From the NCBI GenBank assembly GCA_018061075.1, contig JAGOUW010000004.1, positions 9,192 through 73,191 of the forward strand: a stretch of DNA of 64,000 nucleotides, written 5' to 3'. The stretch is from Candidatus Levyibacteriota bacterium (GTDB taxonomy: Bacteria > Patescibacteriota > Microgenomatia > Levybacterales > UBA12049). Within the stretch, counting starts at the first letter, position 1, and the number at the start of each line of letters is the position of its first letter. A program made the translations under genes and the position numbers. Positions 1 through 64,000 of this stretch are shown here, piece after piece. The notes under the pieces are model-generated. The model saw only the letters and a list, made by a program, of their open reading frames with translations, ran no database searches and had not been told where the DNA came from.

Positions 1-141
1 TAGTCTGTATTTCTCTTTCTGTCCAGGAATATTCCCGCTATCTGCACCTACTTGCCAAAGACCATCTCTTAATCCAGATAGATCTGCTCCTTTTAGTAGC
101 TGCTCCAAGCTTAAGGGTTGATCCTCAGGGCCATGCGTCAT
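1..141 (-). CDS. hypothetical protein, N-terminal fragment running off the window start
   Basis: Open - strand frame from ATG (141-139) to base 1 (MTHGPEDQPLSLEQLLKGADLSGLRDG...). TTGACA-N16-TATAAT ends 7 nt before the ATG. Absent from ORF track because truncated. Confidence 0.45.
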   Translation of the reverse strand, partial: MTHGPEDQPLSLEQLLKGADLSGLRDGLWQVGADSGNIPGQKEKYRL

Positions 142-148
142 ATTGCGG

Positions 149-176
149 ATTATATTCTCTTTTACTTAAGTGTCAA
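149..176 (-). promoter_or_regulatory. promoter, TTGACA-N16-TATAAT, 7 nt from ATG at 141
   Basis: -35 at 176-171 and -10 at 154-149, read on the - strand. Confidence 0.6.
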
Positions 177-188
177 GGCAAATTTTAT

Positions 189-217
189 TTGACAGGAAAA
201 GCTTAAAGTAGTATAAA
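189..217 (+). promoter_or_regulatory. promoter, TTGACA-N17-TATAAA, 8 nt from ATG at 226
   Basis: -35 at 189-194, -10 at 212-217. No SD. Confidence 0.6.
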
Positions 218-225
218 AGTCCACT

Positions 226-849
226 ATGGTAGACCAAGAACCCAGAAGAGGAAAAAAAGAAAAAGATCCAGTGGATTGGAAGGCTGTGGATGATGCTATA
301 GTATTAAAACTCGCAGAGCCAGATCCCGAGGAACCTAAAAGAAGAAGATACGACGCTATTGATGCATCTATGGCAGAGGCTGTAATAAGTGGAATTGATT
401 TAACAGGGCTTTCAGAAAAACAAGTTGCTCATTTGCGAAATCAAATGACTAAAAGAATTCTCGATGTAAAATTAGTTACACTCGCAAGAATTGACAACTA
501 TCCTTTTCTGTCACCAGTTGAGCGAAGTAGAATGGATGAATTCCTTTCGACTCTTCGCGGATTAAATCCAACCATGACTTTTAGATCCCCTAGCGACTAT
601 GCCACACTGTTCACTCAGCAATTAGTCCGTCCTGAACCAGAAGCTGTTACCCAAACTTATCAAGATCCCACTGCTCCGCCTCCGTTTGATCCTGATAGAC
701 CTATTACTCCTGGGAATTTTTTAGATCATGTTACTGGCCCAGTTCAACCAAGATTTGGAAGTGTCACAAGAACCTTACGGATTAAAGATTTTTCTGCGCC
801 TATCGCAAGTAATGATGTATTTGGCCAAAGAAGAGGCTACAGGGGTTAA
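226..849 (+). CDS. hypothetical protein (G+C-rich orphan, 207 aa)
   Basis: Long ORF, visibly higher G+C than background. No TM segment, signal peptide or motif I recognise. TTGACA-N17-TATAAA-N8-ATG directly upstream. Confidence 0.6.
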   Translation: MVDQEPRRGKKEKDPVDWKAVDDAIVLKLAEPDPEEPKRRRYDAIDASMAEAVISGIDLTGLSEKQVAHLRNQMTKRILDVKLVTLARIDNYPFLSPVERSRMDEFLSTLRGLNPTMTFRSPSDYATLFTQQLVRPEPEAVTQTYQDPTAPPPFDPDRPITPGNFLDHVTGPVQPRFGSVTRTLRIKDFSAPIASNDVFGQRRGYRG

Positions 850-850
850 A

Positions 851-1648
851 TTAAATTTCTGGAGCTGGCTTTTCAGGCTTAGAAAAAGTAAGCACTGTCC
901 CAATTCCTATATTACTATCCCAATCATAAACTCTTAGTCCTGACTCCCATGCCAGTCGATTAACTAAAGACATTCTTCTGCCAGCCTCAAATGGACAATC
1001 AAATAAAACAGCTTCTCCGCCAGGCTTCATAACTCTTACTATTTCTCTAAAAGCTGCAGTAAAATCATCAGCCTCTAGGTACTGAAGTAGTCTTGATGAG
1101 TAAACAATGTCCTGCGAATCGTCAGGAAGTGGGATATCTCTTGCATCAGCAAGAATGGGCGTAACGTTCCCTGGCCTACTACCCCACCCCTGAACTGCAT
1201 TTTGTAAAAAAATGTCTACATTTGTAATTGCTATACTTGGGTCTCCTGCGCCAATACCAATTGCACAAAGAGACTCATAACCTCCTCCTACCTCAAGAAC
1301 TGAAATAGCTGAATCTGCGGATTCAGTTTTATCTCTTAAAGCATGAGATAAAAATCCATTTAGAGAGTAATCTGTTTCATCAAGGTATCTATTCATGAGG
1401 AGAATAATTTCATTACTTGGAGGAATCAATCCGGTTGGCTTACCATTTCCATTAACATTAATTTTTAAGTGAGAAAAATCCGGATGCAGACTATATCCTT
1501 GGGGCACGTCTGGATTAGGAGTATGTTCCCCTACGCTTCTCGCCACAACCATATTTGATCCTTCTTCTACTTGAGCTAAAGGAACTAATATGCGCTGTTT
1601 CGGACTTCCACCATCTTGACCACGTCCATCAAATACTTCAGAAACCAT
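851..1648 (-). CDS. class I SAM-dependent methyltransferase with ~110-aa N-terminal extension
   Basis: Motif I-like VLEVGGGYE, later ADARDIPLPDDSQDIVYSS and VMKPGGEAVLFD typical of Methyltransf_11/25-type enzymes. TTGACC-N17-TATAAT-N8-ATG upstream. Confidence 0.7.
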   Translation of the reverse strand: MVSEVFDGRGQDGGSPKQRILVPLAQVEEGSNMVVARSVGEHTPNPDVPQGYSLHPDFSHLKINVNGNGKPTGLIPPSNEIILLMNRYLDETDYSLNGFLSHALRDKTESADSAISVLEVGGGYESLCAIGIGAGDPSIAITNVDIFLQNAVQGWGSRPGNVTPILADARDIPLPDDSQDIVYSSRLLQYLEADDFTAAFREIVRVMKPGGEAVLFDCPFEAGRRMSLVNRLAWESGLRVYDWDSNIGIGTVLTFSKPEKPAPEI

Positions 1649-1656
1649 AAGCGTAA

Positions 1657-1685
1657 ATTATACAATTACTATAAGACTGGGTCAA
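1657..1685 (-). promoter_or_regulatory. promoter, TTGACC-N17-TATAAT, 8 nt from ATG at 1648
   Basis: -35 at 1685-1680, -10 at 1662-1657. Confidence 0.6.
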
Positions 1686-1692
1686 TCATTGA

Positions 1693-2244
1693 TTAGATGC
1701 CCATGAGGTACTGAATAGTTTCGGCGGTTCTAGGAGCTAGTGCTCCTGGAATACTGTCTCTATCAAGACGCGATACATTAGGATGTAGCGCAATTGCAGC
1801 TTCATGCATTCTAAGCGCAGAAGAAAGACCAAACCATCCAATTCTATCGTGCTCATCTGGCGCTGCATTAAATGGCGTTAGATTTCTTGCATCTAAAATA
1901 TATGAATGGAGATTAATTTCCCGACTTACTATTCTTCCACTTACAATCCTAGACAAGACTGAAAGACTTTCCCTGAAAGGAAATAGTTGATTTCTTTCTA
2001 CTACAATTCCTAATTCTTCCATAGCCTCTCTTCTAGCTGTATCAACTAAATCTGCGTCAGCTGGATCTTTTCTTCCACCAAAAAAAGCCCACTGCTCTGA
2101 AAATGAGGATGTATTTCTATGTCCCAGTAAAACTTCCATTTCCCCTTCCCCCTCTTGATCTGGTCTAAGTAAAATTACTTGTGCTGCGGAAATATAAATT
2201 CTTTTTATATCTGGTTCAACTAATGACTCTAATCCTTCAATCAT
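1693..2244 (-). CDS. NUDIX hydrolase
   Basis: Nudix-box variant GGRKDPADADLVDTARREAMEELGI. TTGACT-N16-GATAAT-N8-ATG upstream. Confidence 0.8.
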   Translation of the reverse strand: MIEGLESLVEPDIKRIYISAAQVILLRPDQEGEGEMEVLLGHRNTSSFSEQWAFFGGRKDPADADLVDTARREAMEELGIVVERNQLFPFRESLSVLSRIVSGRIVSREINLHSYILDARNLTPFNAAPDEHDRIGWFGLSSALRMHEAAIALHPNVSRLDRDSIPGALAPRTAETIQYLMGI

Positions 2245-2252
2245 AAGGGGCT

Positions 2253-2280
2253 ATTATCCCAGCTTTTCAAGAAGAGTCAA
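2253..2280 (-). promoter_or_regulatory. promoter, TTGACT-N16-GATAAT, 8 nt from ATG at 2244
   Basis: -35 at 2280-2275, -10 at 2258-2253. Confidence 0.55.
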
Positions 2281-2288
2281 GGATATTT

Positions 2289-2459
2289 CTAGAGGCTTAG
2301 CATTTTCATTACTTCGTAAACGAAAACTCCTGGCCAAAATAGAGCTTTTATTAGACCCCAGATAGTCTCCTGAAATCCCGAAGTTACCTGAATATAATAA
2401 ATCGCGGCTCCAATTATTCCCGTACAATAAATAGCACTTAATCCTGCATTATCTTTCAT
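2289..2459 (-). CDS. small membrane protein (56 aa), below ORF-track cutoff
   Basis: ATG preceded by AAAGGAGGTG SD. Product MKDNAGLSAIYCTGIIGAAIYYIQVTSGFQETIWGLIKALFWPGVFVYEVMKMLSL has two hydrophobic segments. Lies 23 nt downstream of the preceding - strand gene. Confidence 0.45.
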   Translation of the reverse strand: MKDNAGLSAIYCTGIIGAAIYYIQVTSGFQETIWGLIKALFWPGVFVYEVMKMLSL

Positions 2460-2482
2460 TTCTTTCACCTCCTTTATTTTTA

Positions 2483-2974
2483 CTATCCTAAACTTAGGTT
2501 AACATATGTCATATTTCCTGGATCCCTAGAAGACTTAACTTTACGTCTATCATCTACTCTTTCTGTACTTAAAATTATTCTTGCTGGATCATCCCCATCA
2601 CTTGATAGAATTCTATAAACTGGTGTCTCGTGAATTGTTCTAATATTTCCACTACTCATTAAAAAAATTTCTCCAGCAACAAATTCAGATAAACCTTCTA
2701 GATGCGGTCCTGGAGCAGAATTGTTTGCAACTATAAGATCAACCCCTTTACCCTCGATTTGTCCATTTACAAATCTATCTACAACCTGACCAATTAAAGA
2801 TACTTGCGCACCATTAAAAACCACCCTGGTCTTGTCATTTATTTCTGGAATTACTGGAAGAAGCGAGATAACAGCATCTCTCTGAGAGAGAGTAAGTAGT
2901 CTTGCCATTTTCTGATATTTAGCCAATTCAGCTTGTCTATCTAAATAACCCAAATATGCTTCGATAACAGCCAT
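2483..2974 (-). CDS. hypothetical protein (163 aa, start re-called)
   Basis: ORF track starts at a TTG (3028). The internal ATG at 2974 is preceded by TTGACT-N17-TATTTT-N7, matching the window-wide leaderless geometry. No recognisable motif. Confidence 0.55.
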   Translation of the reverse strand: MAVIEAYLGYLDRQAELAKYQKMARLLTLSQRDAVISLLPVIPEINDKTRVVFNGAQVSLIGQVVDRFVNGQIEGKGVDLIVANNSAPGPHLEGLSEFVAGEIFLMSSGNIRTIHETPVYRILSSDGDDPARIILSTERVDDRRKVKSSRDPGNMTYVNLSLG

Positions 2975-2981
2975 CAAACTC

Positions 2982-3010
2982 AAAATACTCCTAAATTTAG
3001 CAGCAGTCAA
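2982..3010 (-). promoter_or_regulatory. promoter, TTGACT-N17-TATTTT, 7 nt from ATG at 2974
   Basis: -35 at 3010-3005, -10 at 2987-2982. Back-to-back with the GT2 promoter. Confidence 0.5.
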
Positions 3011-3021
3011 TATAATTTTTC

Positions 3022-3050
3022 TTGACAAGACTAAATCCTCCCTTTAGAAT
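3022..3050 (+). promoter_or_regulatory. promoter, TTGACA-N17-TAGAAT, ~22 nt from ATG at 3073
   Basis: -35 at 3022-3027, -10 at 3045-3050. Confidence 0.5.
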
Positions 3051-3072
3051 CTCAATACTCTGCCTCAAAAAA

Positions 3073-4329
3073 ATGAAGCCAATTACACCTTTTGGTCTAC
3101 CAGTTGGAATTAGTATTGCCTTCTGGACATTTATAGGACTTGTTAGATTTGTTTCCGAAAATGTCAGAGGAGAAGAAAAAGTAAAACCAAAAAAAAATAG
3201 ATTTAGTGTAAAAGACATTGCAGTCGTAATTCCCGCACATAATGAATCTCTCGTAATTAGAGGGTGCATAAAAGCTGTTGGAAAATCTGTACCAGCCAGA
3301 CAAATTTATGTAGTTTCCGATGGATCAACAGACAACACTAAAGATCAAGCAAAAAAAGAAGGAGCGAATGTCTCACAACTAAACCCCGGTCTTGGGAAAG
3401 CAAAAGCTCTTAAGCATCTTTTTGTTAAATATAATCTTTTAAAAAGATATAAATTAATTTTCATAGTTGACGCTGATACGAAAATGGATGAGGATTGCCT
3501 AAAATACGCTCTCCCACTTTTCAACGATAAGGACATAAAAGTAGTTTTCGCTAGTTCGCAGATTAAATGGCCAAAACATTTCCGACCAAAAAGATCATAT
3601 TATTTTATGTCATATCGTGATCGATTAAATCGATTACTTTCTTATTGTTTTGTATATGGTCAAACTTGGAAATACACAAACGTTAATTATGTTATTCCGG
3701 GTTTTGCAACAATTTATCGATCGGATACATTAAAAAAACTTGAAATAGATACACCCGGACTTTTAATTGAGGATTTCAATCTTGCTTTTCAATTTCATAA
3801 AAAGGGGTTAGGAAAAATCGGCTATGAACCAAGAATGATTGGCTGGGATCAATATCCTCAAACATTTACTGACTATTGGAAACAAGTAAGGCGCTGGAAT
3901 ATAGGATTTTTTCAGACAGTTAAGAAGAATGGGATCTGGCCTAGTTTTTTCTGGTTAGCTCTTGGGATATTTTCTTTTGAGATATTACTACACTCGATAT
4001 TTTTATTAATTCTTCCGCTCATTTTATTATCAACTTTTTCTAATTTTTTCAGCATTGGACCAATTCAGCCAATTATCGGTTTTTATGAATCGCTGCCATT
4101 TTATGAAAGCTATACACTTTCAGATCTTTTTATAAGCATATTCTTAATAGACTATATATTAACTGTAGTCGTGGGTCTTTGGCTTAGAAAACCACAATTT
4201 ATTTTTTATGGATTCTTTTTTATCTTTATGCACTATGCCACCTCCTTGGCACTTCTTTCTTCAATATATCCAGGATTTTTTGGAAAATCTGAAGGAAAAT
4301 GGAAATCCCCAGAAAGACAGAAAAACTAA
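3073..4329 (+). CDS. family 2 glycosyltransferase, processive beta-glycan synthase type, with C-terminal multi-TM region
   Basis: VVIPAHNES, VVSDGSTDNT, IVDADT (DxD), IEDFN and QVRRWNIG (QxxRW) motifs. N-terminal TM plus C-terminal hydrophobic block. ATG at 3073 preferred over TTG at 3022. Confidence 0.8.
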   Translation: MKPITPFGLPVGISIAFWTFIGLVRFVSENVRGEEKVKPKKNRFSVKDIAVVIPAHNESLVIRGCIKAVGKSVPARQIYVVSDGSTDNTKDQAKKEGANVSQLNPGLGKAKALKHLFVKYNLLKRYKLIFIVDADTKMDEDCLKYALPLFNDKDIKVVFASSQIKWPKHFRPKRSYYFMSYRDRLNRLLSYCFVYGQTWKYTNVNYVIPGFATIYRSDTLKKLEIDTPGLLIEDFNLAFQFHKKGLGKIGYEPRMIGWDQYPQTFTDYWKQVRRWNIGFFQTVKKNGIWPSFFWLALGIFSFEILLHSIFLLILPLILLSTFSNFFSIGPIQPIIGFYESLPFYESYTLSDLFISIFLIDYILTVVVGLWLRKPQFIFYGFFFIFMHYATSLALLSSIYPGFFGKSEGKWKSPERQKN

Positions 4330-5450
4330 TTATAGCTTTCGTCTAACATGCGCCAAACAGATTGGTCTTCCCCACCAAGTCTCCAAAACGTCACCCCCGC
4401 AAACCCCGCTCTATATGCAAGATCAGCTTTTTCTTTTACGCTTTGGCTATTCTCAAACCAGACCTCATGAGAGTCGTAACGAAACATTGGAGATTTTTGA
4501 ATCTGGTCGAATTCCAGTGTCGCGTTTTCTTTTACCAATAAGCTTTGGGCTTCTTCAAAGGTTAAACCTTTCGCGCTTTCATTAGAATTCGTATTCCAAT
4601 CATATCCATAAAGAGGAATTCCTAGAAAAACTTTCTCGGGATCAATTCCTAAACTTAAAGTATAATCGACAATTTTTTCTACCCAGCCAATCCCTGCAAT
4701 CGGACCCGCGGCATCTTCATCCGAATGCTGGCTATATCCCATTATTTGAATTTGGTCGGCATACTGGGCTAACTGAGACCAATCCTGATATTTACTGATT
4801 GATTCTCCTCTTACATTTTCTCCAGTTTTAGGATGAAGAACTACTGTAAGAATTTTATTTTGCTTTTTCATTTCAAGAGATAATTCCTTTATAAGGATAT
4901 TGTAATTATTTCGAGTAGATTGCCTAAGTAATTCATAATCAATAATTATTCCGTCGAAATTTTTTTCATTTAATTTATTAATTATTTGATTAATGTGATT
5001 TTTTCTATTCACTGAAGAGTTAATAACATTTTCTACTCTGCTTGAATCCCATCTGTCCGGATTTTCGCCTAAATTAGTAATTACAGCACTTACCTTTACA
5101 TTGTTTTCATGAGCATATCCAATCAATTCTTCATCTTCATTTGCGTATTCATATTTTTGAATTGACCCATCACTATTAAGGTAATACCAAAACACATTTA
5201 TATAATCAAAGGATTCTTTATTGTCCTTAAAAGAACTGACTGCATTTTTCTGTTCCCAATAAGGAATTGAGCCTTTTACTAAAAGCTCTTTTTTCTCATC
5301 TCGAGCGATAGAATTTTGGCTAATCATTTTCGTAGAATTATTTTCTTTGGTGTTTAAAATAATTACGACACCAATTCCTCCAATCAAGAAAATTAAAAGA
5401 ACAGAAATTAGAATTAAATGCTTTTCAAATTTGAAAAGAGATTTCATCAC
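4326..5450 (-). CDS. membrane-anchored glycoside hydrolase family 18 (chitinase-like)
   Basis: N-terminal TM helix. GH18 catalytic-region motif FDGIIIDYE (DxE retained, middle Asp replaced by Ile). TIM-barrel-like YGYDW near C-terminus. Confidence 0.7.
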   Translation of the reverse strand: MMKSLFKFEKHLILISVLLIFLIGGIGVVIILNTKENNSTKMISQNSIARDEKKELLVKGSIPYWEQKNAVSSFKDNKESFDYINVFWYYLNSDGSIQKYEYANEDEELIGYAHENNVKVSAVITNLGENPDRWDSSRVENVINSSVNRKNHINQIINKLNEKNFDGIIIDYELLRQSTRNNYNILIKELSLEMKKQNKILTVVLHPKTGENVRGESISKYQDWSQLAQYADQIQIMGYSQHSDEDAAGPIAGIGWVEKIVDYTLSLGIDPEKVFLGIPLYGYDWNTNSNESAKGLTFEEAQSLLVKENATLEFDQIQKSPMFRYDSHEVWFENSQSVKEKADLAYRAGFAGVTFWRLGGEDQSVWRMLDESYN

Positions 5451-6283
5451 GAAATTAAAATTTTGCGTGCCTCATTACCGGGCACATTAAACAGGAGATC
5501 TAATATAGACAGGTTCGCTATAAAACCATGCTGCCTATTAAACAACTGTGGATATTCCTTACACTTCCAGTCCTGAACTTTAATAGTGATTCCGTTTTTT
5601 TCAAATAGCGAATGGTCTACATATGCTGAAACTGCAGTTCCACCACAAAAATCCTCATTTGCACCAAATTCTTTACACAGTGCAACTATTTTTTCATTTG
5701 TTTTAAGTGATTGATTCTTAAGACTTTCACTTTCTGAAGATCTTTTAACTTCTTTAAGTCTTATAATTTTATCCTTAGATAATAATTCAACCACTTTATC
5801 AATATTTAATATGTCTTTATCAAACTTTTTTACTCCCATAACTTTTGTTAGTCCCCATAAAGTAGTAGCGATATTTAAATCCGCCAGATTTCTATATCTA
5901 ATTTTAAGTAAGCTTTCAAGTTCTGGAAAAATCTCATCAAACCGTGATGCTTTTGAGTATGCGAGTTTAAAAGTCTTCAAATGATCTTCAACCCATTCAG
6001 AACTATCTTCAATCTTCGTTGAAACTATTGGCATAAAGCCTTCATGATGTACTGGAATAGATAATAAAAATCTCCCGAATGACTGTTTTACTGGAGAGTG
6101 AGCTTGATAAGATTTATCAACCCCTCCATCAGGATATTTGTGTTTTCTCACAAATTGAGCTTCATCTCTTATTGCAAAAACGTCAGTATTTAAAATTCTT
6201 GCAAAATAATGAAGTCTTGGAAAGTACTGGGGCTGAATACCGGAGTACCTCTTCGTTTTTGTTGTCTTTCCGGCCTTTGTCAT
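5447..6283 (-). CDS. WbqC-like family protein
   Basis: N-terminal IQPQYFPRLHYFARI signature typical of WbqC-like proteins. 4-nt overlap with the downstream GH18 gene. Confidence 0.6.
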   Translation of the reverse strand: MTKAGKTTKTKRYSGIQPQYFPRLHYFARILNTDVFAIRDEAQFVRKHKYPDGGVDKSYQAHSPVKQSFGRFLLSIPVHHEGFMPIVSTKIEDSSEWVEDHLKTFKLAYSKASRFDEIFPELESLLKIRYRNLADLNIATTLWGLTKVMGVKKFDKDILNIDKVVELLSKDKIIRLKEVKRSSESESLKNQSLKTNEKIVALCKEFGANEDFCGGTAVSAYVDHSLFEKNGITIKVQDWKCKEYPQLFNRQHGFIANLSILDLLFNVPGNEARKILIS

Positions 6284-6293
6284 TTGTCTATCT

Positions 6294-6323
6294 TTTATAT
6301 CTTTATTAAGGACTTGGTGTCAA
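6294..6323 (-). promoter_or_regulatory. promoter, TTGACA-N18-TATAAA, 10 nt from the WbqC-like ATG
   Basis: -35 at 6323-6318, -10 at 6299-6294. Confidence 0.45.
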
Positions 6324-6352
6324 TATAATTTAATGGATCAAAGTGGACTATT

Positions 6353-7858
6353 TTAAAACCCTGGAAAATAATCAGTTACGATTTTATGAGGCTTAATTCC
6401 AAGCTTACTTAGTAATTTTTTATATGATTCAACCATACTAACTGGACCGGAAAGATAATATGTTCTTTTCGTAAATTCTGGTACTTCTTTTTTTATTATT
6501 TCCGAATTTAATCTACCACTATATCCATTCCAGTTTTCAAAATTTTTTGAAAGCACCGGAACCAACCGCAACCCAAATTCTTGAGCATTTTTAAAGATAT
6601 CTTTATAGATAAAGCTTTCAGGCTCCGAATTTGAAAAGAATAAAACAATATCTCTTTTTTCTTCTTTATCTACCATATATTTTGCCATACTTCTAAACGG
6701 AGTTATTCCAATTCCCCCAGCAATGAAAACCAATTTTTCATTTTTATTTTCTGGAAGAGTAAAATCACCGGAAAGACTTCCTGCGTAAATTTTTTGTCCA
6801 GGAGTTAAACTTAAAAGTGATTTTTTAAAACTGCTCCCTTTTAGATTCTCCACTCTTACACCAAGTTTTAAATTTTCTTCTGTTGGACTGGAAGCAATTG
6901 TAAAATAACGCCTTACTCCCCTAAAATCAGGCCGGTGATGCCCTAATGTCCACTCAAAATATTGACCTGGTAAAAAATTAAAAGATTTAGATTTTTTAAA
7001 TACAAATTCATAAATATTTGGAGAGAGTTTTATTTTTTCAGAAAATTCTAAAACTAATCTTTTCTTAAAGCTAACAAAATAAGCAAAGATGTTTCCTAAG
7101 ATTAATGCTGTTTCAGAAGTCATAAAGAATGGGCCAATATTCAACTGAACTCCTGTTAGAAAACCCACCAATGCCCCATAAATAATCTGAAGACGTCTTT
7201 TCGGTGGCATAGTTATTGGCTCTGTTAGCATTATCGTTCCTAGAAAAAGAAGAGGCCACGAAGGAATTGCCTGACTTAAAATATTTATAACTTCTGATCC
7301 ATTTAAGAAAGCAAAAAGAGAAATTGAAATAACTGCAAAGATAAAATATGAGATGAAAAGAGTAAATTTTCTAACTTTTCTAACTATTAAAATTCCAACC
7401 AGTAAAACAAATGGGAATAGAAAAGTATTTCCAATCCACCATTCTCCTTCATAGGCACCAAACAAACCCATCACAACGAGGGCAAAAGCTGCAGGGTTAA
7501 AAATATGCTTCTTATTGATTGCTAAAACATATTTTGATCCCATTGCAATCGTTGCAAACAAAATATGATTTAATGGAGAATTTCCCAGCTCATAAGGAGT
7601 GAGGATTAAGAATAGAATTAACCCCGTAATCGCGAAAGACTCAACATTCACCTGAACCTTAAAAATTTTCGCATATATAAAATTTGATATAAAACAGGAG
7701 GCAAGAATTAGAACCAAACTTATAACTAGGTTAATTGTCGGAAAAGGAACAATTCCAATTCCTGAAAAGAAAATGGAAATACAAGACAAAAAAATTAATC
7801 CATAGAGAACAACTCTATATGTGGTAAAACTATTTAGAAACGAATCAATTGTTCTCAC
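6353..7858 (-). CDS. RnfD/NqrB-like membrane domain fused to ferredoxin-NADP reductase-like FAD/NAD(P)H domain
   Basis: N-terminal half is polytopic, with KHIFNPAAFALVV and IMLTEPITMPP resembling RnfD/NqrB motifs. C-terminal half has RRYFTIASSP (RxYS/T FAD site) and FIAGGIGITPFRSM (NAD(P)H site). Confidence 0.7.
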   Translation of the reverse strand: MRTIDSFLNSFTTYRVVLYGLIFLSCISIFFSGIGIVPFPTINLVISLVLILASCFISNFIYAKIFKVQVNVESFAITGLILFLILTPYELGNSPLNHILFATIAMGSKYVLAINKKHIFNPAAFALVVMGLFGAYEGEWWIGNTFLFPFVLLVGILIVRKVRKFTLFISYFIFAVISISLFAFLNGSEVINILSQAIPSWPLLFLGTIMLTEPITMPPKRRLQIIYGALVGFLTGVQLNIGPFFMTSETALILGNIFAYFVSFKKRLVLEFSEKIKLSPNIYEFVFKKSKSFNFLPGQYFEWTLGHHRPDFRGVRRYFTIASSPTEENLKLGVRVENLKGSSFKKSLLSLTPGQKIYAGSLSGDFTLPENKNEKLVFIAGGIGITPFRSMAKYMVDKEEKRDIVLFFSNSEPESFIYKDIFKNAQEFGLRLVPVLSKNFENWNGYSGRLNSEIIKKEVPEFTKRTYYLSGPVSMVESYKKLLSKLGIKPHKIVTDYFPGF

Positions 7859-7862
7859 AGTA

Positions 7863-8750
7863 TTATTGTACTAAATTTTCTTTTTGAATAAATAGTTCTG
7901 CTGGAAAATTCTTAGATTTTTTAAATGAGTAATCTGGATATAAAATTAAGTATTCAAAATCAAAGTACTTCAAAAGTTTTTCAGGAGAAGCAAAGAACAA
8001 ACATGTTGCTAATCCGTCTGCAGTAACTGCATCCCTAGAAACAACCCATGTTGCCAAAATTTTATCTGGAGATTTTAAAGAATTTGCATCAATTATATGA
8101 TGAAATCTATCCCATGCTCTCCTGTTTCCAGAAGAAGCTGCAATACTTTGATTTTTTATTTTTGCGATCCCTATGACCTGTTTAAAATTTCCTGGATGTT
8201 CAAGGCCTACTGATAATGTTTTTTCGTCATTTTTATAATAAATATCTCCCCCACCATCAATCGTAAAAGTATTTATATTATTTTCAAGTAAAAGTTTTGC
8301 AATGATATCAATTAAGTATCCTTTTCCAAGGCCTCCAAAATCAAGAACAAATGGTTTTGTAATAGTTAATACTGGAAATTTAAATGAATAAATTTCAGAA
8401 GATTTAGGTAGTTTATTTATTTCTCCAGGCGCTAATTTATATTCCGAATCGTATCCCGCCTCGACTAAAGTATTTCCGATAAGAAGTGTGAATGCACTAT
8501 TTGTAATAAGTTCAAGTTTTTCGTAAAGAGAAAATAATTCTTTTGAGTCATGGGGAAATTTATATTCGCCTTTTTTTTCAGAAATTTTCCATACAATTGA
8601 ATCTTTTCGAAAACGGGAATATGTTTTATCAAACTCTTCAATTCTATCTGAAATAATTTTCAGGATTTCTTCCCGTGTTTTGGACGAATTAAAACAATCG
8701 ATCACCCATCGGGTTCCGATTGCTTCAAACGCCAGCTGAAAAGAATTCAT
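7863..8750 (-). CDS. apbE: FAD:protein FMN transferase (ApbE family)
   Basis: ApbE-like motifs FGGLGKGYLID and AASSGNRRAW..HHIID. Sits between the FMN-binding protein and the RnfD-FNR fusion. Confidence 0.85.
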   Translation of the reverse strand: MNSFQLAFEAIGTRWVIDCFNSSKTREEILKIISDRIEEFDKTYSRFRKDSIVWKISEKKGEYKFPHDSKELFSLYEKLELITNSAFTLLIGNTLVEAGYDSEYKLAPGEINKLPKSSEIYSFKFPVLTITKPFVLDFGGLGKGYLIDIIAKLLLENNINTFTIDGGGDIYYKNDEKTLSVGLEHPGNFKQVIGIAKIKNQSIAASSGNRRAWDRFHHIIDANSLKSPDKILATWVVSRDAVTADGLATCLFFASPEKLLKYFDFEYLILYPDYSFKKSKNFPAELFIQKENLVQ

Positions 8751-8752
8751 AA

Positions 8753-9253
8753 TTAAGAACTAGCCTGAGCTTGTGCCTTAATATCTTCGATCGCCGCATT
8801 AAATCCAATTGGAGTTAAGCTTGATCCAGAAATTTTACCAAGATTTACTTCATCAATATTTTTTCCGACAACTTGTTCTTTATAGTTAGCGATGAAATCT
8901 GCTTGTTTTTCTTTTGATATTGGCGCCTTAGCTTGCGCTACAACTTCTACTTCTTCAATTACTCCATTTGCAAGCGTAACAGTTACATCAATTGATTCTG
9001 TTCCTGAATGATATGAATATTCTCCAGCTGCTTCGTATGTTCCATCTTTATATGTAGCTGTGGCTCCTGCTTCGCTGGTCTCCTCCATAGCTCCATTTAC
9101 AGTTTCGTCCTGTGGAGCTTCGACTACTGCTTGCTCTTTATTTTTAGTAAGAACAAATCCTCCAATAGCAACTGCTGCGATAATAACTACCACCGCAATT
9201 CCTATCATGATCATGTTTTTGTTCATACCAGTTTTTTGTGTTTCTTCTTCCAT
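8753..9253 (-). CDS. membrane-anchored FMN-binding domain protein (RnfG/NqrC-like)
   Basis: N-terminal TM anchor, YKDGTYEAAGEY start of the FMN_bind domain, and candidate flavinylation motif GKISGSSLT. GGAGGTG SD before the ATG. Confidence 0.8.
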   Translation of the reverse strand: MEEETQKTGMNKNMIMIGIAVVVIIAAVAIGGFVLTKNKEQAVVEAPQDETVNGAMEETSEAGATATYKDGTYEAAGEYSYHSGTESIDVTVTLANGVIEEVEVVAQAKAPISKEKQADFIANYKEQVVGKNIDEVNLGKISGSSLTPIGFNAAIEDIKAQAQASS

Positions 9254-9311
9254 TTATTCACCTCCTATCTCTATTTTAGATTAGATTAACAACCTTTAAA
9301 TCAGTTGAATT

Positions 9312-9320
9312 ATTATAACA
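9312..9320 (-). promoter_or_regulatory. extended -10 (TGTTATAAT) for the FMN-binding/apbE/RnfD-FNR operon
   Basis: TGnTATAAT read on the - strand. Followed by a ~50-nt leader ending in a GGAGGTG SD. Confidence 0.45.
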
Positions 9321-9324
9321 AATC

Positions 9325-10431
9325 TTAATTTAAATATTTTTTATAAAAGTCTACTGTCTTATCCATAGCCTCGGTAAAAGCACTCCCTGTAAAATTATGT
9401 CCCCCGCTTTGATATTCATTTAATTCGTGAGGGATTGTTGTTTTATTTAGAATTTCATTAAAATTTCTGCTATATCTTATATCTACTACTGAGTCATCCA
9501 CTGTATGATTAAGTGAAATAGCGCCAGTTATTCCATCTAAATAATTCGTAACTGGCACCATTTTCCAGAAACTTGAATTAGGATCAAATGTGCCATATTT
9601 CTCAAACATTTCATTTCGTTTTTTTCGACTAGGTGAGTCTTCACTTGGAGGCTGATAACTGTTATCCTCGATGCTAAATTCAGAGAAATCAGAATATGTG
9701 TAAACAGCTCCTCCCCAAATCGCAATTGCGGGTATATCAGGTTTTGCACCCAGCGCACGAGAGACAACATTTCCTGCCATAGAATGCCCCCATAATCCAA
9801 TCTTACTCGGATTTACGAACTCATAATTCTCAAGCGCTGAATATGCGCTTAAAACATCAACAACATAATCAGAAGAATAATATGCACCTCCCGGATCTCC
9901 TTCACTTTGACCGTGCCCCCTTAGATCAATTTTAAAAACTACAAATCCATTTCGGGCTAGATAATCAACGTACGAAGAGTAATTGCTAAAGGTCTGATAA
10001 TTCGCAGGGGGTATATATCCATGAACAAAAATAATTGCTGGCCAACCACCCTCAGGCTGTTTACCCGTTGGAATTGTTAACTGAGCAAAAATAGTATTTC
10101 CATCAGATTCATAACTTGCTAGATTTGAAGCATAATCTCCATTTCTAGAATTTTCCTCTATTACCGATAACTCACTCACATACTTCCTACTCCTCAAATA
10201 TGGAATCGTAAGCTCCTCGAATGGATAAGGAGTTGGCGTAGGAACTACTGACGATTTTACATTTGATATTTTTTGAGCTGAACCACCCTTTGAAATAACC
10301 GAATAAAGTCCACCAAAAACCAAAGCATTTATTCCAATTAATGCTCCTAATAATAAAATTATTTTCCTTCTTTTCTGGGTTGGAGTTAAAGTTGGGATTT
10401 CTGAAAGCTGGGGCTGCGCTTTTTCTTCCAT
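9325..10431 (-). CDS. membrane-anchored alpha/beta hydrolase (S9/dienelactone-hydrolase-like serine hydrolase)
   Basis: N-terminal TM. Nucleophile elbow GLWGHSMAG, Asp in TVDDSVV, His in SGGHNF. Paralog of 16917-17954. Confidence 0.75.
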   Translation of the reverse strand: MEEKAQPQLSEIPTLTPTQKRRKIILLLGALIGINALVFGGLYSVISKGGSAQKISNVKSSVVPTPTPYPFEELTIPYLRSRKYVSELSVIEENSRNGDYASNLASYESDGNTIFAQLTIPTGKQPEGGWPAIIFVHGYIPPANYQTFSNYSSYVDYLARNGFVVFKIDLRGHGQSEGDPGGAYYSSDYVVDVLSAYSALENYEFVNPSKIGLWGHSMAGNVVSRALGAKPDIPAIAIWGGAVYTYSDFSEFSIEDNSYQPPSEDSPSRKKRNEMFEKYGTFDPNSSFWKMVPVTNYLDGITGAISLNHTVDDSVVDIRYSRNFNEILNKTTIPHELNEYQSGGHNFTGSAFTEAMDKTVDFYKKYLN

Positions 10432-10455
10432 GAAATAAAATTATACCAAAGTTCT

Positions 10456-11061
10456 CTAAATGTCAGCAATATAATATCTAATTTCTTCTTTCTCAGGATC
10501 TAAAAGCTCAAATAAGTATGTTATGTCTTCATCCTTATGCCTAATGCATCCTGAGCTCCCCCAGTCCTCAAGTGAAAGCTTAGATTCATTGCCTCCTATA
10601 CCATGCAATCCAAAATATCCAGGAAGAATCCAGTCGCACTGAATATTATTTCCACTAAAATCCAGACATTCTGTGTATGGCACTGGTCCATATGGCCACT
10701 TCTCAGTTGTAGGGATATCAAGTTGAAGAAAATAAGGCGCTGTCTCTGGATTATCCATTGAAGATTCTTTTTTAATGATAGTCCAATATTCCCGTCCTAA
10801 AAGTTTTGGAAGAGGCGTCGGGCTCCAGGATGCACCTGTCTTAACTTGAAAGCGACGAAGTATCTTACTATTATTAGCGTCTCCTGGAACTCCCTCATAT
10901 AAAATTTCAATGCCTGATTTTCTATTAAGCATTAACCAATGAGATGTTTTAGGGGCTTTAATTTGCTCGCTTTTTACTTCCTTATTGGGAAAAATTAATA
11001 AACCTAATACAGGAATTAGAGATATAATAAGAATAGAGAGAATTAGTATTTTCTTTTTCAT
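10456..11061 (-). CDS. L,D-transpeptidase (YkuD domain)
   Basis: Signal/TM N-terminus. Catalytic HG...SSGCIRHKDED motif. Confidence 0.8.
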   Translation of the reverse strand: MKKKILILSILIISLIPVLGLLIFPNKEVKSEQIKAPKTSHWLMLNRKSGIEILYEGVPGDANNSKILRRFQVKTGASWSPTPLPKLLGREYWTIIKKESSMDNPETAPYFLQLDIPTTEKWPYGPVPYTECLDFSGNNIQCDWILPGYFGLHGIGGNESKLSLEDWGSSGCIRHKDEDITYLFELLDPEKEEIRYYIADI

Positions 11062-12228
11062 ATGGACGATTTTAACCCATTCGACGAGCTCAGGGCAAGC
11101 AAAAATATTGAATCAGAAAAACCGTGGTACAAGCGGAGAATTATCTTTGTCTTTTTTTTCATAATAGTCTTTGCGATTTCAGGTTTGGCTTTATATTTAA
11201 TTATAAGCAAACAAACAGATCAAATCATAAATCATAAATCGTCAATCATAAGTCGAGTTTTGCCATCTCCCTCCCCTACATTACCTCCAATTCCATCAAC
11301 TAAGGTTCTTTCAAACGGCGGGTATCATGTTTTCCAAAGTTTTAATAACTGCGGACCTGCTGCGCTTTCTATGGCTCTAAGGTTTTATGGTATTAATGTA
11401 AGCCAACAGGAACTTGGACTTGCCCTAAGGCCTTACCAAGTGCCAGGAGGAGATAATGATGATAAATCAGTGACTCTTGAAGAAGTTGCAGAAAAATCTA
11501 AAGAATATGGCCTCACTCCATACCTTAGACCCATGGGCAATGATGATTTAGTAAAAGAATTCATTGCTAATAACATTCCTGTTATCACAAGAACTTGGCT
11601 TAAAAAAGATGATGATATAGGTCACTATCGAATCATAAAAGGCTATGATGAAACACGAGGTATATTTATACAATATGATTCACTTCAGGGAAAAGATCTC
11701 GAATACACCTATACAGATTATGATGATATTTGGAAAAAATTTAACTATGAATATTTAGTTTTAATTCCAGATGAAAAAAAAGAAATTGCAGAAAGAATAA
11801 TTGATGAAGATTTAGATGAAAAAGTTGCTTGGGAAAAAGCAAAAGAGAATTCATTAAAAGAATTAAGTGCAAATCCAAACGACACAGACGCAGGGTTTAA
11901 TTTATCAGTGGCATACTACAAACTTGGAGAATTTGAAAAGTCAGTAGAGGAATTTGAAAGAATAGAAAACGCTCTTTCATTTAGAACGCTTTGGTATCAA
12001 ATAGATCCTATCCTCGCATATTATGAGTTAGGTGATGACGAGAAAGTTTTACAAATAACCGAAAAAATTTTGAACAATCAAAACAGGGCATTTTCCGAAC
12101 TCTTTATACTACGTGGAAAAATTTATCAAAAACAAGGAAATAATAATCTCGCTCGTCAAGAGTTTCAAAAAGCTGTGATGTATAATTCAAATCTCAAAGA
12201 AGCTCAAGATTTACTGAATTCAATTTAA
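11062..12228 (+). CDS. C39-like cysteine peptidase domain protein with C-terminal TPR repeats
   Basis: N-terminal TM. FQSFNNCGPAALSMALRFYG (Cys) and IGHYRIIKGYD (His) of Peptidase_C39_2 type. TPR-like AGFNLSVAYYKLGEFEKSVEEF and LRGKIYQKQGNNNLARQEFQKAV. Confidence 0.7.
   Translation: MDDFNPFDELRASKNIESEKPWYKRRIIFVFFFIIVFAISGLALYLIISKQTDQIINHKSSIISRVLPSPSPTLPPIPSTKVLSNGGYHVFQSFNNCGPAALSMALRFYGINVSQQELGLALRPYQVPGGDNDDKSVTLEEVAEKSKEYGLTPYLRPMGNDDLVKEFIANNIPVITRTWLKKDDDIGHYRIIKGYDETRGIFIQYDSLQGKDLEYTYTDYDDIWKKFNYEYLVLIPDEKKEIAERIIDEDLDEKVAWEKAKENSLKELSANPNDTDAGFNLSVAYYKLGEFEKSVEEFERIENALSFRTLWYQIDPILAYYELGDDEKVLQITEKILNNQNRAFSELFILRGKIYQKQGNNNLARQEFQKAVMYNSNLKEAQDLLNSI
11069..11074 (-). promoter_or_regulatory. 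-10 box TAAAAT 7 nt from the L,D-transpeptidase ATG, inside the divergent gene's first codons
   Basis: Reverse complement of atttta at 11069-11074. Possible TTGCCC -35 18 nt further upstream. Confidence 0.4.
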
Positions 12229-12505
12229 GAGGATAATTTTTTGGTTCTTTTTTTTCCGCTTCATCTTTAATCTCTTCAGTCTTATCCTTAATCTCTCCTA
12301 CCTTTTTCCCAGCATCCTTATTCATATAATCATTGATTTCTTCTCCCCTACTTTTTAAATCATTTAAAACGCTTTTTATTTTTTTACGATTTTTTTCGTC
12401 TTTTAAAGCTATTGCTTTTATGATTGCAACTCCCGCTCCAAGTGCTGCTCCTGTTACTGCTGCTGCTAATGGATTTACAATTTATTTCTTCTTTGTGTCC
12501 GTCAT
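12194..12505 (-). pseudogene. YtxH-like small membrane protein interrupted by an in-frame TAA at codon 8
   Basis: Frame reads MTDTKKK*IVNPLAAAVTGAALGAGVAIIKAIALKDEKNRKKIKSVLNDLKSRGEE... (stop at 12484-12482). The Gly/Ala TM followed by a charged helix is typical of YtxH proteins. No canonical start occurs after the stop. Confidence 0.4.
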
Positions 12506-12566
12506 AAACCCATATTAGAAAATATTTATTAAACGAAATGCTAAATTATGTAAGCAATTAGTAAGA

Positions 12567-13724
12567 TTAATTTTTTTGAAGTTTGGAGAATCTATAAAAG
12601 ATAAAAAGACTACTCAGTTGAAATCCTTGTAAAATTAAAATCGCTGCTGCCGGTGATAACTTATCTGCAGTAAAACCAAGTAGAAATGCTACCAAACCAA
12701 AAAACAAACTCCCAGCGAATGATTCAAGTGACCCCATGGTCGCGCGCTGCTCTTGCTTGAATTCTTTTTGCATTATTGAATTTTTTGCGACCACTGTTGA
12801 ACCAAGAAAAAGGGATGTTGTAGACATTATGATAGGACTGAAAATTGTCGGGTAGATTGCTCCAATCGAATTTGCAGCCCTACTATAAATATTACCTATC
12901 ACTAACATCTTTAACTTACCAAATCTTTTAATATTCTTATTACTAAAATGAAAACTTATAGCGGCCCCGAAATTAGAAAATATTTTTGCAATCGGGATTG
13001 CCCACGCAGGCCAGACCATACTGTAAATTGCTGCCTGAAATTGATAATTCGCTTCTCCAAATCCGTAACCAATAATCGAGGATAGACTTATGAGTCTCAG
13101 TTTTGGATTATGCTTAAATCCAAGAAATGCTTCTTTCAAATGATTGTAGATATTTCCCGACCTATTCGAATGTACTCTTGGCTCTTTAACAAAAAATGAA
13201 ATTAAAACGCAAATTACTTGCGGCACTATAGATAACCAAACCAATAGAGAAAATGAGCCAATAAGAAGTAAAACAACACCAACCGCAGCAGAAATTCCTA
13301 AAGCGATTTGAGACATTTTTCCTATTTTTCCATAGAATTCACCAAATCTCCCCTCTTCATTATTCTCAGAAAGACTGTCATGAATTAATGCATCATTATT
13401 TCCGCTATAAAATGCTGTTGCTAACCCCTGAAACATTGATCCAATCACTAAAACCGTAAAGCTATCCGCAGCTGCATAAAAAATCATTGATACTAACCCT
13501 GCAATTGAACCTAAAATTAAAGTTCTGTGTCTTCCAATTCTGTCTGAAAAAATTCCTGTTGGAATTTCTAAAAGCGCTGAAGAGATAGTGACAATTGAGA
13601 AAACACTCATTCCCAATGCAAATGACCCCGAAATTTGCGCAAAATAAAGAATTGCAATTGGTGCATAAAACCTGAAGTCTATAAAAAAATTAAACCATGA
13701 GAGAAGTTTTATGTTTTGATGCAT
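12567..13724 (-). CDS. MFS transporter
   Basis: About 12 hydrophobic segments. MFS loop motif GIFSDRIGRHRT. Confidence 0.8.
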   Translation of the reverse strand: MHQNIKLLSWFNFFIDFRFYAPIAILYFAQISGSFALGMSVFSIVTISSALLEIPTGIFSDRIGRHRTLILGSIAGLVSMIFYAAADSFTVLVIGSMFQGLATAFYSGNNDALIHDSLSENNEEGRFGEFYGKIGKMSQIALGISAAVGVVLLLIGSFSLLVWLSIVPQVICVLISFFVKEPRVHSNRSGNIYNHLKEAFLGFKHNPKLRLISLSSIIGYGFGEANYQFQAAIYSMVWPAWAIPIAKIFSNFGAAISFHFSNKNIKRFGKLKMLVIGNIYSRAANSIGAIYPTIFSPIIMSTTSLFLGSTVVAKNSIMQKEFKQEQRATMGSLESFAGSLFFGLVAFLLGFTADKLSPAAAILILQGFQLSSLFIFYRFSKLQKN

Positions 13725-13730
13725 AGATGA

Positions 13731-13736
13731 AGTATA
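13731..13736 (-). promoter_or_regulatory. -10 box TATACT 6 nt from the MFS ATG
   Basis: Seen in the 40-nt divergent spacer 13725-13764. Confidence 0.4.
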
Positions 13737-13752
13737 ACAAATACAAATAATG

Positions 13753-13758
13753 TAAAAT
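13753..13758 (+). promoter_or_regulatory. -10 box TAAAAT 6 nt from the DUF167 ATG
   Basis: Seen in the 40-nt divergent spacer 13725-13764. Confidence 0.4.
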
Positions 13759-13764
13759 GTATTT

Positions 13765-13989
13765 ATGACGATTCAAGTTATTGCACATCCCAATGCTAAA
13801 AAAACAAAAATTCAAGGAGATCTACTTGGAGATCTTCATGTTTGGGTTAATGAGCCACCCATTGATGGACGGGCAAATGCTGCAATAATAAATGCTCTTT
13901 CAAAACATTTTAAAATCGAGCGAAATAATATTATTTTAACTAGTGGAGAAAAATCTAGAAATAAAATTTTTGAAATTTCAGGAATTTAA
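13765..13989 (+). CDS. DUF167 (YggU) family protein
   Basis: 74 aa with PIDGRANAAIINALSKHF signature. TAAAAT 6 nt before the ATG. Confidence 0.7.
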   Translation: MTIQVIAHPNAKKTKIQGDLLGDLHVWVNEPPIDGRANAAIINALSKHFKIERNNIILTSGEKSRNKIFEISGI

Positions 13990-15192
13990 TTATTCATATC
14001 TTATGGCCTCAATCGGAGAAAGATCAGCTGCTTTCTTGGCAGGAAAAACGCCAAAGAAAATTCCAATCACTGATGATATACCTAAGGCAGCTATAACTGA
14101 AAGTACATTTATTCCAGCAGGAAAAAATGGCTGAATAAGAATTACAATTAATACTGCAATCAAAAGCCCCATAACTCCTCCGAAAATTGAGAGTATTAAG
14201 GCTTGAGCCAAAAACTGAAGAAGAATATCTCTTCGCGTAGCTCCGATTGCCCTCCTTATTCCAATCTCCTTCGTGCGCTCTGTAACTGTCGCGTACATAA
14301 TATTCATAATTCCTATTCCACCAACTAAAAGCGAAATTGATCCGATTGCGATTAAAATATAATTGAGAATTGAAAATATACTTGTAACAATATTTAAAAT
14401 TTCTGTCTGCTCTACGACCTGAAATTCATCTTCTTCAAAAGTTTTTAATAATAAATTATTTAACTCATTCTTAACTTCAGGAATCGATTCTTCGCTTTTT
14501 GCCTGAACATAAATTGTTGAGAATTTTTTATTTGGATTAAGTGAGTTTATTTTGTAAGACACATAACTATAACTGTCAAAACTGGGCCCTCCGAGTCCCC
14601 CTCCGCCCTTAGAATTTAAAACTGCTATTATTTGAAATGTCTGATCCGAAATTCTAATTTTTTTTCCTAATGCCCCTTCTTTAGATCCAAATAAATCTTC
14701 AGCCAATTTTGGTCCAATCATAACTCTCTTTGCTCTTTTATCAATATCAGATTTCGTTAGCAGTTTTCCAGCCTCCGCCTCAAGAGTTAATACTTTAGAA
14801 ATTTCATGATTAGTAAGAATAATGGTTGTAGATTTTTTTTCACCATTTGCTTGCGCAATTGATGTTTTTTCAAATACAGGAACTGCGTATAGAACATTCT
14901 CCAGCTTTTGAATTTTTGCAACATCACGCTCTCCAAAGCGCTCGCTTATTGCCCCTGGATCCTGAAATCCCCCTCCCTCAGTTAAAACTCTAGCAGGCAA
15001 AACATAAAGTATATTTGATCCTAAATTTTCAAACTGCTGCTCTATATAATTTCTTAGTCCTATTCCAAATGCAATTAGAAGAACCACAGACAATACTCCA
15101 ATTAAAATTCCTAATGAGGTTAGAAATGTCCTTACTTTGTTTCTCTTAAAATCATCAAGAGCCGACATAAATAAAAACTCAAATTTCTTCAT
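13990..15192 (-). CDS. ABC transporter permease, MacB/FtsX type
   Basis: N-terminal TM, large extracytoplasmic domain, then a C-terminal FtsX-like 3-TM block with TERTKEIGIRRAIGA motif. Confidence 0.85.
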   Translation of the reverse strand: MKKFEFLFMSALDDFKRNKVRTFLTSLGILIGVLSVVLLIAFGIGLRNYIEQQFENLGSNILYVLPARVLTEGGGFQDPGAISERFGERDVAKIQKLENVLYAVPVFEKTSIAQANGEKKSTTIILTNHEISKVLTLEAEAGKLLTKSDIDKRAKRVMIGPKLAEDLFGSKEGALGKKIRISDQTFQIIAVLNSKGGGGLGGPSFDSYSYVSYKINSLNPNKKFSTIYVQAKSEESIPEVKNELNNLLLKTFEEDEFQVVEQTEILNIVTSIFSILNYILIAIGSISLLVGGIGIMNIMYATVTERTKEIGIRRAIGATRRDILLQFLAQALILSIFGGVMGLLIAVLIVILIQPFFPAGINVLSVIAALGISSVIGIFFGVFPAKKAADLSPIEAIRYE

Positions 15193-15860
15193 GATTTAAC
15201 AATCTCCCCATCCTTCATTTGAATTTGTCTTTTTGCCTGAGCTGCAATCTCCTTATCATGTGTAACTATAAGAACTGTTACTTTTAAATCCTTATTTAAT
15301 TCTCCTAATAATTTTAGAATTTCTGCCCCAGATTTAGAATCTAAATTTCCAGTAGGCTCATCAGCCAGAATTAATTTTGGCTTCATTATTAATGCTCGTG
15401 CAATCGCTACTCTTTGCTGCTGACCTCCTGAAATCTTATTCGGCCTATAATCACGTCTTTCGAATATCCCAAACCTTGTTAATAATTCTTCAGCTCTTTC
15501 TACCGGATTAAAATCAATTTTTGATTTTGAATATTTAGCAGGCAAGATTACATTTTCAATTACTGACAATTTATTAATTAAATTAAATTGTTGAAAAATA
15601 AAACCAACATACCTATTTCTTATTTCTGATAATGAATCATCAGACATATGCGAGACGTCTTTATCATCTATTACCACTTTTCCTGAAGTTGGTTTATCTA
15701 GGAGACCCAAGATATGCATCATTGTTGATTTTCCGCATCCTGAAGGACCAACAATTGATGTAAATTCTCCATCTTTAATTACTAAATTTATTTTTTTGAG
15801 GACTTTTGCAGTTTCATCGCCTATCAGATAATCTTTCTCGACATCCTGAAATTTAATCAT
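15189..15860 (-). CDS. ABC transporter ATP-binding protein (MacB/LolD type)
   Basis: Walker A GPSGCGKST, signature ISGGQQQRVAIARA, Walker B LILADEPTGNLD. Start re-called to MIKFQDVEKDY (8-nt overlap with the adaptor gene). Confidence 0.85.
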   Translation of the reverse strand: MIKFQDVEKDYLIGDETAKVLKKINLVIKDGEFTSIVGPSGCGKSTMMHILGLLDKPTSGKVVIDDKDVSHMSDDSLSEIRNRYVGFIFQQFNLINKLSVIENVILPAKYSKSKIDFNPVERAEELLTRFGIFERRDYRPNKISGGQQQRVAIARALIMKPKLILADEPTGNLDSKSGAEILKLLGELNKDLKVTVLIVTHDKEIAAQAKRQIQMKDGEIVKS

Positions 15861-16878
15861 AAACCAAATCACCCTCTTTAAGACCTGATTGAATTTGGGT
15901 ATTTTCATCTGTTTCAAGCCCAATTTTTATATATGTTTTTTCTTTTTTTTCACCTAACAAAACATAATCACCATCCTCATCAGACTTTATAAATTTAGAT
16001 GGGAGAAATAATGCGCTTTCGATTTCGTCAGTTATAAAAGATGCATCTCCACTCATGCCAATTCTAAAATCTGAAACTTCACTATCTATTGAAACTGTAA
16101 CTCTATATGAAGTCCCTGATTCTTCGGCATCAGGAGTAAAGGATATTTGCTCAATTTTTCCTTTTATTTTTCTGTCTTCAAATGAGTCCAGAGTAATCTC
16201 ACATTTTTGTCCTACTTCTAAATTTACCACTTCAGTCTGGTCTGCAAGAACTGAAAAATAAATCGTACTGGGATTAACTATTTGAAAAAGAGTTGTACCA
16301 AATGCAATATTATTTCCTACAAAATAATTTGACTTAGAAGTAATAATGCCTTCAAAAGGAGAAAAAATCACTGAATCTCTCTTAGCAATATCTTTTAATT
16401 CTACTGCAATCACAGATTTATCTAAATCATACTGATTATTCTCAAGTATTCTTCTAACTTCAGAGCTTGGTGCAGTCTGAGGGGTAGCTGAACCATTATC
16501 ATCTTTTGTATCCTCAAAATTATTCCTCTGCTTTGAATAATCTAAAAGCGCTGATTGAAAATTCTTTACTACTGATGCTTGGTCGAGCGTTGCAAGACTC
16601 TGACTTTTTTTAACCGTATCTCCTTCTTTTACACTAATCCAGCTAATTTTCCCAGATACTGGAAAAAATAAATTTGTCATTTCTGTAGCATCAATCTCAC
16701 CTGATAAAATAAGCTCCTCAATAAGATCACCTTTCTTAACTAAGACACTTTCTGAAGGCTCATTATTTCTGTTTTTAAGAAAAAAACCTATTAAAATTAC
16801 CACTAAAATTAGAACGACAATAAGAGCAATTTTTTTCTTTCCGAACCCAATTTTAAGCAGAGAGGATAATTTAGTCAC
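15853..16878 (-). CDS. efflux adaptor protein, HlyD/MacA family
   Basis: N-terminal TM, lipoyl-like GDTVKKSQSLATLD, coiled-coil region, beta-barrel C-terminus. Overlaps the downstream ABC ATPase gene by 8 nt. Confidence 0.75.
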   Translation of the reverse strand: MTKLSSLLKIGFGKKKIALIVVLILVVILIGFFLKNRNNEPSESVLVKKGDLIEELILSGEIDATEMTNLFFPVSGKISWISVKEGDTVKKSQSLATLDQASVVKNFQSALLDYSKQRNNFEDTKDDNGSATPQTAPSSEVRRILENNQYDLDKSVIAVELKDIAKRDSVIFSPFEGIITSKSNYFVGNNIAFGTTLFQIVNPSTIYFSVLADQTEVVNLEVGQKCEITLDSFEDRKIKGKIEQISFTPDAEESGTSYRVTVSIDSEVSDFRIGMSGDASFITDEIESALFLPSKFIKSDEDGDYVLLGEKKEKTYIKIGLETDENTQIQSGLKEGDLVYD

Positions 16879-16916
16879 TTTAGAAATAGTAGCATTTTTT
16901 AGTGGCTAAATAAACA

Positions 16917-17954
16917 CTATTTTAAATATTTATCGAAGAATTCAACTGAACGCTGCGCTGCAATCCCAAAATTCGCAGTGATATCATGATCATCACCTGA
17001 ATATTCATAATATTCTACTTTTTTTCCGACTGTTTTCATTTTTTCTTCAAGATTTCTGGAAAATTCGACTGGGACTGATGAATCCGCTGTTCCATGATGC
17101 AGCTGAATTGGCCCAGAAACATCAGCTAAAAAATAATCAGATGAAATCGAGTTCCAAAAATCAGGATTATTTTCAGGTGTACCAAATTGCTCTGTTAAAG
17201 ATGCTCTCCAACTTCTTCTAGCTCCAGGCATTGTTGGACGAGGAGTTCCCCTTCTCCAATTATTTATAAGATCGGGATATGACGCTACAACTCCAGCCCA
17301 AATTACTCCAGCTTTAATATCTTTATTAACAACCATAGATCTCAGAGTAATATGTCCTCCCATCGAGTGACCCCACATTCCGATTTTTTCTATATTAACA
17401 TTTGGATATTTCTTTAGAGATGCTAGCGCATTTAGAACGTCAATCGTATATGCGTTTGATCCATATCCGCCCGCAGCTTCTCCCTCTGAATTTCCATGCC
17501 CCCTGTAATCAGGACGCAAAAGTATATAACCGTTTCTAGAAAATGCATCTGTGTAAGCGATATATCTCTCAGTTGTTCTATATTCTGCTGGAGGAATAAA
17601 ACCATGATTAAAAACTATTGCCGGCCATCCCCCAATAGGCGCCTCACCATTTGGCACTGTAAGAAGCGCATAATTCTTAAGACCTTCTGTTTTATAACTA
17701 ACAATATAGCGGGAATAATTAGATCCCGGAGTTAAGGTTTGCTCCATAACTAAATCACTACCCGGATAATCTCCTTGACGAAGTGATTCTATTGAGAGCG
17801 CATATGGCTCTTTCTCCATTTCCCCAGCAAGATCGTCTATGTCTGCAGTTTTATTAAGAAGATTTGAAACGGAATTATTTGAAGATTTATTAAATATAAA
17901 AATTCCAACAACAAGCACGATAAAAACCACTGCAATAATAATTCTTCTATTCAT
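16917..17954 (-). CDS. membrane-anchored alpha/beta hydrolase, paralog of 9325-10431
   Basis: GGWPAIVFNHGFIPPAEY, GMWGHSMGGH, GTADSSVP and GDDHDI align colinearly with the other copy. Confidence 0.75.
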   Translation of the reverse strand: MNRRIIIAVVFIVLVVGIFIFNKSSNNSVSNLLNKTADIDDLAGEMEKEPYALSIESLRQGDYPGSDLVMEQTLTPGSNYSRYIVSYKTEGLKNYALLTVPNGEAPIGGWPAIVFNHGFIPPAEYRTTERYIAYTDAFSRNGYILLRPDYRGHGNSEGEAAGGYGSNAYTIDVLNALASLKKYPNVNIEKIGMWGHSMGGHITLRSMVVNKDIKAGVIWAGVVASYPDLINNWRRGTPRPTMPGARRSWRASLTEQFGTPENNPDFWNSISSDYFLADVSGPIQLHHGTADSSVPVEFSRNLEEKMKTVGKKVEYYEYSGDDHDITANFGIAAQRSVEFFDKYLK

Positions 17955-18074
17955 TAATTTCTAAAAATTATAACTTTTCATTAAAACTTTATCAATAGAA
18001 TCTAAATTTTTTCTGAAGCCTAATTTCCCCATATTTTGACTCGCATATATGATATACTTTTTCAGGTTTTTGAA

Positions 18075-20318
18075 ATGAAATTAATTAATCTTGCATTTAT
18101 TATTCCCTCATACAATGAGTCAGAAAATATTATTCTCCTAATAAATAAAATTAGAAAGTTTTATCCAAAATCTAAAATAATAATCGTTGACGATTCCACT
18201 CCTGAAGAAAAAAATAAAATTCAAAAGCTTCTCTTAAAACCTCATAAAAGAAATGTCGTTTATTATCCTCGCAAGCAGAAAATGGGTAGAGGAAGTGCTG
18301 TAATTGAAGGATTTAAAATTGCCCTAGAAGATAAAAATATAACTCATGCTTTTGAGATGGATGCTGATCTTTCCCATAACCCAGAGGAAGCAAGAGAATT
18401 TATTAGTAAATTAAAAAAGGAAAATTCAGACCTCGTAGTAGGCTCTAGGTATTTATCGGAAAGTAAAATAATTAAATGGGCAATGTGGCGTGTTGTGATG
18501 AGTAAAATTATTAATAAATTTTTAAGCCTACTCTTAAGCCTCAATCTTTCAGATTACACAAATGGATACAGACTATATAGTAGACGCGCTTTAGAATTTT
18601 TAACAGAAACAAAACTTGAGTCCAGTGGATTTATTGTACTTTCAGAAACAGCATTCAAACTTAAAAAAAATAATTTTAAAATTTCTGAAGTTCCAACAAC
18701 TTTTGTAGAAAGACAATATGGAAAATCCTCATATGGAAATAGAGAACTCTTAGTATCTTTAGTTAATATACTATCAATAAGATTCAAAACTCCAAGAAAT
18801 ATAAAAATATTTTGCTTAACTTTGCTCATCGCATTAACTCTAGCATTAAGATTTTGGAATTTGAACGAAATGGGTAGAACTTGGGATGAAGGAGCATATT
18901 CAGAAAATGGCTACACCATGAACAACCTGATTCTAGATAAGGATTTCGACAATCCTTTCTTTAGATTTACATTTGATCATCCTCCAATTGGCAGATACAT
19001 CTATGGCCTTGCATCTTCGTTTGACATCCAAAGTTTTGAGAAAGATGGAACACCAATCTATAACTATGATTACACTTATGCAAGGTTACCTGCAATCATC
19101 TTTTCAACTCTTTCAGTTTTACTTGTGGCACTTTTTGGATGGAAATTTATATCTCCTTTTGTTGGCCTCACATCAGGAATAATACTAGCAATGCTTCCTA
19201 CGTTTCTTGGATATTCGCAACTTTCAACACTTGAAAGCCCTGTCATGTTTTTCTTTACAGCTTCTGTTTTTCTTTTTATCAACTTGCTCCATAAATTTTC
19301 TTATAAAACATTAATTTTGACAGGAATTTTTACTGGCCTTGCTCTTGGAGTAAAACAAACAAATATTTTTATTTATCCCCTCTTCGCTGCAATTTATTTC
19401 CTATGGTATTTCTTGAAAGATAAAAAAAGAAAACCAAATATAACTGCGGAAATAATTACTCCTTTATTTTTAATTTTTATAATTTCGATCATTACCTTTA
19501 CACTTCTCTGGCCAACAGCATTTTTAAATTTAAATGATGCTATAGCTATTGAAAAAGCAATGTGGTTTTCAAGCGAAGTAAAACTCCCACCTCCTGAAGT
19601 TTTCTTTGGTCGACTTATGTTAGTACCAATTGTTTATTATCCAGTTTATTTTATAATAACCACTCCATTTTTAATTATAATTTTATTTTTTGTTGGGATG
19701 AAGGCAATTGATATTAGAAAAAAATTTGTTTTATACGCAATCCTTCTGTGGTTTATCCTTCCTTTTTTCCAATCTTTTTATCCATTCAAACAACATGGCC
19801 TTCGCTATATAATCCAAATATATGCTCCGCTCGCATTAATAGCTGCCATCGGACTTGAATTCATTTTAGGAATTTTTAAAGAAAAATTTAAAATTAAATA
19901 TCTTGCGATATTTGCCATCATAATTTATTTTTTAATAATTTTAAAAAGCATAACTCCCTACTACTTAGATTATTTTAATATTCTTCCTGGCGGCGTAAAT
20001 GGAGTCTATAGTTCACGACTTTTTCAAATTGGCTGGTGGGGTCAGGGAAATCGTGAAGCAGGAATTTACCTAAGAGATAATGCGCCTAAAGGATCTAGTA
20101 TTGGTCTCGCTATTTCTCCAATTCATTCATTCCCTTTTTATAACGAATATAAAGCTGAAAGATATAATGAAAATCAAAAATATGACTATGTGGTTGTAAA
20201 TTATTTTAATATTTTAAGAGAAGGATTTGATGATAATAAAATTAAAAAAGAATATAAACTGATTCATGAAGTAACCGCAGACAAGGCGACACTTGTTTAT
20301 ATTTACCAGAAGAAATAA
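18075..20318 (+). CDS. fusion of Dpm1-like GT2 polyprenol-phosphate glycosyltransferase and GT-C (ArnT/PMT-like) membrane glycosyltransferase
   Basis: N-terminal part has FIIPSYNESENI, IIIVDDSTPE, EMDADLSH and GSRY (Dpm1/GtrB-like). The C-terminal ~500 aa is polytopic, with RTWDEGAY and FDHPPIGRY loop motifs typical of ArnT/PMT_2 enzymes. ATG at 18075 preferred over TTG at 18036. Confidence 0.75.
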   Translation: MKLINLAFIIPSYNESENIILLINKIRKFYPKSKIIIVDDSTPEEKNKIQKLLLKPHKRNVVYYPRKQKMGRGSAVIEGFKIALEDKNITHAFEMDADLSHNPEEAREFISKLKKENSDLVVGSRYLSESKIIKWAMWRVVMSKIINKFLSLLLSLNLSDYTNGYRLYSRRALEFLTETKLESSGFIVLSETAFKLKKNNFKISEVPTTFVERQYGKSSYGNRELLVSLVNILSIRFKTPRNIKIFCLTLLIALTLALRFWNLNEMGRTWDEGAYSENGYTMNNLILDKDFDNPFFRFTFDHPPIGRYIYGLASSFDIQSFEKDGTPIYNYDYTYARLPAIIFSTLSVLLVALFGWKFISPFVGLTSGIILAMLPTFLGYSQLSTLESPVMFFFTASVFLFINLLHKFSYKTLILTGIFTGLALGVKQTNIFIYPLFAAIYFLWYFLKDKKRKPNITAEIITPLFLIFIISIITFTLLWPTAFLNLNDAIAIEKAMWFSSEVKLPPPEVFFGRLMLVPIVYYPVYFIITTPFLIIILFFVGMKAIDIRKKFVLYAILLWFILPFFQSFYPFKQHGLRYIIQIYAPLALIAAIGLEFILGIFKEKFKIKYLAIFAIIIYFLIILKSITPYYLDYFNILPGGVNGVYSSRLFQIGWWGQGNREAGIYLRDNAPKGSSIGLAISPIHSFPFYNEYKAERYNENQKYDYVVVNYFNILREGFDDNKIKKEYKLIHEVTADKATLVYIYQKK

Positions 20319-21416
20319 TTATCTTAGATCCAAAGTTTCACCTGAATAAACAAGATTCAACGGTTTTATAATTACTTGCTTTTCGCCTTTTTCCACATAC
20401 CCTACATTGATTGCTTTAAATTTATTTTTCGAAATAATTTTTAAACATTTTTCCACATCTTTTTCAGAAATAACCAAACAGTAGTCTTGGCCCATGTTAT
20501 AAGTTTCATACATTTCATAATCAGAAAGATTTGCCTGTTTTTGAATAAAATCAAAAACCGGTTGAGGCTTAAAAATCTTTTCAATTACATATGTAAATTT
20601 CGGACGTCCTCTCATAATTTTTCTTACACCGTGTCCAGTGATATTTGAAATATAATGAATATCAACATTATTTTTTTGTAAGTCAGCAATTGTTTTTGCA
20701 TAAATGTTTGAAGGAGTTAATAAACTCTCCCCATACAATTTTCCATTAGGTAACCTGGTCAGATATCCCTTAAGAAGTTTTTTTGCGATTGCTCGAGCTA
20801 GAGAAATTCCATTTGCATTTACTCCATTACTCTTTATGAAAATTATTCGGTCACCTGCTTTTATATTTTTATCAGATATCAATTTCCCTGTTGATTCAAT
20901 AACTCCAATTGCGGATCCCCCAAGATCCACTGATTCTTTTTCAATAATTCCCTTTAGGGTCGGCGTCTCGCCTCCTCCCCAAACAACTCCTGAAATATTA
21001 CATGCTTTTTCCCATCCTTTAATAAATTTGTCCATTCTTTTTGGATCTTGCAAAAATCCATCTCCAGCATCTGCCCAATATGCATTTAAAATAAGAGGCC
21101 TAGCTCCTACCGAAACGAGATCATTAATAATAGTCGCCACTGTATCTCGAGCAATCACCTCATAAAATGACTTCTTAGTCTTTTTATATATCTCATCTGC
21201 TACCAGACTTTTTGTTCCCAACCCTTCCATAACAAATGCCATTAACTGGTTGCCATTTTTAAAAACAAAGGCAGACTCACCCCTACTATCTGATATTTCG
21301 CTAAAACTTTTCGGAAAATTTTTTGCAGTTTTTCTCGCTGAATCTTGAGCAAGTTTTTTAATAGGATCTAATTTTTCGTAATTTGCTCCTGTTGCTGAAT
21401 ATGTAATTTTTTTCAT
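20319..21416 (-). CDS. purM: phosphoribosylformylglycinamidine cyclo-ligase (AIR synthase)
   Basis: PurM/AIRS-family fold signatures (EGLGTKS, DLVSVGARP, GGGETP). Last gene of the pur operon. Confidence 0.85.
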   Translation of the reverse strand: MKKITYSATGANYEKLDPIKKLAQDSARKTAKNFPKSFSEISDSRGESAFVFKNGNQLMAFVMEGLGTKSLVADEIYKKTKKSFYEVIARDTVATIINDLVSVGARPLILNAYWADAGDGFLQDPKRMDKFIKGWEKACNISGVVWGGGETPTLKGIIEKESVDLGGSAIGVIESTGKLISDKNIKAGDRIIFIKSNGVNANGISLARAIAKKLLKGYLTRLPNGKLYGESLLTPSNIYAKTIADLQKNNVDIHYISNITGHGVRKIMRGRPKFTYVIEKIFKPQPVFDFIQKQANLSDYEMYETYNMGQDYCLVISEKDVEKCLKIISKNKFKAINVGYVEKGEKQVIIKPLNLVYSGETLDLR

Positions 21417-21721
21417 TCTGGTTTTATTTCATGTACTACTGCTAATTCTACGCTCGCATTTTTAATACTTAGAACTCTTCCATCGCCTGCTCCGAAAACA
21501 TCCCCTTTTAAAAATGTTTCCCTACCTCCTCCATCCGCCAGCCAACTTATTCTCCGCCCATCTGCTGTTAATGTTTCATTTCCATATCTAACTTCACATG
21601 ACCCTCTCAATAATTGAAAATATCTTTTTGGGTGTCCAAAACCCACCATTGCACTTTCTCCTGGCACAGTTACCAAATCTAAATTTTTCCCAAATTCTGG
21701 ATTTTCATTCGGCCTTGTCAT
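21413..21721 (-). CDS. hypothetical small beta-rich protein (102 aa) embedded in the pur operon
   Basis: G+C-rich ORF between purQ and purM. ATG at 21721 preceded by TTGTAA-N17-TATAAT-N7 lying inside the purQ 3' end. 4-nt overlap with purM. Confidence 0.5.
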   Translation of the reverse strand: MTRPNENPEFGKNLDLVTVPGESAMVGFGHPKRYFQLLRGSCEVRYGNETLTADGRRISWLADGGGRETFLKGDVFGAGDGRVLSIKNASVELAVVHEIKPE

Positions 21722-22517
21722 GCTGGGAATTATATTCTGAAGCAACAAACTTTACAATGTTTTGAAAAAGAGGGAGGCCTTGAGGACTCTTTATCAAACC
21801 CCTTCTCCAATTTGGGTGCTGCTCTACCCTTACGAAACATTCTGGATGTGGCATAAGCCCCAAAATTCTTCCAGAAGTATCCGTTACTCCGACAATTGCA
21901 TTAATTGAACCATTTGGATTTGCTGGATAATCTTGGGTTGGATTTCCTTTTTCATCCACATATCGAAATGCTACTAAATCCTCATCTTCAATTCTTTTTA
22001 TATTTTTGTCATCTGCGTAGAACTTCCCTTCCCCGTGTGCCACTGGATACCATAATATTTGATCAGTCATCCCATCTAGAAACTTTGACTTAGAATTCGA
22101 TTCTACTTTTACTCTTATCCATCTGCATTCAAAATGTCCTGAATCATTATTAGTAAGAGTGACATCCATATTTCCTAAACTATTAAACGGCACAAGACCA
22201 GTGCGCACTAAAACTTGAAATCCATTACACACACCAAGAACTGCTGTATTTTTTCTTTTTATGAATTTTCTAATTTCATCTCCCAAATATGCGACTATTT
22301 CAGTCGCTAGAATTTTTCCTGATATTATGTCGTCTCCATAGGCAAATCCTCCAGGAATTCCTAAAATTTGATAGTCAGATAATTTTTCTTTTTTACTTCT
22401 CAAGTCATTAACATGAACTAGCTTTACGTCAGCCCCAGCCATTTTAAACGCGAAGACCATGTCTTCGTCTCTATTTATTCCATCTGCTTTTATAATAATT
22501 GCTTTGGGTTTTTTCAT
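21705..22517 (-). CDS. purQ: phosphoribosylformylglycinamidine synthase, glutamine amidotransferase subunit
   Basis: Triad amidotransferase GVCNGFQ and MPHPE motifs. Start re-called to MKKPKAIIIK, giving an ATGA overlap with the purL stop. Confidence 0.9.
   Translation of the reverse strand: MKKPKAIIIKADGINRDEDMVFAFKMAGADVKLVHVNDLRSKKEKLSDYQILGIPGGFAYGDDIISGKILATEIVAYLGDEIRKFIKRKNTAVLGVCNGFQVLVRTGLVPFNSLGNMDVTLTNNDSGHFECRWIRVKVESNSKSKFLDGMTDQILWYPVAHGEGKFYADDKNIKRIEDEDLVAFRYVDEKGNPTQDYPANPNGSINAIVGVTDTSGRILGLMPHPECFVRVEQHPNWRRGLIKSPQGLPLFQNIVKFVASEYNSQHDKAE
21729..21757 (-). promoter_or_regulatory. internal promoter, TTGTAA-N17-TATAAT, 7 nt from ATG at 21721, inside the purQ coding sequence
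   Basis: -35 at 21757-21752, -10 at 21734-21729. Confidence 0.5.
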
Positions 22518-25318
22518 GGAAATAATTTCCTCATAGGTTTTTGCCAAGAATTTTTTAGTTCCGACAAATTTGCACTGAACATTTTTTTACTATTTACGAC
22601 TTCAATATTTTTTTCTTTTTTTGTTTCTCCCAAAATTAAATATTTAACTTTTTTAAAAAGTTTCTTTGCAATTTCGCGATTCTCAACTTCTACTAAAAAT
22701 GCTCCTGCTGTTTCATTAAATAGAAAATAATCTTCTCTTTTATTTTTAGGCAATCTCAAGCTTACTCCCATGTCCCCACCTATACACATTTCAAAAACAG
22801 AAGTTAAAATTCCTCCCTCTGATATATCATGGCAAGATAAAATCTTCCCGTCCAAAATTCCCTTACTGATAACTTTGGCAATTTTAGAAAATTCTATTAA
22901 ATCTATTCTTGGAACTCTTTCACCGAGTAAATTATTTACATCGAAGTAAATAGACCCTCCCATAGAGTTTGTGTCTAAACTTCCTACAAGAACAATTACA
23001 GAATTATTTTTCTTTAGATCCGAAGAAATCGTTTTTGTAGTATCTGGAATTCTTCCAAAAACAGAAATACATAAAACTGGTGGAATTTTTATAACCGTGT
23101 CCCCTTTTCTGTAAGTTGATGACAAACTATCTTTTCCGGATATTACTGGGATTTTAAAATTCTTCATTAAGTCGACTACTGCGTCAACTGATTTATCAAG
23201 ACTATATAAAGATTCTTCGTCAGGAAAAGGCCAAATATAATTATTAATAAGCGAAGCTTCTTCTATGTCTCCGCCAACTGAAACATAGTTTGATAGCGCC
23301 TCTACTCCAGCCCAAATACTTCCATCATAAGGATTAATTCTATTTAAGATTGGGTTAAGTCCGTGAGACAAAACCATTCCATATTTTTTATCTAAAATTG
23401 GACGAACGACTACACTATCATTTGGTGAATCGAGTTTCTCACCAGAATAAGGCTGCAAATCGTTTGTCCCTTGAACTGAATGATCATACATTCTAACAAT
23501 TGGCTCTTTAGAGTTTATATTTCCATGGGACAAAACTTTTTTATATATTTCAATCCATTCAGATTCTTTTTTTGGAAGCTTTGGCTCTTTTTTAGAAAGC
23601 TCTAGCTTGCTCTTTTGGCCAATCATTAATCTTTGAGGTAAACCGTTATGCAAGAATTCCATTGATAAGTTTGCGATTTGTTTTTTACCATAAAAAACTT
23701 CAAGTTTTTTTGTATCTGTAAAATTTCCTAAAATTGCTGCTTCGACATTATATTTTTTGCAAATTTCTAAAAACTTTTTAATATCTTTTTTGGCAATCGC
23801 TATTACCATTCTCTCTTGTGATTCTGAAACCCAAATTTCCCAGGGGGATAATCCGTGATACTTTAAGGGAGCATTTTCTAAATCCACTTTTACTCCAGTT
23901 TTAGAACCTATCTCACCAACTGCTGAGGAAAAACCTCCAGCTCCACAATCTGTTATTGCCCGAACCAAATCATGATCCCGAGCTTCTAGAATCGCATCAA
24001 ACATTCTTTTTTCTTCTATCGCATTTCCTATTTGAACAGCTGATGAATTTATAGAAATTGTTTTATCTGTCATTTCAGCAGAAGAAAATGTTGCACCGTG
24101 AATTCCGTCTCTTCCCGTTCTCCCTCCGACTGCAACTATTAAATCTCCTTTAACAGGTGTTCCTTTTTTAGCTTTTTTTGTGGGAATTATTCCATATGCG
24201 CCCACTATTACAGTAGGTTTTGCTCTAAAATCTTCATGAAAGTGAATTGAGCCGTTATTTGTAGGGATTCCCATTCGATTTCCGTAATCTCTAACTCCCT
24301 CCACAACTCTTTTTAGTAAATAATCTGGACTAAGGCACCCTGGCGGAAGATCTTTTTTAGAGAGATTTGGATCAGCAAAACAAAAAATGTCAGTCGAAGC
24401 AATTGCTTTTGCTCCTTGTCCAGTGCCAAGTACATCTCGAAATACTCCTCCGCTTCCTGTCATCGCCCCTCCATATGGCTCAATCGCAGAAGGACTATTG
24501 TGTGTTTCTACTTTTCCGCAGATTGAATACCCATCATAAAATTTCATGACACCTGAATTATCGCCAAATGCAGAGACTATATTCTTTGGATGTTTTAATG
24601 CTTCAGTTTTTATTCTTTCAATTAATGGCTTTTTCTTTTTCCCATCAATTATTAAATTTGCTTTAAAAGTTTTATGCGCACAGTGCTCGCTCCAAGTTTG
24701 CGCAAGGGTTTCAAGCTCAATATCATTTGGATCTCTTTTAATTTTTCTAAAATACTCCTGAATTACTTTCATCTCTGATAAATTTAAAAATAATTTATCT
24801 TTTGAAAGCTCCAATAAATCTTCATCAGAACAATTTCTGATTGAGACGATATTCGTAGGTCCTACGATTCCTGAAATTTGTAATGTCTTAGGAGGCTTAT
24901 CCACTAGGTATTCAATGAGGGGATTATAAAGACCTAGCTCATTTATATTTTCTAAACTTAATGCTCCAAAAAAATGATACTCCCATGAAGAATCCGCTGC
25001 GATTAGTTTTACTTTTAAATCTTTTGCGGATTTTAAAATAGATGCAACTTCAGGATTCATAACTCCGGGCTTGTAAGCGACTTCTATCTTTGAACGGGCA
25101 TTAAAAATTTGCTCATCAATCGTGTATTTTTGATTAATTGACTCTGATAACAATTTTTCAGCTAAAAATTTCGTGGATTTTTTATCTATCCCTTCAAGTC
25201 TATAGATTCTAACAGATCTTACTTTTGTAACTGGAGTTTTTTTAAGTTTATTTAAAACTCCTATTCCTTTTAAATCCTCCCATTCATTTTTCGATGCTAC
25301 TCTAACTGTATAAATCAT
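22514..25318 (-). CDS. purL: phosphoribosylformylglycinamidine synthase subunit PurL with fused N-terminal PurS-like domain
   Basis: WSEHCAHKTF motif and duplicated AIRS domains. This motif lies ~170 aa further from the N-terminus than in small PurL. No separate purS in the operon. Confidence 0.9.
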   Translation of the reverse strand: MIYTVRVASKNEWEDLKGIGVLNKLKKTPVTKVRSVRIYRLEGIDKKSTKFLAEKLLSESINQKYTIDEQIFNARSKIEVAYKPGVMNPEVASILKSAKDLKVKLIAADSSWEYHFFGALSLENINELGLYNPLIEYLVDKPPKTLQISGIVGPTNIVSIRNCSDEDLLELSKDKLFLNLSEMKVIQEYFRKIKRDPNDIELETLAQTWSEHCAHKTFKANLIIDGKKKKPLIERIKTEALKHPKNIVSAFGDNSGVMKFYDGYSICGKVETHNSPSAIEPYGGAMTGSGGVFRDVLGTGQGAKAIASTDIFCFADPNLSKKDLPPGCLSPDYLLKRVVEGVRDYGNRMGIPTNNGSIHFHEDFRAKPTVIVGAYGIIPTKKAKKGTPVKGDLIVAVGGRTGRDGIHGATFSSAEMTDKTISINSSAVQIGNAIEEKRMFDAILEARDHDLVRAITDCGAGGFSSAVGEIGSKTGVKVDLENAPLKYHGLSPWEIWVSESQERMVIAIAKKDIKKFLEICKKYNVEAAILGNFTDTKKLEVFYGKKQIANLSMEFLHNGLPQRLMIGQKSKLELSKKEPKLPKKESEWIEIYKKVLSHGNINSKEPIVRMYDHSVQGTNDLQPYSGEKLDSPNDSVVVRPILDKKYGMVLSHGLNPILNRINPYDGSIWAGVEALSNYVSVGGDIEEASLINNYIWPFPDEESLYSLDKSVDAVVDLMKNFKIPVISGKDSLSSTYRKGDTVIKIPPVLCISVFGRIPDTTKTISSDLKKNNSVIVLVGSLDTNSMGGSIYFDVNNLLGERVPRIDLIEFSKIAKVISKGILDGKILSCHDISEGGILTSVFEMCIGGDMGVSLRLPKNKREDYFLFNETAGAFLVEVENREIAKKLFKKVKYLILGETKKEKNIEVVNSKKMFSANLSELKNSWQKPMRKLFP

Positions 25319-26631
25319 GAGCTATCCCTTTCCATATCTCTCCATCCGACATCACTTCTAAAATGCAGATTATTATTTTCAATTGAAATCAGTGACATTG
25401 CTCCGTATGCTCTCATTCGCGCTTGGGATAAAGTCAAACCAACACCGGTCAAATGGAAAACTCTTCCACCAGTCGCCACAAATTTATTTTCTTTTTTAGA
25501 AATTCCTGCACCGTAAATATTTATATTCGGTAACTTACTAACCTTCTCAAGTCCTTTTATTTGTGCGCCTTTTACTTTTGAATAATCTATTGGATATCCC
25601 CTGCTGCATCCTGCAACACTAACCCGGATTAATTTATCCTTTTTTATTTTCAATTTATTAAGTTTTTTTTCTAAAACTGCCTCAACAATACTTAAATAGT
25701 CAGATGTAATTCCAGGAATCAAAACTTGCGCTTCCGGATCTCCCCATCTGGAATTAAACTCCACGATTTTAATTTCAGCTTGCCCTGAGCTTACCGAATG
25801 GATAATCATTCCGCCTAAATATAAAATTCCAGAATATGGTCTCTGTTCTTTCTTCATTCCTTTCATGAATGGAACAAGGATTTTGTTTTCAATTTCTTTT
25901 TCAACTTTTGGTGTAATAATCTTTGGATTTGAAACACAGCCCATTCCTCCAGTGTTAGGACCAATATCTCCATCGAATGCTGTTTTATGATCCTGTGCAG
26001 ATCCAAGAATCTTGAAGCTTTCCCCATCACAAACCGCAAATAAAGAAAATTCTTCGCCAATCATCGCTTCTTCAACTACAAAAGTTTCTCCTGCTTTTCC
26101 AAAACTTTTCATTTGTTTGATTGCTAAAATCGCCTCTTTTTTATTCTCTGCTTTAATCGCCCCTTTTCCTAAAGCAAGCCCTGATGCCTTCACATATAAA
26201 GGTTGCTCTCTTAGTGATTTAACATAAAAAATCCCCTTACTCTGTGAATCAAAACTTTTAAAATGCGGGATTGGAAGATGATACTTAAGCATAAAATTTC
26301 TTGACCATTCCTTACTCCACTCAATCTCTGATGATTTTTGTGTTGGACCAAATGTCTTTATTTCCAATTCAGTTAATTTATCTACAAAACCTAATGCAAT
26401 TGGATCATCCTGTGCGACATCTACTAAATCTATGTCAAACTTTTTAATAGCATCCTTAATTTTTTCAAAATCTATCGAGGGAATATCAAAAAGAGAAGTT
26501 ACTTTTTTATTTGAAAAATCTATAAATGGATTTCCTGGCGCAACAAAAATTTTTTTTACTTTTTTATTTTTCGAATAAGCATCTGCTATTACGTGTTCCC
26601 GTCCGCCCGAACCTAAAATTAAAATATTCAT
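25315..26631 (-). CDS. purD: phosphoribosylamine-glycine ligase
   Basis: MNILILGSGGREH start, ATP-grasp core, GGRVF C-terminal region. Confidence 0.9.
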   Translation of the reverse strand: MNILILGSGGREHVIADAYSKNKKVKKIFVAPGNPFIDFSNKKVTSLFDIPSIDFEKIKDAIKKFDIDLVDVAQDDPIALGFVDKLTELEIKTFGPTQKSSEIEWSKEWSRNFMLKYHLPIPHFKSFDSQSKGIFYVKSLREQPLYVKASGLALGKGAIKAENKKEAILAIKQMKSFGKAGETFVVEEAMIGEEFSLFAVCDGESFKILGSAQDHKTAFDGDIGPNTGGMGCVSNPKIITPKVEKEIENKILVPFMKGMKKEQRPYSGILYLGGMIIHSVSSGQAEIKIVEFNSRWGDPEAQVLIPGITSDYLSIVEAVLEKKLNKLKIKKDKLIRVSVAGCSRGYPIDYSKVKGAQIKGLEKVSKLPNINIYGAGISKKENKFVATGGRVFHLTGVGLTLSQARMRAYGAMSLISIENNNLHFRSDVGWRDMERDSS

Positions 26632-27227
26632 AATTTACAAAGTTTTTTTAAAACTTTAACGTACATTTTATTTTCTTTCACCTTTAATCTTTTATACAAA
26701 CTTTCAGTATCATCATTCTTTTTAATTTTCTCAAATGTTCTATCTAATACTTTCCCAAAATCGAATTCGTTTGAAATAAAATGAATTGATGATCCAGCGT
26801 AAGTTGCATTATTATTTAAAAAATTTTTAATTGCAACATCTGTTAATTTTCCTCGATTCCAAATTGCTGTTGTACCATCTGGATTTTCTACTTTCCCATT
26901 TATTTTATCGGGAATCAAACCTGGGTGAAGATTTAAGATTTTATTTTTATACTTACTAATCAAATTATCATCAATTATCAATCTCCATCCAGCTAAACAT
27001 ATAAAATCAATGTCATAATTATTTAATATTTTAAATAAATTTTTTTTAGTTACTATTTCTGTAGGAATTTTGTTTTCCCTTGCTCTCTGCAAACCATATG
27101 CGTCGGTGTCTGAGCTAATTACAACTGAAATTTTCGCATTTAAACTTTTATTATTGATTGCGTCAATTATTGCCTGGAGATTAGAACCTGTGCCTTTATT
27201 AGAAACTAAAACTGCGAGAGACTTCAT
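26628..27227 (-). CDS. purN: phosphoribosylglycinamide formyltransferase
   Basis: LVSNKGTGSNLQAI and LNLHPGLIP motifs. Confidence 0.85.
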   Translation of the reverse strand: MKSLAVLVSNKGTGSNLQAIIDAINNKSLNAKISVVISSDTDAYGLQRARENKIPTEIVTKKNLFKILNNYDIDFICLAGWRLIIDDNLISKYKNKILNLHPGLIPDKINGKVENPDGTTAIWNRGKLTDVAIKNFLNNNATYAGSSIHFISNEFDFGKVLDRTFEKIKKNDDTESLYKRLKVKENKMYVKVLKKLCKL

Positions 27228-28642
27228 GAGTTTTCGTACTTAATAAGCTTTCTTTTTTTGCCAATATCAATCGGATAATCTCCAGTAAAACAGGCTGTAC
27301 ATAGTTCTTCTTCTGGAACTCCAATTGCTTTTAAAAGTCCTTTGTATGAAAGGAAATATAAAGAGTCAGCTCCGATAAACTTTTTAATCTTAGGAATACT
27401 CATATTCGCTCCAATTAAATTTTTCTGGGTTGGAGTATCTATTCCATAAAAGTCTGGAAATTTTACAGGAGGAGATGAGCTTATTATGTGAACTTTTTTT
27501 GCTCCATTTTTTTTAAGCATTTGAACTAATTTTTTTGCTGTTGTTCCCCTGACTATCGAATCATCAATAACCACAACATTTTTCCCTTTAATAATTTCTT
27601 TTATGGGATTGTGCTTCATCTCCACTCCTCTTTCTCTTAAATGCTGATCTGGCATAATAAAAGTACGTCCAATGTATCTGTTTTTTGTAATACCAAATTC
27701 TAATGGTATTCTTAAAGTGGCTGCATATCCAATCGCTGCGGGGATTGAGGAATCGGGAATCGGAATAACAACATCTGCTTTTATCGGATTTTCGCGAGCT
27801 AATTGCACCCCCATATTTCTTCTAACTTCATAAACACTCTTTCCTAAAAGTGTACTGTCGGGTCTCGCGAAATAAACAAATTCAAAAATATCTAGTTTTG
27901 GCGTAGGCTTTCCAAGTTGGTATGATTTTAATCCATCCTGGCCAACTACAACCATTTCTCCAGGCTTTACATCTCTTATGTATTTTCCGTCCACCGTATC
28001 GATTGCGCATGTTTCCGATGAAAACACATATCCTCCCCCTAATTTTCCCAATGTTAAAGGCCGAATCCCATATGAATCCCTGACTGCAGCAATTTTATCT
28101 TTCGTCATTACTAAAAGTGAAAATGCACCTTTAAACATTGGGAATGATAATTTTATTGCCTCCTCAAGAGAACCTGTTTTAACAAGAAAATATCTTATGA
28201 CTTGATGCATCAATTCAGAATCATTCAATCCATCAGTATAAAAACCTTTTTCCTTCAAGAAAGCAGATAGATTTTCATCTATAGGTAAATTCCCATTATG
28301 CGCGAGAACTAAAATATCATGCATTGCCCGTCTTGAAGTAACAGGCTGTGCATGTGAATCGTGAATTCCGCCAGATGTCGAATATCTGTTATGCCCAATT
28401 GCCATATGACCTTTTAGCTCTTTGAAATTATCCTCGTTATACACTTGGGTAACCAATCCATTCGCCTTGTGGGTTCGAAGCTGTCTTCCATTTGTTGCGG
28501 AAATTCCAGAACTCTCCTGTCCCCTATGTTGAAGCGTATATAATCCGAAGTAGGTTAATCTTGCAGCTTGAAGTCCTTTTCTGCCGTACACGCCAAACAC
28601 TGCGCATTTTTCTCTTATCTTGTCAGGGTCTTGTAAAGTCAT
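27224..28642 (-). CDS. purF: amidophosphoribosyltransferase
   Basis: CAVFGV Ntn-amidotransferase start, HNRYSTSG, and PRTase loop VVVIDDSIVRGTT. Confidence 0.9.
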   Translation of the reverse strand: MTLQDPDKIREKCAVFGVYGRKGLQAARLTYFGLYTLQHRGQESSGISATNGRQLRTHKANGLVTQVYNEDNFKELKGHMAIGHNRYSTSGGIHDSHAQPVTSRRAMHDILVLAHNGNLPIDENLSAFLKEKGFYTDGLNDSELMHQVIRYFLVKTGSLEEAIKLSFPMFKGAFSLLVMTKDKIAAVRDSYGIRPLTLGKLGGGYVFSSETCAIDTVDGKYIRDVKPGEMVVVGQDGLKSYQLGKPTPKLDIFEFVYFARPDSTLLGKSVYEVRRNMGVQLARENPIKADVVIPIPDSSIPAAIGYAATLRIPLEFGITKNRYIGRTFIMPDQHLRERGVEMKHNPIKEIIKGKNVVVIDDSIVRGTTAKKLVQMLKKNGAKKVHIISSSPPVKFPDFYGIDTPTQKNLIGANMSIPKIKKFIGADSLYFLSYKGLLKAIGVPEEELCTACFTGDYPIDIGKKRKLIKYENS

Positions 28643-28645
28643 CAG

Positions 28646-30103
28646 CTAAATTTTAATCTGAATATTTCTTAACGAAACTTTTTCTTTTTCAGGTTTTTTT
28701 CCGGTGATCTTTTTATATATTTGAATATAACGAATGCTCACTTGATTTGCAAGTGCTGGCGACATTTTCGGAGGTTTTCCGTCTCCAGTATAACCTCTTT
28801 TTGCATACCAAAGTCTTAGGAATTCTTTATCAAAATTTTCTGGCTCCAATCCTTTTTTAATTCGCCATTTGTATGTTTTCTTAATCCAAAATCTTGAAGA
28901 ATCAGGAGTATGAATTTCATCTATTAGAATTAGCTTTCCGTTCTCATCCAGTCCAAATTCATACTTCGTATCTACTAAAATTATTCCGCCTTTTTCACAA
29001 ATCTTAGTCCCTCTTTCAAATAATTCTAACGCCGCTTTTTTCATTTGCTTCCAAATTCTAGGAGTCACTATTTTTCGATCAATAATTTCTTTCTCAGTTA
29101 ATCTTTCATCATGTCCTGATTCAGCTTTAGTAGTAGGTGTTATAACTGGGGTTTTTAATTTTTGATTTTTCGAAAGTCCATCAGGGAATTTAATTCCATA
29201 AATTACTCTTTCACCTTTTTGGTAACTTCCCCAAATTGAAGTATTTGTAACACCAGAGATATATCCTCTAACTACCATTTCAATTGGAATAAGTTTTACA
29301 TTTTTGACAATACTTATATTTGGATGGGGCACAGAAATAATGTGGTTTGAAATTATGTCACGTGTATTATCAAACCAAAAAGCTGCGAGTTGATTCAGCA
29401 CCGCTCCCTTTCCTGGAATAAGTCCGAGTATTACGTCAAAGGCAGAAATTCTATCAGTCGTTATGAGAATTCTTTTTTCCCCAACTATATAACAATCTCT
29501 AACTTTACCTTGATATTTTTTTCCAAACCCCTTTAGATCGACAGTTTTAATTAAAGTACTTTTGCTAAACTTTTTAGACTTTTTTACTTCTCCTAAATAC
29601 ATCTCCAAAGGACATGTTAAATATGCTGCTCCAAACATTTCTCTGTTATTTTTTAAAGCAGATCTTAACTCTCTAACCGTAAACCATTTAAAATCAACTG
29701 ACTCATGATTTAATTTTATCTTCTTGCTCCATTTTATTTTGTAAATTATAAAATAATGATTCTCTAATCTACCAAGAATTTTTCTGTTGTAAATAATTTT
29801 TCCTAAAAATTCAAATGTAAAATCTTTAATTCCTAATTCTTCAAATGCCTCTCTTCTTAAAGCTTCTTCATCGGATTCACTTGATCTAACGTGTCCTCCA
29901 ACAGGGGAAACAAACTGCCCAGCATCTTGCCTATCAGGCGCCTGCTTTACTAAAAGATATCTTCCCTCTTTATCCATTACTTCTGCTATTACAGTTTTAT
30001 GTAGGAGTCCTTTTTCGTGAGCTTCTTTTTTCGTGGTTTTATAGAGGGTTTTTAAATTCTTATCAACTATATCAACTTTTTCGTTTTGAGAATTATTTTT
30101 CAT
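28646..30103 (-). CDS. purC: NUDIX domain fused to SAICAR synthase
   Basis: Residues ~1-170 carry an intact Nudix box [24 protein letters not shown]. The remainder has YQGKVRDCY and [17 protein letters not shown]-synthase motifs. Confidence 0.85.
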
Positions 30104-30608
30104 CTAAATATTTCTGGAATCCAATTTTCTCAAGTTTTTGTACTTTTCTTAAAACTTCTTTTTCTAAATTATTTTTATAATCAGAAACTTTTTTTAATAT
30201 TTTTTTATTACTTACACCAATTATACTTGCTGCTAAAATTCCAGCGTTTTTTGCACCATTTACTGCAACTGTCGCAACTGGGATTCCCGGCGGCATTTGG
30301 ACAATGGAGAGAAGTGAATCAAATCCTTCAAAAGATTTTCCTTTTACTGGAACTCCGATCACAGGAAGTGGAGTTAGTGAAGCTATCATTCCAGGTAAAT
30401 GTGCTGAACCTCCGGCGCCAGCAATAATGACCTTAAATCCTTTTTTTTCAGCTGTTTTTGCAAAATCAAATAATCTATCAGGAGTCCTATGTGCAGAAAC
30501 AATTGAAAGATGATATTTAATTCCAAAGCTTTCCAATATTTCTGCCGCGTCTTTCATAACTCCCAAATCTGAATCTGACCCCATTACAATTGCCACTTCT
30601 TTTTTCAT
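30093..30608 (-). CDS. purE: N5-carboxyaminoimidazole ribonucleotide mutase
   Basis: [16 protein letters not shown] and [11 protein letters not shown] motifs. Confidence 0.9.
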
Positions 30609-31738
30609 ATTATTAATGCCTTTCTTGCTTTATTCGCTTTTTGTAAATTTAACTTCTCACTTTCCCCAACTACTGTAATATGGCCCATTTTTCTTCCAAC
30701 TCTCGAATCTTTTTTATTATACAAATGATATGAAACTCCAGAAATCTTTAAAGCATTATCAAGTCCTTTAGGATACCCTGCCCCTTCAAATTCACCAAGG
30801 ATATTTTTCATTACTGCAGATTTTACCATTAAATCTGTTGAACCAAGCGGTAAACCTGTAATTGCGCGAATATGCTGCTCAAACTGAGATGTAACATTTG
30901 CCTCAATTGTGTAATGGCCGGAGTTATGAACACGCGGTGCAATTTCATTAATTAGAACTTTATCACCTTTCAATAAAAACATTTCTATCCCAAAAACTCC
31001 TGCTCCCCTTAATTGCTTCATAGTTTTTTTAGCAAGATTTGTAGCATTTTTGCTAGCTTTTTTTGAAACTTTTGCGGGAGCAATCACAGTATCACAAACA
31101 TTATTAACATGAATCGTTTCAACAACTGGATAAGTGGCGATCTCACCTTTTGGAGTTCTGGCAACCATTATCGCAAGCTCTTTAACAAATGGAACAAATT
31201 TTTCAACATACAGCTTTCGACCTTTTAACTTTCCTAATCCTTCTTCAATATCAGATTCTTTTTTAATAACGAAATTCCCTTTTCCATCATATGCATCTTC
31301 ACGAGCTTTTAATAAAACCGGCAAACCAAACTTTTTAATTGCCATTTTTATATCTTCTGAATTTTCAATTGAGACGAAATCAGCGGCTGCAATTTTATTT
31401 TTTCTTAAAAATTCTTTTTGCCTTAATTTATCTTTTATTATAGTTATGGTTTTTGGAGATGGGTGGACTGGTTTTCCGGATTTTTCTATTTCAGATAGAA
31501 CTGTGTCATTCACAAATTCTGCATCAACTGTAATAACGTCAACTAACTTTGCGAGATCACGGGTAACTTTTTCGTCTTTATAGCCACCTATTAATTGACG
31601 GTCTGCGACTTGACCAGCGGGACTTTCGGGGGTTGGATCAGTGACGATAACAATAAACCCCATTTTCTTCGCAGCAATTGTCAGCATCTTAGCAAGTTGT
31701 CCTCCACCGACTATGCCAATTATTGCGGGGTAAATCAT
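30605..31738 (-). CDS. purK: N5-carboxyaminoimidazole ribonucleotide synthase
   Basis: ATP-grasp enzyme with [12 protein letters not shown] start and [12 protein letters not shown] motif. First gene of the pur operon. Confidence 0.9.
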
Positions 31739-31744
31739 GTTTTG

Positions 31745-31772
31745 ATTTTATTTCTTTTCTAAGAATTGTCAA
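31745..31772 (-). promoter_or_regulatory. pur operon promoter, TTGACA-N16-TAAAAT, 6 nt from the purK ATG
   Basis: -35 at 31772-31767, -10 at 31750-31745. Confidence 0.6.
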
Positions 31773-31792
31773 CCCCGATTAAATCGGGGTTG
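31770..31792 (-). terminator. perfect 10-bp stem-loop after the DUF1761 gene, overlapping the pur -35 box
   Basis: caaccccgat-taa-atcggggttg. Lies 5 nt after the stop at 31798. No clear U-tract follows. Confidence 0.4.
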
Positions 31793-31797
31793 ATGGC

Positions 31798-32223
31798 CTA
31801 TGAAAGCAGTCCAATTACAACTCCCATTCCAATAAGTGAAAGCAATTGATAACCAGTGTTAATTGCGAATAACTTTACAGGTTTTTTACTAAATAAAACA
31901 TCAGTTGCTTGTACCGGCATTATAAAACCTAACCACATCCAAAATGCGCTTATAACTCCAGTCGCTACTGGAGAATAATTAAAATATGCTATAGACATAG
32001 TCATAACATGAGATAAAACAAAAGCTGTAATAAGAGCAAGCACTGCGCTTGTTCCATACATTTTTGCCATCACAACTCCGGTAGGCTTCACGTCGTCCTT
32101 AGAATATCCCATCAACTTCATCCAGGGTTTTCCAATTATTGGATTCATGTAATAAGCAAGCCCAATTACCATCGATACGACTACTGCTAAAATTAGAGCT
32201 AAATAATTCACTTCAATATTCAT
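31798..32223 (-). CDS. DUF1761 family membrane protein
   Basis: 141 aa, 4 TM, with an N-terminal NYLALILAVVVSMVIG..W pattern typical of DUF1761. GGGGAGGTG SD upstream. Confidence 0.6.
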   Translation of the reverse strand: MNIEVNYLALILAVVVSMVIGLAYYMNPIIGKPWMKLMGYSKDDVKPTGVVMAKMYGTSAVLALITAFVLSHVMTMSIAYFNYSPVATGVISAFWMWLGFIMPVQATDVLFSKKPVKLFAINTGYQLLSLIGMGVVIGLLS

Positions 32224-32287
32224 TTATATTCACCTCCCCTCTAATTTGATTCAATCAATTATTATACTTTGATGCAATGAGCAAAAT

Positions 32288-33952
32288 TTACCAGCTTCCC
32301 CCGCCACCGCCTCCTCCTCCACCCCCAGAAGAGCCGCCGGAAAAACCTGAAGATGAACTTGGAGCTGATGTGGTCATATTTGAGCTCATTCCTGAAAGGA
32401 AAGATCCATAGGAATGATAAAATCCTGCATTATATCCGTGATACCAGGTAGGATTGTAATCTGGTTTTATAAGCTTTAGTTGTTCCATAAATTTATCTAT
32501 GTAACCGAGGCTCATCGCATAAGGAATCATTGCTTCAACTGTATAAAATTTCTCTGCCTGCCATTTATAATTTCTATCCATAGATTTTAGAAATAATTTT
32601 AGTCCATCTATCTTAAAATCTAATTCGTCTCCTAGCGCAGTTCTTCCTATTAATTTTCTAGAGAGATAAATTAATACGACACCTAAAATAATATTACTCG
32701 TAAAAATTGCCATTATTCCAAAAACTAAAAGAAGTCCTCTTTGAACTTTTGGATTCTTTACGTAATATTTTTTCTCAACAAGTGACTTGAATATGCTTTC
32801 CTCCATGTCTGAATAAGTTTTGTAAAAATCCTTCTTTAAAGTCTGGGCATCTACTTCATTTCCTGACTGAAACAAACGATCATATAGCTCTTCCTCAAAC
32901 TTAGAAAGCTTATTATCTTTTTCTTTAAGTTTTATAATTTTTTGAGTGACTTTATCAGGAGCCAGTGATTTTTTATTTTTTATTTCTTCAAGCTTTATGT
33001 ATTTTCTAATTGCCAGGTCAAACAACGTTGCTACCACATCATCTCTTTCAAGCCTTGCAGTATCAATTGTCCCGGCAAGCGCAGGAGCAAGCCTTTCTCC
33101 TTCTTCATTCTTAGGAATGTCAAAATTAACAGCTGGTTTTCCAAATCTTTTTTTATTTTTAAATCTTTTATACCAAAAGAAAATCATTGATGGAATAAAA
33201 ATGTTGATTATCAAATATATAATTCCTAAATTTTTTAAAATAAATCCTGCTATTTTTTCTCCATTACTTTTTGGTAATTCTTTTAAAAGAGTACTTTTAG
33301 GAAATGTGTTGGCAGGGAAACCATAAACGACAGTAAGCCCCTCACCTGGATTTAAAGTATTAGTTATAGTTACTGGATTATATTTCCCAGGGGGGAATAT
33401 ACAAAATTGAGCGTTAAAAGTTGTGTCCCTCGTAAAACATGCAACTCTATTTGTAGAGACGTTAAAGTCTGTGGTCAAATTCACAGATGCTTTTTCTATT
33501 GGCACTTGCCAATCATTTCCCGTTACGTTCCAGTAAATTTCATCATGCGTTTCATAATTACTTCCTATCCCGTTGGCAACAGTATAAGAAATTTTATATG
33601 TATGCTTTCCGCTTATTTCTTTATTTGCATTTCCAATCTTGAAATAAATTTGCTCCTTAGATTTAGTAGTTTCAAAATTTTCCTCTTCCCCATTCCTTTC
33701 AACTTTTACATTTTCTATTTTAATAACTCTATACAGATCTCCAACCCTTGAAGAAAGAGGAATATATCTAAAAATTCCGTGCCTATCACCATATTCAAAA
33801 TTGTATTGAATGGTTTCAGTAACGTCCATCATTCCGTCTTTGTGAGCAACTATGTCTACGTCAAATGAATCAATTTTTTCAGCATGAGCAGCTGTTTTTA
33901 AGTTAAAAAATGCAAAGAGGGCAAAAATAAAAATTAATATTTTTTGTTTCAT
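32288..33952 (-). CDS. DUF2207 domain membrane protein with Gly-rich C-terminal tail
   Basis: Signal peptide MKQKILIFIFALFAFFNLKTAAHA, large extracytoplasmic N-domain, TM pair, and a tail SSSSGFSGGSSGGGGGGGGGGSW typical of the family. Start re-called to 33952 (TATAAT-N6-ATG). Confidence 0.65.
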   Translation of the reverse strand: MKQKILIFIFALFAFFNLKTAAHAEKIDSFDVDIVAHKDGMMDVTETIQYNFEYGDRHGIFRYIPLSSRVGDLYRVIKIENVKVERNGEEENFETTKSKEQIYFKIGNANKEISGKHTYKISYTVANGIGSNYETHDEIYWNVTGNDWQVPIEKASVNLTTDFNVSTNRVACFTRDTTFNAQFCIFPPGKYNPVTITNTLNPGEGLTVVYGFPANTFPKSTLLKELPKSNGEKIAGFILKNLGIIYLIINIFIPSMIFFWYKRFKNKKRFGKPAVNFDIPKNEEGERLAPALAGTIDTARLERDDVVATLFDLAIRKYIKLEEIKNKKSLAPDKVTQKIIKLKEKDNKLSKFEEELYDRLFQSGNEVDAQTLKKDFYKTYSDMEESIFKSLVEKKYYVKNPKVQRGLLLVFGIMAIFTSNIILGVVLIYLSRKLIGRTALGDELDFKIDGLKLFLKSMDRNYKWQAEKFYTVEAMIPYAMSLGYIDKFMEQLKLIKPDYNPTWYHGYNAGFYHSYGSFLSGMSSNMTTSAPSSSSGFSGGSSGGGGGGGGGGSW

Positions 33953-33958
33953 ACCCAA

Positions 33959-33964
33959 ATTATA
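33959..33964 (-). promoter_or_regulatory. -10 box TATAAT 6 nt from the DUF2207 ATG (33952)
   Basis: Within the 35-nt divergent spacer 33953-33987. Confidence 0.45.
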
Positions 33965-33975
33965 CATGAGTTTTG

Positions 33976-33981
33976 TATAAT
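33976..33981 (+). promoter_or_regulatory. -10 box TATAAT (preceded by TG) 6 nt from the EEP ATG (33988)
   Basis: Within the 35-nt divergent spacer 33953-33987. Confidence 0.45.
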
Positions 33982-33987
33982 CTAATA

Positions 33988-34764
33988 ATGAAATTGATTT
34001 GTTTAAATCTCTGGGGCGGTACACTTCTGGATAAGGTTCTGGATTTTATAAAAACAAATAGCAATGAAACAGATATATTTTGTTTTCAAGAATGCTATAC
34101 ATCTCCCAGGGAAACAAGAACGCCGAGCGATTATCAATCGAATTTACTTGAAGAAATAAAAAACATTCTTCCTGATTACAACTATCATTTTTCTCCTCAA
34201 TTTCATGACAGAGATTTTCATTTCCCTCTTGACTACCCTATTTCCCAAGGAGTTGCGACATTTTGGAAAAGCTCTTTAAAGCCAATCGATAAAGGTGAGA
34301 TTTTTATTTACGGAGAAGAAAATAAATTTATTGAAATACCAGGGAAAAATCAAATAATTCCGTCTAGAAATATGCAATTCGTAGAGTTTGAAAATTTTAT
34401 AGTCACCAATCTTCATGGATATTGGGCTCCTCTTCCTAAATACGATACACCTCAAAGAATAAAACAATCTGAGTTAATTTTAGAATTCTTTAAAAAATAT
34501 AATAAACCAAAAATTTTAGCTGGTGATTTTAACTTAGGAATAAATACAAGATCAGTCCTAATGATTGAAGACAGTGGATTAACAAACCTGATTAAGAAGT
34601 CAAAAGCCTTAACTACGAGAAGTTCGCTATATGACATTAAGTGGAGAAAAAATGATAAATTCGCAGACTATATTTTTATAAAAGATATCGATGTTAAAAA
34701 TTTTGAAGTTATGTCTGAGGAAATATCTGATCACCTTCCGCTTAAACTAGAATTTGAAGTTTAA
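33988..34764 (+). CDS. endonuclease/exonuclease/phosphatase (EEP) family protein
   Basis: LNLWGG, FCFQEC, LAGDFNLG and ISDHLPL motifs. Start re-called to MKLICLNLWGG (TATAAT-N6-ATG). Convergent with an AlkD-like gene. Confidence 0.65.
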   Translation: MKLICLNLWGGTLLDKVLDFIKTNSNETDIFCFQECYTSPRETRTPSDYQSNLLEEIKNILPDYNYHFSPQFHDRDFHFPLDYPISQGVATFWKSSLKPIDKGEIFIYGEENKFIEIPGKNQIIPSRNMQFVEFENFIVTNLHGYWAPLPKYDTPQRIKQSELILEFFKKYNKPKILAGDFNLGINTRSVLMIEDSGLTNLIKKSKALTTRSSLYDIKWRKNDKFADYIFIKDIDVKNFEVMSEEISDHLPLKLEFEV

Positions 34765-35474
34765 ACTTTTCCCTCGAGGTAGTTTTTTCGCTCGTCTTCG
34801 GTAAATTTCTCAATAGCATATCTTAAAGCAGTTCTACCCATAATCTTATGATATTTTTTCAAAAATTTTTCCTCAGCTTTCTTATCTCTATTTCCTACTT
34901 CCCTAAGCATCCATCCAACAGCTTTTTGTATAAGATCATTTTCGTCTGAAATTAGAGCTTCTGCAACGCCAATTGCGTCATCAAATTCATTATTCTTAAT
35001 AAAATAGAAGGTTGAAATCATCGCGATTCTTCTTTCCCAAAGATTTGTTGATTTTGCCAATTTGTAGATAACTGTTTTTGGCTTATCTGCTAAATAAGCA
35101 CCGATTATTTTGTCAGCTGAAGAGTCTACTAAATCCCAATTATTAACAAATTTTGTGTTCTTAAGATAGAATTCATATATTCTTCTCTGAAGCATTTCAT
35201 CATGCTGAAACTGATGAACAAGAATTAGAAGAGCTATAAGTCTTTCTTCGTGGATTTCACTTCTTAGAAGTTTTAAGATATCTTCAAAGCCAAGTTCTCG
35301 ATATTTTAAAGCGATTTTTCTGCTCTCGGGAACTGGAATTCCTAAAAATACGTCTCCAAATCCATACTCTCCTTCTCCAGTCTTAAAAAAACCGGCTAGT
35401 ACTTTAGCCTTTTTTTTGTTCTCTAATTTCTTAACGTCTTTCTGAAGATTTGGTAACATTTTGTGTGGCTTCAA
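34761..35474 (-). CDS. DNA alkylation repair protein (AlkD-like HEAT-repeat family)
   Basis: Length and helical-repeat pattern, NNWDLVD and WERRIAMISTF motifs typical of the DNA_alkylation family. Confidence 0.65.
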   Translation of the reverse strand: MKPHKMLPNLQKDVKKLENKKKAKVLAGFFKTGEGEYGFGDVFLGIPVPESRKIALKYRELGFEDILKLLRSEIHEERLIALLILVHQFQHDEMLQRRIYEFYLKNTKFVNNWDLVDSSADKIIGAYLADKPKTVIYKLAKSTNLWERRIAMISTFYFIKNNEFDDAIGVAEALISDENDLIQKAVGWMLREVGNRDKKAEEKFLKKYHKIMGRTALRYAIEKFTEDERKNYLEGKV

Positions 35475-35572
35475 TTGTACTCTTTTTTGAGGCTAAAGTC
35501 AATCATTTTAATCTCACAAATACTCCCTATTAGCGCTTCAAAAAATAATTTAAAAGATATAAGATAGGAGGG

Positions 35573-36691
35573 ATGAAAAAAGTAGCATTATTTATTGGAG
35601 TTATAGCTCTAGTGGTAGTTTTTGTTAATCAATATAAAGATAGAATTATTCCTACCAAAAATCCTTCTGTGGTGGACTCTACGGTCAATACTGACGAGGC
35701 AAACGGAACTCCTGAGAGAGTCGCAACGGTAGCCGAAAACCTGGAAACCCCATGGTCCCTAGCTTTTCTTCCTACTAATGAAATCTTATTTACTCAAAGA
35801 AATGGCGAACTTAAATTAATTTCAAATAATAATATTACGACAATTGAAAAAATTTCTGATGTTCTTGAGTACGGTGAAGGAGGACTTATGGGGCTAACTC
35901 TTCATCCAAATTTTTCTCAAAATAAATACATTTATGTAATGTATACCTATCAGGGTAATGGTAATAATACCCGCAATAGAGTTGTTAGATATAAATTTAA
36001 TAATAATTCTTTATCTGAGAGAACTATTATCATAGATAATATTCCAGGTGCAATTTTTCACAACGGGGGAAGAATTAAATTTGGCCCTGACGGATATCTT
36101 TATGTAACTACCGGGGACTCCCTTGAACCCTCTCTTGCGCAAAACACAAATTCTTTAGCTGGAAAAATTCTTAGAACAACTGATGATGGAAGAGCTGCTC
36201 CTGAAAATCCATTTAATAATTTAGTTTTCTCATATGGACACAGAAATCCTCAAGGAATCGCGTGGGATTCCGCGGATAGACTCTGGCAAACAGAACATGG
36301 AAGATCAAGTCCATCAGGATATGACGAAGTAAATGTAATTTTAGCAGGAAGAAATTACGGATGGCCGGAAATTCAGGGAGCAGAAAGAAGAAATGGATTA
36401 GAGTCTCCCCTAGCTCAAAGCGAAGACGAAACCTGGGCACCGGGCGGAGCAGCATTTTTAAATGAATCTCTTTTTTATACTGGCCTTAGGGGTAAAGCTT
36501 TATATGAATTAAAAATAGAAAATGGAAATGCAATAATTACCAAACATTTCCTTAATGATTTTGGAAGAATAAGAGATGTTATCCTGGGCCCTGACAATCT
36601 TTTATATATCACGACAAGCAATCGAGATGGTCGAGGTAATCCTAGCACGGGAGACGATAGAATTTTAAAAATTGATCCCAGTCAACTCTAA
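35573..36691 (+). CDS. PQQ-dependent sugar dehydrogenase (soluble aldose/sorbosone dehydrogenase family)
   Basis: N-terminal anchor. GLTLHPNF, HNGGRIKFGPDGYLYVTTGD, SYGHRNPQGIAWD and YGWPE motifs. GGAGGG SD upstream. Confidence 0.8.
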   Translation: MKKVALFIGVIALVVVFVNQYKDRIIPTKNPSVVDSTVNTDEANGTPERVATVAENLETPWSLAFLPTNEILFTQRNGELKLISNNNITTIEKISDVLEYGEGGLMGLTLHPNFSQNKYIYVMYTYQGNGNNTRNRVVRYKFNNNSLSERTIIIDNIPGAIFHNGGRIKFGPDGYLYVTTGDSLEPSLAQNTNSLAGKILRTTDDGRAAPENPFNNLVFSYGHRNPQGIAWDSADRLWQTEHGRSSPSGYDEVNVILAGRNYGWPEIQGAERRNGLESPLAQSEDETWAPGGAAFLNESLFYTGLRGKALYELKIENGNAIITKHFLNDFGRIRDVILGPDNLLYITTSNRDGRGNPSTGDDRILKIDPSQL

Positions 36692-37068
36692 AAATCAGAA
36701 TCTTTTCCTAGAGCAGCTAATTCCTTATCGAGATCTCCATCTGCCTGTGCAAGCCCCACGATAAGATTATCTAATTCAGAAGCTTGCTCAATTTGTGAAA
36801 TCTCTACTGGAGTTGGTTCCATATTTTCCACCTGAACGGGAGTTGAAACAACAGCTACATCGCTACTACTTTTTGGAGCATACATCATGTAAAAACCTGC
36901 AACCCCTACAATCGCAACAACCACTAATCCAATCAATACTCCGTAGAATAAAAATTTCTTGTCTGTTTTTTGCACTGGATTTCCTATTTTTTCTGGCGCT
37001 GGACTAGCGGGAGGAGTTAAGACAGGAGTTGGATTAACTGGCTGATTGGAATCATTAGTTGGATTCAT
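36688..37068 (-). CDS. hypothetical single-pass membrane protein
   Basis: Pro-rich N-terminus, one TM (FLFYGVLIGLVVVAIVGVAGFYMMY). TAATG overlap with the upstream gene. Confidence 0.5.
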   Translation of the reverse strand: MNPTNDSNQPVNPTPVLTPPASPAPEKIGNPVQKTDKKFLFYGVLIGLVVVAIVGVAGFYMMYAPKSSSDVAVVSTPVQVENMEPTPVEISQIEQASELDNLIVGLAQADGDLDKELAALGKDSDF

Positions 37069-37760
37069 TATGGTGTTACCTCCGTAGTTATCGTTGGGCT
37101 AACTTTTATTGGCGTTACTGTTTTTGCTAAGTCTCTAACTGCTTTTACAAATGTATGAATCGAGTCCTTGTATGCTTTATTTGCTTCGATTAACGCCTTC
37201 ATATCCTCCTGAAAAGCGTCCACTTGTCCTTTCGGGTCAGTAGCACTACAGTCAAACTCTTCCCCGCTCGTCTTAGCTGCTTCCATTGCTAAATTAACAT
37301 TTTCTTTATTTGCAGCTACTTCTGCTTTTAAATCTGCATAATTAGAAAGAATATAGCCATTTGGGACTAATTTATTATTATAAAACTCATCGACTCTTTG
37401 ATAAATTTTCTCATGTCCTTTAAAGATCACTTCTGATCTTTTTTTCATCGCACTCACTCTATTTCCGATATTCTTCTCCCGGGCTTCGCAAATTTTTAAC
37501 CTTGCCTCAGATAATCTTTCATCCTTTTTTATCGCCATCTCAGTTACCCTAGCTTCTTTTTTCTCCTTAAGTTCCTGATTTTTTTCTCTAGCATTTTGGA
37601 TTCTTTCTTTTGCGTTAATAGGTTTTTCTCTTTTGAGCGTGGGGGTTACAGCTTCACTAACCTCTGTTTCTACCTGAGCAAATGAGCTTGATGTATAAAA
37701 TACGCCGGCTAAGAGGATTACGGCAATCACTAACAAGAGGTTTTTAAAGAATTTCTCCAT
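37068..37760 (-). CDS. hypothetical secreted helical protein
   Basis: Signal-peptide-like N-terminus ending SSSFAQV. Lys/Glu-rich, helix-prone sequence. Confidence 0.5.
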   Translation of the reverse strand: MEKFFKNLLLVIAVILLAGVFYTSSSFAQVETEVSEAVTPTLKREKPINAKERIQNAREKNQELKEKKEARVTEMAIKKDERLSEARLKICEAREKNIGNRVSAMKKRSEVIFKGHEKIYQRVDEFYNNKLVPNGYILSNYADLKAEVAANKENVNLAMEAAKTSGEEFDCSATDPKGQVDAFQEDMKALIEANKAYKDSIHTFVKAVRDLAKTVTPIKVSPTITTEVTP

Positions 37761-37797
37761 CTAATTTAGACTACTTACTTTGAAAATTAAAGTCAAG

Positions 37798-38736
37798 TTA
37801 TCGTGTTACTTCAAAAACTATAAACGAGATATAAATAAAAATCATAAAAATTCCGTTTTTTCTGGAAATGAAATTTTTTGCTCTTGAGAAGTAGTAAAAT
37901 AATCCTAAACCCGAAGCTATAAATCCAAAAGTAAAAATAAAACTGCTAATCGTGATTACTTCACCTTTATTTAAAATAGTGAAGATTCCAAACAAAAGCG
38001 TCGAAGCTGCCCCTGCTCCCACATAATCTCCCATCGCTATATCTTTCTTCCCGCTTATAACTGATCGAATTGCTAAGGTCATTTCCGGGAGATCTGTTCC
38101 GAGCGCGATTACAACTAACCCGATATAAAAGACTGGCACATTTAACACTTCTGCAAAAAGTGTAGTTTTATCAACAATTAAACTACTGGAAATAAATACA
38201 ATTGCGATCCCAACTAAAATTTTTAAAATATCCTTGAATGAATATGATTTTTTTTCCAAAAGCTTATTATTTTCGCGACTAAATAATCCGTTTTTTCTTT
38301 GAATAACAAAAACCAATACTAAATATAAAATAATTAAAACGAATCCTTCTAAGTTGGTAACCTTTTTATCTAAAACTGTAACGGAAGGAGCTAGAATTAC
38401 CCCCATTGTTGCAAGTAAAGTTTTATTATCCATCTCGTGTCTTAAATTTATTCCATTTCCAAAAATCGCAAGAAGCGGAATTATAAAGAGAAAAATTACA
38501 ACTATTCCCCCAAGTAAATTTCCCACAAAAATTCCCGGATTGTGATCAGCTACAGCTTGAAGTCCCACAGAAAACTCTGGAGTAGAAGTTAAAATTCCTA
38601 ATAAAAGAAATGAAACTGCGAACGATGACAGTTTTAATTTTTCCGAAAATTTGCTAGTTGATGAAACGATAAATCCTGAACCTAACCAAATAAAGAAGAA
38701 TGCTGCTACATAAATTATTAAATCAATAAAAAGCAT
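37798..38736 (-). CDS. sodium/calcium exchanger (CaCA) family membrane protein
   Basis: Two internally repeated alpha-repeat motifs (GILTSTPEFSVG and ALGTDLPEMTLA) in a ~10-TM protein. Confidence 0.75.
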   Translation of the reverse strand: MLFIDLIIYVAAFFFIWLGSGFIVSSTSKFSEKLKLSSFAVSFLLLGILTSTPEFSVGLQAVADHNPGIFVGNLLGGIVVIFLFIIPLLAIFGNGINLRHEMDNKTLLATMGVILAPSVTVLDKKVTNLEGFVLIILYLVLVFVIQRKNGLFSRENNKLLEKKSYSFKDILKILVGIAIVFISSSLIVDKTTLFAEVLNVPVFYIGLVVIALGTDLPEMTLAIRSVISGKKDIAMGDYVGAGAASTLLFGIFTILNKGEVITISSFIFTFGFIASGLGLFYYFSRAKNFISRKNGIFMIFIYISFIVFEVTR

Positions 38737-38798
38737 TAATTAAGATTAACATAAATTAAATTTCCTTCAAATACTTGACAACTCCATCTGTCAGAATT

Positions 38799-38827
38799 TT
38801 GTCAAGTGTTTGAGGATGTGCTATATT
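38799..38827 (+). promoter_or_regulatory. promoter, TTGTCA-N17-TATATT, 11 nt from ATG at 38839
   Basis: -35 at 38799-38804, -10 at 38822-38827. Confidence 0.45.
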
Positions 38828-38838
38828 AAATTTAGATT

Positions 38839-39189
38839 ATGTCAAACCCTTCAAATTCACTCAGAATAACTGGAAAAAATGTTCTTGGTAAAAGAGCTGG
38901 TACAGGCGGACTAGATAGCGGCCCCCTGCCTTCTAACTACGATGCTCAAGTGGAAAACTATGTAGGGTTAAAGCCGGGAACTTTCTCAAAAATAGAGCAA
39001 GAAGCAGTAGCTCGAAAAAAAAGACCCTTACTCGAAGAATTAAGAGACAGACTACACTTAAGAAGAGAGCAAATTAGCGGAACAATCCCCGAACTATCTC
39101 AATCAATCACTACAGACCAACCAGCTCCTGTTGCTGAAACCCCCCAAACAACAACACTCGAAGGACCTAGCGGACAAGGAAGAGTTTAA
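38839..39189 (+). CDS. hypothetical protein (G+C-rich orphan, 116 aa)
   Basis: ORF with elevated G+C and no recognisable motif. TTGTCA-N17-TATATT 11 nt upstream of the ATG. Confidence 0.5.
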   Translation: MSNPSNSLRITGKNVLGKRAGTGGLDSGPLPSNYDAQVENYVGLKPGTFSKIEQEAVARKKRPLLEELRDRLHLRREQISGTIPELSQSITTDQPAPVAETPQTTTLEGPSGQGRV

Positions 39190-40493
39190 TTTTTTCTAAT
39201 TTTTATTCCGTCTTTAGAGTCTTCAATCAAAAATCCTTTTTCTTCAATCTCCGATCTGACTCTATCAGCTTCTTCATAATTCCCAGATTTTCTAAACGCC
39301 TCTCTTTCATCTACTAATTCCTGTATTTCAGTCGGGATTTCAACTTCCTCTTCTTTCGCTGACAAATTCAAGCCTAAAAGTTCATCAATTTTGTCTAGAG
39401 ATTCCTGGCTTAACGAATCAATATTTTCCCAAACTACTGCAAGAGCGCGTGGCAAATTTATATCATCATTAATTGCTTCCTTGAATTCAGAAGGTAATTC
39501 TCTATTGCCGGAAACACTGTCAGCGTATTTTTTTCGGAGCTTACCAAGCGCCGTTTGCGCTGCCTCTAAAGCCTCCCATGTAAAATTCATTTCCTGTCTG
39601 TAATGTGTTTGAAGATATAAATATCTTAAGGCGAGCGGATCAATACCCTTATCGGTGACGTCTTTAAGTCTATAAAAATTTCCTAAAGACTTACTCATTT
39701 TTTTCCCATCTACTAAAATATGTGCCCCGTGAATCCAATACTTAACGAATTGTTTTCCTGTTTTTGCCTCAGATTGAGCAATTTCATTTTCGTGATGCGG
39801 GAAAACTAAATCAACTCCCCCCATATGAACATCAATCGTGTCACCTAAATTTTCCTGACTCATTACAGAACACTCTATGTGCCAGCCGGGTCTTCCCCAT
39901 CCCCAAGGAGATGCCCAACCAATTTGATCCTTCTCCTCCCTTTTCCAAAGAGCAAAATCCTGAACATCATCTTTAGAATATTCATCAGACAAAACTCTTG
40001 TTCCAGTTTTTAAATTCGAAGCCTCTATTCCTGATAATTTTCCGTAAGCTTTAAATTCTGAAATATCAAAATAAACAGATCCATCTTTTTCCACATATGC
40101 AAATCCCTTTTTAATTAATTCCAGAATATAATCCTGCATTTTTGTAATATAAGTTGTCGCATGAGGATTTTCGTCTTTTGGTAGAATATTTACTTTTGTA
40201 ATATCTTCTTTAAAAAACTTTTCAAATTCTTGGGATAATTCTGCAATTCCGATTCCTCGATCATTTGCTTTTCTAATAATTTTGTCATCAATATCAGTTA
40301 TGTTTTGAACTGTCTTCAATTTGTATCCGTCAAACCTAAGAGCTCTTTCAAAAACATCAGCTAGAAGAAATGTTCTTAAATTTCCGATATGCATGTAGTC
40401 ATAAACCGTAGGTCCACAGGTATAAATTCCTACCGTCTCTCCAATCGATTCAAATTCTTCGATCTTTTTTGAAAGAGTATTATAAATTCTCAC
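39186..40493 (-). CDS. cysS: cysteine-tRNA ligase
   Basis: CGPTVYDYMHIGN (HIGH) and KMSKSLGN (KMSKS) motifs. GTG start. Confidence 0.9.
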   Translation of the reverse strand: MRIYNTLSKKIEEFESIGETVGIYTCGPTVYDYMHIGNLRTFLLADVFERALRFDGYKLKTVQNITDIDDKIIRKANDRGIGIAELSQEFEKFFKEDITKVNILPKDENPHATTYITKMQDYILELIKKGFAYVEKDGSVYFDISEFKAYGKLSGIEASNLKTGTRVLSDEYSKDDVQDFALWKREEKDQIGWASPWGWGRPGWHIECSVMSQENLGDTIDVHMGGVDLVFPHHENEIAQSEAKTGKQFVKYWIHGAHILVDGKKMSKSLGNFYRLKDVTDKGIDPLALRYLYLQTHYRQEMNFTWEALEAAQTALGKLRKKYADSVSGNRELPSEFKEAINDDINLPRALAVVWENIDSLSQESLDKIDELLGLNLSAKEEEVEIPTEIQELVDEREAFRKSGNYEEADRVRSEIEEKGFLIEDSKDGIKIRKN

Positions 40494-40550
40494 AACCTTA
40501 TTTTACAGCAAATTGAGGCAAACTGCTCGAGAAATTACATAAACATATTC

Positions 40551-41225
40551 TCAATTCACTCTTTTTATTTTGTCCTTTTGAAGCAAATGACTCCTAAAAT
40601 CATCCCTGGATAAATCTCTCCTAAAACCAGTTTTGTCTACAAACAGCAGCTTAAATGGTGTTCTCGTCGATATAGTCGCAACTAAATCGTCCACTTGAAT
40701 TCCAAAATATGCAAGATCTTGCCTATTAATAACACTTAATTCATCTGCGATTACTCTTCCTTTAATTCCAGCTAATTCATCTGGAGGAATCTGCGTATAT
40801 ATGGAAACTAGAAGCTTTAATTCATCAAAAGTTATTACCCCAACTTCATCACCAGTAACAATTCTCGCAAAAGAAACTTGTTCATTATGTGTTAAAAATA
40901 TGTCGTAGACTGTATCTTCTTCTGTTTGAACCTCGAGATCAGTATTGCCAGATGATAGCATGCTTGGAATTTCACCTAAGTCAATTGCCTCTCCATCTCT
41001 TCTTAAAATAGCATCAAAAACCGATTCATAATCGCTAATAGGTGTTTTTACCAAATATGCTCTTGTGGTATCGTTTGCAACGTCAGAAAACCTTAGCTCT
41101 AAGGGGGCCCCAACTGGAGCTTTGATAATTCCAGGTCTCAATATTAACGGATTTCCGTCAAAAGAGATTTTTACAGCATCTGTCGGCATTGGTAATTCTG
41201 GTTTAATTTGACCTCCATCTTTCAT
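40551..41225 (-). CDS. hypothetical protein (G+C-rich orphan, 224 aa)
   Basis: No recognisable motif. TTGATT-N17-TATAAT-N8-ATG upstream. Confidence 0.55.
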   Translation of the reverse strand: MKDGGQIKPELPMPTDAVKISFDGNPLILRPGIIKAPVGAPLELRFSDVANDTTRAYLVKTPISDYESVFDAILRRDGEAIDLGEIPSMLSSGNTDLEVQTEEDTVYDIFLTHNEQVSFARIVTGDEVGVITFDELKLLVSIYTQIPPDELAGIKGRVIADELSVINRQDLAYFGIQVDDLVATISTRTPFKLLFVDKTGFRRDLSRDDFRSHLLQKDKIKRVN

Positions 41226-41233
41226 AGAGTGGA

Positions 41234-41262
41234 ATTATAGCTTCGTAGAGAATAAAAATCAA
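41234..41262 (-). promoter_or_regulatory. promoter, TTGATT-N17-TATAAT, 8 nt from ATG at 41225
   Basis: -35 at 41262-41257, -10 at 41239-41234. Confidence 0.6.
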
Positions 41263-41283
41263 CTATAGGCCTTAGAGGTTTTA

Positions 41284-42033
41284 CTATCCACTAACTCCTA
41301 CTACATTTTCCCCAGTCCCTTGTTTTGTTGTAGCGGGAAGTGGCGGCGGTTTTTCTTTATTAGTCTCGAAATCTTCAAATTTCTTTTCCTGATCTTCTCT
41401 TTCTAATTTATCAACAACGGTTTCTTCAGCTTGCTGCTGTGGTTTTGTTAACTTCCTATAATATTCTCCATGAAGTTGTCCTCTTAATGCTTCAATTTTT
41501 GCTTCTTCTTCAGGTGTTTTTTTATCTTTCAATATATCGGGTAAACCCATTGCCGAAACCACAGTATCTCGTGCGCTTTGTGCATCCTCTTTGGGTTTTT
41601 CTCCTGGAATTCCAAGAGCTGTTTTTATCGTCTCCATAGGAGTTGGAGCTTTTTCTTGAGGCTTATTAGCGCGCTCCAAACCTAAAGCAGCTTTAACCGT
41701 TTGCTGATTTTGCTGTTTTACTTGCGGCTTTTGGTTCTGCAAGGCGTGGCTTTGCAGAGGCTGAGCTGGGTTTTGCTGATTCGGATCTTGAGTTGGACTT
41801 TTTACACCATATAAATCTTGGAGAAATTTCTGGGCGTCATCATCTGACATTTGCTGTTGTGTGGGATTTTGTGCATTTGCTTCATTAACTCCTTGGTCAG
41901 ATGGCGTATTTGAAGTTTGACCAGCTGCAGTTTTTACAAAACTTGCGGCTCCAGTTTGTGCTGATTTAGCGGCCTGCTTCACACCACTTTGTCCTTTTTC
42001 TAGAACGTCTTCAAAACTTCCAATTTGGTTCAT
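41284..42033 (-). CDS. hypothetical Gln/Pro/Lys-rich low-complexity protein
   Basis: 249-aa ORF whose ATG overlaps the recR TGA (ATGA). Q-rich, predicted disordered, no TM. Confidence 0.55.
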   Translation of the reverse strand: MNQIGSFEDVLEKGQSGVKQAAKSAQTGAASFVKTAAGQTSNTPSDQGVNEANAQNPTQQQMSDDDAQKFLQDLYGVKSPTQDPNQQNPAQPLQSHALQNQKPQVKQQNQQTVKAALGLERANKPQEKAPTPMETIKTALGIPGEKPKEDAQSARDTVVSAMGLPDILKDKKTPEEEAKIEALRGQLHGEYYRKLTKPQQQAEETVVDKLEREDQEKKFEDFETNKEKPPPLPATTKQGTGENVVGVSG

Positions 42034-42632
42034 AGCTCACTTCTTCCCTCTAGAGCTCTTTGGAGGGTTATTTCATCAGCATACTCCAAATCTGCACCTA
42101 TTGGCAAACCACGTCCTATTCTAGTTAACCTTATATCAGGATTGTCTGCTTTAATTTGCTTGGTAATATACATAGCGGTTGCCTCCCCTTCCATCGTAGG
42201 GTTTGTCGCTAAAATTATTTCAGTAATTTCCGATTTTTTTATTCTTTCTAGCAACTTATCAATATAAATTTCATCAGGCCCGATATTATTTAATGGATCA
42301 ATCCTTCCATGTAAAACATGATATACGCCTTTATACTTCCCTCCACGTTCTAATGCTAAAACATCGAGAGGCTCTTCGACTACACAAATTAAACCCTGAT
42401 CTCGTGATTTATCCTCACAAATTTCACATGGATCACTCTCACCTACCGTAAAACAATTTGAACATATCGTAGTTCCAGTTTTTAATAATGTCAGACTAGA
42501 GGCAAATTTATCTAGTTCATATTGAGGAACATGAAGAAGATAAAACGTCAAACGCTGAGCAGTTTTCGGACCAACACCCGGAAGCTTCTCGAACGATTCG
42601 ATAAGATTTTGGATTGATTTGGGTACTTTCAT
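42030..42632 (-). CDS. recR: recombination protein RecR
   Basis: LPGVGPKTAQRL helix-hairpin-helix, C4 zinc finger CSNC..CEIC, Toprim domain. Confidence 0.9.
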   Translation of the reverse strand: MKVPKSIQNLIESFEKLPGVGPKTAQRLTFYLLHVPQYELDKFASSLTLLKTGTTICSNCFTVGESDPCEICEDKSRDQGLICVVEEPLDVLALERGGKYKGVYHVLHGRIDPLNNIGPDEIYIDKLLERIKKSEITEIILATNPTMEGEATAMYITKQIKADNPDIRLTRIGRGLPIGADLEYADEITLQRALEGRSEL

Positions 42633-43534
42633 TTCTTAAGTGCTTCGGCTATTAACGGAGAAACAGAAACCACATGGAGTTTTTCAAATTTTCTCTTAGT
42701 TCTAACTTCTATTGTGTCAGCTATAGTTACTCTTTTAATAATCGATTTTTGAAGATTAGCTGGCGCTTCCCCTGCAAAAATTCCATGAGTTGCAAATACA
42801 TACACCTCTTCTGCACCATTTTTCTGAAGTAAATCAGCTGCAGCTATAAGAGTATTTCCAGTTGAAATCATGTCATCCACTATAACTGCAATTTTTTTAA
42901 CTTCACCATTTATTTTATTTGATTCAATTTCGCCAGTATTTAAATCTCTATTTTTTTCAACTGAAATACATGGAACTTGTTCATTTAAAAGACCTGCTAA
43001 AATCTTAATTCTTCTAATCCCTCCCATATCAGGTGAGACTAATACTACGTTTTTTAAATCCATTTTTTCAATTTCTTTTGCAAAAACAGGTAGAGCCGAA
43101 AGATGATTCATTTTTATTCTCTTATTAACAAAGAATTCAGATATGCGGGGTGCATGAAGATCAAAAGAAATTACCCTATCAACTTTCATCGCCTTAATTA
43201 AATTTACGATGACTTCCAGAGATACTGCTTCTCCACTTCTAAAAATATGGTCCTGTCTTTGATAACCTAAATATGGAATTACGAGTGTAACTTCTGATCC
43301 CCCGCTTCTTTTTAAAGCGTCCAGAATAAAAAACAACTGCATGTAGTAGTGATTCGGATGAACTCCGGTCGATTGCACGACAATAGTGTGCTTATCTAAA
43401 ACTTTTTCCAAAACCCTAACCCTAACCTCTTTATCAGGAAATTTAAAAATCTCCAAAGAAGAAAGCTTAGTATTTAGTTTTTCGGCAATTCTTTTTGCAA
43501 GAGCGGGATTTGAAGTCCCGCTAAAAATTAACAT
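42629..43534 (-). CDS. prs: ribose-phosphate pyrophosphokinase
   Basis: PYLGYQRQD and VIVDDMISTGNT (PRPP-binding) motifs. Confidence 0.9.
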   Translation of the reverse strand: MLIFSGTSNPALAKRIAEKLNTKLSSLEIFKFPDKEVRVRVLEKVLDKHTIVVQSTGVHPNHYYMQLFFILDALKRSGGSEVTLVIPYLGYQRQDHIFRSGEAVSLEVIVNLIKAMKVDRVISFDLHAPRISEFFVNKRIKMNHLSALPVFAKEIEKMDLKNVVLVSPDMGGIRRIKILAGLLNEQVPCISVEKNRDLNTGEIESNKINGEVKKIAVIVDDMISTGNTLIAAADLLQKNGAEEVYVFATHGIFAGEAPANLQKSIIKRVTIADTIEVRTKRKFEKLHVVSVSPLIAEALKK

Positions 43535-43812
43535 TACTTTCCTAAAAGTCCTCCAAGACCACCCTGCATTCCTGCAAGTTTTTTAGCTGCGATTTCCTGA
43601 GATTTTTTAACGGCTTCGTTGATAGCTTCTTTAATATCATTGTCCGATCTTCCGTTTGTTTTTATTTCTTTAATTTTTTGGTCTCCTGTGATTGTTATAT
43701 CAACTCCGTTTTTGTTAACTTCTACTTCCTCAGCGGATAGCAAACGTTGAATTTGCATCGCCTGATCTCTCATTTTTTTAAGTTCGCCTATTTGTCCAAA
43801 TGGATTGTTCAT
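43534..43812 (-). CDS. ybaB: nucleoid-associated protein YbaB/EbfC
   Basis: KKMRDQAMQIQ start, VDITITGDQKIKEIK core, conserved position after dnaX. ATG at 43812 preferred over upstream GTG. Confidence 0.85.
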   Translation of the reverse strand: MNNPFGQIGELKKMRDQAMQIQRLLSAEEVEVNKNGVDITITGDQKIKEIKTNGRSDNDIKEAINEAVKKSQEIAAKKLAGMQGGLGGLLGK

Positions 43813-43839
43813 AAAATCACCGCCTTTCACCTCGCCGTA

Positions 43840-43870
43840 GTCAGTTTCAAACTGACGGAGGCGGGCCTCC
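43840..43870 (-). other. two adjacent hairpins between dnaX and ybaB
   Basis: On the - strand: GGAGG-CCCG-CCUCC (43870-43857), then GUCAGUU-UGA-AACUGAC (43856-43840). Confidence 0.3.
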
Positions 43871-43871
43871 T

Positions 43872-45230
43872 CTACTTTAGTTCTACTGAAAATTTAATTT
43901 TCTTTCCGGTTATTTTTTCTATTTTTTCCTCTACTAATTTTATTATTTTTTCTTCGCTTAGTCTTTCTTTATGAAATTTAAAACTTGTTGAAAGAACTAA
44001 TTCGCTATTGTTCGATCTTTCTAACTTACAACCCCGCAATACCCCAGCAATTGAAAAATTCTCTTTCTTTATTTCTTCAATCAGGGATTCTAATATATTA
44101 TCATTTTCCGGGGATTTGGAAAGGGGTTTTTTTATTGTTGGCTCAACTTTAACAGCTTCTTTAGCTTCTGCTTGAGATTCGATTGGAGCCTCTGTTAAGC
44201 TGGCCCACTCTATAATAGTAAGCTCAAGCGGCAATTGAGGAAGAACTGCATATTTAATACTTGTATGAGTTTTAACTAACATTTCAATTAACTTTTTTAC
44301 GTCATTCAAGCTTAAATCTGATGATTTCTCTCCTCCAATTTGTGCAATTAAATTTTTATGTAAATTATCGATTAAACTTTCTACAATTATCTTAAAGTCA
44401 GAAGCGTCATTTGCAAGATCAGAAACAATCTTAATACCCTTCTTAGAATCTTTCTTTTCAAAACTTTCTATTAAGTCTAAAACTGATTTATCAATTGACT
44501 GAGTTTTATATTTTTTCTCGATTAATTCAGGCGTTATATTTTTGCTAGACGTACTTAATTCTTCAAGAATTTTAGCGCCGTCCCTAAATGATCCATCCGA
44601 AAGTCTGGCAATCTGCGCTAAAGCCTCTTTATCAATTTTTAACTCTTCCCCTTTTGCAATACGCCCAAAAGAACTCGTGAAGTCAGAAAGTGTAGCTTTA
44701 GAGAATTTTATATTTGTACATCTAGAAAGAATTGTCTCCGGGACTTTCTGAACTTCTGTTGTACAGAGAATAAAAAATGCATGATCTGGAGGCTCTTCTA
44801 AGGTTTTCAGAAGTGCGTTAAAAGCTTCAGTTGTAAGCATGTGTACTTCATCGATAATGTAAATTTTCTTAAGAGAACTAACAGGCGAAAGTCTAATTTT
44901 TTCTCGCAAATCCCGAATCTCATCAATTCCCCTATTTGAAGCTCCATCAATTTCTAAAACATCTAAATTCGATCCATTATTTATAGAATTACACGAATCA
45001 CACTTATTGCATGGCTCAATTTCTTGAGGTTTTCTATTTGTGCAATTTATAGCTTTTGCAAGAATTCTTGCTGTAGAAGTTTTTCCTAGTCCTTTAGGTC
45101 CAGTAAACAAAAAAGCATGCGGAATTTTATCAGGAAGATTTCCTTTTAAAAGGCTTGTTAATTTTTCAACAAGCTCACTGCTATCTAATTCTGATATTTT
45201 CTTGGGGCGATATTTTAAATAAAAAACCAT
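43872..45230 (-). CDS. dnaX: DNA polymerase III subunit gamma/tau
   Basis: YRPKK, Walker A GPKGLGKTS, Zn module CNKCDSC, IIDEVHMLT, and SRC motif ILSRC. Confidence 0.85.
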   Translation of the reverse strand: MVFYLKYRPKKISELDSSELVEKLTSLLKGNLPDKIPHAFLFTGPKGLGKTSTARILAKAINCTNRKPQEIEPCNKCDSCNSINNGSNLDVLEIDGASNRGIDEIRDLREKIRLSPVSSLKKIYIIDEVHMLTTEAFNALLKTLEEPPDHAFFILCTTEVQKVPETILSRCTNIKFSKATLSDFTSSFGRIAKGEELKIDKEALAQIARLSDGSFRDGAKILEELSTSSKNITPELIEKKYKTQSIDKSVLDLIESFEKKDSKKGIKIVSDLANDASDFKIIVESLIDNLHKNLIAQIGGEKSSDLSLNDVKKLIEMLVKTHTSIKYAVLPQLPLELTIIEWASLTEAPIESQAEAKEAVKVEPTIKKPLSKSPENDNILESLIEEIKKENFSIAGVLRGCKLERSNNSELVLSTSFKFHKERLSEEKIIKLVEEKIEKITGKKIKFSVELK

Positions 45231-45306
45231 TGGAGTTATTGTCTAAGAAGAATACTACAATTGCTGATAAATTCAAACATGCAATACTGTCAACGCATTT
45301 ACAATG

Positions 45307-45693
45307 CTACTCGTGGTGTAATCCTAACAGATGAGTCATTCCATGAACCACTAGTTCGTCAATCTTGTCATCCACCAATACTTCATCCCTAGCGGCTTCT
45401 GTAATTACTACTGGATAAGAAATAACTATATCTCCAAGTCTGATAATATCCGTAGGAGTCGCATGTTTTTCTCCTTCAGTTAAAGAAAAAGATAAAATAT
45501 TTCGTGTTTTATCTTCGCCTTTGTATTTTTTTGAAAGTTCACGCATCTTGCGGTCTCCCACAATCGCAAGTGAAACTTCGACAGGAGAATTAACACCTTG
45601 CTCACTAAGTAAATCTGCTAGTGCGGTGCGAATTCTTTTTCTATTAACTTTATATCTGCTTTCAACAAAAATTAGAACGTTGAGGTTACTCAT
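45307..45693 (-). CDS. ybeY: rRNA maturation endoribonuclease YbeY
   Basis: C-terminal HGMTHLLGLHH zinc motif. Confidence 0.85.
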   Translation of the reverse strand: MSNLNVLIFVESRYKVNRKRIRTALADLLSEQGVNSPVEVSLAIVGDRKMRELSKKYKGEDKTRNILSFSLTEGEKHATPTDIIRLGDIVISYPVVITEAARDEVLVDDKIDELVVHGMTHLLGLHHE

Positions 45694-45695
45694 TT

Positions 45696-45875
45696 TTACC
45701 AGACCTTTTTTACTCTTCTCTGGTCTTCGAGTTTTTGTTTGCGCGCTAGAGAAGGTTTTAAATAAAATTCTCTTCTTTTAGCTTCCTGAACTATGCCTTC
45801 AGACATAACTTTTCTCGAAAACTTTCTAATTAATGAATCATCAGAATCTCCTGGTGACTTTTTTACTACTACCAT
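45696..45875 (-). CDS. rpsU: 30S ribosomal protein S21 (59 aa, below ORF-track cutoff)
   Basis: MVVVKKSPGDSDDSLIRKFSRKVMSEGIVQEAKRREFYLKPSLARKQKLEDQRRVKKVW matches the bS21 pattern (basic, FYxKPS, RK-rich tail). AAAGGAGGTG SD. Stop lies 2 nt before the ybeY ATG. Confidence 0.75.
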   Translation of the reverse strand: MVVVKKSPGDSDDSLIRKFSRKVMSEGIVQEAKRREFYLKPSLARKQKLEDQRRVKKVW

Positions 45876-45947
45876 AAATTAAATAAACACCTCCTTTTAG
45901 TACGCAGAACGTTAATGTGTGGCTGCGTTTTAACTAATGTGTGTTAA

Positions 45948-45976
45948 ATTGTACTCCAAATTACTCACAGAAACAA
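45948..45976 (-). promoter_or_regulatory. rpsU promoter, TTGTTT-N17-TACAAT, followed by a ~65-nt SD-containing leader
   Basis: -35 at 45976-45971, -10 at 45953-45948. The leader contains hairpin ACGCAG-N15-CTGCGT (45928-45902). Confidence 0.45.
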
Positions 45977-45980
45977 GGAT

Positions 45981-46388
45981 TCAGGCATTATTGCGGATTT
46001 TATCTTTAGTTTTAGTTAAATCTTCTTTAAGACCACGCGAAACCAAACTTTGGAGCACTTTTCCGCCATCATCTTTAAATCTTGGGATCAAATGAATGTG
46101 TAAATGTGGCACTCCCTTTTCCTCCTTATGGTTAATTCCAATCGTAATTGAATCAGTATTCAAATTTTTTTCAAGTTTTTTTGCAACATTTTGCACTCCC
46201 TCCATAAATTCACTTAGTTCATCCTTCGAATAATCTAAAATACTTAATCCGTGTTTTCTTGGAACCACCATTACGTGTCCGTCAGTTGCGCCAAAAATAT
46301 CTAAAAACGCTACATATTCTTTTTCTTCAAGAATAAAATACCCCGGAACTTCTTTATTTATTACCTTACAAAAAATACAATCTTTCAT
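45981..46388 (-). CDS. HIT family (histidine triad) protein
   Basis: CIFCKV start and HLHIHLIP histidine triad. Confidence 0.85.
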   Translation of the reverse strand: MKDCIFCKVINKEVPGYFILEEKEYVAFLDIFGATDGHVMVVPRKHGLSILDYSKDELSEFMEGVQNVAKKLEKNLNTDSITIGINHKEEKGVPHLHIHLIPRFKDDGGKVLQSLVSRGLKEDLTKTKDKIRNNA

Positions 46389-46427
46389 AATTATTCCCAG
46401 CGCGGGAAGCTTGCGAAATTTTTGAAA

Positions 46428-46488
46428 CGAGAACTTGCGGGGATAAAGTTAGGGTGAAAATCAAACTAATTCCGCCCACGCAGTCTCG
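46428..46488 (-). terminator. long imperfect hairpin after the DHH-family gene (possible terminator or structured RNA)
   Basis: - strand arms CGAGA-CU-GCG-u-GGG ... CCC-CGC-a-AG-u-UCUCG, followed by UUUCAAAAAUUU. Confidence 0.3.
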
Positions 46489-46506
46489 AAAATTTTGTAA
46501 GCGACC

Positions 46507-47409
46507 TCAGCGCTCTGACCTTAAAACATTAATAATCTCTTCAAGTTTTAATTTTGTTGGAATCATTTTTGGATTTTTAGGCGTGCCATTTAAAAGCATT
46601 CTTTTTCCAACATGTAAAAACCAAGTCGCATCTGGATCCATTTTTTTAAGCTGCTCATAAACTGGAGTTAAATCTACACTTTCAGCTGGAGTCGCTTTAA
46701 TTCGGACATAACCTTTTCTCGGGTCTTTTCTAACTGCGATCGCATAACCCATTTTCTGACTTATTTTTATTACATCATCATTTATGGTTTCAAATCCTAT
46801 TCCTCTTCCCCACCTAGACTCAAATTTTTTCCCATTTTCCTCTATTTCTCTTTCAGCCCAAATTTTATTTTCAAAATTATGAAGAATTGCGTCCAGCGCT
46901 GACATAGCAAAATCCACACAAGCCTGATCTTGACCAGGCTTCTGAATCTTTAATCCATCAAGCATGTCAGAAAGCATAAATTCATAATGATCTGCATTTG
47001 GCTCTGGATAAAAAACCTGCTTAAAGTGATCATCAGCCACAACTACATTCATCATTCTAGAAAGCGCTTGCTCTCGCATTTGAATTTTGTCAGAAGTGCT
47101 TTCATTTTCAAACATTTGGCCATTTTCTCTCACATAATCCCAAACAAGAGTTGCGCCACAAACTTTATCTGAAAATGTTTGATGATGATCAAGTGGCCCG
47201 AGTCCTGTATCTACGTGAATTACTTCATTTCCTTTTACATTTTCTATCGCATCTTTTACATCCGGTCCGGGTGTTGCACCCTCAAGGCGATTTCCTGCGG
47301 GAACAAATTTCACTTCTGCGTCGCTCCACCCTTGTAAAAATCTTTTTAAAAGCCAAACTGAAGTCACAGCATCAAGATCAGGTGCGGCGTGAGTTACGAT
47401 AATTTTCAT
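46507..47409 (-). CDS. DHH-family phosphoesterase-like protein
   Basis: THAAPDLDAVTS (DxD) and GLGPLDHHQT (DHH) motifs. Remainder not recognised. Confidence 0.55.
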   Translation of the reverse strand: MKIIVTHAAPDLDAVTSVWLLKRFLQGWSDAEVKFVPAGNRLEGATPGPDVKDAIENVKGNEVIHVDTGLGPLDHHQTFSDKVCGATLVWDYVRENGQMFENESTSDKIQMREQALSRMMNVVVADDHFKQVFYPEPNADHYEFMLSDMLDGLKIQKPGQDQACVDFAMSALDAILHNFENKIWAEREIEENGKKFESRWGRGIGFETINDDVIKISQKMGYAIAVRKDPRKGYVRIKATPAESVDLTPVYEQLKKMDPDATWFLHVGKRMLLNGTPKNPKMIPTKLKLEEIINVLRSER

Positions 47410-47423
47410 ACTCGAAGTATACC

Positions 47424-48095
47424 TTATTTTTGAGGAGTTTTGGAGATACGTGCAGCTACATGCTTACGCTTTGCTCTAACAATCCCTTCAGGACTTTCTT
47501 TCCATATGGTAAATAAACCTTCCGCGATTTTTAGAAAAGCAGTGGCTTGCTCATCAGAAATCGGAGCCGCTTTACCAGGATCATATCCTGCTTCCTCTGA
47601 ATTTAAATCTACTGTTGCTGACTTACGCATAGTAATTCTAACTGGTTCTTTTGAATCATCTTCGAGAACTAACGCTTGTGATGCCTTGACAATATTGTCC
47701 CCCTCTTTATATCCAGATAAAAACTCAACAGCTATTTTTCTTCTTCTATAATTTCCTTCTCTTGCTCTATCAGCTATAACGATAATTCCTGTAAGCGTGC
47801 TTGGATCCGCAAATCTTTCAGTGTCATCTCGTAAAGGCTGTGGCATTTTTTCTCCATCAGGAATTAATAATCCCAGAGATACTTCATCTCTAAGTCTAGT
47901 TAAAAGATCTTGAGGTGCAAGGTTTGGAAATCTTAAAAAAGCATAAGCTACGCCCGGATTTGCTCTGTAAATCAACATATCTTCGACTAAAGTTGTGAGG
48001 CGTTCTCGGGGAGATATTGGATCACGATGATCTTTAGGCCCATCTGCTGGAGAAATTGGAATTCCTGTTGGTGCTCCTTCTCTACCCATAGTCAT
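47424..48095 (-). CDS. hypothetical protein (G+C-rich orphan, 223 aa)
   Basis: No recognisable motif. TTGATT-N17-TAAAAT-N6-ATG upstream. Confidence 0.55.
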   Translation of the reverse strand: MTMGREGAPTGIPISPADGPKDHRDPISPRERLTTLVEDMLIYRANPGVAYAFLRFPNLAPQDLLTRLRDEVSLGLLIPDGEKMPQPLRDDTERFADPSTLTGIIVIADRAREGNYRRRKIAVEFLSGYKEGDNIVKASQALVLEDDSKEPVRITMRKSATVDLNSEEAGYDPGKAAPISDEQATAFLKIAEGLFTIWKESPEGIVRAKRKHVAARISKTPQK

Positions 48096-48101
48096 GGCTG
48101 C

Positions 48102-48130
48102 ATTTTACTCTTTTAGCCTCAGTAAATCAA
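48102..48130 (-). promoter_or_regulatory. promoter, TTGATT-N17-TAAAAT, 6 nt from ATG at 48095
   Basis: -35 at 48130-48125, -10 at 48107-48102. Confidence 0.55.
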
Positions 48131-48142
48131 ATCATAACCATT

Positions 48143-48156
48143 ATATATCGATATAT
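48143..48156. repeat. 14-bp perfect palindrome ATATATCGATATAT (copy 1)
   Basis: Read directly. Lies in the divergent spacer between the orphan at 48095 and ddl. Its core is identical to the palindrome at 60444-60465. Confidence 0.6.
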
Positions 48157-48208
48157 GAAGAGTCAAAAAAAACAGATTTTATTATTGTGGTAAAATCAAT
48201 CTCTATTT

Positions 48209-49099
48209 ATGAAAGTTCTCATAGTTACCGGTGGGGATTCCTCAGAAAGAATTGTTTCTCTTAATTCCGCTAAAAATGTGCAAAAAGCTCTGGAGGAAAA
48301 TGGGCATAACGTAGAGCAATACGATATTAGAAAAGGATATGAGCCAATCGTAAAACTTGCCCAGAGTTTTGAAACCCTATTCCCTGTTCTTCACGGCGAA
48401 GAAGGAGAAGGAGGACAGCTTCACGAATTCTTAAGTAAAATCGATAAACCAATTGTAGGCACCAGAAATCATAAAGGACTCAAGAATGGTTGGTATAAAA
48501 TTCCATTTAAAAAATTTGTGACAAAATCGGGACTCCCCACCTCCCCCTGGACTGAGATAAAAACCAAAGAAGATATTGTTAAATTTGGATTCCCTTGTGT
48601 TTTAAAAGCTTCTCATGGAGGCTCCTCTCACGAGGTCGTAATCCTAAAATACGAAAAAGATTTAAATACAAAAAATGCCAAAAAATTACTCAGCTCAAAC
48701 TTTAAACTTTATGTAGAAAAATATATAGATGGTATCGAAATCACAGTAGGAGTACTTGATGGAAAAGCCCTACCGGTTGTAGAAATAAAACCTCCCGAAG
48801 GAGAGTGGTTTAGTTATGAAAATAAATATACGCCTGGCACAAAAGAAATTCCCAATGCTCCATCAGTGCCATTAAATAAACAAAAAGAAGCGCAAGAAAT
48901 AGCTTTAAAAATTCACGATAATTTTAACTTTGGTACTTATTCAAGAACAGATTTTATTTATTCACAAAACACCCCTTACGCTTTAGAGATTAACACAATT
49001 CCAGGGCTAACTTCAGAAAGCCTAATTCCCAAAGCTGCTCGCGCAGCAGGCATAAATTTCAATCAGTTTGTAGAGATTCTTCTCACTAAAGCACAGTAA
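48209..49099 (+). CDS. ddl: D-alanine-D-alanine ligase
   Basis: GGDSSERIVSLNS, LHGEEGEGGQLQ-like, ATP-grasp core, EINTIPGLT C-terminal motif. Confidence 0.85.
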   Translation: MKVLIVTGGDSSERIVSLNSAKNVQKALEENGHNVEQYDIRKGYEPIVKLAQSFETLFPVLHGEEGEGGQLHEFLSKIDKPIVGTRNHKGLKNGWYKIPFKKFVTKSGLPTSPWTEIKTKEDIVKFGFPCVLKASHGGSSHEVVILKYEKDLNTKNAKKLLSSNFKLYVEKYIDGIEITVGVLDGKALPVVEIKPPEGEWFSYENKYTPGTKEIPNAPSVPLNKQKEAQEIALKIHDNFNFGTYSRTDFIYSQNTPYALEINTIPGLTSESLIPKAARAAGINFNQFVEILLTKAQ

Positions 49100-49141
49100 G
49101 TTATACTTGACAAAAATTACCCATATTATAAACTAGAATGT

Positions 49142-49579
49142 ATGGATCCAAAGCTGTCCGCAACTGACCCAAAACTTCAAGAAGCATACGATAGAGTTAT
49201 GAATGGCCCTGCAACACCCCCGGGTGGCGCGGCAGTTCCCCCACCACCTGCTCCCCTGTCTCCAGCTCCTTTTAATCCTGTTATGGGCGCTCAAACACCT
49301 GCACCTGCTCAATACCAACCTCAAGCTCCAGTTATGCCTGTTGAAATTGCTCCACAAGCGGCACCCACAGTTCCAACTGCTCCATCTCCTATTGGTGGCG
49401 GAACAATCGCTTTTAATGCAAATAATCCTGGTAAAAATCAGGGTGCAACTGTAAAAAGAGGCGGATCGAAAATAATGACTTTAGTTCTTGGAGTTGGAGT
49501 AATCGTTCTTTTGGTAGCTTATACTTTTGTGTGGGTTTACGTATTTAAACTGCAGATTCCTTTTCTTCCTCAATTTTAG
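49142..49579 (+). CDS. hypothetical Pro/Ala-rich protein with C-terminal TM anchor
   Basis: 145 aa, long PAPxP tract, single C-terminal TM (IMTLVLGVGVIVLLVAYTFVWVYVF). The 3' end overlaps the proS 3' end by 35 nt. Confidence 0.5.
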   Translation: MDPKLSATDPKLQEAYDRVMNGPATPPGGAAVPPPPAPLSPAPFNPVMGAQTPAPAQYQPQAPVMPVEIAPQAAPTVPTAPSPIGGGTIAFNANNPGKNQGATVKRGGSKIMTLVLGVGVIVLLVAYTFVWVYVFKLQIPFLPQF

Positions 49580-50816
49580 AAATAACTTCTTCCAAACTTA
49601 AAAGTGTGACTTCATCACTTTTTCTTTCTTTAAATTCTATTTTATCTCCTGTTTTTTGAGAAACTACCAAACGATATGGAAATCCCAGCAAATCGGCGTT
49701 TGCGAATTTTTCTCCAGCCGAAACATCCCTATCATCCATCATGACCTCAATTCCTTTTTCCTCAAGTGTTTTTTCAATTTTTTCAGCGTCTTCATTTCTA
49801 TTAAGACTTACTAGATAAACTTGAAATGGTGCAACGCTTTTTGGCCAAATTATTCCCCGATCATCATGACTTACTTCGACCAGTGTTCCCATAACGCGGG
49901 TTGGCCCAATACCATATGAAGCAAACCATATATTTTGCGCTGCCCCCTGGGCATCCGTATATAAAACTTTCATATTTTGCGAATATTTTGTGCCCAGTGG
50001 GAATATATTTCCGACTTCAATTGACTTAGCGGATTTTAAAGTGCAATCATCGCACTCTGGACATTTATCTCCATCTGCGCCCACGAACAATTCTTTATTT
50101 TGGGCAAATATACAATCACAACTTTTTCCGTTACAATCACAGAAAAAGATTGTGTCTTCTCCGACTTCTGATAAAACCTGAAATTCGTGGCTATTTTTAT
50201 CAGTAAATACGCCGCCTGAAGCTTCTACCGTAATAGAATTCAAACCTAATCGCTTGAAAATTTTAGGATAAACTTCTTTTACTAAATTATAATATTTATA
50301 CATATCTTCTTCGGAAACATGCGCGGAATATAAATCTTTCATCATAAACTCGCGTCCTCTTAAAATTCCAGATTTTGCCCGCGGTTCATTTCTAAATTTG
50401 GTAGAAAACTGATAGACCTTTACCGGTAAATCTTTATATGATTGGATCATTTTCCCAAGCAAATTCATAACTATTTCTTCATGAGTAAATGAAAGACCAA
50501 ATTCTTTATCATGAACATCTTTAAACTGATACATAATTTGTTTAACGTCTGGATCACTCCAACGTCCAGTCTGGTCCCATATTTCGCGTGGATGAAGAAG
50601 CGGCATCTGAAGTTCCTGAGCGCCTGTTTTATTTAATTCTTCCCTAATAATATTATTTATTTTGTCAACAACTCGAAACCCTAGTGGAAGAAGCGTATAT
50701 GAACCAGCCATTAACTGATCAATGTAACCTGCTTTTGTCAAATATTTCGCGTTGACAGAAAGATCATCTTTAAATTCTGACTTCCTGGCTTTTGGGAAAA
50801 AAATAGAGTACTTCAT
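49545..50816 (-). CDS. proS: proline-tRNA ligase, bacterial type lacking the INS editing domain
   Basis: Class II motifs (FRNEPRAKSGILRGREFMMKD, GIGPTR) and C-terminal anticodon-binding domain. 423 aa, with a Cys-rich mini-insert where INS normally sits. Confidence 0.9.
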   Translation of the reverse strand: MKYSIFFPKARKSEFKDDLSVNAKYLTKAGYIDQLMAGSYTLLPLGFRVVDKINNIIREELNKTGAQELQMPLLHPREIWDQTGRWSDPDVKQIMYQFKDVHDKEFGLSFTHEEIVMNLLGKMIQSYKDLPVKVYQFSTKFRNEPRAKSGILRGREFMMKDLYSAHVSEEDMYKYYNLVKEVYPKIFKRLGLNSITVEASGGVFTDKNSHEFQVLSEVGEDTIFFCDCNGKSCDCIFAQNKELFVGADGDKCPECDDCTLKSAKSIEVGNIFPLGTKYSQNMKVLYTDAQGAAQNIWFASYGIGPTRVMGTLVEVSHDDRGIIWPKSVAPFQVYLVSLNRNEDAEKIEKTLEEKGIEVMMDDRDVSAGEKFANADLLGFPYRLVVSQKTGDKIEFKERKSDEVTLLSLEEVISKIEEEKESAV

Positions 50817-50882
50817 ATTTCGATAAACTCAATATGATCCTGAGCAATTGTCGAATGGATCACAAATTCGAGTATAACATAA

Positions 50883-51791
50883 TTACTTCTTTATCTGATG
50901 TCCTCCGAAGGCGTAGCGTAGCGCGTTTATCATTTTTGCAGTGAAAGAATTTTGAATATTTTCATTAGTCTCTGATTTTTTTCTAAACTCTACTGACTCA
51001 TCTATCACTTCAGGATCCAATCCTTCTTCTTTAGCAGCCAATAGTGTCCAATCTCCCTCTCCGCTTCTCGAAATTGGTCCACCAAAATCTGATAACCTTA
51101 CATCATCTTTTAAAACCTCTGCTGATCTGTCAATTAAAAATCCTGAAATTATACTTCCTCTTTGCCATACCTTAGCGACTTTAGATAAATTAAGATCATA
51201 TTTTGACTTCTCTAAGATCTCAAAACCTTCACCTATTGCCTGCATTTGCGCGTATTCAATTCCATTGTGGACCATTTTTACAAAATGCCCAGCTCCGCCT
51301 ATTCCAAAAAATCCATACCCTCCGTCCGGATTTGAAAGTGTGTCAAAAATAGGCTTAATTAAATCATAAGCCTCCCTATTTCCGCCAGCCATTAGAGGAT
51401 ATCCATTTTTAAATGCGATTATTCCACCGCTTACCCCAATTCCTAAAAATTTAATACCATTTTTCTCAAATTCCGCAAATCTCCTATCAGTATCTTTATA
51501 ATTAGAATTTCCTCCATCAATAACTATGTCTCCAGCTGAAATAAACTTACGTACTTCTGTTAAAACCTCTTCAACTGCAGCGTGTGGCACCATAATCCAG
51601 ACTATTCGTGGTGCAGGCAAACTTTTAACTAAGCTTTCGATTGATTCATGTCCTTCCACTTTTGCGACTTTTTTTAATTCTGCTACATCTTCTGACGAGC
51701 GGTTCCAAACAAAAACTTCATGTTCTGCATCTGCTAATTTCTGAGCGATTCTTGAACCCATCTTTCCAAGTCCAATTATTCCAATTTTCAT
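50883..51791 (-). CDS. gnd: 6-phosphogluconate dehydrogenase (decarboxylating), short form
   Basis: MKIGIIGLGKMGSRIA Rossmann start and GAGHFVKMVHNGIEY motif. Confidence 0.85.
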   Translation of the reverse strand: MKIGIIGLGKMGSRIAQKLADAEHEVFVWNRSSEDVAELKKVAKVEGHESIESLVKSLPAPRIVWIMVPHAAVEEVLTEVRKFISAGDIVIDGGNSNYKDTDRRFAEFEKNGIKFLGIGVSGGIIAFKNGYPLMAGGNREAYDLIKPIFDTLSNPDGGYGFFGIGGAGHFVKMVHNGIEYAQMQAIGEGFEILEKSKYDLNLSKVAKVWQRGSIISGFLIDRSAEVLKDDVRLSDFGGPISRSGEGDWTLLAAKEEGLDPEVIDESVEFRKKSETNENIQNSFTAKMINALRYAFGGHQIKK

Positions 51792-51798
51792 TATTAAT

Positions 51799-51827
51799 AG
51801 TCTATGTTTGTACTTCTAATTTGTCAA
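51799..51827 (-). promoter_or_regulatory. gnd promoter, TTGACA-N17-TAGACT, 7 nt from the ATG
   Basis: -35 at 51827-51822, -10 at 51804-51799. Confidence 0.55.
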
Positions 51828-51849
51828 CGATAACTGATATATTAGACAG

Positions 51850-52713
51850 ATGTGGATTTCGTACTCTTTAATTTTTGCTATTTGGACATCTATCAGCATG
51901 ATCATCATCAAAAAAATGATGAAGGATATTTCCCCTATGGCCTTTACAGTAATTTCTCTTTCTTTCGTTCTTCCTTTTTCAATTAGTCTTTTATTTTTCC
52001 TTGGTATTCCTGCTTTTACTCCGGAGTTTTGGAAATTTATATTCGTGGTTTCAATACTTGATACTATTGCAGCTATCATTTATTATAAAGCGCTTTCAAT
52101 TTCAGAGATTTCTCTACTTGCACCAATCTCTTCTTTTAACCCGGCGTTTGTTTTAATCTTTGCCACAATATTTTTACACGAAAATCCTACACCCATAAAA
52201 TTAATAGGAATTTTATTAATCATAATTGGCGCTTATTTACTTAATGTCGATCAAATAAGAGCTGGAATTTTCAAACCTATTTCCAAACTTTTATCAGATA
52301 AAGGAGTTAAACTATTTCTAATTTCAAATCTAATCTGGGGAATGACTCCGATTCTTCAAAAGAAAGCAATTTTTGAAACGACTCCAAATATCCCAATCGC
52401 TGTTCCCGCAATCGAAACCATATTCATAATTATTTTTCTACTCCCTTTTCTTTTCAAGATGAAAAATGTTAAAAAATATACAAAAACAAACCTAAGAACA
52501 CTTTTAGTCTATGGATCTTTAGCAACAGTAGGACAATTCGCGGCACTTACTGCTTTTTCTCTAAACAATGTCGCATATGTCACTGCAATTTTTAAACTCT
52601 CAGCACTTTTTTCAATCATCCTAGGGGCACTTTTATTTAAAGAGCATCATATTCAAGAAAGATTTTTAGGAGCAGGTGTTATGGTGTTAGGCACTATATT
52701 ATTAGCCTTATAA
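51850..52713 (+). CDS. EamA/DMT family transporter
   Basis: 10 hydrophobic segments arranged as two 5-TM halves. Confidence 0.7.
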   Translation: MWISYSLIFAIWTSISMIIIKKMMKDISPMAFTVISLSFVLPFSISLLFFLGIPAFTPEFWKFIFVVSILDTIAAIIYYKALSISEISLLAPISSFNPAFVLIFATIFLHENPTPIKLIGILLIIIGAYLLNVDQIRAGIFKPISKLLSDKGVKLFLISNLIWGMTPILQKKAIFETTPNIPIAVPAIETIFIIIFLLPFLFKMKNVKKYTKTNLRTLLVYGSLATVGQFAALTAFSLNNVAYVTAIFKLSALFSIILGALLFKEHHIQERFLGAGVMVLGTILLAL

Positions 52714-52729
52714 TTGTTAAAATCAAACT

Positions 52730-53398
52730 ATGAATTTCGATTTGGATCGAATAGCTATACAAATAAAAAGCCACAGATATTTTGATCTTTCAAAAAAAGT
52801 TATTGAAAATAATGAAAACCATAAAAATGATCCTATAAATGAACATCTTAATAGAACGTTTGAAAAAGCCAAAGAATTTTCAGATGGAAATCTTATTACA
52901 AACCTACAAGCAAAGATTGAATTCAAAAAAATCTTAAACAACGAAATAAGTGGAATTAAAAAATCTGATTTACTAGTAATTACCGCACTCCTACATGACA
53001 TTGGGAAAATAATAATATTTCTAGATGGCAGTAAAGAAATACCTCTACTTAAACGCAAATCAAACTATAATAATTCATTCCCCGCTCATGAATATTGGGG
53101 CTCAATATTAGCAAGGGAAATACTTACTGAAATAAAACTACCACCTGAAGCAATTGATTTTATTTGTAAATGCATAAGACTTCATAACGCAGGATTTAAT
53201 GTTTGGTTTGAGGATTTATCTAACGAAGAAAGACTTTGGGAAATTAAACTTAGGTCTGAGAATATTCATTTTGAATTAATTTTTGGTACTTATTGCGATT
53301 TGTTTTATGGCGCGGACTTTCAAGATAAATTACAATTACCGATCGGGGTTTTAAATATGCCTGAAACATATCAGGAGATAGCGATAAAAACTATTTAA
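52730..53398 (+). CDS. HD domain protein
   Basis: ALLHDIGK and HEYWG metal-binding motifs. Confidence 0.7.
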   Translation: MNFDLDRIAIQIKSHRYFDLSKKVIENNENHKNDPINEHLNRTFEKAKEFSDGNLITNLQAKIEFKKILNNEISGIKKSDLLVITALLHDIGKIIIFLDGSKEIPLLKRKSNYNNSFPAHEYWGSILAREILTEIKLPPEAIDFICKCIRLHNAGFNVWFEDLSNEERLWEIKLRSENIHFELIFGTYCDLFYGADFQDKLQLPIGVLNMPETYQEIAIKTI

Positions 53399-53724
53399 AC
53401 TACTTCGGATCCTGGCTCAATATCTTTATTTGGCTCAAGTAAAACAATATCTTCACTTCCAGTCCCTGTCGCCATAAGCATACCTTGTGACTCTTCGCCT
53501 TTAAATTTTCTAAATTCTAGATTAACAATAAAAGGAAGGGTTTTCCCTACCATCTCCTCTGGCGCGTAACTCATCGCAATTCCTGAGACAATTTGGCGTT
53601 GAAATTCTCCGAAATCAACCTGAAGTTTTAATAATTTATCAGCATCAACCACTTTTTCGCATGCGGTAATTTTCCCCATTCTTATTTCTACTTTTTTAAA
53701 ATCGTCAAAATTTATTTGATCCAT
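53395..53724 (-). CDS. tRNA-binding domain protein (CsaA/Trbp111-like)
   Basis: FKKVEIRMGKI..DADKLLKLQVDFGE..RQIVSGI pattern of the OB-fold tRNA-binding domain. 13-nt overlap with the zwf 3' end. Confidence 0.8.
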   Translation of the reverse strand: MDQINFDDFKKVEIRMGKITACEKVVDADKLLKLQVDFGEFQRQIVSGIAMSYAPEEMVGKTLPFIVNLEFRKFKGEESQGMLMATGTGSEDIVLLEPNKDIEPGSEVV

Positions 53725-55151
53725 TTTTTTCCATCCTGCTCTATTAGTGCATTTCCTTCTTCAGGACCCCAAGAACCTGATGCATACTTAGAGATATTTT
53801 TTTCATTCTCCCATGTTTTCAGAATATTGTCTAGAAGTTTCCAGGAATTTTGTATCTCATCAGATCGGGAAAATAAAATCTGATCACCTGCAAAAATATC
53901 TAGAAGTATTTTTTCATATGCATCAAGTCCAGTAGTTCCAAAATCATCTTTATAATTAAATTTCATATTTACACTCCCCAATTTTAGTTTTGCTCCTGGT
54001 TGCTTAGCTATCAAACGAAGAGTAATTCCTTCATCAGGCTGAATTCTAAAAGTTAAAACATTTCCAATTTCAGGGCATCCATATTCTTTGAAAAGCAAAT
54101 GACAAGTCTGAATAAAAACCACGGAAATAGTTATTACTTCCTTTTCCATTCTTTTACCAGATCTAATATAAAATGGTACTCCCTGGAATCTTGGAGTATT
54201 AACAAAAAGCTTCATCGCGACATATGTCTCTGTATCAGACCCTTTTTCAACTTCTTCCTCATTTTCATAATCATCATATTGACCTCTCACTACATTTTTA
54301 TTTGCTAGTGTCACAGCTCTAGTTACTTTGGCTCTTTCATTTCTTACATCTTCCTTAGTAAAACTTCTTGGTTGCTCCATAGCTACCGAGGAAATAAGCT
54401 GCATAATGTGGTTCTGAACTACATCCCTAAGCATTCCTACTCCATCAAAAAAATTCCCTCTATTCTCAATTCCCTCTTTTTCTGCCCAAGTTATCTGAAC
54501 ATGATCTATATTTTTATTATTCCAAACAGGTTCAAAAATACTATTCGCAAATCTAAAAGCCAGCATATTCTGAACTGTTTCTTTTCCCAAATAATGATCT
54601 ACTCTAAAAATCTGTTTTTCGTCGAAAATTTTTGAAAGTTTTTCTTCAAGCATTTTCGCTGTCTCGGCATCTTTTCCAAAAGGCTTTTCTATAACTACCC
54701 TAGTCCATTTATTACTGCCTTGCCCACAACCTTCTGAAAGTTTTGTCGAAACCAATTTATCTAAAATGTCCGAATAATGCTCTGGAGGAGTTGCAAGATA
54801 AAAAAATCTAGTTATACATGCGCCAACCTTAGCATCTAATTTATTTAAATGCTTTATGAGACTATCATAGCCAGATTCACTTTCAAAAGTTCCCTTTTCG
54901 TAATGAAGGTGCTCTGAAAACTCCTTCCACCCTTCTTGCTTAGTTAAATCGTCAAAAGAATCCCTAAATTCCTCATCAGTATATCCGCGCCTTGAAAATC
55001 CTACAATAAAAAATTCGGGAGGAAGCATTTTTTTATTAAAAAGTGAAAGAAGTCCGGGGATTAATTTATGATGAGTTAGATCTCCTGTGGCTCCAAATAT
55101 TATTAGAACAAAAGGACTTTTAAGTTCTTGGAATATTTCAGGGCTATCCAT
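53712..55151 (-). CDS. zwf: glucose-6-phosphate dehydrogenase
   Basis: IFGATGDLTHHKL, RVDHYLGKE and EKP motifs. Confidence 0.9.
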   Translation of the reverse strand: MDSPEIFQELKSPFVLIIFGATGDLTHHKLIPGLLSLFNKKMLPPEFFIVGFSRRGYTDEEFRDSFDDLTKQEGWKEFSEHLHYEKGTFESESGYDSLIKHLNKLDAKVGACITRFFYLATPPEHYSDILDKLVSTKLSEGCGQGSNKWTRVVIEKPFGKDAETAKMLEEKLSKIFDEKQIFRVDHYLGKETVQNMLAFRFANSIFEPVWNNKNIDHVQITWAEKEGIENRGNFFDGVGMLRDVVQNHIMQLISSVAMEQPRSFTKEDVRNERAKVTRAVTLANKNVVRGQYDDYENEEEVEKGSDTETYVAMKLFVNTPRFQGVPFYIRSGKRMEKEVITISVVFIQTCHLLFKEYGCPEIGNVLTFRIQPDEGITLRLIAKQPGAKLKLGSVNMKFNYKDDFGTTGLDAYEKILLDIFAGDQILFSRSDEIQNSWKLLDNILKTWENEKNISKYASGSWGPEEGNALIEQDGKKWIK

Positions 55152-55157
55152 TCGATC

Positions 55158-55186
55158 ATTATATGTCTTGACACCAAAAACTTCAA
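55158..55186 (-). promoter_or_regulatory. zwf promoter, TTGAAG-N17-TATAAT, 6 nt from the ATG
   Basis: -35 at 55186-55181, -10 at 55163-55158. Physically interleaved with the + strand promoter at 55168-55196. Confidence 0.6.
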
Positions 55187-55196
55187 AGAGTATATT
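55168..55196 (+). promoter_or_regulatory. promoter, TTGACA-N17-TATATT, 8 nt from ATG at 55205
   Basis: -35 at 55168-55173, -10 at 55191-55196. Confidence 0.6.
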
Positions 55197-55204
55197 GCGA
55201 ATCT

Positions 55205-55603
55205 ATGGCAGGACCAACATTAGCTGAAAGACAAGGGTTAGCTCCCCAAGAACCAAGACTTGATGGAGGCGCAAGAAAGTCTGCTGTCCAGGAAATTAAT
55301 GACGCAGTTGCCGCGCGCGCTGGAATAACTCAAGAACAAAGAGCCGGATATTTTACAGGAAAAGACGGATTTGAATTTGACGGAAGAAGAGGGATTGATC
55401 TTACCAGAGTTACCTTACCCGGAGCCCTAGAGGATGGTAGTCGTTATATTATAAGAACGTTTTATAGTGGAAAGGGATTTAATGAACCAGCTTTTGAAGT
55501 TATTTATCCAGCAAATTTTAAAAATCCTGGCACGTCTACCCAGACAGCACTTGACCAAGCAAGAAGCTTACTTAATCCTCCCAAACCATCAAATCAACCT
55601 TGA
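55205..55603 (+). CDS. hypothetical protein (G+C-rich orphan, 132 aa)
   Basis: No recognisable motif. TTGACA-N17-TATATT-N8-ATG upstream. Confidence 0.55.
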   Translation: MAGPTLAERQGLAPQEPRLDGGARKSAVQEINDAVAARAGITQEQRAGYFTGKDGFEFDGRRGIDLTRVTLPGALEDGSRYIIRTFYSGKGFNEPAFEVIYPANFKNPGTSTQTALDQARSLLNPPKPSNQP

Positions 55604-55628
55604 CAGCCAAAGCATTAAAGCGTATATT
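55600..55628 (+). promoter_or_regulatory. promoter, TTGACA-N17-TATATT, 8 nt from ATG at 55637
   Basis: -35 at 55600-55605 (overlaps the TGA of the upstream orphan), -10 at 55623-55628. Confidence 0.6.
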
Positions 55629-55636
55629 ACCCCATT

Positions 55637-56437
55637 ATGCTACCAGATAGAACCCCAGGCGGAGGAGCTACACCAACAGACGCCATTCCAGCGCGTATTA
55701 CAAATCGTGAAGCAAATATAACAACACTTGATAGGATTATGGGATTTGTAGTTGCGGAGTCCACCAACTTAGGGGGACGACCAGATTCCACATTGAGAAT
55801 ATCAGCTGGACCAGATACTTATTGGACTATTCAAGTACAAAAAGAGCTACTTGGACTTGGTGAAGATAAAAGTATTACTGCAGAACTTCATTCAAAAGCA
55901 GAAGAGGGATTACCAATTGAGTCAATACGCGCTGATGTTATTCAGATGTTTGGCACCAGAGTCGGAGGAATTCACTTAAATTTAAAGACAGGAGAAAGAA
56001 CTTGGGATGAAAACGCAGACGTAAGTAAAATTGCGCAATTGGTTGATGAATACTCAACACAAAGCCAAGAAGCTACTGAGAAAGCAGTAAAAGATGCAGC
56101 AGATTTAGCAAGAGCAGAGCTCCATGAAATGACTGGAATCCATAACGACAAATGGGCAATTGAAGTAAAACCTGATGCTGACTATGTAACAATATGGGAA
56201 ACAAGAGATAGGGCTACTGTAAGACTAATTGTCGCCTCCCCTGCTACTGTGGAATTACCAGACGGAACTCCAGCACGACTTGCAAGAATTACAGTTCAAG
56301 ACCTAGAAAAAGGAACTATAGTTAATCAAGGTCGAGCTCCAATTAGAGATCTGAAAGAGGCAATGGATTCAATTTTCCCAGATAGAGCAGCTATTCACGA
56401 TGAAATAAATAGAGCTCCAGATAATACGCCCGCTTAA
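55637..56437 (+). CDS. hypothetical protein (G+C-rich orphan, 266 aa)
   Basis: No recognisable motif. TTGACA-N17-TATATT-N8-ATG upstream, with the -35 overlapping the stop codon of the preceding orphan. Confidence 0.55.
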   Translation: MLPDRTPGGGATPTDAIPARITNREANITTLDRIMGFVVAESTNLGGRPDSTLRISAGPDTYWTIQVQKELLGLGEDKSITAELHSKAEEGLPIESIRADVIQMFGTRVGGIHLNLKTGERTWDENADVSKIAQLVDEYSTQSQEATEKAVKDAADLARAELHEMTGIHNDKWAIEVKPDADYVTIWETRDRATVRLIVASPATVELPDGTPARLARITVQDLEKGTIVNQGRAPIRDLKEAMDSIFPDRAAIHDEINRAPDNTPA

Positions 56438-56440
56438 TGC

Positions 56441-57190
56441 TTAAACAATCTGATCCGTTATGAGTATGGTTTTAGAGGCTATTTCGGGTTTTAAATAAAA
56501 TTTGGCAGGAAATTTTTCTATCTCCTCTTGTTCTCCGTTAAACTTAAACATCTGATTTAGAATTTCTCTTTTATCCTGACCTAACACCAAAACTATAATC
56601 AAATCTAAAACACTGATTGCATGATAATTCATCGTAATTCGTTGTCCGTATTCTGGAGCGTCATAAAAAGATACTAGTGCACTTCCATCCTCTATCATCT
56701 TTTTAGAAATTTCCGGGATGGCTGGAATTCCAGCCGTATGACCGTCTTCTCCTAGGCCCATAATTCCTACACTTTTTGGAAAATATTTAAGTATAAACCT
56801 AAGTGCTTCATCATACTGCAAAGCAGTATTCTCCAAACTTTCATCACTTTGTAAAATCGAATAAAATCTTAAATTTGAACTTTCAAAGTAATCTAAAAGC
56901 CCAGTTTCTTTCATCATGAGCTCATTACTTTTTTTGTGATTTTTTTCACCATATCTTTCATCTACTTGTCCAACTGCTCCAACCTTCAATTTTCTCTCTG
57001 CTGCAATATATTCATAAAGTTTTTTAGGAGTATTTCCACCAGAAAGAAAAAGTGTAGTTTTTAAATCACAATATTTCTCTAGAATTTCTGAAATAGTTTC
57101 ATTTGCAGACTGCGCTGTTGGAGATTCAATAACTAAAATATTATCTTTATTCTTGAAATGATTAAGCCCTAATAGCGTCGATCTATCCAT
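56441..57190 (-). CDS. pgl: 6-phosphogluconolactonase
   Basis: LSGGNTPKKLY and GLGEDGHTAG motifs of the SugarP_isomerase/Pgl family. Start re-called to MDRSTLLGL (TATACT-N6-ATG). Confidence 0.8.
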   Translation of the reverse strand: MDRSTLLGLNHFKNKDNILVIESPTAQSANETISEILEKYCDLKTTLFLSGGNTPKKLYEYIAAERKLKVGAVGQVDERYGEKNHKKSNELMMKETGLLDYFESSNLRFYSILQSDESLENTALQYDEALRFILKYFPKSVGIMGLGEDGHTAGIPAIPEISKKMIEDGSALVSFYDAPEYGQRITMNYHAISVLDLIIVLVLGQDKREILNQMFKFNGEQEEIEKFPAKFYLKPEIASKTILITDQIV

Positions 57191-57196
57191 GGCATA

Positions 57197-57202
57197 AGTA
57201 TA
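57197..57202 (-). promoter_or_regulatory. -10 box TATACT 6 nt from the pgl ATG (57190)
   Basis: Reverse complement of agtata at 57197-57202. Confidence 0.4.
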
Positions 57203-57235
57203 ACATTTGCATTTAAAATTTAAACACACAAAGAC

Positions 57236-57264
57236 TTGACAATAGACCTATAATATTATATCAT
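57236..57264 (+). promoter_or_regulatory. promoter, TTGACA-N17-TATCAT, 13 nt from the CE4 ATG
   Basis: -35 at 57236-57241, -10 at 57259-57264. Confidence 0.4.
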
Positions 57265-57277
57265 TCACATTCTAAAT

Positions 57278-58312
57278 ATGGCAGGACACGAAACACCACA
57301 GCCTAGAATTGAACAACCGGCAAATCCGGAAAGAAGAGCTTTTCTTAGAAGAGCTGGCGAAGTCGCGGTTGCGACAACTGTGGCTGCTGCTACACATAAC
57401 TTATGGCTACCACACACTGCTTTAGGCGCACAAAGAGAATCTAGCTTAGTAAATCCACAAGGAGAACCCATAAATCCACTTGATAGATCTCAGGCAATTA
57501 GAGACTTAAGTGCTGTTGAAGAAGCTTCTCGAGAAGCTAATGGAAGAACACTTCCTAATAGAACTCTGAGAACTCCTAAACCTGAAAGAAGAATCGCAGC
57601 TGAAGCTTCAAATCCACTTAAACCAGGAATGATATTCAATCAGGGAGATCCTTCACAAAGAGTAATTTATTTAACAATGGACGATGGATATGATCAAGAT
57701 AGACCAGATGGTTCCACTGTTCAGGGAGAATTAATGTTTAAAGCAGCTCTAGATGTAGCTAAAAATAATGGAGTAAAAATGACATTCTTACCAACTGGAG
57801 ATGTTTTAGCAAATAACCCTGACATGAGACCAATCGTAAGAAGAGCAAAAGCTGAAGGCCATGGTTTTGGTCTTCATACTTATTCACACACTTCCCTACC
57901 AGCCTTAACAACTGCAGAGATAGAAAGAGAAGCAGTCAGAAATCATAGAGAGCTTCAAAAAGCCCTTGGAGCACAATACAACGCTAAATTCTTAAGACCA
58001 CCTTTTGGAGATGGTGGATATGAAGGAGACTTTGATCCCGAATTAGTTCTAGCTCTTAAAGAATTAGGTCTGGCTGGAGCAATGTGGACAGGTGACACAC
58101 AAGGATATAATTATTTCCCAAATGAAGATCAAGCAACAGTTGATCAAATGGTAGAAAACGTTACGCCTTTATTTAACGGAGAAATAATTCTTATGCACGG
58201 ACTCCCAAATGATATAAAAACAATGAAGAGAATAGTAAGCTTAGGTAAATCTCAAGGTTTTCAGTTCAAATCTCTTAATTCTCTACCTGCTTCCCCTCAA
58301 CTTGGGCTTTAA
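57278..58312 (+). CDS. polysaccharide deacetylase (CE4) with twin-arginine signal peptide
   Basis: N-terminal [10 protein letters not shown] followed by [14 protein letters not shown]. NodB motifs LTMDDGY and HTYSHTSL. Confidence 0.8.
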
Positions 58313-58707
58313 TCTTTCTTCTTAAAATCTAACGCGCAGGAGTTAATACAGTATCTCAAACCCGTTTTATCCCTCGGTCCATCAGTAAATACATGTCCTA
58401 AATGTCCCCCGCAATTCGAACATTTCACTTCAGTTCTTTGCATTCCATGATCATTATCATCTTCTAAAATTACATTCCCCTTTGTCGCGACATCGTAAAA
58501 ACTTGGCCATCCTGAACCCGATTCAAACTTAGTATTCGAGTCAAACAAAGTATTTCCGCATGCCACACACGTATACATTCCATTCTCATGGTTATCTACA
58601 AATTCTCCTGTAAAAGCGGGCTCTGTCCCCTTTTCTCTTAGGATTTCGTACTGCTTGGGGGTGAGTGATCTTTTCCACTCTTCTTCTGTTTTCTGAATTC
58701 TATTCAT
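58309..58707 (-). CDS. msrB: peptide-methionine (R)-S-oxide reductase
   Basis: CxxC pairs ([18 protein letters not shown]) and catalytic RYCINS. Confidence 0.9.
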
Positions 58708-58722
58708 AGTGAGCTTGTCGAA

Positions 58723-59844
58723 CTATTGAGGTAAAATTGATTGTCCTGCGATGATTCTTATAATGTCTTTATAGGAGACTAGAGCTAAGAAGCTTAACAA
58801 TAAAACCAAACCAACTAAGTGAGCATATGCTTCAAACTTAGCATTAACTTTTTTTCTTGTTACAGCTTCTATAAGAATAAATAATAGTCTCCCTCCATCA
58901 AGCGCTGGGATTGGTAGTACGTTTAGGACTGCTAGGCTCAAACTTAGTGTGTAGACTAATGCTAGAACCGCAGCAGGACCAACTTTCACAAATTCTCCAG
59001 TAAGCTGCGCCATTCCTATCGGACCTGCCACACCCTGAGGAACAGTAAATCTGGTTATGATTTCAGTCACAACCATCTTAAATCCTATGACTACTTGCCA
59101 TGAATCTTTAGTAGCTTGCTTAGTGCCTTCGATAAGACTCTGTGGGAATGGATACTTTCTGATATCTACACTCTGAGAAATTGCAATTCCCATAGGCCCT
59201 TCGCCTTCTGGAAACTCTTTCCTAGGAGTAACTTTAATAACTTTGGTTTCTCTTTCTTGCCCTGAGCTTACCGAACGGGTAACTGTAATACTTAATTCTT
59301 CGCCCAAATTTTTTCTAGCTTCAGCTACTAAGGTTTGAGTATCTTTAATTTCTGTACTTCCAATTTTTTGAATCACATCTCCTTTTTTAAGACCTGCTGT
59401 TTCGGCAGGTGAACCTTTAGAAATTTCAGTTAGGGTTACTGTAGTCCCTGGAGTAGGAATTCCATCAGTCGTAAAAAGATATGTCACAATAGCTACTGCG
59501 AGAATAAAGTTCATGGTAACTCCTGCAATAATTACTAGAACTCTTTGATAAATTGGTTTTGCAAAAAAAGCGCGATCAAGATCCTTCGTAACTTTTTTGC
59601 CTTTACTTATTTTCCCAGCTCCAGCCTCATCTTCTCCGTAAAGCTTTACAAATCCGCCAATAGGCAGAAGATTTATGGAGTAAAGTGTCTCCCCTATTTT
59701 CTTTCCCCATACGCGCGGAGGAAATCCAAATCCGAATTCTTCAACTTTTATCCCAAACTTTCTTGCGACCAGATAATGACCTAGCTCGTGAATTAGAACT
59801 AGAACTGAAAGCATTACTACGAAGACAACTATTGTGAGGATCAT
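58723..59844 (-). CDS. rseP: RIP metalloprotease RseP (site-2 protease)
   Basis: HELGHYLVA zinc motif, PDZ domain (GLKKGDVI), NxxPxxxLDGG motif NVLPIPALDGG. Confidence 0.85.
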   Translation of the reverse strand: MILTIVVFVVMLSVLVLIHELGHYLVARKFGIKVEEFGFGFPPRVWGKKIGETLYSINLLPIGGFVKLYGEDEAGAGKISKGKKVTKDLDRAFFAKPIYQRVLVIIAGVTMNFILAVAIVTYLFTTDGIPTPGTTVTLTEISKGSPAETAGLKKGDVIQKIGSTEIKDTQTLVAEARKNLGEELSITVTRSVSSGQERETKVIKVTPRKEFPEGEGPMGIAISQSVDIRKYPFPQSLIEGTKQATKDSWQVVIGFKMVVTEIITRFTVPQGVAGPIGMAQLTGEFVKVGPAAVLALVYTLSLSLAVLNVLPIPALDGGRLLFILIEAVTRKKVNAKFEAYAHLVGLVLLLSFLALVSYKDIIRIIAGQSILPQ

Positions 59845-59851
59845 TTAATAA

Positions 59852-59860
59852 AGTATACCA
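59852..59860 (-). promoter_or_regulatory. extended -10 (TGGTATACT) 7 nt from the rseP ATG
   Basis: Reverse complement of agtatacca at 59852-59860. Confidence 0.4.
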
Positions 59861-59871
59861 AAAATCAGAGG

Positions 59872-60423
59872 TTAAATCTGCATTAATTCTTCTTCTTTTT
59901 TCTTTCCCAATGCATCAATTTCCGCGACAAAGTCATCTGTAGCCTTTTGAATTTCCTTTTCAAGTCGCTCGTTTTCATCTTCTGGTAAATCTTCTTTTTT
60001 TAAATCATTTAGAGCTTCGTGTCTTTGCTGACGAAGCATGACTCTGCCATTTTCCAATTTTTGACTCATAAGATGAATAAGCTCTTGTCTTCTCTCTTCT
60101 GAAAGAGGCGGAATACTAATTCTAAGAATTTGACCATCAGAAGATGGATTTAGTCCAGCACCTGACTCCATTATTCCTTTTCTTATATCTTCAATAATTG
60201 AGGCATCAAATGGAGTTAGCACTAAAGTCTGCGCATCCTGAGCATTAACTGTGGCTACTTCCATCACTCGAAGCTTTGTTGTGCCGTTATACACAGAAAC
60301 TACTATATTTTCTACAAGCGAAGGGGCTGCCTTTCCAGTTCTGATGGTAGCGATATCAGCTCGAAGAATATCAAGAGCTTTTCTCATGTTTTCTCTTGTA
60401 TCTGAAATGAGATTGGGGTTCAT
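59872..60423 (-). CDS. frr: ribosome recycling factor
   Basis: RTGKAAPSLVENI, IPPLSEERRQEL and LKK..LPEDE motifs. Confidence 0.9.
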   Translation of the reverse strand: MNPNLISDTRENMRKALDILRADIATIRTGKAAPSLVENIVVSVYNGTTKLRVMEVATVNAQDAQTLVLTPFDASIIEDIRKGIMESGAGLNPSSDGQILRISIPPLSEERRQELIHLMSQKLENGRVMLRQQRHEALNDLKKEDLPEDENERLEKEIQKATDDFVAEIDALGKKKEEELMQI

Positions 60424-60429
60424 AGTTTT

Positions 60430-60435
60430 ATTATA
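60430..60435 (-). promoter_or_regulatory. -10 box TATAAT 6 nt from the frr ATG
   Basis: Reverse complement of attata at 60430-60435. The spacer and -35 region are occupied by the 22-bp palindrome. Confidence 0.4.
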
Positions 60436-60443
60436 AAGTATTG

Positions 60444-60465
60444 CATCATATATCGATATATGATG
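60444..60465. repeat. 22-bp perfect palindrome CATCATATATCGATATATGATG (copy 2)
   Basis: Read directly, between the tsf stop (60468) and the frr start (60423). Confidence 0.6.
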
Positions 60466-60467
60466 AA

Positions 60468-60920
60468 TTAAAGCTCAATTCGTGAGAATTCTCTGACCTT
60501 TATGTTTTCTCCTGTTTTTCCAATGGTGGTCTTTACTAAATCTTCAATCTTAAGCTTTGGATCTCTAATATATTCCTGAGAAAGAAGTTCTTCTACATTT
60601 TTTGGATTCATTGCTGAAATTTGCATTGCAATTTCATGAGCAAGATCTTTAAATTCTTGAGTTCTAGCTACGAAATCTGTCTCACAAAGAAGTGCGACAA
60701 TTACTCCGATTTTTCCATTTCCGTGAACATAAGACTCAACTACTCCTTGGGATGTTTCGCGATCTGCTTTTTTTAAAGCTATTTCTGCTCCTCTTTTTCT
60801 GAGCCATTCAATCGCTTTTTTATAATCTCCGTCTGCTTCTTCTAGCGCTTTTCTGCAATCTGCGATTGAAGCTGAGGTTTCTTCTCTAATTTGTTTTAAT
60901 AATTCAATATCGATTGCCAT
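60468..60920 (-). CDS. tsf: translation elongation factor Ts, short (150 aa) form
   Basis: N-terminal UBA-like TSASIADCRKALEEADGDYKKAIEWLRKRG and core LLCETDFVART. Follows rpsB. Confidence 0.8.
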   Translation of the reverse strand: MAIDIELLKQIREETSASIADCRKALEEADGDYKKAIEWLRKRGAEIALKKADRETSQGVVESYVHGNGKIGVIVALLCETDFVARTQEFKDLAHEIAMQISAMNPKNVEELLSQEYIRDPKLKIEDLVKTTIGKTGENIKVREFSRIEL

Positions 60921-60931
60921 AAATTTACAAA

Positions 60932-61825
60932 CTAAGCCTTTTTATTTTCTGTCTTAGCTGCTTTCTTTGCAGGAGCTTTTTTCACTGGAGCTTTCTTAAC
61001 CTCTTTTGCAGCTTCTTCTTTAAGAGCTTGTGCTACTACCTCTTGTGCTGATGCACCAGCTGAAGCTTTTTTAACTTCTGGCTTTTTTTCCTCTTTTGGT
61101 TTTTCTTCTTTAATCGAATTTTTTCCTTCAGCCCATGCATCCATTAGGTATCCAATAATTAATTCTAGGCTTCCGACTGCGTCGTCATTTGCAGGAATCG
61201 CGTAATCAACTAGTGCTGGGTCAGCATTTGTATCAGTAATTGCGACACTTGGAACATTCATTCTAAGCGCTTCTTTAACTGCTAAATCTTCAAGCCTAGA
61301 ATCAATTATAAAAAGTGCATCTGGTCTTCTAGTCATTTGAAAAACTCCACCATAAAATCCATTTAACTTTTCTCTTTCTTTTCCCCATCCACCGACTTCT
61401 TTTTTTGTATAACCTTCTTGAGCTGATGGTGTAGCTAAGTTGTGAGTTAGGTCCATAAGTTTTTTAAAGTTCTTACTGACTTCTTGGAAGTTAGTTAAAA
61501 GTCCGCCAATCCATTTATTAGTTACATAAAAAAGCCCTGAATCTCCTTTAATTTGTCCTTTTGCTCTCTCAATTTCTTTAATAAGAACCTCATGGCTTTG
61601 TCTTTTTGTTCCAACTATAAGAAGAGTCGATCCTGGGTTTTTTCCTAGATTCTTTAGATATTTTGCAGCGTCTTCAAGACCTTCTTTTGTTTTTGCAAGA
61701 TCAATAATGTGGATTCCATCTCTGGCTTCGAAAATAAAATCCCTGGCTTTAGGATTTGAGCGAGTTACCTGGTGACCAAAATGGCACCCTGCTTCAAGAA
61801 GTTGTTCTAATGTGATTTCTTTCAT
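60932..61825 (-). CDS. rpsB: 30S ribosomal protein S2 with Lys/Ala/Glu-rich C-terminal extension
   Basis: LLEAGCHFGHQ, WIGGLLTNF and DTNADP motifs. ~60-aa KEEKPKEEKKPEVKK...KKAAKTENKKA tail. Confidence 0.9.
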   Translation of the reverse strand: MKEITLEQLLEAGCHFGHQVTRSNPKARDFIFEARDGIHIIDLAKTKEGLEDAAKYLKNLGKNPGSTLLIVGTKRQSHEVLIKEIERAKGQIKGDSGLFYVTNKWIGGLLTNFQEVSKNFKKLMDLTHNLATPSAQEGYTKKEVGGWGKEREKLNGFYGGVFQMTRRPDALFIIDSRLEDLAVKEALRMNVPSVAITDTNADPALVDYAIPANDDAVGSLELIIGYLMDAWAEGKNSIKEEKPKEEKKPEVKKASAGASAQEVVAQALKEEAAKEVKKAPVKKAPAKKAAKTENKKA

Positions 61826-61894
61826 ATTTCTTTGCTCTTAAACCGCCATTCAGATCGAAGATATCTCCAGAGCAAATATCTGAATGTGAGTGAT
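61826..61894 (-). promoter_or_regulatory. rpsB 5' leader with pseudoknot potential covering the ribosome-binding region
   Basis: On the mRNA, stem CAUUCAGAU/AUCUGAAUG (61886-61878 with 61855-61847). The loop segment UUUGCUCU (61876-61869) is complementary to AGAGCAAA (61838-61831), which ends 5 nt before the AUG. Confidence 0.45.
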
Positions 61895-61900
61895 TGAGGT

Positions 61901-61929
61901 ATTATACAATTTCAGGCTGAATTTTGCAA
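61901..61929 (-). promoter_or_regulatory. rpsB promoter, TTGCAA-N17-TATAAT
   Basis: -35 at 61929-61924 (inside the 3' end of the upstream orphan), -10 at 61906-61901. Confidence 0.55.
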
Positions 61930-62268
61930 CGGTGCTTCTGTGTTATGTCCTCCCTTATGAAGAATGTTGCCAAAGAATTCTCTCCATGCAGGCTGCTGTA
62001 AATTTCTGATAACAACCTCTCTAATTGGAAACGGCCGTTCCTCTCCAATCGAAACCACCAATCTGTGAGTTACTTCAAGATGACTTCTATCATAACGAAG
62101 AGGAATTTCTACGCCTTCAAGTAATGGCACTTCTGGAACATGAGGAACTGATTGTCTAAATGATACTAATGTTTTTGCTCGTTCAGGAAGATTATTATAC
62201 CTAGGCACTCTAAGTCTGTGAATTCTACCAACTCCATCCCAACTACGTTCTTTACTTATGCTTGCCAT
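61912..62268 (-). CDS. hypothetical protein (G+C-rich orphan, 118 aa)
   Basis: ORF between glyA and rpsB with no recognisable motif. Only a weak -10-like GAGAAT 7 nt before the ATG. Confidence 0.45.
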   Translation of the reverse strand: MASISKERSWDGVGRIHRLRVPRYNNLPERAKTLVSFRQSVPHVPEVPLLEGVEIPLRYDRSHLEVTHRLVVSIGEERPFPIREVVIRNLQQPAWREFFGNILHKGGHNTEAPLQNSA

Positions 62269-62284
62269 ATTCGTAATTCTCTAT

Positions 62285-63604
62285 TTAGGGCAAAGGGTAC
62301 TTTTTCATTAGAGTTTTTACTTCCTGTCCAATTCCTAAAAGCTTTTTATTTTTCCAAACTTTCGCTTTATAATCTTTCCAATATGCTTTTCTTTCTTCTT
62401 TATCAGTTGGAAGATTTTTCCCAACCACTTCTTCAACTGCATCGTTCATCCACTTCGCGACTTTTAACATATCTCTTTCTTTAAGACCTCGAGTAGTAAT
62501 CGCTGGTGTTCCCAAACGAATTCCTGCTGGATAAAAAGGTGGACTTGGATCAAATGGTACTCCATTTTTGTTTAGAACTATTCCTGCTACTTCTAAGGCA
62601 ATTGCAGCCGTTGCACCGTCTACATTTTTATTTCTAAGATCAATTAAAATTAAATGATTATCAGATCCTCCTGACACTAAATCAAAACCATAACCATTTA
62701 ATGCTTTTGCAAGAGCTTTTGAATTAGCCACAACCTGCTCAGAATACTTTTTAAAGCTTGCTGTTGCTGCTTCTTTAAGCGCTACTGCTATGGCTGCAGT
62801 TTGGTTATCATGTGGTCCACCCTGCAAACCTGGAATAATCGCAGAATCAATCTTTTTTCCCAACTCTGGGTCTTTTTTAAGTCCTTTATTTGTTACCATA
62901 ATTATAGCCCCTCTAGGCCCTCTTAAAGTCTTGTGGGTTGTAGTTGTAACGATATGTGCATGATTTACTGGTGAAGGATGGACTCCCGCAGCAACGAGTC
63001 CCGCAATATGAGAAATATCTGCCATTAAAAATGCCCCAACCTTATCGGCTACTTCTGCGAATTTCTTAAAATCAATTGTTCTAGGATATGCTGTAAAACC
63101 GCAAATTATAAGTTTTGGTTTTTCTTTTTTTGCCTGTTTTAAAATTGCATCAAAATCAAATTTTCCACTTTTATCTAATTCATATTGAACTGCTCTAAAA
63201 AAAGTTGAGGAAAAAGTTTTTGGTGCCCCGTGTGTTAAGTGTCCACCAAAGGGCAAACTCAAACCCATTAAGGTTTCCCCAGGTTTTAGAACTGCCATTT
63301 GTACTGCAGAATTTGCAGGTGCTCCAGAGAGAGCTTGAACATTTGCGAACGGAACTCCGAATAATTTCTTTGCGCGGTCGATCGCCAACTGCTCTACTTC
63401 ATCCGCAACTGCGTTACCCTGATAGTATCTTTTCTTAGGATATCCTTCAGAATATTTATTATTTAGAACTGTTCCTAAAGCTTCTAAAACTGCTGATGAT
63501 GTGTAATTTTCTGAGGGGATCATTTCGAGGACTGAAATCTGTCTTTGTTCTTCATCTTTAACTAAATTGAAAATTTGAGGGTCAGTTTTCTTTAAATTTG
63601 TCAT
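62285..63604 (-). CDS. glyA: serine hydroxymethyltransferase
   Basis: MIPSENYTS, YSEGYPKKRYY and PLP site TTTTHKTLRGPRG. ATG at 63604 preferred over TTG at 63625. Confidence 0.9.
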   Translation of the reverse strand: MTNLKKTDPQIFNLVKDEEQRQISVLEMIPSENYTSSAVLEALGTVLNNKYSEGYPKKRYYQGNAVADEVEQLAIDRAKKLFGVPFANVQALSGAPANSAVQMAVLKPGETLMGLSLPFGGHLTHGAPKTFSSTFFRAVQYELDKSGKFDFDAILKQAKKEKPKLIICGFTAYPRTIDFKKFAEVADKVGAFLMADISHIAGLVAAGVHPSPVNHAHIVTTTTHKTLRGPRGAIIMVTNKGLKKDPELGKKIDSAIIPGLQGGPHDNQTAAIAVALKEAATASFKKYSEQVVANSKALAKALNGYGFDLVSGGSDNHLILIDLRNKNVDGATAAIALEVAGIVLNKNGVPFDPSPPFYPAGIRLGTPAITTRGLKERDMLKVAKWMNDAVEEVVGKNLPTDKEERKAYWKDYKAKVWKNKKLLGIGQEVKTLMKKYPLP

Positions 63605-63616
63605 CAAACTAAAGCG

Positions 63617-63645
63617 AGTATACAAACGAATTTATCCCATTGCAA
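63617..63645 (-). promoter_or_regulatory. glyA promoter, TTGCAA-N17-TATACT, 12 nt from the ATG
   Basis: -35 at 63645-63640, -10 at 63622-63617. Confidence 0.5.
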
Positions 63646-63659
63646 CAGGCAAAACTATA

Positions 63660-64000
63660 TCATTCCCATTCCATTGTTGCTGGGGGCTTTGAAGTAATAT
63701 CGTAAACAACTCTAGAAATATTCGGAACTTCATTAACTATCCTCGAAGCGATTTTTTCAAGAATCGGAAATGGAATTCTAGCGATTTCTGCAGTCATTCT
63801 ATCCTTAGAATTTACAATGCGCACTGCCACCACTTCTCCATAAAATCTACCATCCCCTTTTACTGCTGTAGAATTTGTCCCTGTCATAATACTCCAACAC
63901 TGAAAAACTTTTCTATACCATCCTGATTTTCGAAGCTCATCTACCACTATCATGTCTGCTTGAACTTGCTGTGCTAACCTAGCCGGCGTAACTTCTCCTA
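63660..64000 (-). CDS. guaA: GMP synthase (glutamine-hydrolysing), C-terminal fragment running off the window end
   Basis: The frame is open to the window edge. The C-terminus ...RVVYDITSKPPATMEWE is the characteristic GuaA ending. Confidence 0.85.
   Translation of the reverse strand, partial: GEVTPARLAQQVQADMIVVDELRKSGWYRKVFQCWSIMTGTNSTAVKGDGRFYGEVVAVRIVNSKDRMTAEIARIPFPILEKIASRIVNEVPNISRVVYDITSKPPATMEWE

Follow-up and report, generated by a model that had tools for sequence, protein, structure and literature searches.

Nine open reading frames (ORFs), here O1 to O9, are scattered through a 64,000-nucleotide stretch of the genome of a Candidatus Levyibacteriota bacterium (the window). An earlier note had read them as orphan genes richer in G+C than their neighbours, each monocistronic under a near-consensus promoter, with a purine tract directly before the -10 box in five of these promoters, and had offered three possible causes: membership of one regulon, an origin in common, or a bias in amino acids that goes with protein disorder. 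We asked what kind of genes these are, where their composition comes from, and whether the tract sets them apart.

Nine genes without a known family

All nine ORFs were found where they had been placed, singly or in pairs among purM/purQ/purL, cysS, ddl, zwf, pgl, rpsB and glyA. Profile searches gave no Pfam or NCBIfam match above noise for any of them, and transmembrane-like segments are absent, the highest 19-residue Kyte-Doolittle mean being at most 1.16. The label of orphan holds in that no family is known, but related uncultured genomes supply 2-14 homologues of each. Among 5.8 billion proteins O2 has 6 homologues and O8 has 14, and seven orphans together gave about 30 matches among 1.84 billion cluster representatives.

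O1 (1..141, minus strand) comprises the first 47 codons of a 249-residue protein whose remainder lies to the left of the window; its full length was taken from contig L001 of the same strain. A nearby 253-residue ORF outside the window (27% identity, E=1e-14) is the sole paralogue found for any of the nine. O2 (226..849, plus strand) encodes 207 residues, predicted to form a helical core (11-140) and a disordered, Pro-rich tail. O3 (21413..21721, minus strand) is a 102-residue ORF within a purL-purQ-O3-purM operon, where it overlaps both purQ (17 nt) and purM (4 nt), with homologues P0012 (68%) and P0030 (42%), and O4 (38839..39189, plus strand) encodes 116 residues, overlaps the convergent cysS by 4 nt at its 3' end and has homologues P0016 (66%) and P0034 (38%). 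With 2-3 homologues each, these two are the least secure genes of the set. O5 (40551..41225, minus strand), an acidic protein of 224 residues, belongs to a wider family than any other of the nine, with 9 cluster representatives at 21-78% identity in the alignment. O6 (47424..48095, minus strand; 223 residues) is followed after 14 nt by a same-strand gene for a 300-residue DHH-like protein; it is syntenic in genomes L010 and L012 and absent in L011, which carries an extra 176-residue ORF. Scanned against Pfam, no member of either the O5 or the O6 family gave a match. O7 (55205..55603, plus strand; 132 residues) ends in a TGA stop that falls within the -35 hexamer of O8 (55637..56437, plus strand; 266 residues, two tandem domains predicted), and O9 (61912..62268, minus strand; 118 residues) has glyA 16 nt upstream and rpsB 86 nt downstream. 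The description of each gene as monocistronic is doubtful for O3, inside its pur operon, for O9, close behind glyA and with no convincing promoter, and for O6 with its close downstream neighbour. A search for terminator-like hairpins found none 3' of any orphan, and their number in the window (13) resembles that in shuffles (12.3).

The absence of family matches and the shortness of several ORFs would be expected if some of the nine were non-coding and their promoters drove something else. However, the ratio of non-synonymous to synonymous change (dN/dS) indicates purifying selection on O2 (0.10, against L005), O6 (0.15), O7 (0.20-0.29), O8 (0.17-0.33) and O9 (0.24-0.29), homologues as distant as about 25-45% identity keep the lengths and reading frames, and confident folds are predicted for O2 and O8, so that we give spurious ORFs hardly any credence. 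The dN/dS values are 3-6 times those of housekeeping genes. Synteny is kept in L010-L013 for zwf|O7-O8|pgl, glyA-O9-rpsB and O6-DHH|ddl, and housekeeping proteins are 85-95% identical across the genomes that share it. All-against-all BLASTP found no pair of the nine at E<0.1, which speaks against the suggested shared origin. Sub-threshold Pfam matches of O8 to Phage_fiber_2 and of O5 to a capsid protein family were rejected because PHROGs gave nothing. At the gathering threshold Rfam had no match in the window or in L005-L009, and a tRNA search of the window found none.

Records of relatives are titled 'uncultured Gammaproteobacteria', and O8 matches at 100% identity a protein that bears the label Candidatus Levybacteria (Microgenomates, Candidate Phyla Radiation), a label that is one submitter's annotation on that protein. 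This match led us to drop Prochlorococcus and Ca. Actinomarinales, which G+C content and the leaderless signal had at first suggested as the source. Ribosomal protein S2, the product of rpsB, scored best against ribosome structures that we take, from their PDB codes, to be those of Firmicutes, Thermus and Actinobacteria, with E. coli well below these, and PurL and PurQ are encoded as separate genes in the window; both observations argue against Gammaproteobacteria.

The G+C excess follows amino-acid composition

The G+C content of the nine ORFs is 0.407, against 0.353 in the other 61 long ORFs (Mann-Whitney p=2e-5), and the earlier hand counts on single lines (34/60 and 10/60) were exact. Not every orphan is rich, O5 reaching only 0.364, and several ORFs outside the set are equally or more G+C-rich, among them 49142-49579 (0.463), 41284-42033 (0.413) and a methyltransferase gene at 851-1648 (0.405). 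Orphans exceed their neighbours in GC1 (0.546 vs 0.474) and GC2 (0.444 vs 0.347), whereas GC3 is the same (0.236 vs 0.242, p=0.48), an outcome that the earlier note had named as counting against its reading. Because GC3 matches that of the neighbours, the excess can be assigned to amino-acid composition. Relative to the other proteins the orphans carry 2.16 times the Arg (~2.2), 1.75 times the Pro and 0.54 times the Lys, and relative to housekeeping proteins they are enriched in Arg, Pro, Thr, Asp and Ala, with Lys, Tyr, Phe, Asn and Ile depleted. When the expected G+C was calculated from the amino acids of each protein under the genome's own codon usage, observed minus expected G+C was -0.003 for orphans and +0.001 for the others (p=0.37). 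The G+C excess is a by-product of an Arg/Pro-rich protein make-up, written in codons that are normal for this genome and AT-biased.

The amino-acid bias that had been suspected thus causes the excess, but the proteins are not simply disordered. Structure models cover O2 and O8. In the AlphaFold2 model of O2, residues 11-140 form a confident helical core (pLDDT 77-91) and only the last third is disordered; for O8 a two-domain alpha+beta fold is predicted (pLDDT 76, pTM 0.71), in each domain a long helix packs on an antiparallel sheet of 4-5 strands, and a structure search with this fold returned no significant match. Disorder composition scores are shifted upwards, yet none of the eight full-length ORFs (O2-O9) falls above the Uversky boundary.

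Elevated G+C would also suit genes taken up from a donor richer in G+C or left behind by a prophage or mobile element, a history that would account for their private promoters too. The failure to find homologues in ordinary bacteria fits it as well, as do dN/dS above that of housekeeping genes and some gain and loss, as with O6 and the additional ORF of L011. Native GC3 and codon usage weigh against such an origin, as does the scattering of single orphans with synteny conserved across genomes. Furthermore, PHROGs and PADLOC gave no match, nothing in a viral fold library exceeded a TM-score of 0.3, and there is no integrase, repeat or tRNA nearby. We hold a foreign origin to be very unlikely, although an ancient transfer, with third codon positions that have since equilibrated, is conceivable.

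Promoters lie against the start codon

Eight of the nine orphans have the near-consensus promoter that had been described for all; O9 has no convincing one of its own in the window. The five promoters with purine tracts read exactly as first quoted. That of O1 (149..176, minus strand) consists of TTGACA, a 16-nt spacer (CTTAAGTAAAAGAGAA) and TATAAT, 7 nt from the ATG and of leaderless type, and AAAGAG or AAAGAA is retained at the orthologous promoters in L007, L008 and L009. Arranged back to back with it, the O2 promoter (189..217, plus strand; TTGACA, 17 nt (GGAAAAGCTTAAAGTAG), TATAAA, 8 nt to ATG) is near-identical from -35 through ATG in five metagenome-assembled genomes (MAGs) whose O2 proteins are 55-65% identical. 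At O6 (48102..48130, minus strand) we read TTGATT, 17 nt (TACTGAGGCTAAAAGAG), TAAAAT and 6 nt to the ATG; in orthologues the tract is reduced to an A-rich run plus G (AATAAGG, AAAATAG).

The O7 promoter (55168..55196, plus strand; TTGACA, 17 nt (CCAAAAACTTCAAAGAG), TATATT, 8 nt to ATG) contains CTTCAAAGAGTATATT, invariant across four genomes. It interlocks with the divergent zwf promoter (55158..55186, minus strand; TTGAAG, 17 nt, TATAAT, 6 nt to ATG): the zwf -35 is the reverse complement of part of the O7 CTTCAAAGAG tract, and the zwf spacer contains the complement of the O7 -35. Conservation of the O7 tract is confounded by this overlap. At O8 (55600..55628, plus strand; TTGACA, 17 nt (GCCAAAGCATTAAAGCG), TATATT, 8 nt to ATG) orthologues keep both hexamers and the sequence that follows the -10, while the AAAG tract varies (TAAAGCG, TTAAGCG, AAACTAG) and is not conserved.

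The remaining three sites are without AAAG. The O3 site is an internal promoter-like one (21729..21757, minus strand; TTGTAA, 17 nt, TATAAT, 7 nt to ATG) within the 3' end of purQ, and O5 has TTGATT, 17 nt, TATAAT and 8 nt to the ATG (41234..41262, minus strand). The O4 promoter (38799..38827, plus strand; TTGTCA, 17 nt, TATATT, 11 nt to ATG) is of the extended -10 type, with TG two bases 5' of the -10; true TGn promoters also occur in the window at 9325, 48209 and 58723.

A strong promoter of its own stands before 8/9 orphans and before 10/34 other operon heads (p=0.002). A single insertion between housekeeping operons requires its own promoter, which would account for this excess. The hexamers are TTGACA-like and TATAAT-like, 16-18 nt apart and conserved in orthologous regions, as in sigma-70-type promoters. 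The raw number of promoter-like sites over 20 kb (63) is not above that in shuffles (58.7), so the case is carried by position and conservation: a promoter score of at least 9/12 was found at 14/69 starts and at 0.7% of 1931 control ATGs.

Position is also what distinguishes the genome as a whole. TANNNT ends 6-8 nt before the start of 30/69 genes, against about 5 expected, and the -10 is similarly close to the ATG at 8/9 orphans (6-8 nt, with O4 at 11 nt). Shine-Dalgarno (SD)-like motifs occur at 9/69 starts, which is the control rate, and clear GGAGG sites, some 7-10 nt from the start, are seen only at genes without a -10 signal (for example 8753, 31798 and 36688). From this geometry we infer that mRNAs whose -10 box lies 6-8 nt from the ATG are leaderless in this genome.

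The purine tract is not specific to the orphans

AAAG was found in the spacers of 10/24 promoters in the window, against a background of 7.4% (p=4e-6). The tract had been taken as a mark of the orphans, but at 5/8 of their promoters and 5/16 of the others (p=0.20, odds ratio 3.7) it is not specific to them; such a spread, too, was an outcome that the note had set against its reading. Its carriers outside the set include the housekeeping gene purK (31745..31772, minus strand; TTGACA, 16 nt (ATTCTTAGAAAAGAAA), TAAAAT, 6 nt to ATG), an alpha/beta hydrolase (17967..17995, minus strand; TTGATA, 17 nt (AAGTTTTAATGAAAAGT), TATAAT), a NUDIX gene (2253..2280, minus strand; TTGACT, 16 nt (CTTCTTGAAAAGCTGG), GATAAT, 8 nt to ATG; retained in L007) and a WbqC-family gene (6294..6323, minus strand; TTGACA, 18 nt (CCAAGTCCTTAATAAAGA), TATAAA; retained in L007 and L008).

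Among 53 non-redundant spacers from the clade, AAAG is the most enriched 4-mer (21/53 vs 12%, p=3e-7). Upstream flanks of the same promoters contain it in 6/53 and 2/53 cases, shuffled spacers give 8.9 +/- 2.5, sense-strand coding DNA 15%, and the complementary CTTT is present in 1/53. The G of the tract lies 1-5 nt 5' of the -10 in 17/21, and the tract is retained in orthologous promoters of O1, O2 and O7. AAAG(N)G is, on these counts, a putative directional element, sited in the -10-proximal half of the spacer and common to promoters of the clade generally.

A purine-rich tract upstream of a gene may also be read as a distant SD-like site serving longer transcripts, with the TATAAT-like box a mere AT-rich spacer. 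AAAGAG and AAAGGAG do resemble the SD consensus, and some promoters of a small-gene island by O1 and O2 have AAAAGGGGAG or AAGGAG 12-13 nt before the ATG. However, the tract ends 13-17 nt from the ATG, too far when set against the spacing of the clear GGAGG sites, TTGACA stands at exactly 16-18 nt from the -10 with both hexamers conserved across genomes, and gene starts overall have no SD-like enrichment. SD-core 4-mers occur in only 4/53 spacers, and on this scarcity we rejected a reading that is in any case most improbable.

The tract could alternatively mark a dedicated regulon, in which the orphans and the adjacent island are co-regulated by a factor reading the purine-rich spacer: a transcription factor between -35 and -10, an alternative sigma or a sigma-associated protein. 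The likeness that had been seen among the O2, O7 and O8 spacers is real, with 11, 10 and 11 of 17 positions identical in the three pairs, while 0/91 pairs among 14 other window spacers reach 10 identities. In the island, made up of small no-family genes (L001, L007-L009), the shared spacer is much more specific: a TTGAC(A/T)-yyKAAGyAAAAGrG-TATAAT promoter precedes at least 8 unrelated small proteins. Duplication was rejected as the source of these shared promoters because the protein types, at least 10, include just two pairs of paralogues. O2 is better conserved in its promoter, taken whole, than in its protein, and strong promoters are enriched at orphans, as given above. Promoter excess, spacer likeness and the island spacer together leave room for a specific regulator.

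Against such a regulon, the tract also stands before purK, the hydrolase, WbqC and NUDIX genes, and the comparison in the window showed no significant association with no-family genes, a hand tally from gene tables giving 14/28 vs 6/18. It is missing at 3/8 orphan promoters (O3, O4 and O5), O9 has no convincing promoter, and at O8 the tract is not conserved. Its position shifts by several nucleotides, it is non-palindromic, the spacing of two AAAG-like copies is not fixed, and no candidate regulator was identified. Since the element is not significantly rarer at non-members, a common regulon of the nine does not follow from it; a dedicated orphan regulon is weakly supported, and we regard it as unlikely.

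Discussion

In our reading, to which we give a probability of about 0.7, the nine ORFs are ordinary protein-coding genes whose families are confined to a small clade of uncultured low-G+C bacteria; they use native codons, their higher G+C comes from their amino acids, and they would be expressed, like many first genes of this genome, from leaderless-type promoters, in which AAAG is a general element. A sigma-70-type promoter with its -10 box 6-8 nt 5' of the ATG would place the transcription start at or beside the start codon, giving a leaderless mRNA without an SD site. The AAAG(N)G tract most likely acts on RNA polymerase, through a contact in the spacer or of the extended -10 kind or through DNA conformation.

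A bolder picture is that of a lineage of the Candidate Phyla Radiation (CPR) with about half of its genes leaderless, an undescribed AAAG element and, in addition, a regulon in which yyKAAGyAAAAGrG and O2/O7/O8-type promoters drive variable, small, Arg/Pro-rich, clade-specific proteins, for example episymbiotic factors; the combination is doubtful. The nine-gene set is itself ordinary, as CPR genomes normally have hypothetical genes lying between their housekeeping operons, and composition is a simple cause of its G+C excess. It is a small puzzle about protein constraint that Arg and Pro should be abundant in proteins that evolve faster, in a genome biased towards AT. The AAAG element offers a simple hypothesis on promoter recognition by RNA polymerase in an uncultured phylum, and a practical rule for locating promoters and true start codons in the clade. 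If the leaderless reading is true, gene-start calling would be affected across CPR MAGs by the thousand, since callers that rely on SD sites would misplace starts.

Among known promoter elements, the extended -10 (TGn) and the '-16 region' (TRTG) of E. coli and Bacillus are the closest parallels: each is a short, directional signal just 5' of the -10 on the non-template strand of many unrelated promoters. The motif differs, being AAAG(N)G here and TG there, and its position is looser, with the G 1-5 nt before the hexamer. Moreover, AAAG accompanies a strong -35 rather than compensating for a weak one, and its function is putative.

As proteins, the nine resemble taxonomically restricted genes in having homologues detected only within a small clade and dN/dS 3-6 times that of housekeeping genes, but they are not strain-specific, being syntenic and clearly constrained. 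New ORFs arising in AT-rich DNA would be rich in Lys, Asn and Ile, the opposite of the Arg/Pro-rich nine. Hypothetical families enriched in CPR and Microgenomates are widespread across the superphylum, and many are predicted membrane proteins (Meheust et al. 2019, PMC6744442). The nine share with these families the character of conserved, domainless proteins that are restricted to a CPR sublineage and interspersed in a reduced housekeeping set; they differ in being predicted to be soluble and in their far narrower distribution, with 2-14 homologues each.

The leaderless geometry is closest to 'group C' of GeneMarkS-2, the class of frequent leaderless transcription, comprising Actinobacteria and Deinococcus-Thermus, in which 25-50% of operons carry a leaderless signal (PMC6028130). 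Neither the groups of that paper nor the literature we searched linked leaderless transcription with CPR or Microgenomates, and an apparent match for TM7 came from a reference list only and was discarded. If confirmed on transcripts, leaderless initiation in Microgenomates would extend 'group C' beyond Actinobacteria and Deinococcus-Thermus. In both cases first genes have a Pribnow box 6-8 nt from their start codons, the remaining genes are served by SD sites or translational coupling, and the share is comparable, about half of genes here having the signal. The present genome differs in that a strong TTGACA -35 is usual and an AAAG signal is added in the spacer, and its leaderless reading comes from geometry.

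Composition and distribution of the nine ORFs

The window is gene-dense, with a G+C content of ~34% and most genes on the minus strand. An ORF check confirmed all nine ORFs that an earlier note had singled out as G+C-rich orphans: O1, 1-141(-), cut by the left window edge; O2, 226-849(+); O3, 21413-21721(-); O4, 38839-39189(+); O5, 40551-41225(-); O6, 47424-48095(-); O7, 55205-55603(+); O8, 55637-56437(+); and O9, 61912-62268(-). They lie among housekeeping genes (purM, purQ, purL, cysS, ddl, zwf, pgl, gnd, prs, purK, dnaX, rpsB, tsf, frr and glyA). As had been read from the sequence, Pfam and NCBIfam scans of the nine gave sub-threshold noise at most and a hydrophobicity scan found no membrane-spanning segment in any of them; hand counts of 34/60 and 10/60 G+C were reproduced exactly.

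The set is indeed richer in G+C (mean 0.407 in its eight full-length ORFs, 0.353 in a comparison group of 61 long ORFs; p=2e-5), although O5 is average at 0.364, and values equal to or above those of the set occur outside it, in 49142-49579 (0.463), 41284-42033 (0.413) and a methyltransferase gene at 851-1648 (0.405). G+C in the set and in other ORFs is 0.546 versus 0.474 at codon position 1 and 0.444 versus 0.347 at position 2, and GC3 does not differ from that of the other long ORFs (0.236 versus 0.242, p=0.48). The encoded proteins are enriched in Arg (2.2-fold) and Pro (1.75-fold), with Thr, Asp and Ala also raised, Lys at about half and Tyr, Phe, Asn, Ile and Cys lowered. Expected G+C was obtained by recoding the proteins according to native codon usage; observed minus expected was -0.003 for the set and +0.001 for other genes (p=0.37). 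Because GC3 is equal and native-codon recoding reproduces the observed G+C, the excess is one of amino-acid composition, a result that the earlier note had itself named as speaking against its reading.

Three further ORFs have no Pfam match and were absent from the earlier list: 49142-49579(+), with the highest G+C in the window, 41284-42033(-) and 37068-37760(-). The first has the second-highest GARP/FYMINK ratio, behind O4, a dN/dS of 0.10-0.15, and its own conserved leaderless-type promoter (TTGACA/TAAACT) without an AAAG tract.

All-against-all BLASTP gave no pair among the nine at E<0.1, which argues against the shared origin once considered for them. Homologues are few: 6 for O2 and 14 for O8 among 5.8 billion clustered proteins, and an exhaustive HMMER search of 1.84 billion cluster representatives returned only 30 matches for O3-O9 together, or 2-9 relatives apiece with identities down to ~25-45%. 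The genomic positions are kept in four related genomes (zwf|O7-O8|pgl, glyA-O9-rpsB and O6-DHH|ddl); in one related locus (L011) O6 is missing and an extra 176-aa ORF sits between O7 and O8. O2 and O6-O9 have dN/dS values of 0.10-0.33 and the housekeeping genes next to them 0.035-0.10; these five are under constraint, yet evolve several times faster than the neighbours.

AlphaFold2 models show an ordered helical core in O2 (residues 11-140, pLDDT 77-91) followed by a disordered, Pro-rich final third, and two helix-plus-sheet domains in tandem in O8 (pLDDT 76, pTM 0.71). Since both folds are confident, the label "disordered proteins" does not fit. Neither model had a meaningful structural match in the PDB or a viral structure library. 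PHROGs and PADLOC gave no match either, nor did profile comparison with PDB sequences or Pfam scans covering every member of the O5 and O6 families. O8 is 100% identical to NCBI protein KBD51_02610, labelled Candidatus Levybacteria bacterium (Patescibacteria/Microgenomates group). Clade-specific hypothetical families are a known feature of CPR genomes (PMC6744442), and hypothetical genes placed among housekeeping operons are therefore to be expected. The nine ORFs are lineage-restricted, constrained, soluble proteins whose G+C follows an Arg/Pro-rich composition; what had been observed was largely accurate, and a special status for the set is not supported.

Promoters of the nine ORFs and of other genes

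The 70 nt upstream of every window gene were read for promoter boxes. A TTGACA-like box 16-18 nt from a TATAAT-like box that ends 6-8 nt before the ATG is widespread, for example at starts 1648, 2244, 10431, 31738, 51791, 52713, 53398, 55151, 59844 and 60423. TANNNT ends 6, 7 or 8 nt before the start in 14, 10 and 6 genes, 30 of 69, where the rate over all window ATGs predicts ~5. A combined promoter score of at least 9/12 is reached at 14/69 starts and at 0.7% of 1931 control ATGs. Shine-Dalgarno-like motifs occur at 9/69 starts, the control-ATG rate, with no enrichment. With such boxes at many genes, the orphan promoters have the genome's normal architecture and, judged by sequence, the nine ORFs use the same leaderless-type promoters as many of its housekeeping genes.

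A near-consensus promoter had been ascribed to each of the nine; eight have one and O9 does not. That rate exceeds the 10/34 of other potential operon heads (p=0.002). The excess fits genes inserted singly between operons and is the only part of the earlier observation still specific to the set.

The AAAG-like tract before the -10 box proved real. Of 24 leaderless-type promoters in the window, 10 have AAAG within the spacer's final 10 nt; the background rate is 7.4% (p=4e-6). The split between orphans (5/8) and others (5/16; p=0.20), the latter including purK, an alpha/beta hydrolase, a WbqC-family gene and a NUDIX gene, leaves the tract essentially as common elsewhere, contrary to its proposed link with the orphans. 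When promoters from nine related loci were pooled with those of the window (53 after removal of redundancy), no spacer 4-mer was more enriched than AAAG (21/53 versus 12%, p=3e-7). Two 17-nt blocks further upstream, beyond the -35, contain it at 6/53 and 2/53 promoters, and coding 17-mers read on the sense strand at a rate of 15% (p=2e-5); shuffles matched for composition gave 8.9 +/- 2.5, and none of 2000 trials reached 21. Its reverse complement, CTTT, is present once among the 53 spacers. In 17/21 cases the G is found 1-5 nt ahead of the -10 hexamer. A ribosome-binding site was rejected as an explanation because SD-core 4-mers occur in only 4/53 spacers.

Conservation varies between loci. 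From -35 to ATG the O2 promoter, including TAAAGTAG, is near base-for-base conserved in five genomes, with proteins 55-65% identical; O1 orthologues keep AAAGAG or AAAGAA, and O7 orthologues keep CTTCAAAGAG in four genomes, where the tract doubles as the -35 box (TTGAAG/TTGAAA) of zwf, whose divergent promoter is interlocked with that of O7. At O6 only an A-run followed by G is kept, and at O8 orthologous promoters the tract is not kept. The AAAG tract is directional and a property of promoters in general. From sequence statistics and cross-genome conservation, a putative clade-wide AAAG spacer element is worth carrying forward.

Promoter positions and purine tracts had been quoted exactly, as had the identities between spacers (11, 10 and 11 of 17). 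The O2, O7 and O8 spacers, 10-11/17 identical across all three pairs, stand out from 14 other window spacers, among which 0/91 pairs reach 10 (mean 5.2), and could reflect a dedicated regulon. In the same direction points a variable island of small genes without a known family (87-266 aa) just left of the window on the same-strain contig (L001:665-3128), with O1 as first member, and in the equivalent place in relatives (L007:4500-9915, L008:~300-3008, L009:~8100-9913). Each island gene has its own near-consensus promoter of leaderless type, TTGAC(A/T)-yyKAAGyAAAAGrG-TATAAT, and, since the island holds only two paralogue pairs, at least 8 unrelated proteins share this spacer. The association of the tract with no-family genes is, however, not significant on present data, and we consider such a regulon unlikely. 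Island gene content varies between related genomes, and a stand-alone response-regulator receiver gene lies at the flank.

Transcription units and other cis-elements

That each ORF is monocistronic is not established. O3 lies inside the pur operon, overlapping purQ and purM, with a promoter-like site within the 3' end of purQ; O9 starts 16 nt after glyA, and a DHH-like gene starts 14 nt after O6. Hairpins of terminator type occur at chance level, and O2, O4 and O8 have no space for a terminator because they abut or overlap convergent genes by 1-4 nt. In the region just upstream of the gene at 46507-47409(-), 47410-47440, the end of the preceding gene contains a -10 box (TATACT) that is conserved and lies 6 nt from the ATG; since close-packed same-strand genes can carry such a box, many 'operon-internal' genes may be served by individual promoters.

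The promoters of zwf and O7 are interlocked (55158-55196), each -35 lying inside the other's spacer on opposite strands, and the O7 stop TGA forms part of the O8 -35 hexamer tTGAca (55600-55605); relatives keep both arrangements. A 14-bp perfect palindrome, ATATATCGATATAT, occurs twice, at 48143-48156 between the divergent O6 and ddl promoters and at 60448-60461, within a 22-bp perfect palindrome (60444-60465) and overlapping the -35 position of the frr promoter. In a relative (L010, ~2389-2412) it stands in tandem upstream of ddl, and it is a candidate operator for a putative regulator. Directly upstream of the rpsB start codon, 62 nt (61826-61887, minus strand) are almost 100% identical in four genomes in which other intergenic DNA has diverged. 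This segment holds an inverted repeat, CATTCAGAT...ATCTGAATG, without an SD or a -10 box near the ATG, and matched no Rfam family; it is probably a structured S2 autoregulatory leader.

Lineage, metabolism and signs of recombination

Public MAGs of the clade (L005-L009) are titled 'uncultured Gammaproteobacteria bacterium', and an identical database protein, P0037, carries the label Candidatus Levybacteria. Against ribosomes that we take, from their PDB codes, to be of Firmicutes, Thermus and Actinobacteria, S2 reaches 185-201 bits, and against E. coli ~155 bits; PurL and PurQ are encoded by separate genes. Both points argue against the Gammaproteobacteria labels, which are probably wrong.

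De novo purine genes (purK, purL, purQ and purM, with guaA and guaB in relatives) are accompanied by prs and the oxidative pentose-phosphate genes zwf, pgl and gnd (20319-31738, 42629-43534 and 50883-57229; L011:17947-20647). Nucleotide synthesis is said to be lacking in most CPR bacteria (PMC6744442). A weak PurS-like match at residues 76-106 of the 934-aa PurL suggests a PurS-PurL fusion.

The methyltransferase and NUDIX genes (851-2244) are 66% and 43% identical to those of L005, a 96-97% identical relative, and O8 has a dS of 0.20 against L013, where neighbouring genes have 0.6-1.1. Both places show signs of recombination.

Probable leaderless expression in the lineage

TANNNT boxes at 30/69 starts together with the lack of SD enrichment imply widespread leaderless mRNAs, and leaderless expression is probably widespread in this CPR lineage. 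A search of the collected papers found no tie of leaderless transcription to CPR bacteria. GeneMarkS-2 defines its 'group C' of bacterial genomes, those with frequent leaderless transcription, by a Pribnow-box geometry; reports of it so far concern mainly Actinobacteria and Deinococcus-Thermus (PMC6028130). In sequence geometry, the promoters of the window match the pattern of this group, with a -10-like box 6-8 nt from the ATG.

Follow-up and report, generated by a model that had tools for sequence, protein, structure and literature searches.

Probable sigma-70-type promoters adjoining start codons, with predicted leaderless mRNAs, in a Levybacteria genome

Introduction

The leaderless arrangement of genes is familiar from Actinobacteria and Deinococcus. 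The window analyzed here, a stretch of 64,000 nucleotides, belongs to a small-genome bacterium of the Levybacteria (CPR/Patescibacteria, Microgenomates) with a GC content of 35%, and raises the question of whether the same arrangement is used in a lineage for which no report of a leaderless promoter arrangement was found in the literature. The first-pass annotation had listed 21 gene starts at which a gap of 6, 7 or 8 nt separates a -10-like hexamer from the ATG, and had read these as leaderless units. The hexamer is present in this position at all 21 starts, and it is probable that sigma-70-type promoters are pressed against the start codons, and that the mRNAs would be leaderless, with initiation at the 5'-terminal AUG independent of the Shine-Dalgarno (SD) sequence.

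Position of the -10 hexamer

A distance scan was run with TANNNT on the window and its relatives, and a peak was recovered at gaps of 6-8 nt. The hexamer is found at this distance in 26 of 68 window genes, against a local background of approximately 0.105 (binomial p=1.8e-9), a count obtained from longest-ORF starts with no re-calling; these starts are imperfect, so the gene fractions are estimates. The relatives, which comprise 80 genomes matched via zwf (all CPR, most labelled Levybacteria or Levyibacteriota, with an identity of at most 97%), presented the same peak in 346 of 1334 genes (p=8e-57), and the arrangement fits 2 of the 42 annotated starts of an E. coli control. The offset profile of the window has a sharp peak, in the order 6 > 7 > 8, with a mode of 6 nt, and no peak was seen in the same scan either at internal in-frame ATGs or at all ATGs.

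Relaxed promoter-like matches between 44 and 64 kb number 58, against a shuffled expectation of 57.8, and the non-random property is only the position of the matches relative to the start codons, not their total number. Given this chance-level count in AT-rich DNA, single weak sites may be fortuitous, and the candidates are 226, 45230, 62268, 7858, and 28642.

The peak might be seen as an artefact of composition or method, produced by AT-rich spacers, in-frame TAA or TAG codons before the longest ORFs, or circular re-calling, which would be in keeping with the low GC content, the shuffle-level number of matches, and the in-frame stops that raise gaps 0, 3, and 9 of the profile. This origin is extremely improbable, and is already contradicted by a peak that does not fall at 3 or 12, and that appears with unbiased starts, as well as by the co-occurrence of a -35 box at 17 nt, the dependence on operon position, and the gene-by-gene conservation described below.

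Companion elements of the hexamer

Matches of at least 4/6 to TTGACA peak sharply at a 17-nt spacer (p=4e-25), in 35% of the window cases and 22% of those in the relatives, in comparison with around 5% at other spacers, while the -35 box is weak or missing in roughly half of the hexamer sites. The TGn extension of the -10 box is found in 23-27% of the hexamer genes, an enrichment of approximately 4-5 fold. These features point to hexamers that behave as sigma-70 promoters rather than ribosome-binding sites. At the modal gap of 6 nt, the A of the ATG falls on the canonical +1. A pyrimidine at -1 is not clearly commoner in hexamer genes than in other genes, and transcription may start 2-5 nt away from the AUG.

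Among the 21 starts (Table 1), 19 have TANNNT, the exceptions being GATAAT (2244) and TATAAA (226), the latter, without the conserved final T, being the weakest site. Most had been said to carry a -35 box, and 15 do have a match of at least 4/6 to TTGACA 16-18 nt upstream; the extended -10 occurs in four (2244, 13724, 57190, and 59844), and neither element is found at 13765, 33952, 33988, and 60423. The promoters quoted in the annotation (55168, 55600, 1685, zwf, gnd, and purK) are exact, and the gene identities were confirmed. The list is an undercount, given that at least eight more genes fit, together with one upstream ORF, which ends in a TGA shared in part with the ATG (50816) of the gene for a class II aminoacyl-tRNA synthetase. 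For glyA, the longest-ORF TTG at 63625 was rejected as the start, as it lies directly upstream of the -10 hexamer.

Table 1. Predicted promoters, starts, and related features of the window.
Feature	Position	Strand	Layout
Promoter and start 141, gene runs off window	139..176	-	TTGACA-N16-TATAAT-N7-ATG
Promoter and start 226	189..228	+	TTGACA-N17-TATAAA-N8-ATG
Promoter and start 1648, methyltransferase	1646..1685	-	TTGACC-N17-TATAAT-N8-ATG
Promoter and start 2244, NUDIX	2242..2280	-	TTGACT-N16-GATAAT-N8-ATG
Promoter and re-called start 2974, ambiguous	2972..3010	-	TTGACT-N17-TATTTT-N7-ATG
Promoter and start 11061	11059..11098	-	TTGCCC-N18-TAAAAT-N7-ATG
Extended -10 promoter and start 13724, MFS transporter	13722..13758	-	TGtTATACT-N6-ATG
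Start 13765, 74-aa DUF167 gene	13731..13767	+	TAAAAT-N6-ATG, without -35
Internal promoter and re-called start 21721	21719..21757	-	TTGTAA-N17-TATAAT-N7-ATG
Promoter and start 31738, purK, purine operon head	31736..31772	-	TTGACA-N16-TAAAAT-N6-ATG
Re-called start 33952, DUF2207	33950..33988	-	TATAAT-N6-ATG
Re-called start 33988, endo/exonuclease-phosphatase	33952..33990	+	TATAAT-N6-ATG
Promoter and start 41225	41223..41262	-	TTGATT-N17-TATAAT-N8-ATG
Promoter and start 48095	48093..48130	-	TTGATT-N17-TAAAAT-N6-ATG
Promoter and start 51791, gnd	51789..51827	-	TTGACA-N17-TAGACT-N7-ATG
Promoter and start 55151, zwf	55149..55186	-	TTGAAG-N17-TATAAT-N6-ATG
Promoter and start 55205, 132 aa	55168..55207	+	TTGACA-N17-TATATT-N8-ATG
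Promoter and start 55637, 266 aa	55600..55639	+	TTGACA-N17-TATATT-N8-ATG
Re-called start 57190, pgl, 249 aa	57188..57224	-	TGtTATACT-N6-ATG
Extended -10 promoter and start 59844, M50 protease	59842..59880	-	TGgTATACT-N7-ATG
Start 60423, frr	60421..60458	-	TATAAT-N6-ATG
Added: start 10431, hydrolase	10429..10469	-	TGgTATAAT-N8-ATG
Added: start 16878 (GTG), HlyD-type, ABC exporter operon head	16876..16914	-	TGcTACTAT-N7-GTG
Added: start 37760	37758..37796	-	TTGACT-N17-TAGTCT-N7-ATG
Added: start 40493 (GTG), cysS	40491..40529	-	TAAAAT-N6-GTG
Added: start 47409	47407..47444	-	TATACT-N6-ATG
Added: start 49142, conserved in orthologues	49107..49144	+	TTGACA-N16-TAAACT-N7-ATG
Added: start 51850, EamA transporter, divergent from gnd	51814..51852	+	TGaTATATT-N6-ATG
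Added: start 52730, HD domain	52695..52732	+	TGtTAAAAT-N6-ATG
Upstream ORF, GTG 50863, 16 codons	50814..50899	-	TGtTATACT-N7-GTG
Start 35573, GSDH, ambiguous	35537..35575	+	TTCAAA-N17-TAAGAT-N7-ATG
Short-leader promoter, WbqC	6281..6323	-	TTGACA-N18-TATAAA-N10-ATG
Short-leader promoter	17952..17995	-	TTGATA-N17-TATAAT-N12-ATG
Short-leader promoter	38799..38841	+	TTGTCA-N17-TATATT-N11-ATG
Short-leader promoter, ddl	48169..48211	+	TGgTAAAAT-N12-ATG
Short-leader promoter, polysaccharide deacetylase	57236..57280	+	TTGACA-N17-TATCAT-N13-ATG
glyA, start ATG 63604	63602..63645	-	TTGCAA-N17-TATACT-N12-ATG
SD-led start 2459	2457..2472	-	GGAGGTG-N6-ATG
SD-led start 9253	9251..9265	-	GGAGGTG-N5-ATG; TATAAT ~47 nt upstream
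SD-led start 32223, DUF1761	32221..32237	-	GGAGGTG-N7-ATG; TATAAT ~38 nt upstream
SD-led start 45875, rpsU (bS21)	45873..45894	-	GGAGGTG-N12-ATG
Operon-internal SD, start 37068 overlaps upstream stop	37066..37083	-	GGAGGT-N9-ATG
Purine operon purK-purE-(NUDIX)purC-purF-purN-purD-purL-purQ-ORF-purM	20319..31738	-	

Genomic context and Shine-Dalgarno use

The hexamer is found at the background level (5%) in genes that overlap their upstream neighbor, and reaches 36-43% where a same-strand spacer measures 26-60 nt, a length barely sufficient to hold a promoter, and 55% where a divergent spacer measures 41-60 nt. This points to hexamers that mark the first genes of transcription units and are lacking where genes overlap and are coupled in translation. 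The leaderless-type layout is present at approximately half of the transcription-unit heads of the window (about 54%) and at least a third of those in the related genomes (about 36%). The promoters of 55205 and zwf, for example, are interleaved within a 53-nt spacer, that of 55637 fills a 33-nt spacer, and that of 33988 overlaps the divergent promoter of 33952. The promoter of 11061 falls within a divergently oriented gene with its start at 11062, and that of 21721, a 102-aa ORF between purQ and purM, lies within the 3' end of purQ.

The annotation had described leaderless and SD-led initiation as two coexisting modes. Genes led by a true SD do exist, but are a small minority, numbering 5-6 among the window's 73 or so genes and making up some 5-10% in the relatives, and a third mode, stop/start overlap (ATGA) without an SD, is more frequent. 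The purine operon has a single leaderless-type head, at purK, and its inner genes are mostly linked by 4-nt ATGA overlaps without an SD; TGA is a stop codon in the window, as in these overlaps. Four of the five SD examples offered were upheld (2459, 9253, 32223, and 45875, with GGAGGTG 5-12 nt from the ATG), but the fifth, 35573, has its GGAGGG directly against the ATG (gap 0), where it cannot serve as an SD.

The hexamer occupies the position expected of a ribosome-binding site. The mRNAs could be leadered and transcribed from further upstream, with the hexamer as an element that binds ribosomes or enhances translation independently of an SD, much like the A/T-rich motif found ahead of genes in Bacteroidetes-type ("group B") genomes. 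The very low use of SDs would suit such an element, with the GGAG/GAGG core at 10.9% of starts versus 12.9% of internal ATGs, as would the hexamers on around 25% of close-packed genes, which, as promoters, require a location within the upstream coding sequence. The group B motif, however, is not a promoter and precedes all genes, including the inner genes of operons (PMC6028130), in contrast with the 5% of overlapping genes observed here. The -35 partner at exactly 17 nt, the TGn extension, and the avoidance of TTG starts (9% with the hexamer, versus 31% of ATG starts; p=4e-13) also argue against this element, and the spacers of 26-60 nt are too short for an additional upstream promoter, which makes it very unlikely. 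The SD core, in turn, is found in 1-4% of the hexamer genes versus 14-17% of the remaining genes.

Conservation of the arrangement and choice of start

The geometry is retained in 19 of 22 orthologues of hexamer genes with an identity of at least 80%, and in 71 of 143 with 50-80%, in comparison with 4 of 86 orthologues of non-hexamer genes (p=5e-14). It persists in orthologues whose protein identity is as low as 50%, even as the linker and flanks drift apart, and the invariant columns of orthologue alignment A1 lie mostly in four promoter hexamers and the adjacent flanks. The promoter hexamers of zwf are invariant across eight genomes, the TAGACT of gnd is retained in its orthologues, relatives of 48095 have TAGAAT-N6-ATG, and the 47409 layout is kept in 30 of 43 orthologues at 50-80% identity. 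Orthologues of purK and DUF2207 from metagenomes retain the layout, which is identical in two purK orthologues (L084 and L085) and appears as TATAAT-N6-GTG in the DUF2207 orthologue (L086).

The promoters might also be real and the adjacent ATG not the start, with initiation further downstream on leadered mRNAs and N-termini that have been over-extended. The starts were, in fact, derived from sequence alone, five of the 21 were re-called by the geometry itself, and 2974 is rivalled by a TTG at 3028 with GGAGG-N8, which leaves this re-called start ambiguous. Orthologues at 50-90% identity nevertheless align from residue 1, with ATG or GTG at the equal position; conservation begins exactly at the promoter-adjacent start codon, and independent gene callers choose identical starts. 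The re-called start 33952 is backed by orthologues, and 57190 (249 aa) by orthologues and two independent gene calls. Pfam/NCBIfam domains open within a few residues of the starts of zwf, gnd, purK, frr, and other genes, and no SD or second motif was found downstream of the starts. Downstream initiation is very improbable.

Proposed mechanism

The geometry and statistics of the motif are established here, as are its context dependence and conservation, and the annotation's reading of these sites as leaderless promoters gains support from the -35 box at 17 nt, the TGn extension, the unit-head position, the avoidance of SD and TTG, and the conservation. From these we infer where transcription starts and how ribosomes load, and hence the leaderless state itself. 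The presumed promoters, of the housekeeping sigma-70 type, take two forms, TTGACA-N17-TAnnnT and TGnTATACT, the latter with an extended -10, and the -10 box ends 6 nt (the mode), 7 or 8 nt ahead of the ATG or GTG, so RNA polymerase should begin on the A or G of the start codon or no more than 1-2 nt from it. Leaderless mRNAs made in this way would be recognized through the 5'-terminal AUG, without SD pairing. Spacers often hold nothing but a promoter (26-60 nt), or a pair of divergent promoters that interleave. The downstream genes of operons are linked mostly by the stop/start overlap (ATGA), and a minority of genes have real leaders with a strong GGAGGTG SD.

Comparison with known systems

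The closely placed motif of the group B genomes resembles that of the Levybacteria in being an AT-rich signal near the start codon, accompanied by low SD use, and differs in that overlapping genes lack the Levybacteria motif, which is partnered by a -35 box. The low-GC, code-4 Mycoplasma have been placed in group C, and leaderless transcripts are predicted to make up 30-60% of their total (MetaGeneMark-2 preprint). They share a small, AT-rich, reduced genome with the present bacterium, but they are Mollicutes in which TGA encodes Trp, whereas the window belongs to the CPR and has TGA as a stop. In Deinococcus deserti, more than half of the mRNAs that were mapped are reported to lack a leader, and the -10 box stands immediately before the start codon (de Groot et al. 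2014, cited in PMC6028130). The -10 box also adjoins the start codon in the Levybacteria, where the leaderless state is a prediction, whereas Deinococcus is a high-GC genus of another phylum with experimental TSS and proteogenomic support; in a 50-kb control from Deinococcus radiodurans, TANNNT clusters at gaps of 6-11.

The group C of GeneMarkS-2, in which leaderless transcription is frequent, is defined by a Pribnow box that lies 6-8 nt ahead of the start codon (Lomsadze et al. 2018, PMC6028130), and includes, for example, Mycobacterium tuberculosis and Streptomyces, in which TANNNT lies ahead of the first genes of operons, 25-50% of the operons are predicted to be leaderless, and the SD is used elsewhere (PMC6028130). 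The known code-11 genomes of this group are almost all high-GC (MetaGeneMark-2 preprint). The window, like its relatives, has the same TANNNT at the same distance, at the proportions of transcription-unit heads given above, and differs in the 35% GC of a CPR genome, in an SD that is barely enriched overall, and in inner operon genes that depend mostly on the ATGA overlap. The arrangement appears to be the leaderless architecture already described as group C, here in a previously unreported lineage of unusually low GC content.

Gene Content and Related Loci

The window has a GC content of 35% and is close-packed, with approximately 73 genes, predominantly on the minus strand. Its annotated genes include a purine operon, the oxidative pentose-phosphate genes zwf, pgl, and gnd, and dnaX-ybaB-recR, prs, rpsU-ybeY, rpsB-tsf-frr, glyA, cysS, and ddl. 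The zwf protein matched 80 loci in the GTDB species genomes (identity up to 97%), all of them from CPR/Patescibacteria and mostly labelled Candidatus Levybacteria or Levyibacteriota, so that the window is from a Levybacteria (Microgenomates) genome, a taxonomy based on record titles. Many third-party assemblies titled “uncultured Gammaproteobacteria” are at odds with their neighbours in the zwf match list.

The 80 zwf-matched loci total 1.23 Mb and 1334 genes, and the relatives as a whole were drawn from the surroundings of zwf and purK only. With the exception of cysS, tblastn recovered no orthologues of the 1–43 kb window genes in the zwf-centred loci, and the purK metagenome scan returned only 7 loci. 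The Rfam search of the whole 64-kb window at the gathering threshold recovered no tRNA or any other family, and that of the 43.5–62.4 kb portion at E ≤ 1 found no RNA family, save one chance-level match.

Features of the window, with their positions in window coordinates (L-numbers denote loci of related genomes)
Feature	Position (strand)	Observation
Purine operon, purK to purM	31738 down to 20319	Annotated
Further starts with a hexamer at a gap of 6–8 nt	10431, 16878, 37760, 40493, 47409, 49142, 51850, 52730	GTG at 16878 and 40493 (cysS)
Weaker candidates	7858, 28642, 45230, 62268	
Six short-leader promoters	6283, 17954, 38839, 48209, 57278, 63604 (glyA)	Gaps of 10–13 nt
Clear GGAGGTG sites	2459, 9253, 32223, 45875, 37068	
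Divergent starts 11061 and 11062	11059–11064	Back to back (CATATG), zero spacer
Upstream ORF of a class II aminoacyl-tRNA synthetase (start 50816)	50814–50899 (−)	GTG 50863, 7 nt after TGtTATACT
rpsB leader	61826–61929 (−)	TTGCAA-N17-TATAAT, ending at 61901, approximately 68 nt before the ATG
dnaX-ybaB spacer	43831–43871 (−)	GC-rich element GGAGGCCCGCCTCC, then CGTCAGTTTGAAACTGAC..CGGCGAG
Palindrome between the DUF1761 gene and purK	31766–31796	TTGTCAAC-CCCGATTAAATCGGG-GTTGA; 13 further sites in L004, L005, L013, L021, L022, L027, L028, L033, L053, L058, L069, L070, L073
purC	28646–30103 (−)	N-terminal NUDIX fusion, 485 aa; fusion present in L084 and L089, absent in L086, L087, and L088
PurL	22514–25318 (−)	934 aa; extension of approximately 180 residues ahead of the PurL-model region

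Position of the Hexamer at the Start Codons

A −10-like hexamer ends 6–8 nt before the ATG at all 21 of the starts that the first-pass annotation had proposed as leaderless. Nineteen of these hexamers are TANNNT, the others being GATAAT (2244) and TATAAA (226), the latter without the conserved final T. The TTGACA-like −35 box claimed for most of these starts is present, with at least four of six matches at a distance of 16–18 nt, in 15 of the 21, and an extended −10 (TGn) is found at four starts; the promoter examples and gene names given in that annotation are also correct. The 21 starts are not the full count, given that other starts in the window have the same layout (see the table).

For the quantitative analysis, the longest-ORF start was taken for every gene, with no re-calling, to avoid circularity. 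TANNNT was found at a gap (the distance between the end of the hexamer and the start codon) of 6–8 nt in 26 of 68 window genes, against a local upstream background of approximately 0.105 (p = 1.8e-9). The profile contains 14 hexamers at gap 6, 8 at gap 7, and 6 at gap 8, where approximately 2 per offset would be expected from all ATGs and 1–2 from internal in-frame ATGs. The same scan of distances, run on the 80 related loci, recovered the same enrichment, with TANNNT at gaps 6, 7, and 8 in 13.6%, 7.6%, and 5.7% of the genes, compared with approximately 3.5% at most neighbouring offsets and 1% at internal ATGs. Overall, 346 of the 1334 genes have a hexamer at a gap of 6–8 nt (p = 8e-57), and all identity bins of the relatives show the signal (25–32% of genes).

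A start-agnostic estimate, which accepts any ATG or GTG within the first 30 codons and is corrected by internal windows, assigns a hexamer to 54% of the first genes of transcription units in the window and to 36% of those in the relatives, with imperfect start calls; these values are lower bounds, since the GATAAT-type hexamers are excluded. The same pipeline applied to 50 kb of Escherichia coli K-12 recovered the hexamer at 2 of 42 starts and the Shine–Dalgarno (SD) core at 24 of 42. A 50-kb stretch of a Deinococcus radiodurans plasmid, tried as a positive control, had the hexamer at 4 of 42 starts at gaps 6–8 and 6 of 42 at gaps 6–9, which is too few for calibration.

A generic scan for consensus promoters in the 44–64 kb region returned 58 sites, versus 57.8 in shuffled sequences, so that, in DNA this rich in AT, the count of such sites says nothing by itself, and their position alone is informative. 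Five of the 16 best sites end 6–8 nt before a gene start, where approximately 0.06 would be expected by chance, according to our own estimate from the site list and the approximately 25 gene starts in 20 kb. Intrinsic-terminator-like hairpins showed no excess in the same region (14 versus 13.3 in shuffles).

Hexamers as Probable Sigma-70 Promoters

Five lines of sequence evidence indicate that the hexamers are promoters. When the genes are aligned on the hexamer, the frequency of the TTGACA-like −35 box peaks at a spacer of exactly 17 nt, where at least four of six matches are found in 35% of the window cases and 22% of those of the relatives, compared with approximately 5% across spacers of 8–29 nt (p = 4e-25). 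The extended −10 (TG at −3/−2 of the hexamer) is found in 23–27% of the cases, and TGnTATACT is recurrent among the orthologues. Both of the features of sigma-70 (RpoD) promoters are present, that is, a −35 box at 17 ± 1 nt and TGn in place of a weak −35.

A motif with a fixed position near the start codon may also be a ribosome-binding signal, although such a motif would precede the inner genes of an operon too, and the dependence of the hexamer on operon position argues against this. Only 5% of the genes that overlap their upstream neighbour have the hexamer, and its frequency in same-strand spacers is 21% at 0–10 nt, 31% at 11–25 nt, 36% at 26–40 nt, and 43% at 41–60 nt, reaching 55% in divergent spacers of 41–60 nt. 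The SD core is found in 1–4% of the hexamer genes versus 14–17% of the other genes.

The promoter reading also fits the choice of start codon. The hexamer precedes 31% of the ATG starts versus 9% of the TTG starts, which is the chance level (p = 4e-13). RNA polymerase prefers a purine at +1, and a leaderless mRNA needs a 5'-terminal AUG or GUG, both of which are consistent with this bias. The modal gap of 6 nt places the A of the ATG at exactly the canonical +1. The leaderless-promoter interpretation is supported by these patterns in the DNA. A pyrimidine at −1, considered as a start-site signature, was dropped, given that it failed to discriminate the hexamer genes (80–85% at gaps 6 and 8, 63% at gap 7) from the others (74%). 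Transcript-derived contigs ending at the AUG were sought among the Logan and NCBI contigs with the exact zwf or frr protein, which proved to be multi-gene DNA contigs only.

Conservation and Start Calls

Conservation was compared between the window genes at 43.7–64 kb and their orthologues. The orthologous proteins align from residue 1, with an ATG or GTG in the same place, and TATACT, TATAAT, or TAGACT is kept 6–8 nt upstream; the linker sequence and the remainder of the spacer diverge. In the 53-nt spacer between zwf (start 55151) and the 132-aa gene at 55205, aligned in eight genomes (alignment A1), the invariant columns lie mostly in four hexamers and their immediate flanks, which form two interleaved divergent promoters. 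The geometry is kept by 19 of 22 orthologues of the hexamer genes at ≥80% identity and 71 of 143 at 50–80%, compared with 4 of 86 orthologues of the non-hexamer genes (p = 5e-14); for rpsB, the count is 0 of 47. The arrangement TTGACA-N16-TAAAAT-N6-ATG is kept in the metagenome purK orthologues.

The re-called start at 33952 agrees with a DUF2207 orthologue that has TATAAT-N6-GTG and a short N-terminus, and that at 57190 with independent gene calls on public contigs, which also agree with 59844, 60423, 55151, 55205, and 55637. The start at 2974 does have a hexamer before the ATG, but is ambiguous, given the rival TTG at 3028 with GGAGG-N8. Taking the longest ORF places at least six starts in the window too far upstream; at glyA, the longest-ORF TTG is not the start, because it lies directly upstream of the −10 hexamer.

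At the back-to-back starts, the 11062 gene contains the promoter of its neighbour 11061 within its coding sequence, and the only hexamer before 11062 itself is a weak TATTTT at gap 9. The GTG at 50863 opens a 16-codon ORF (MIHSTIAQDHIEFIEI), the TGA of which overlaps the synthetase ATG (ATATGA). This ORF is kept in locus L073, where two of three substitutions are synonymous, while L003, L004, L007, and L008 are without a 47-nt insert, and the synthetase itself starts 6–8 nt after TATACT. Possibly, this short upstream ORF is leaderless and coupled to the synthetase gene.

Shine–Dalgarno and Stop/Start Overlap

Five genes had been assigned GGAGG-type SD sites. Four of them (2459, 9253, 32223, and 45875) have a full GGAGGTG 5–12 nt from the ATG; at 35573, there is no gap between the GGAGGG and the ATG, so that the former cannot act as an SD, and the gene fits TAAGAT-N7-ATG instead. 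A TATAAT further upstream of the SD-led 9253 and 32223 gives these genes real leaders. The 4-nt SD core (GGAG/GAGG) is found at 10.9% of the starts versus 12.9% of the internal ATGs, with a weak hump 6–16 nt upstream, and SD use is rare overall, reaching 28% in the overlapping genes. Leaderless-type and SD-led starts do coexist, as first proposed, but a third mode is commoner than the SD: approximately 15 window genes begin in overlap with the stop codon of the preceding gene (ATGA and the like), in most cases with no SD, and the greater part of the purine operon is arranged in this way.

Other Sequence Elements

The rpsB leader is among the few long leaders, and L073 and L004 have almost the same sequence. 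Within it are a TTGCTCT...AGAGCAA stem and, approximately 15 nt from the ATG, a GGCGG/GGAGG element that is also present in distant relatives. The leader has no Rfam match, and its fold is no more stable than those of shuffled sequences (z = −0.9). This could be an S2 autoregulatory leader. A sequence similar to the dnaX-ybaB element, ccgcctNcgtca...tgac..cggcgag, is found in several relatives (L005, L037, L053, and L069), where it lies in the rpsB leader, and the first hairpin would sequester a GGAGG.

Across 1.29 Mb of Levybacteria DNA, the CCCGATnnnATCGGG hairpin occurs approximately 14 times, and it often adjoins a TTGACA −35 directly, at one end or at both. Its role could be that of an operator or of a terminator lacking a T-tract; alternatively, it could be a small repeat. 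Odd, simple TAG-rich repeats (for example, agctactagcgactagcaactagtggctaatgactaattgctagttgc and ttagaaattagtaattagaaatt) are found in spacers upstream of orthologues in L005, L022, L027, L034, L043, and L077, and are absent from the window.

Implications

Leaderless mRNAs are a known alternative to SD initiation, recorded chiefly in the high-GC Actinobacteria and Deinococcus-Thermus, and in Mycoplasma and archaea. The CPR case extends this layout to a vast radiation that has hardly any cultured members and that has reduced ribosomes of an unusual kind. In this radiation, a substantial share of the gene starts is likely to be miscalled by SD-centred gene finders. It also indicates that genome streamlining can reduce spacers to a bare promoter or two interleaved divergent promoters. 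Genetic tools for the Patescibacteria are now under development, and the compact promoter-plus-start cassettes, of 36–40 nt, are ready-made for this use.

A broader and rather doubtful possibility is that SD-independent initiation is the default in Levybacteria, and perhaps in much of the CPR, with leaderless unit heads, stop/start overlap within operons, and an SD for a few percent of genes, alongside the reduced CPR ribosome. If so, the CPR would be the first leaderless-type lineage to combine low GC with the standard code, and would provide a new data point for leaderless initiation being either ancestral or shared by the Terrabacteria-related lineages.

Comparison with Known Genome Classes

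In the archaeal-type genomes (group D of the GeneMarkS-2 classes), the promoter box lies approximately 26 nt upstream of the leaderless starts. No TANNNT peak was found at gaps 20–30 in either the window or the relatives, and the TTGACA-like −35 at a 17-nt spacing indicates bacterial sigma-70 promoters, rather than the archaeal type. The layout also differs from that of group B (Bacteroidetes-like), in which a motif precedes all genes, given that the hexamer is found in 5% of the overlapping genes versus 36–55% at promoter-sized spacers.

In group C, a Pribnow box lies 6–8 nt from the start of the operon-first genes, and 25–50% of the operons are leaderless, an arrangement typical of Actinobacteria (90%) and Deinococcus-Thermus (97%) (PMC6028130). 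The Levybacteria resemble this group in the TANNNT peak at gaps 6–8 (26/68 in the window, 346/1334 in the relatives) and in its concentration on first genes (54% and 36%, respectively, with 5% in overlapping genes). Two further traits of group C are a 5' UTR of 0–5 nt at the leaderless starts and an SD-type ribosome-binding site at the other genes, both inner and leadered; on the latter trait, the picture here is mixed, with clear GGAGGTG sites at individual genes but an SD core that is no commoner at starts than at internal ATGs. According to the MetaGeneMark-2 preprint, however, the group C genomes with code 11 are almost all high-GC, and the low-GC members are code-4 Mycoplasma, so that a CPR genome with 35% GC and code 11 is an unusual member of the group.

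A survey of CPR ribosomes reports a short bS1 (3–4 domains), the loss of uL30, and the frequent loss of bL9, which is absent from the Microgenomates ribosome, while the anti-SD is lost only in some Parcubacteria, and leaderless initiation is not discussed (PMC9297842). Full-text searches among open-access papers gave only incidental mentions of leaderless initiation in the Candidate Phyla Radiation, Patescibacteria, Saccharibacteria, or Parcubacteria. The leaderless-rich architecture is already known as a kind, and the Levybacteria appear to be a new lineage for it.
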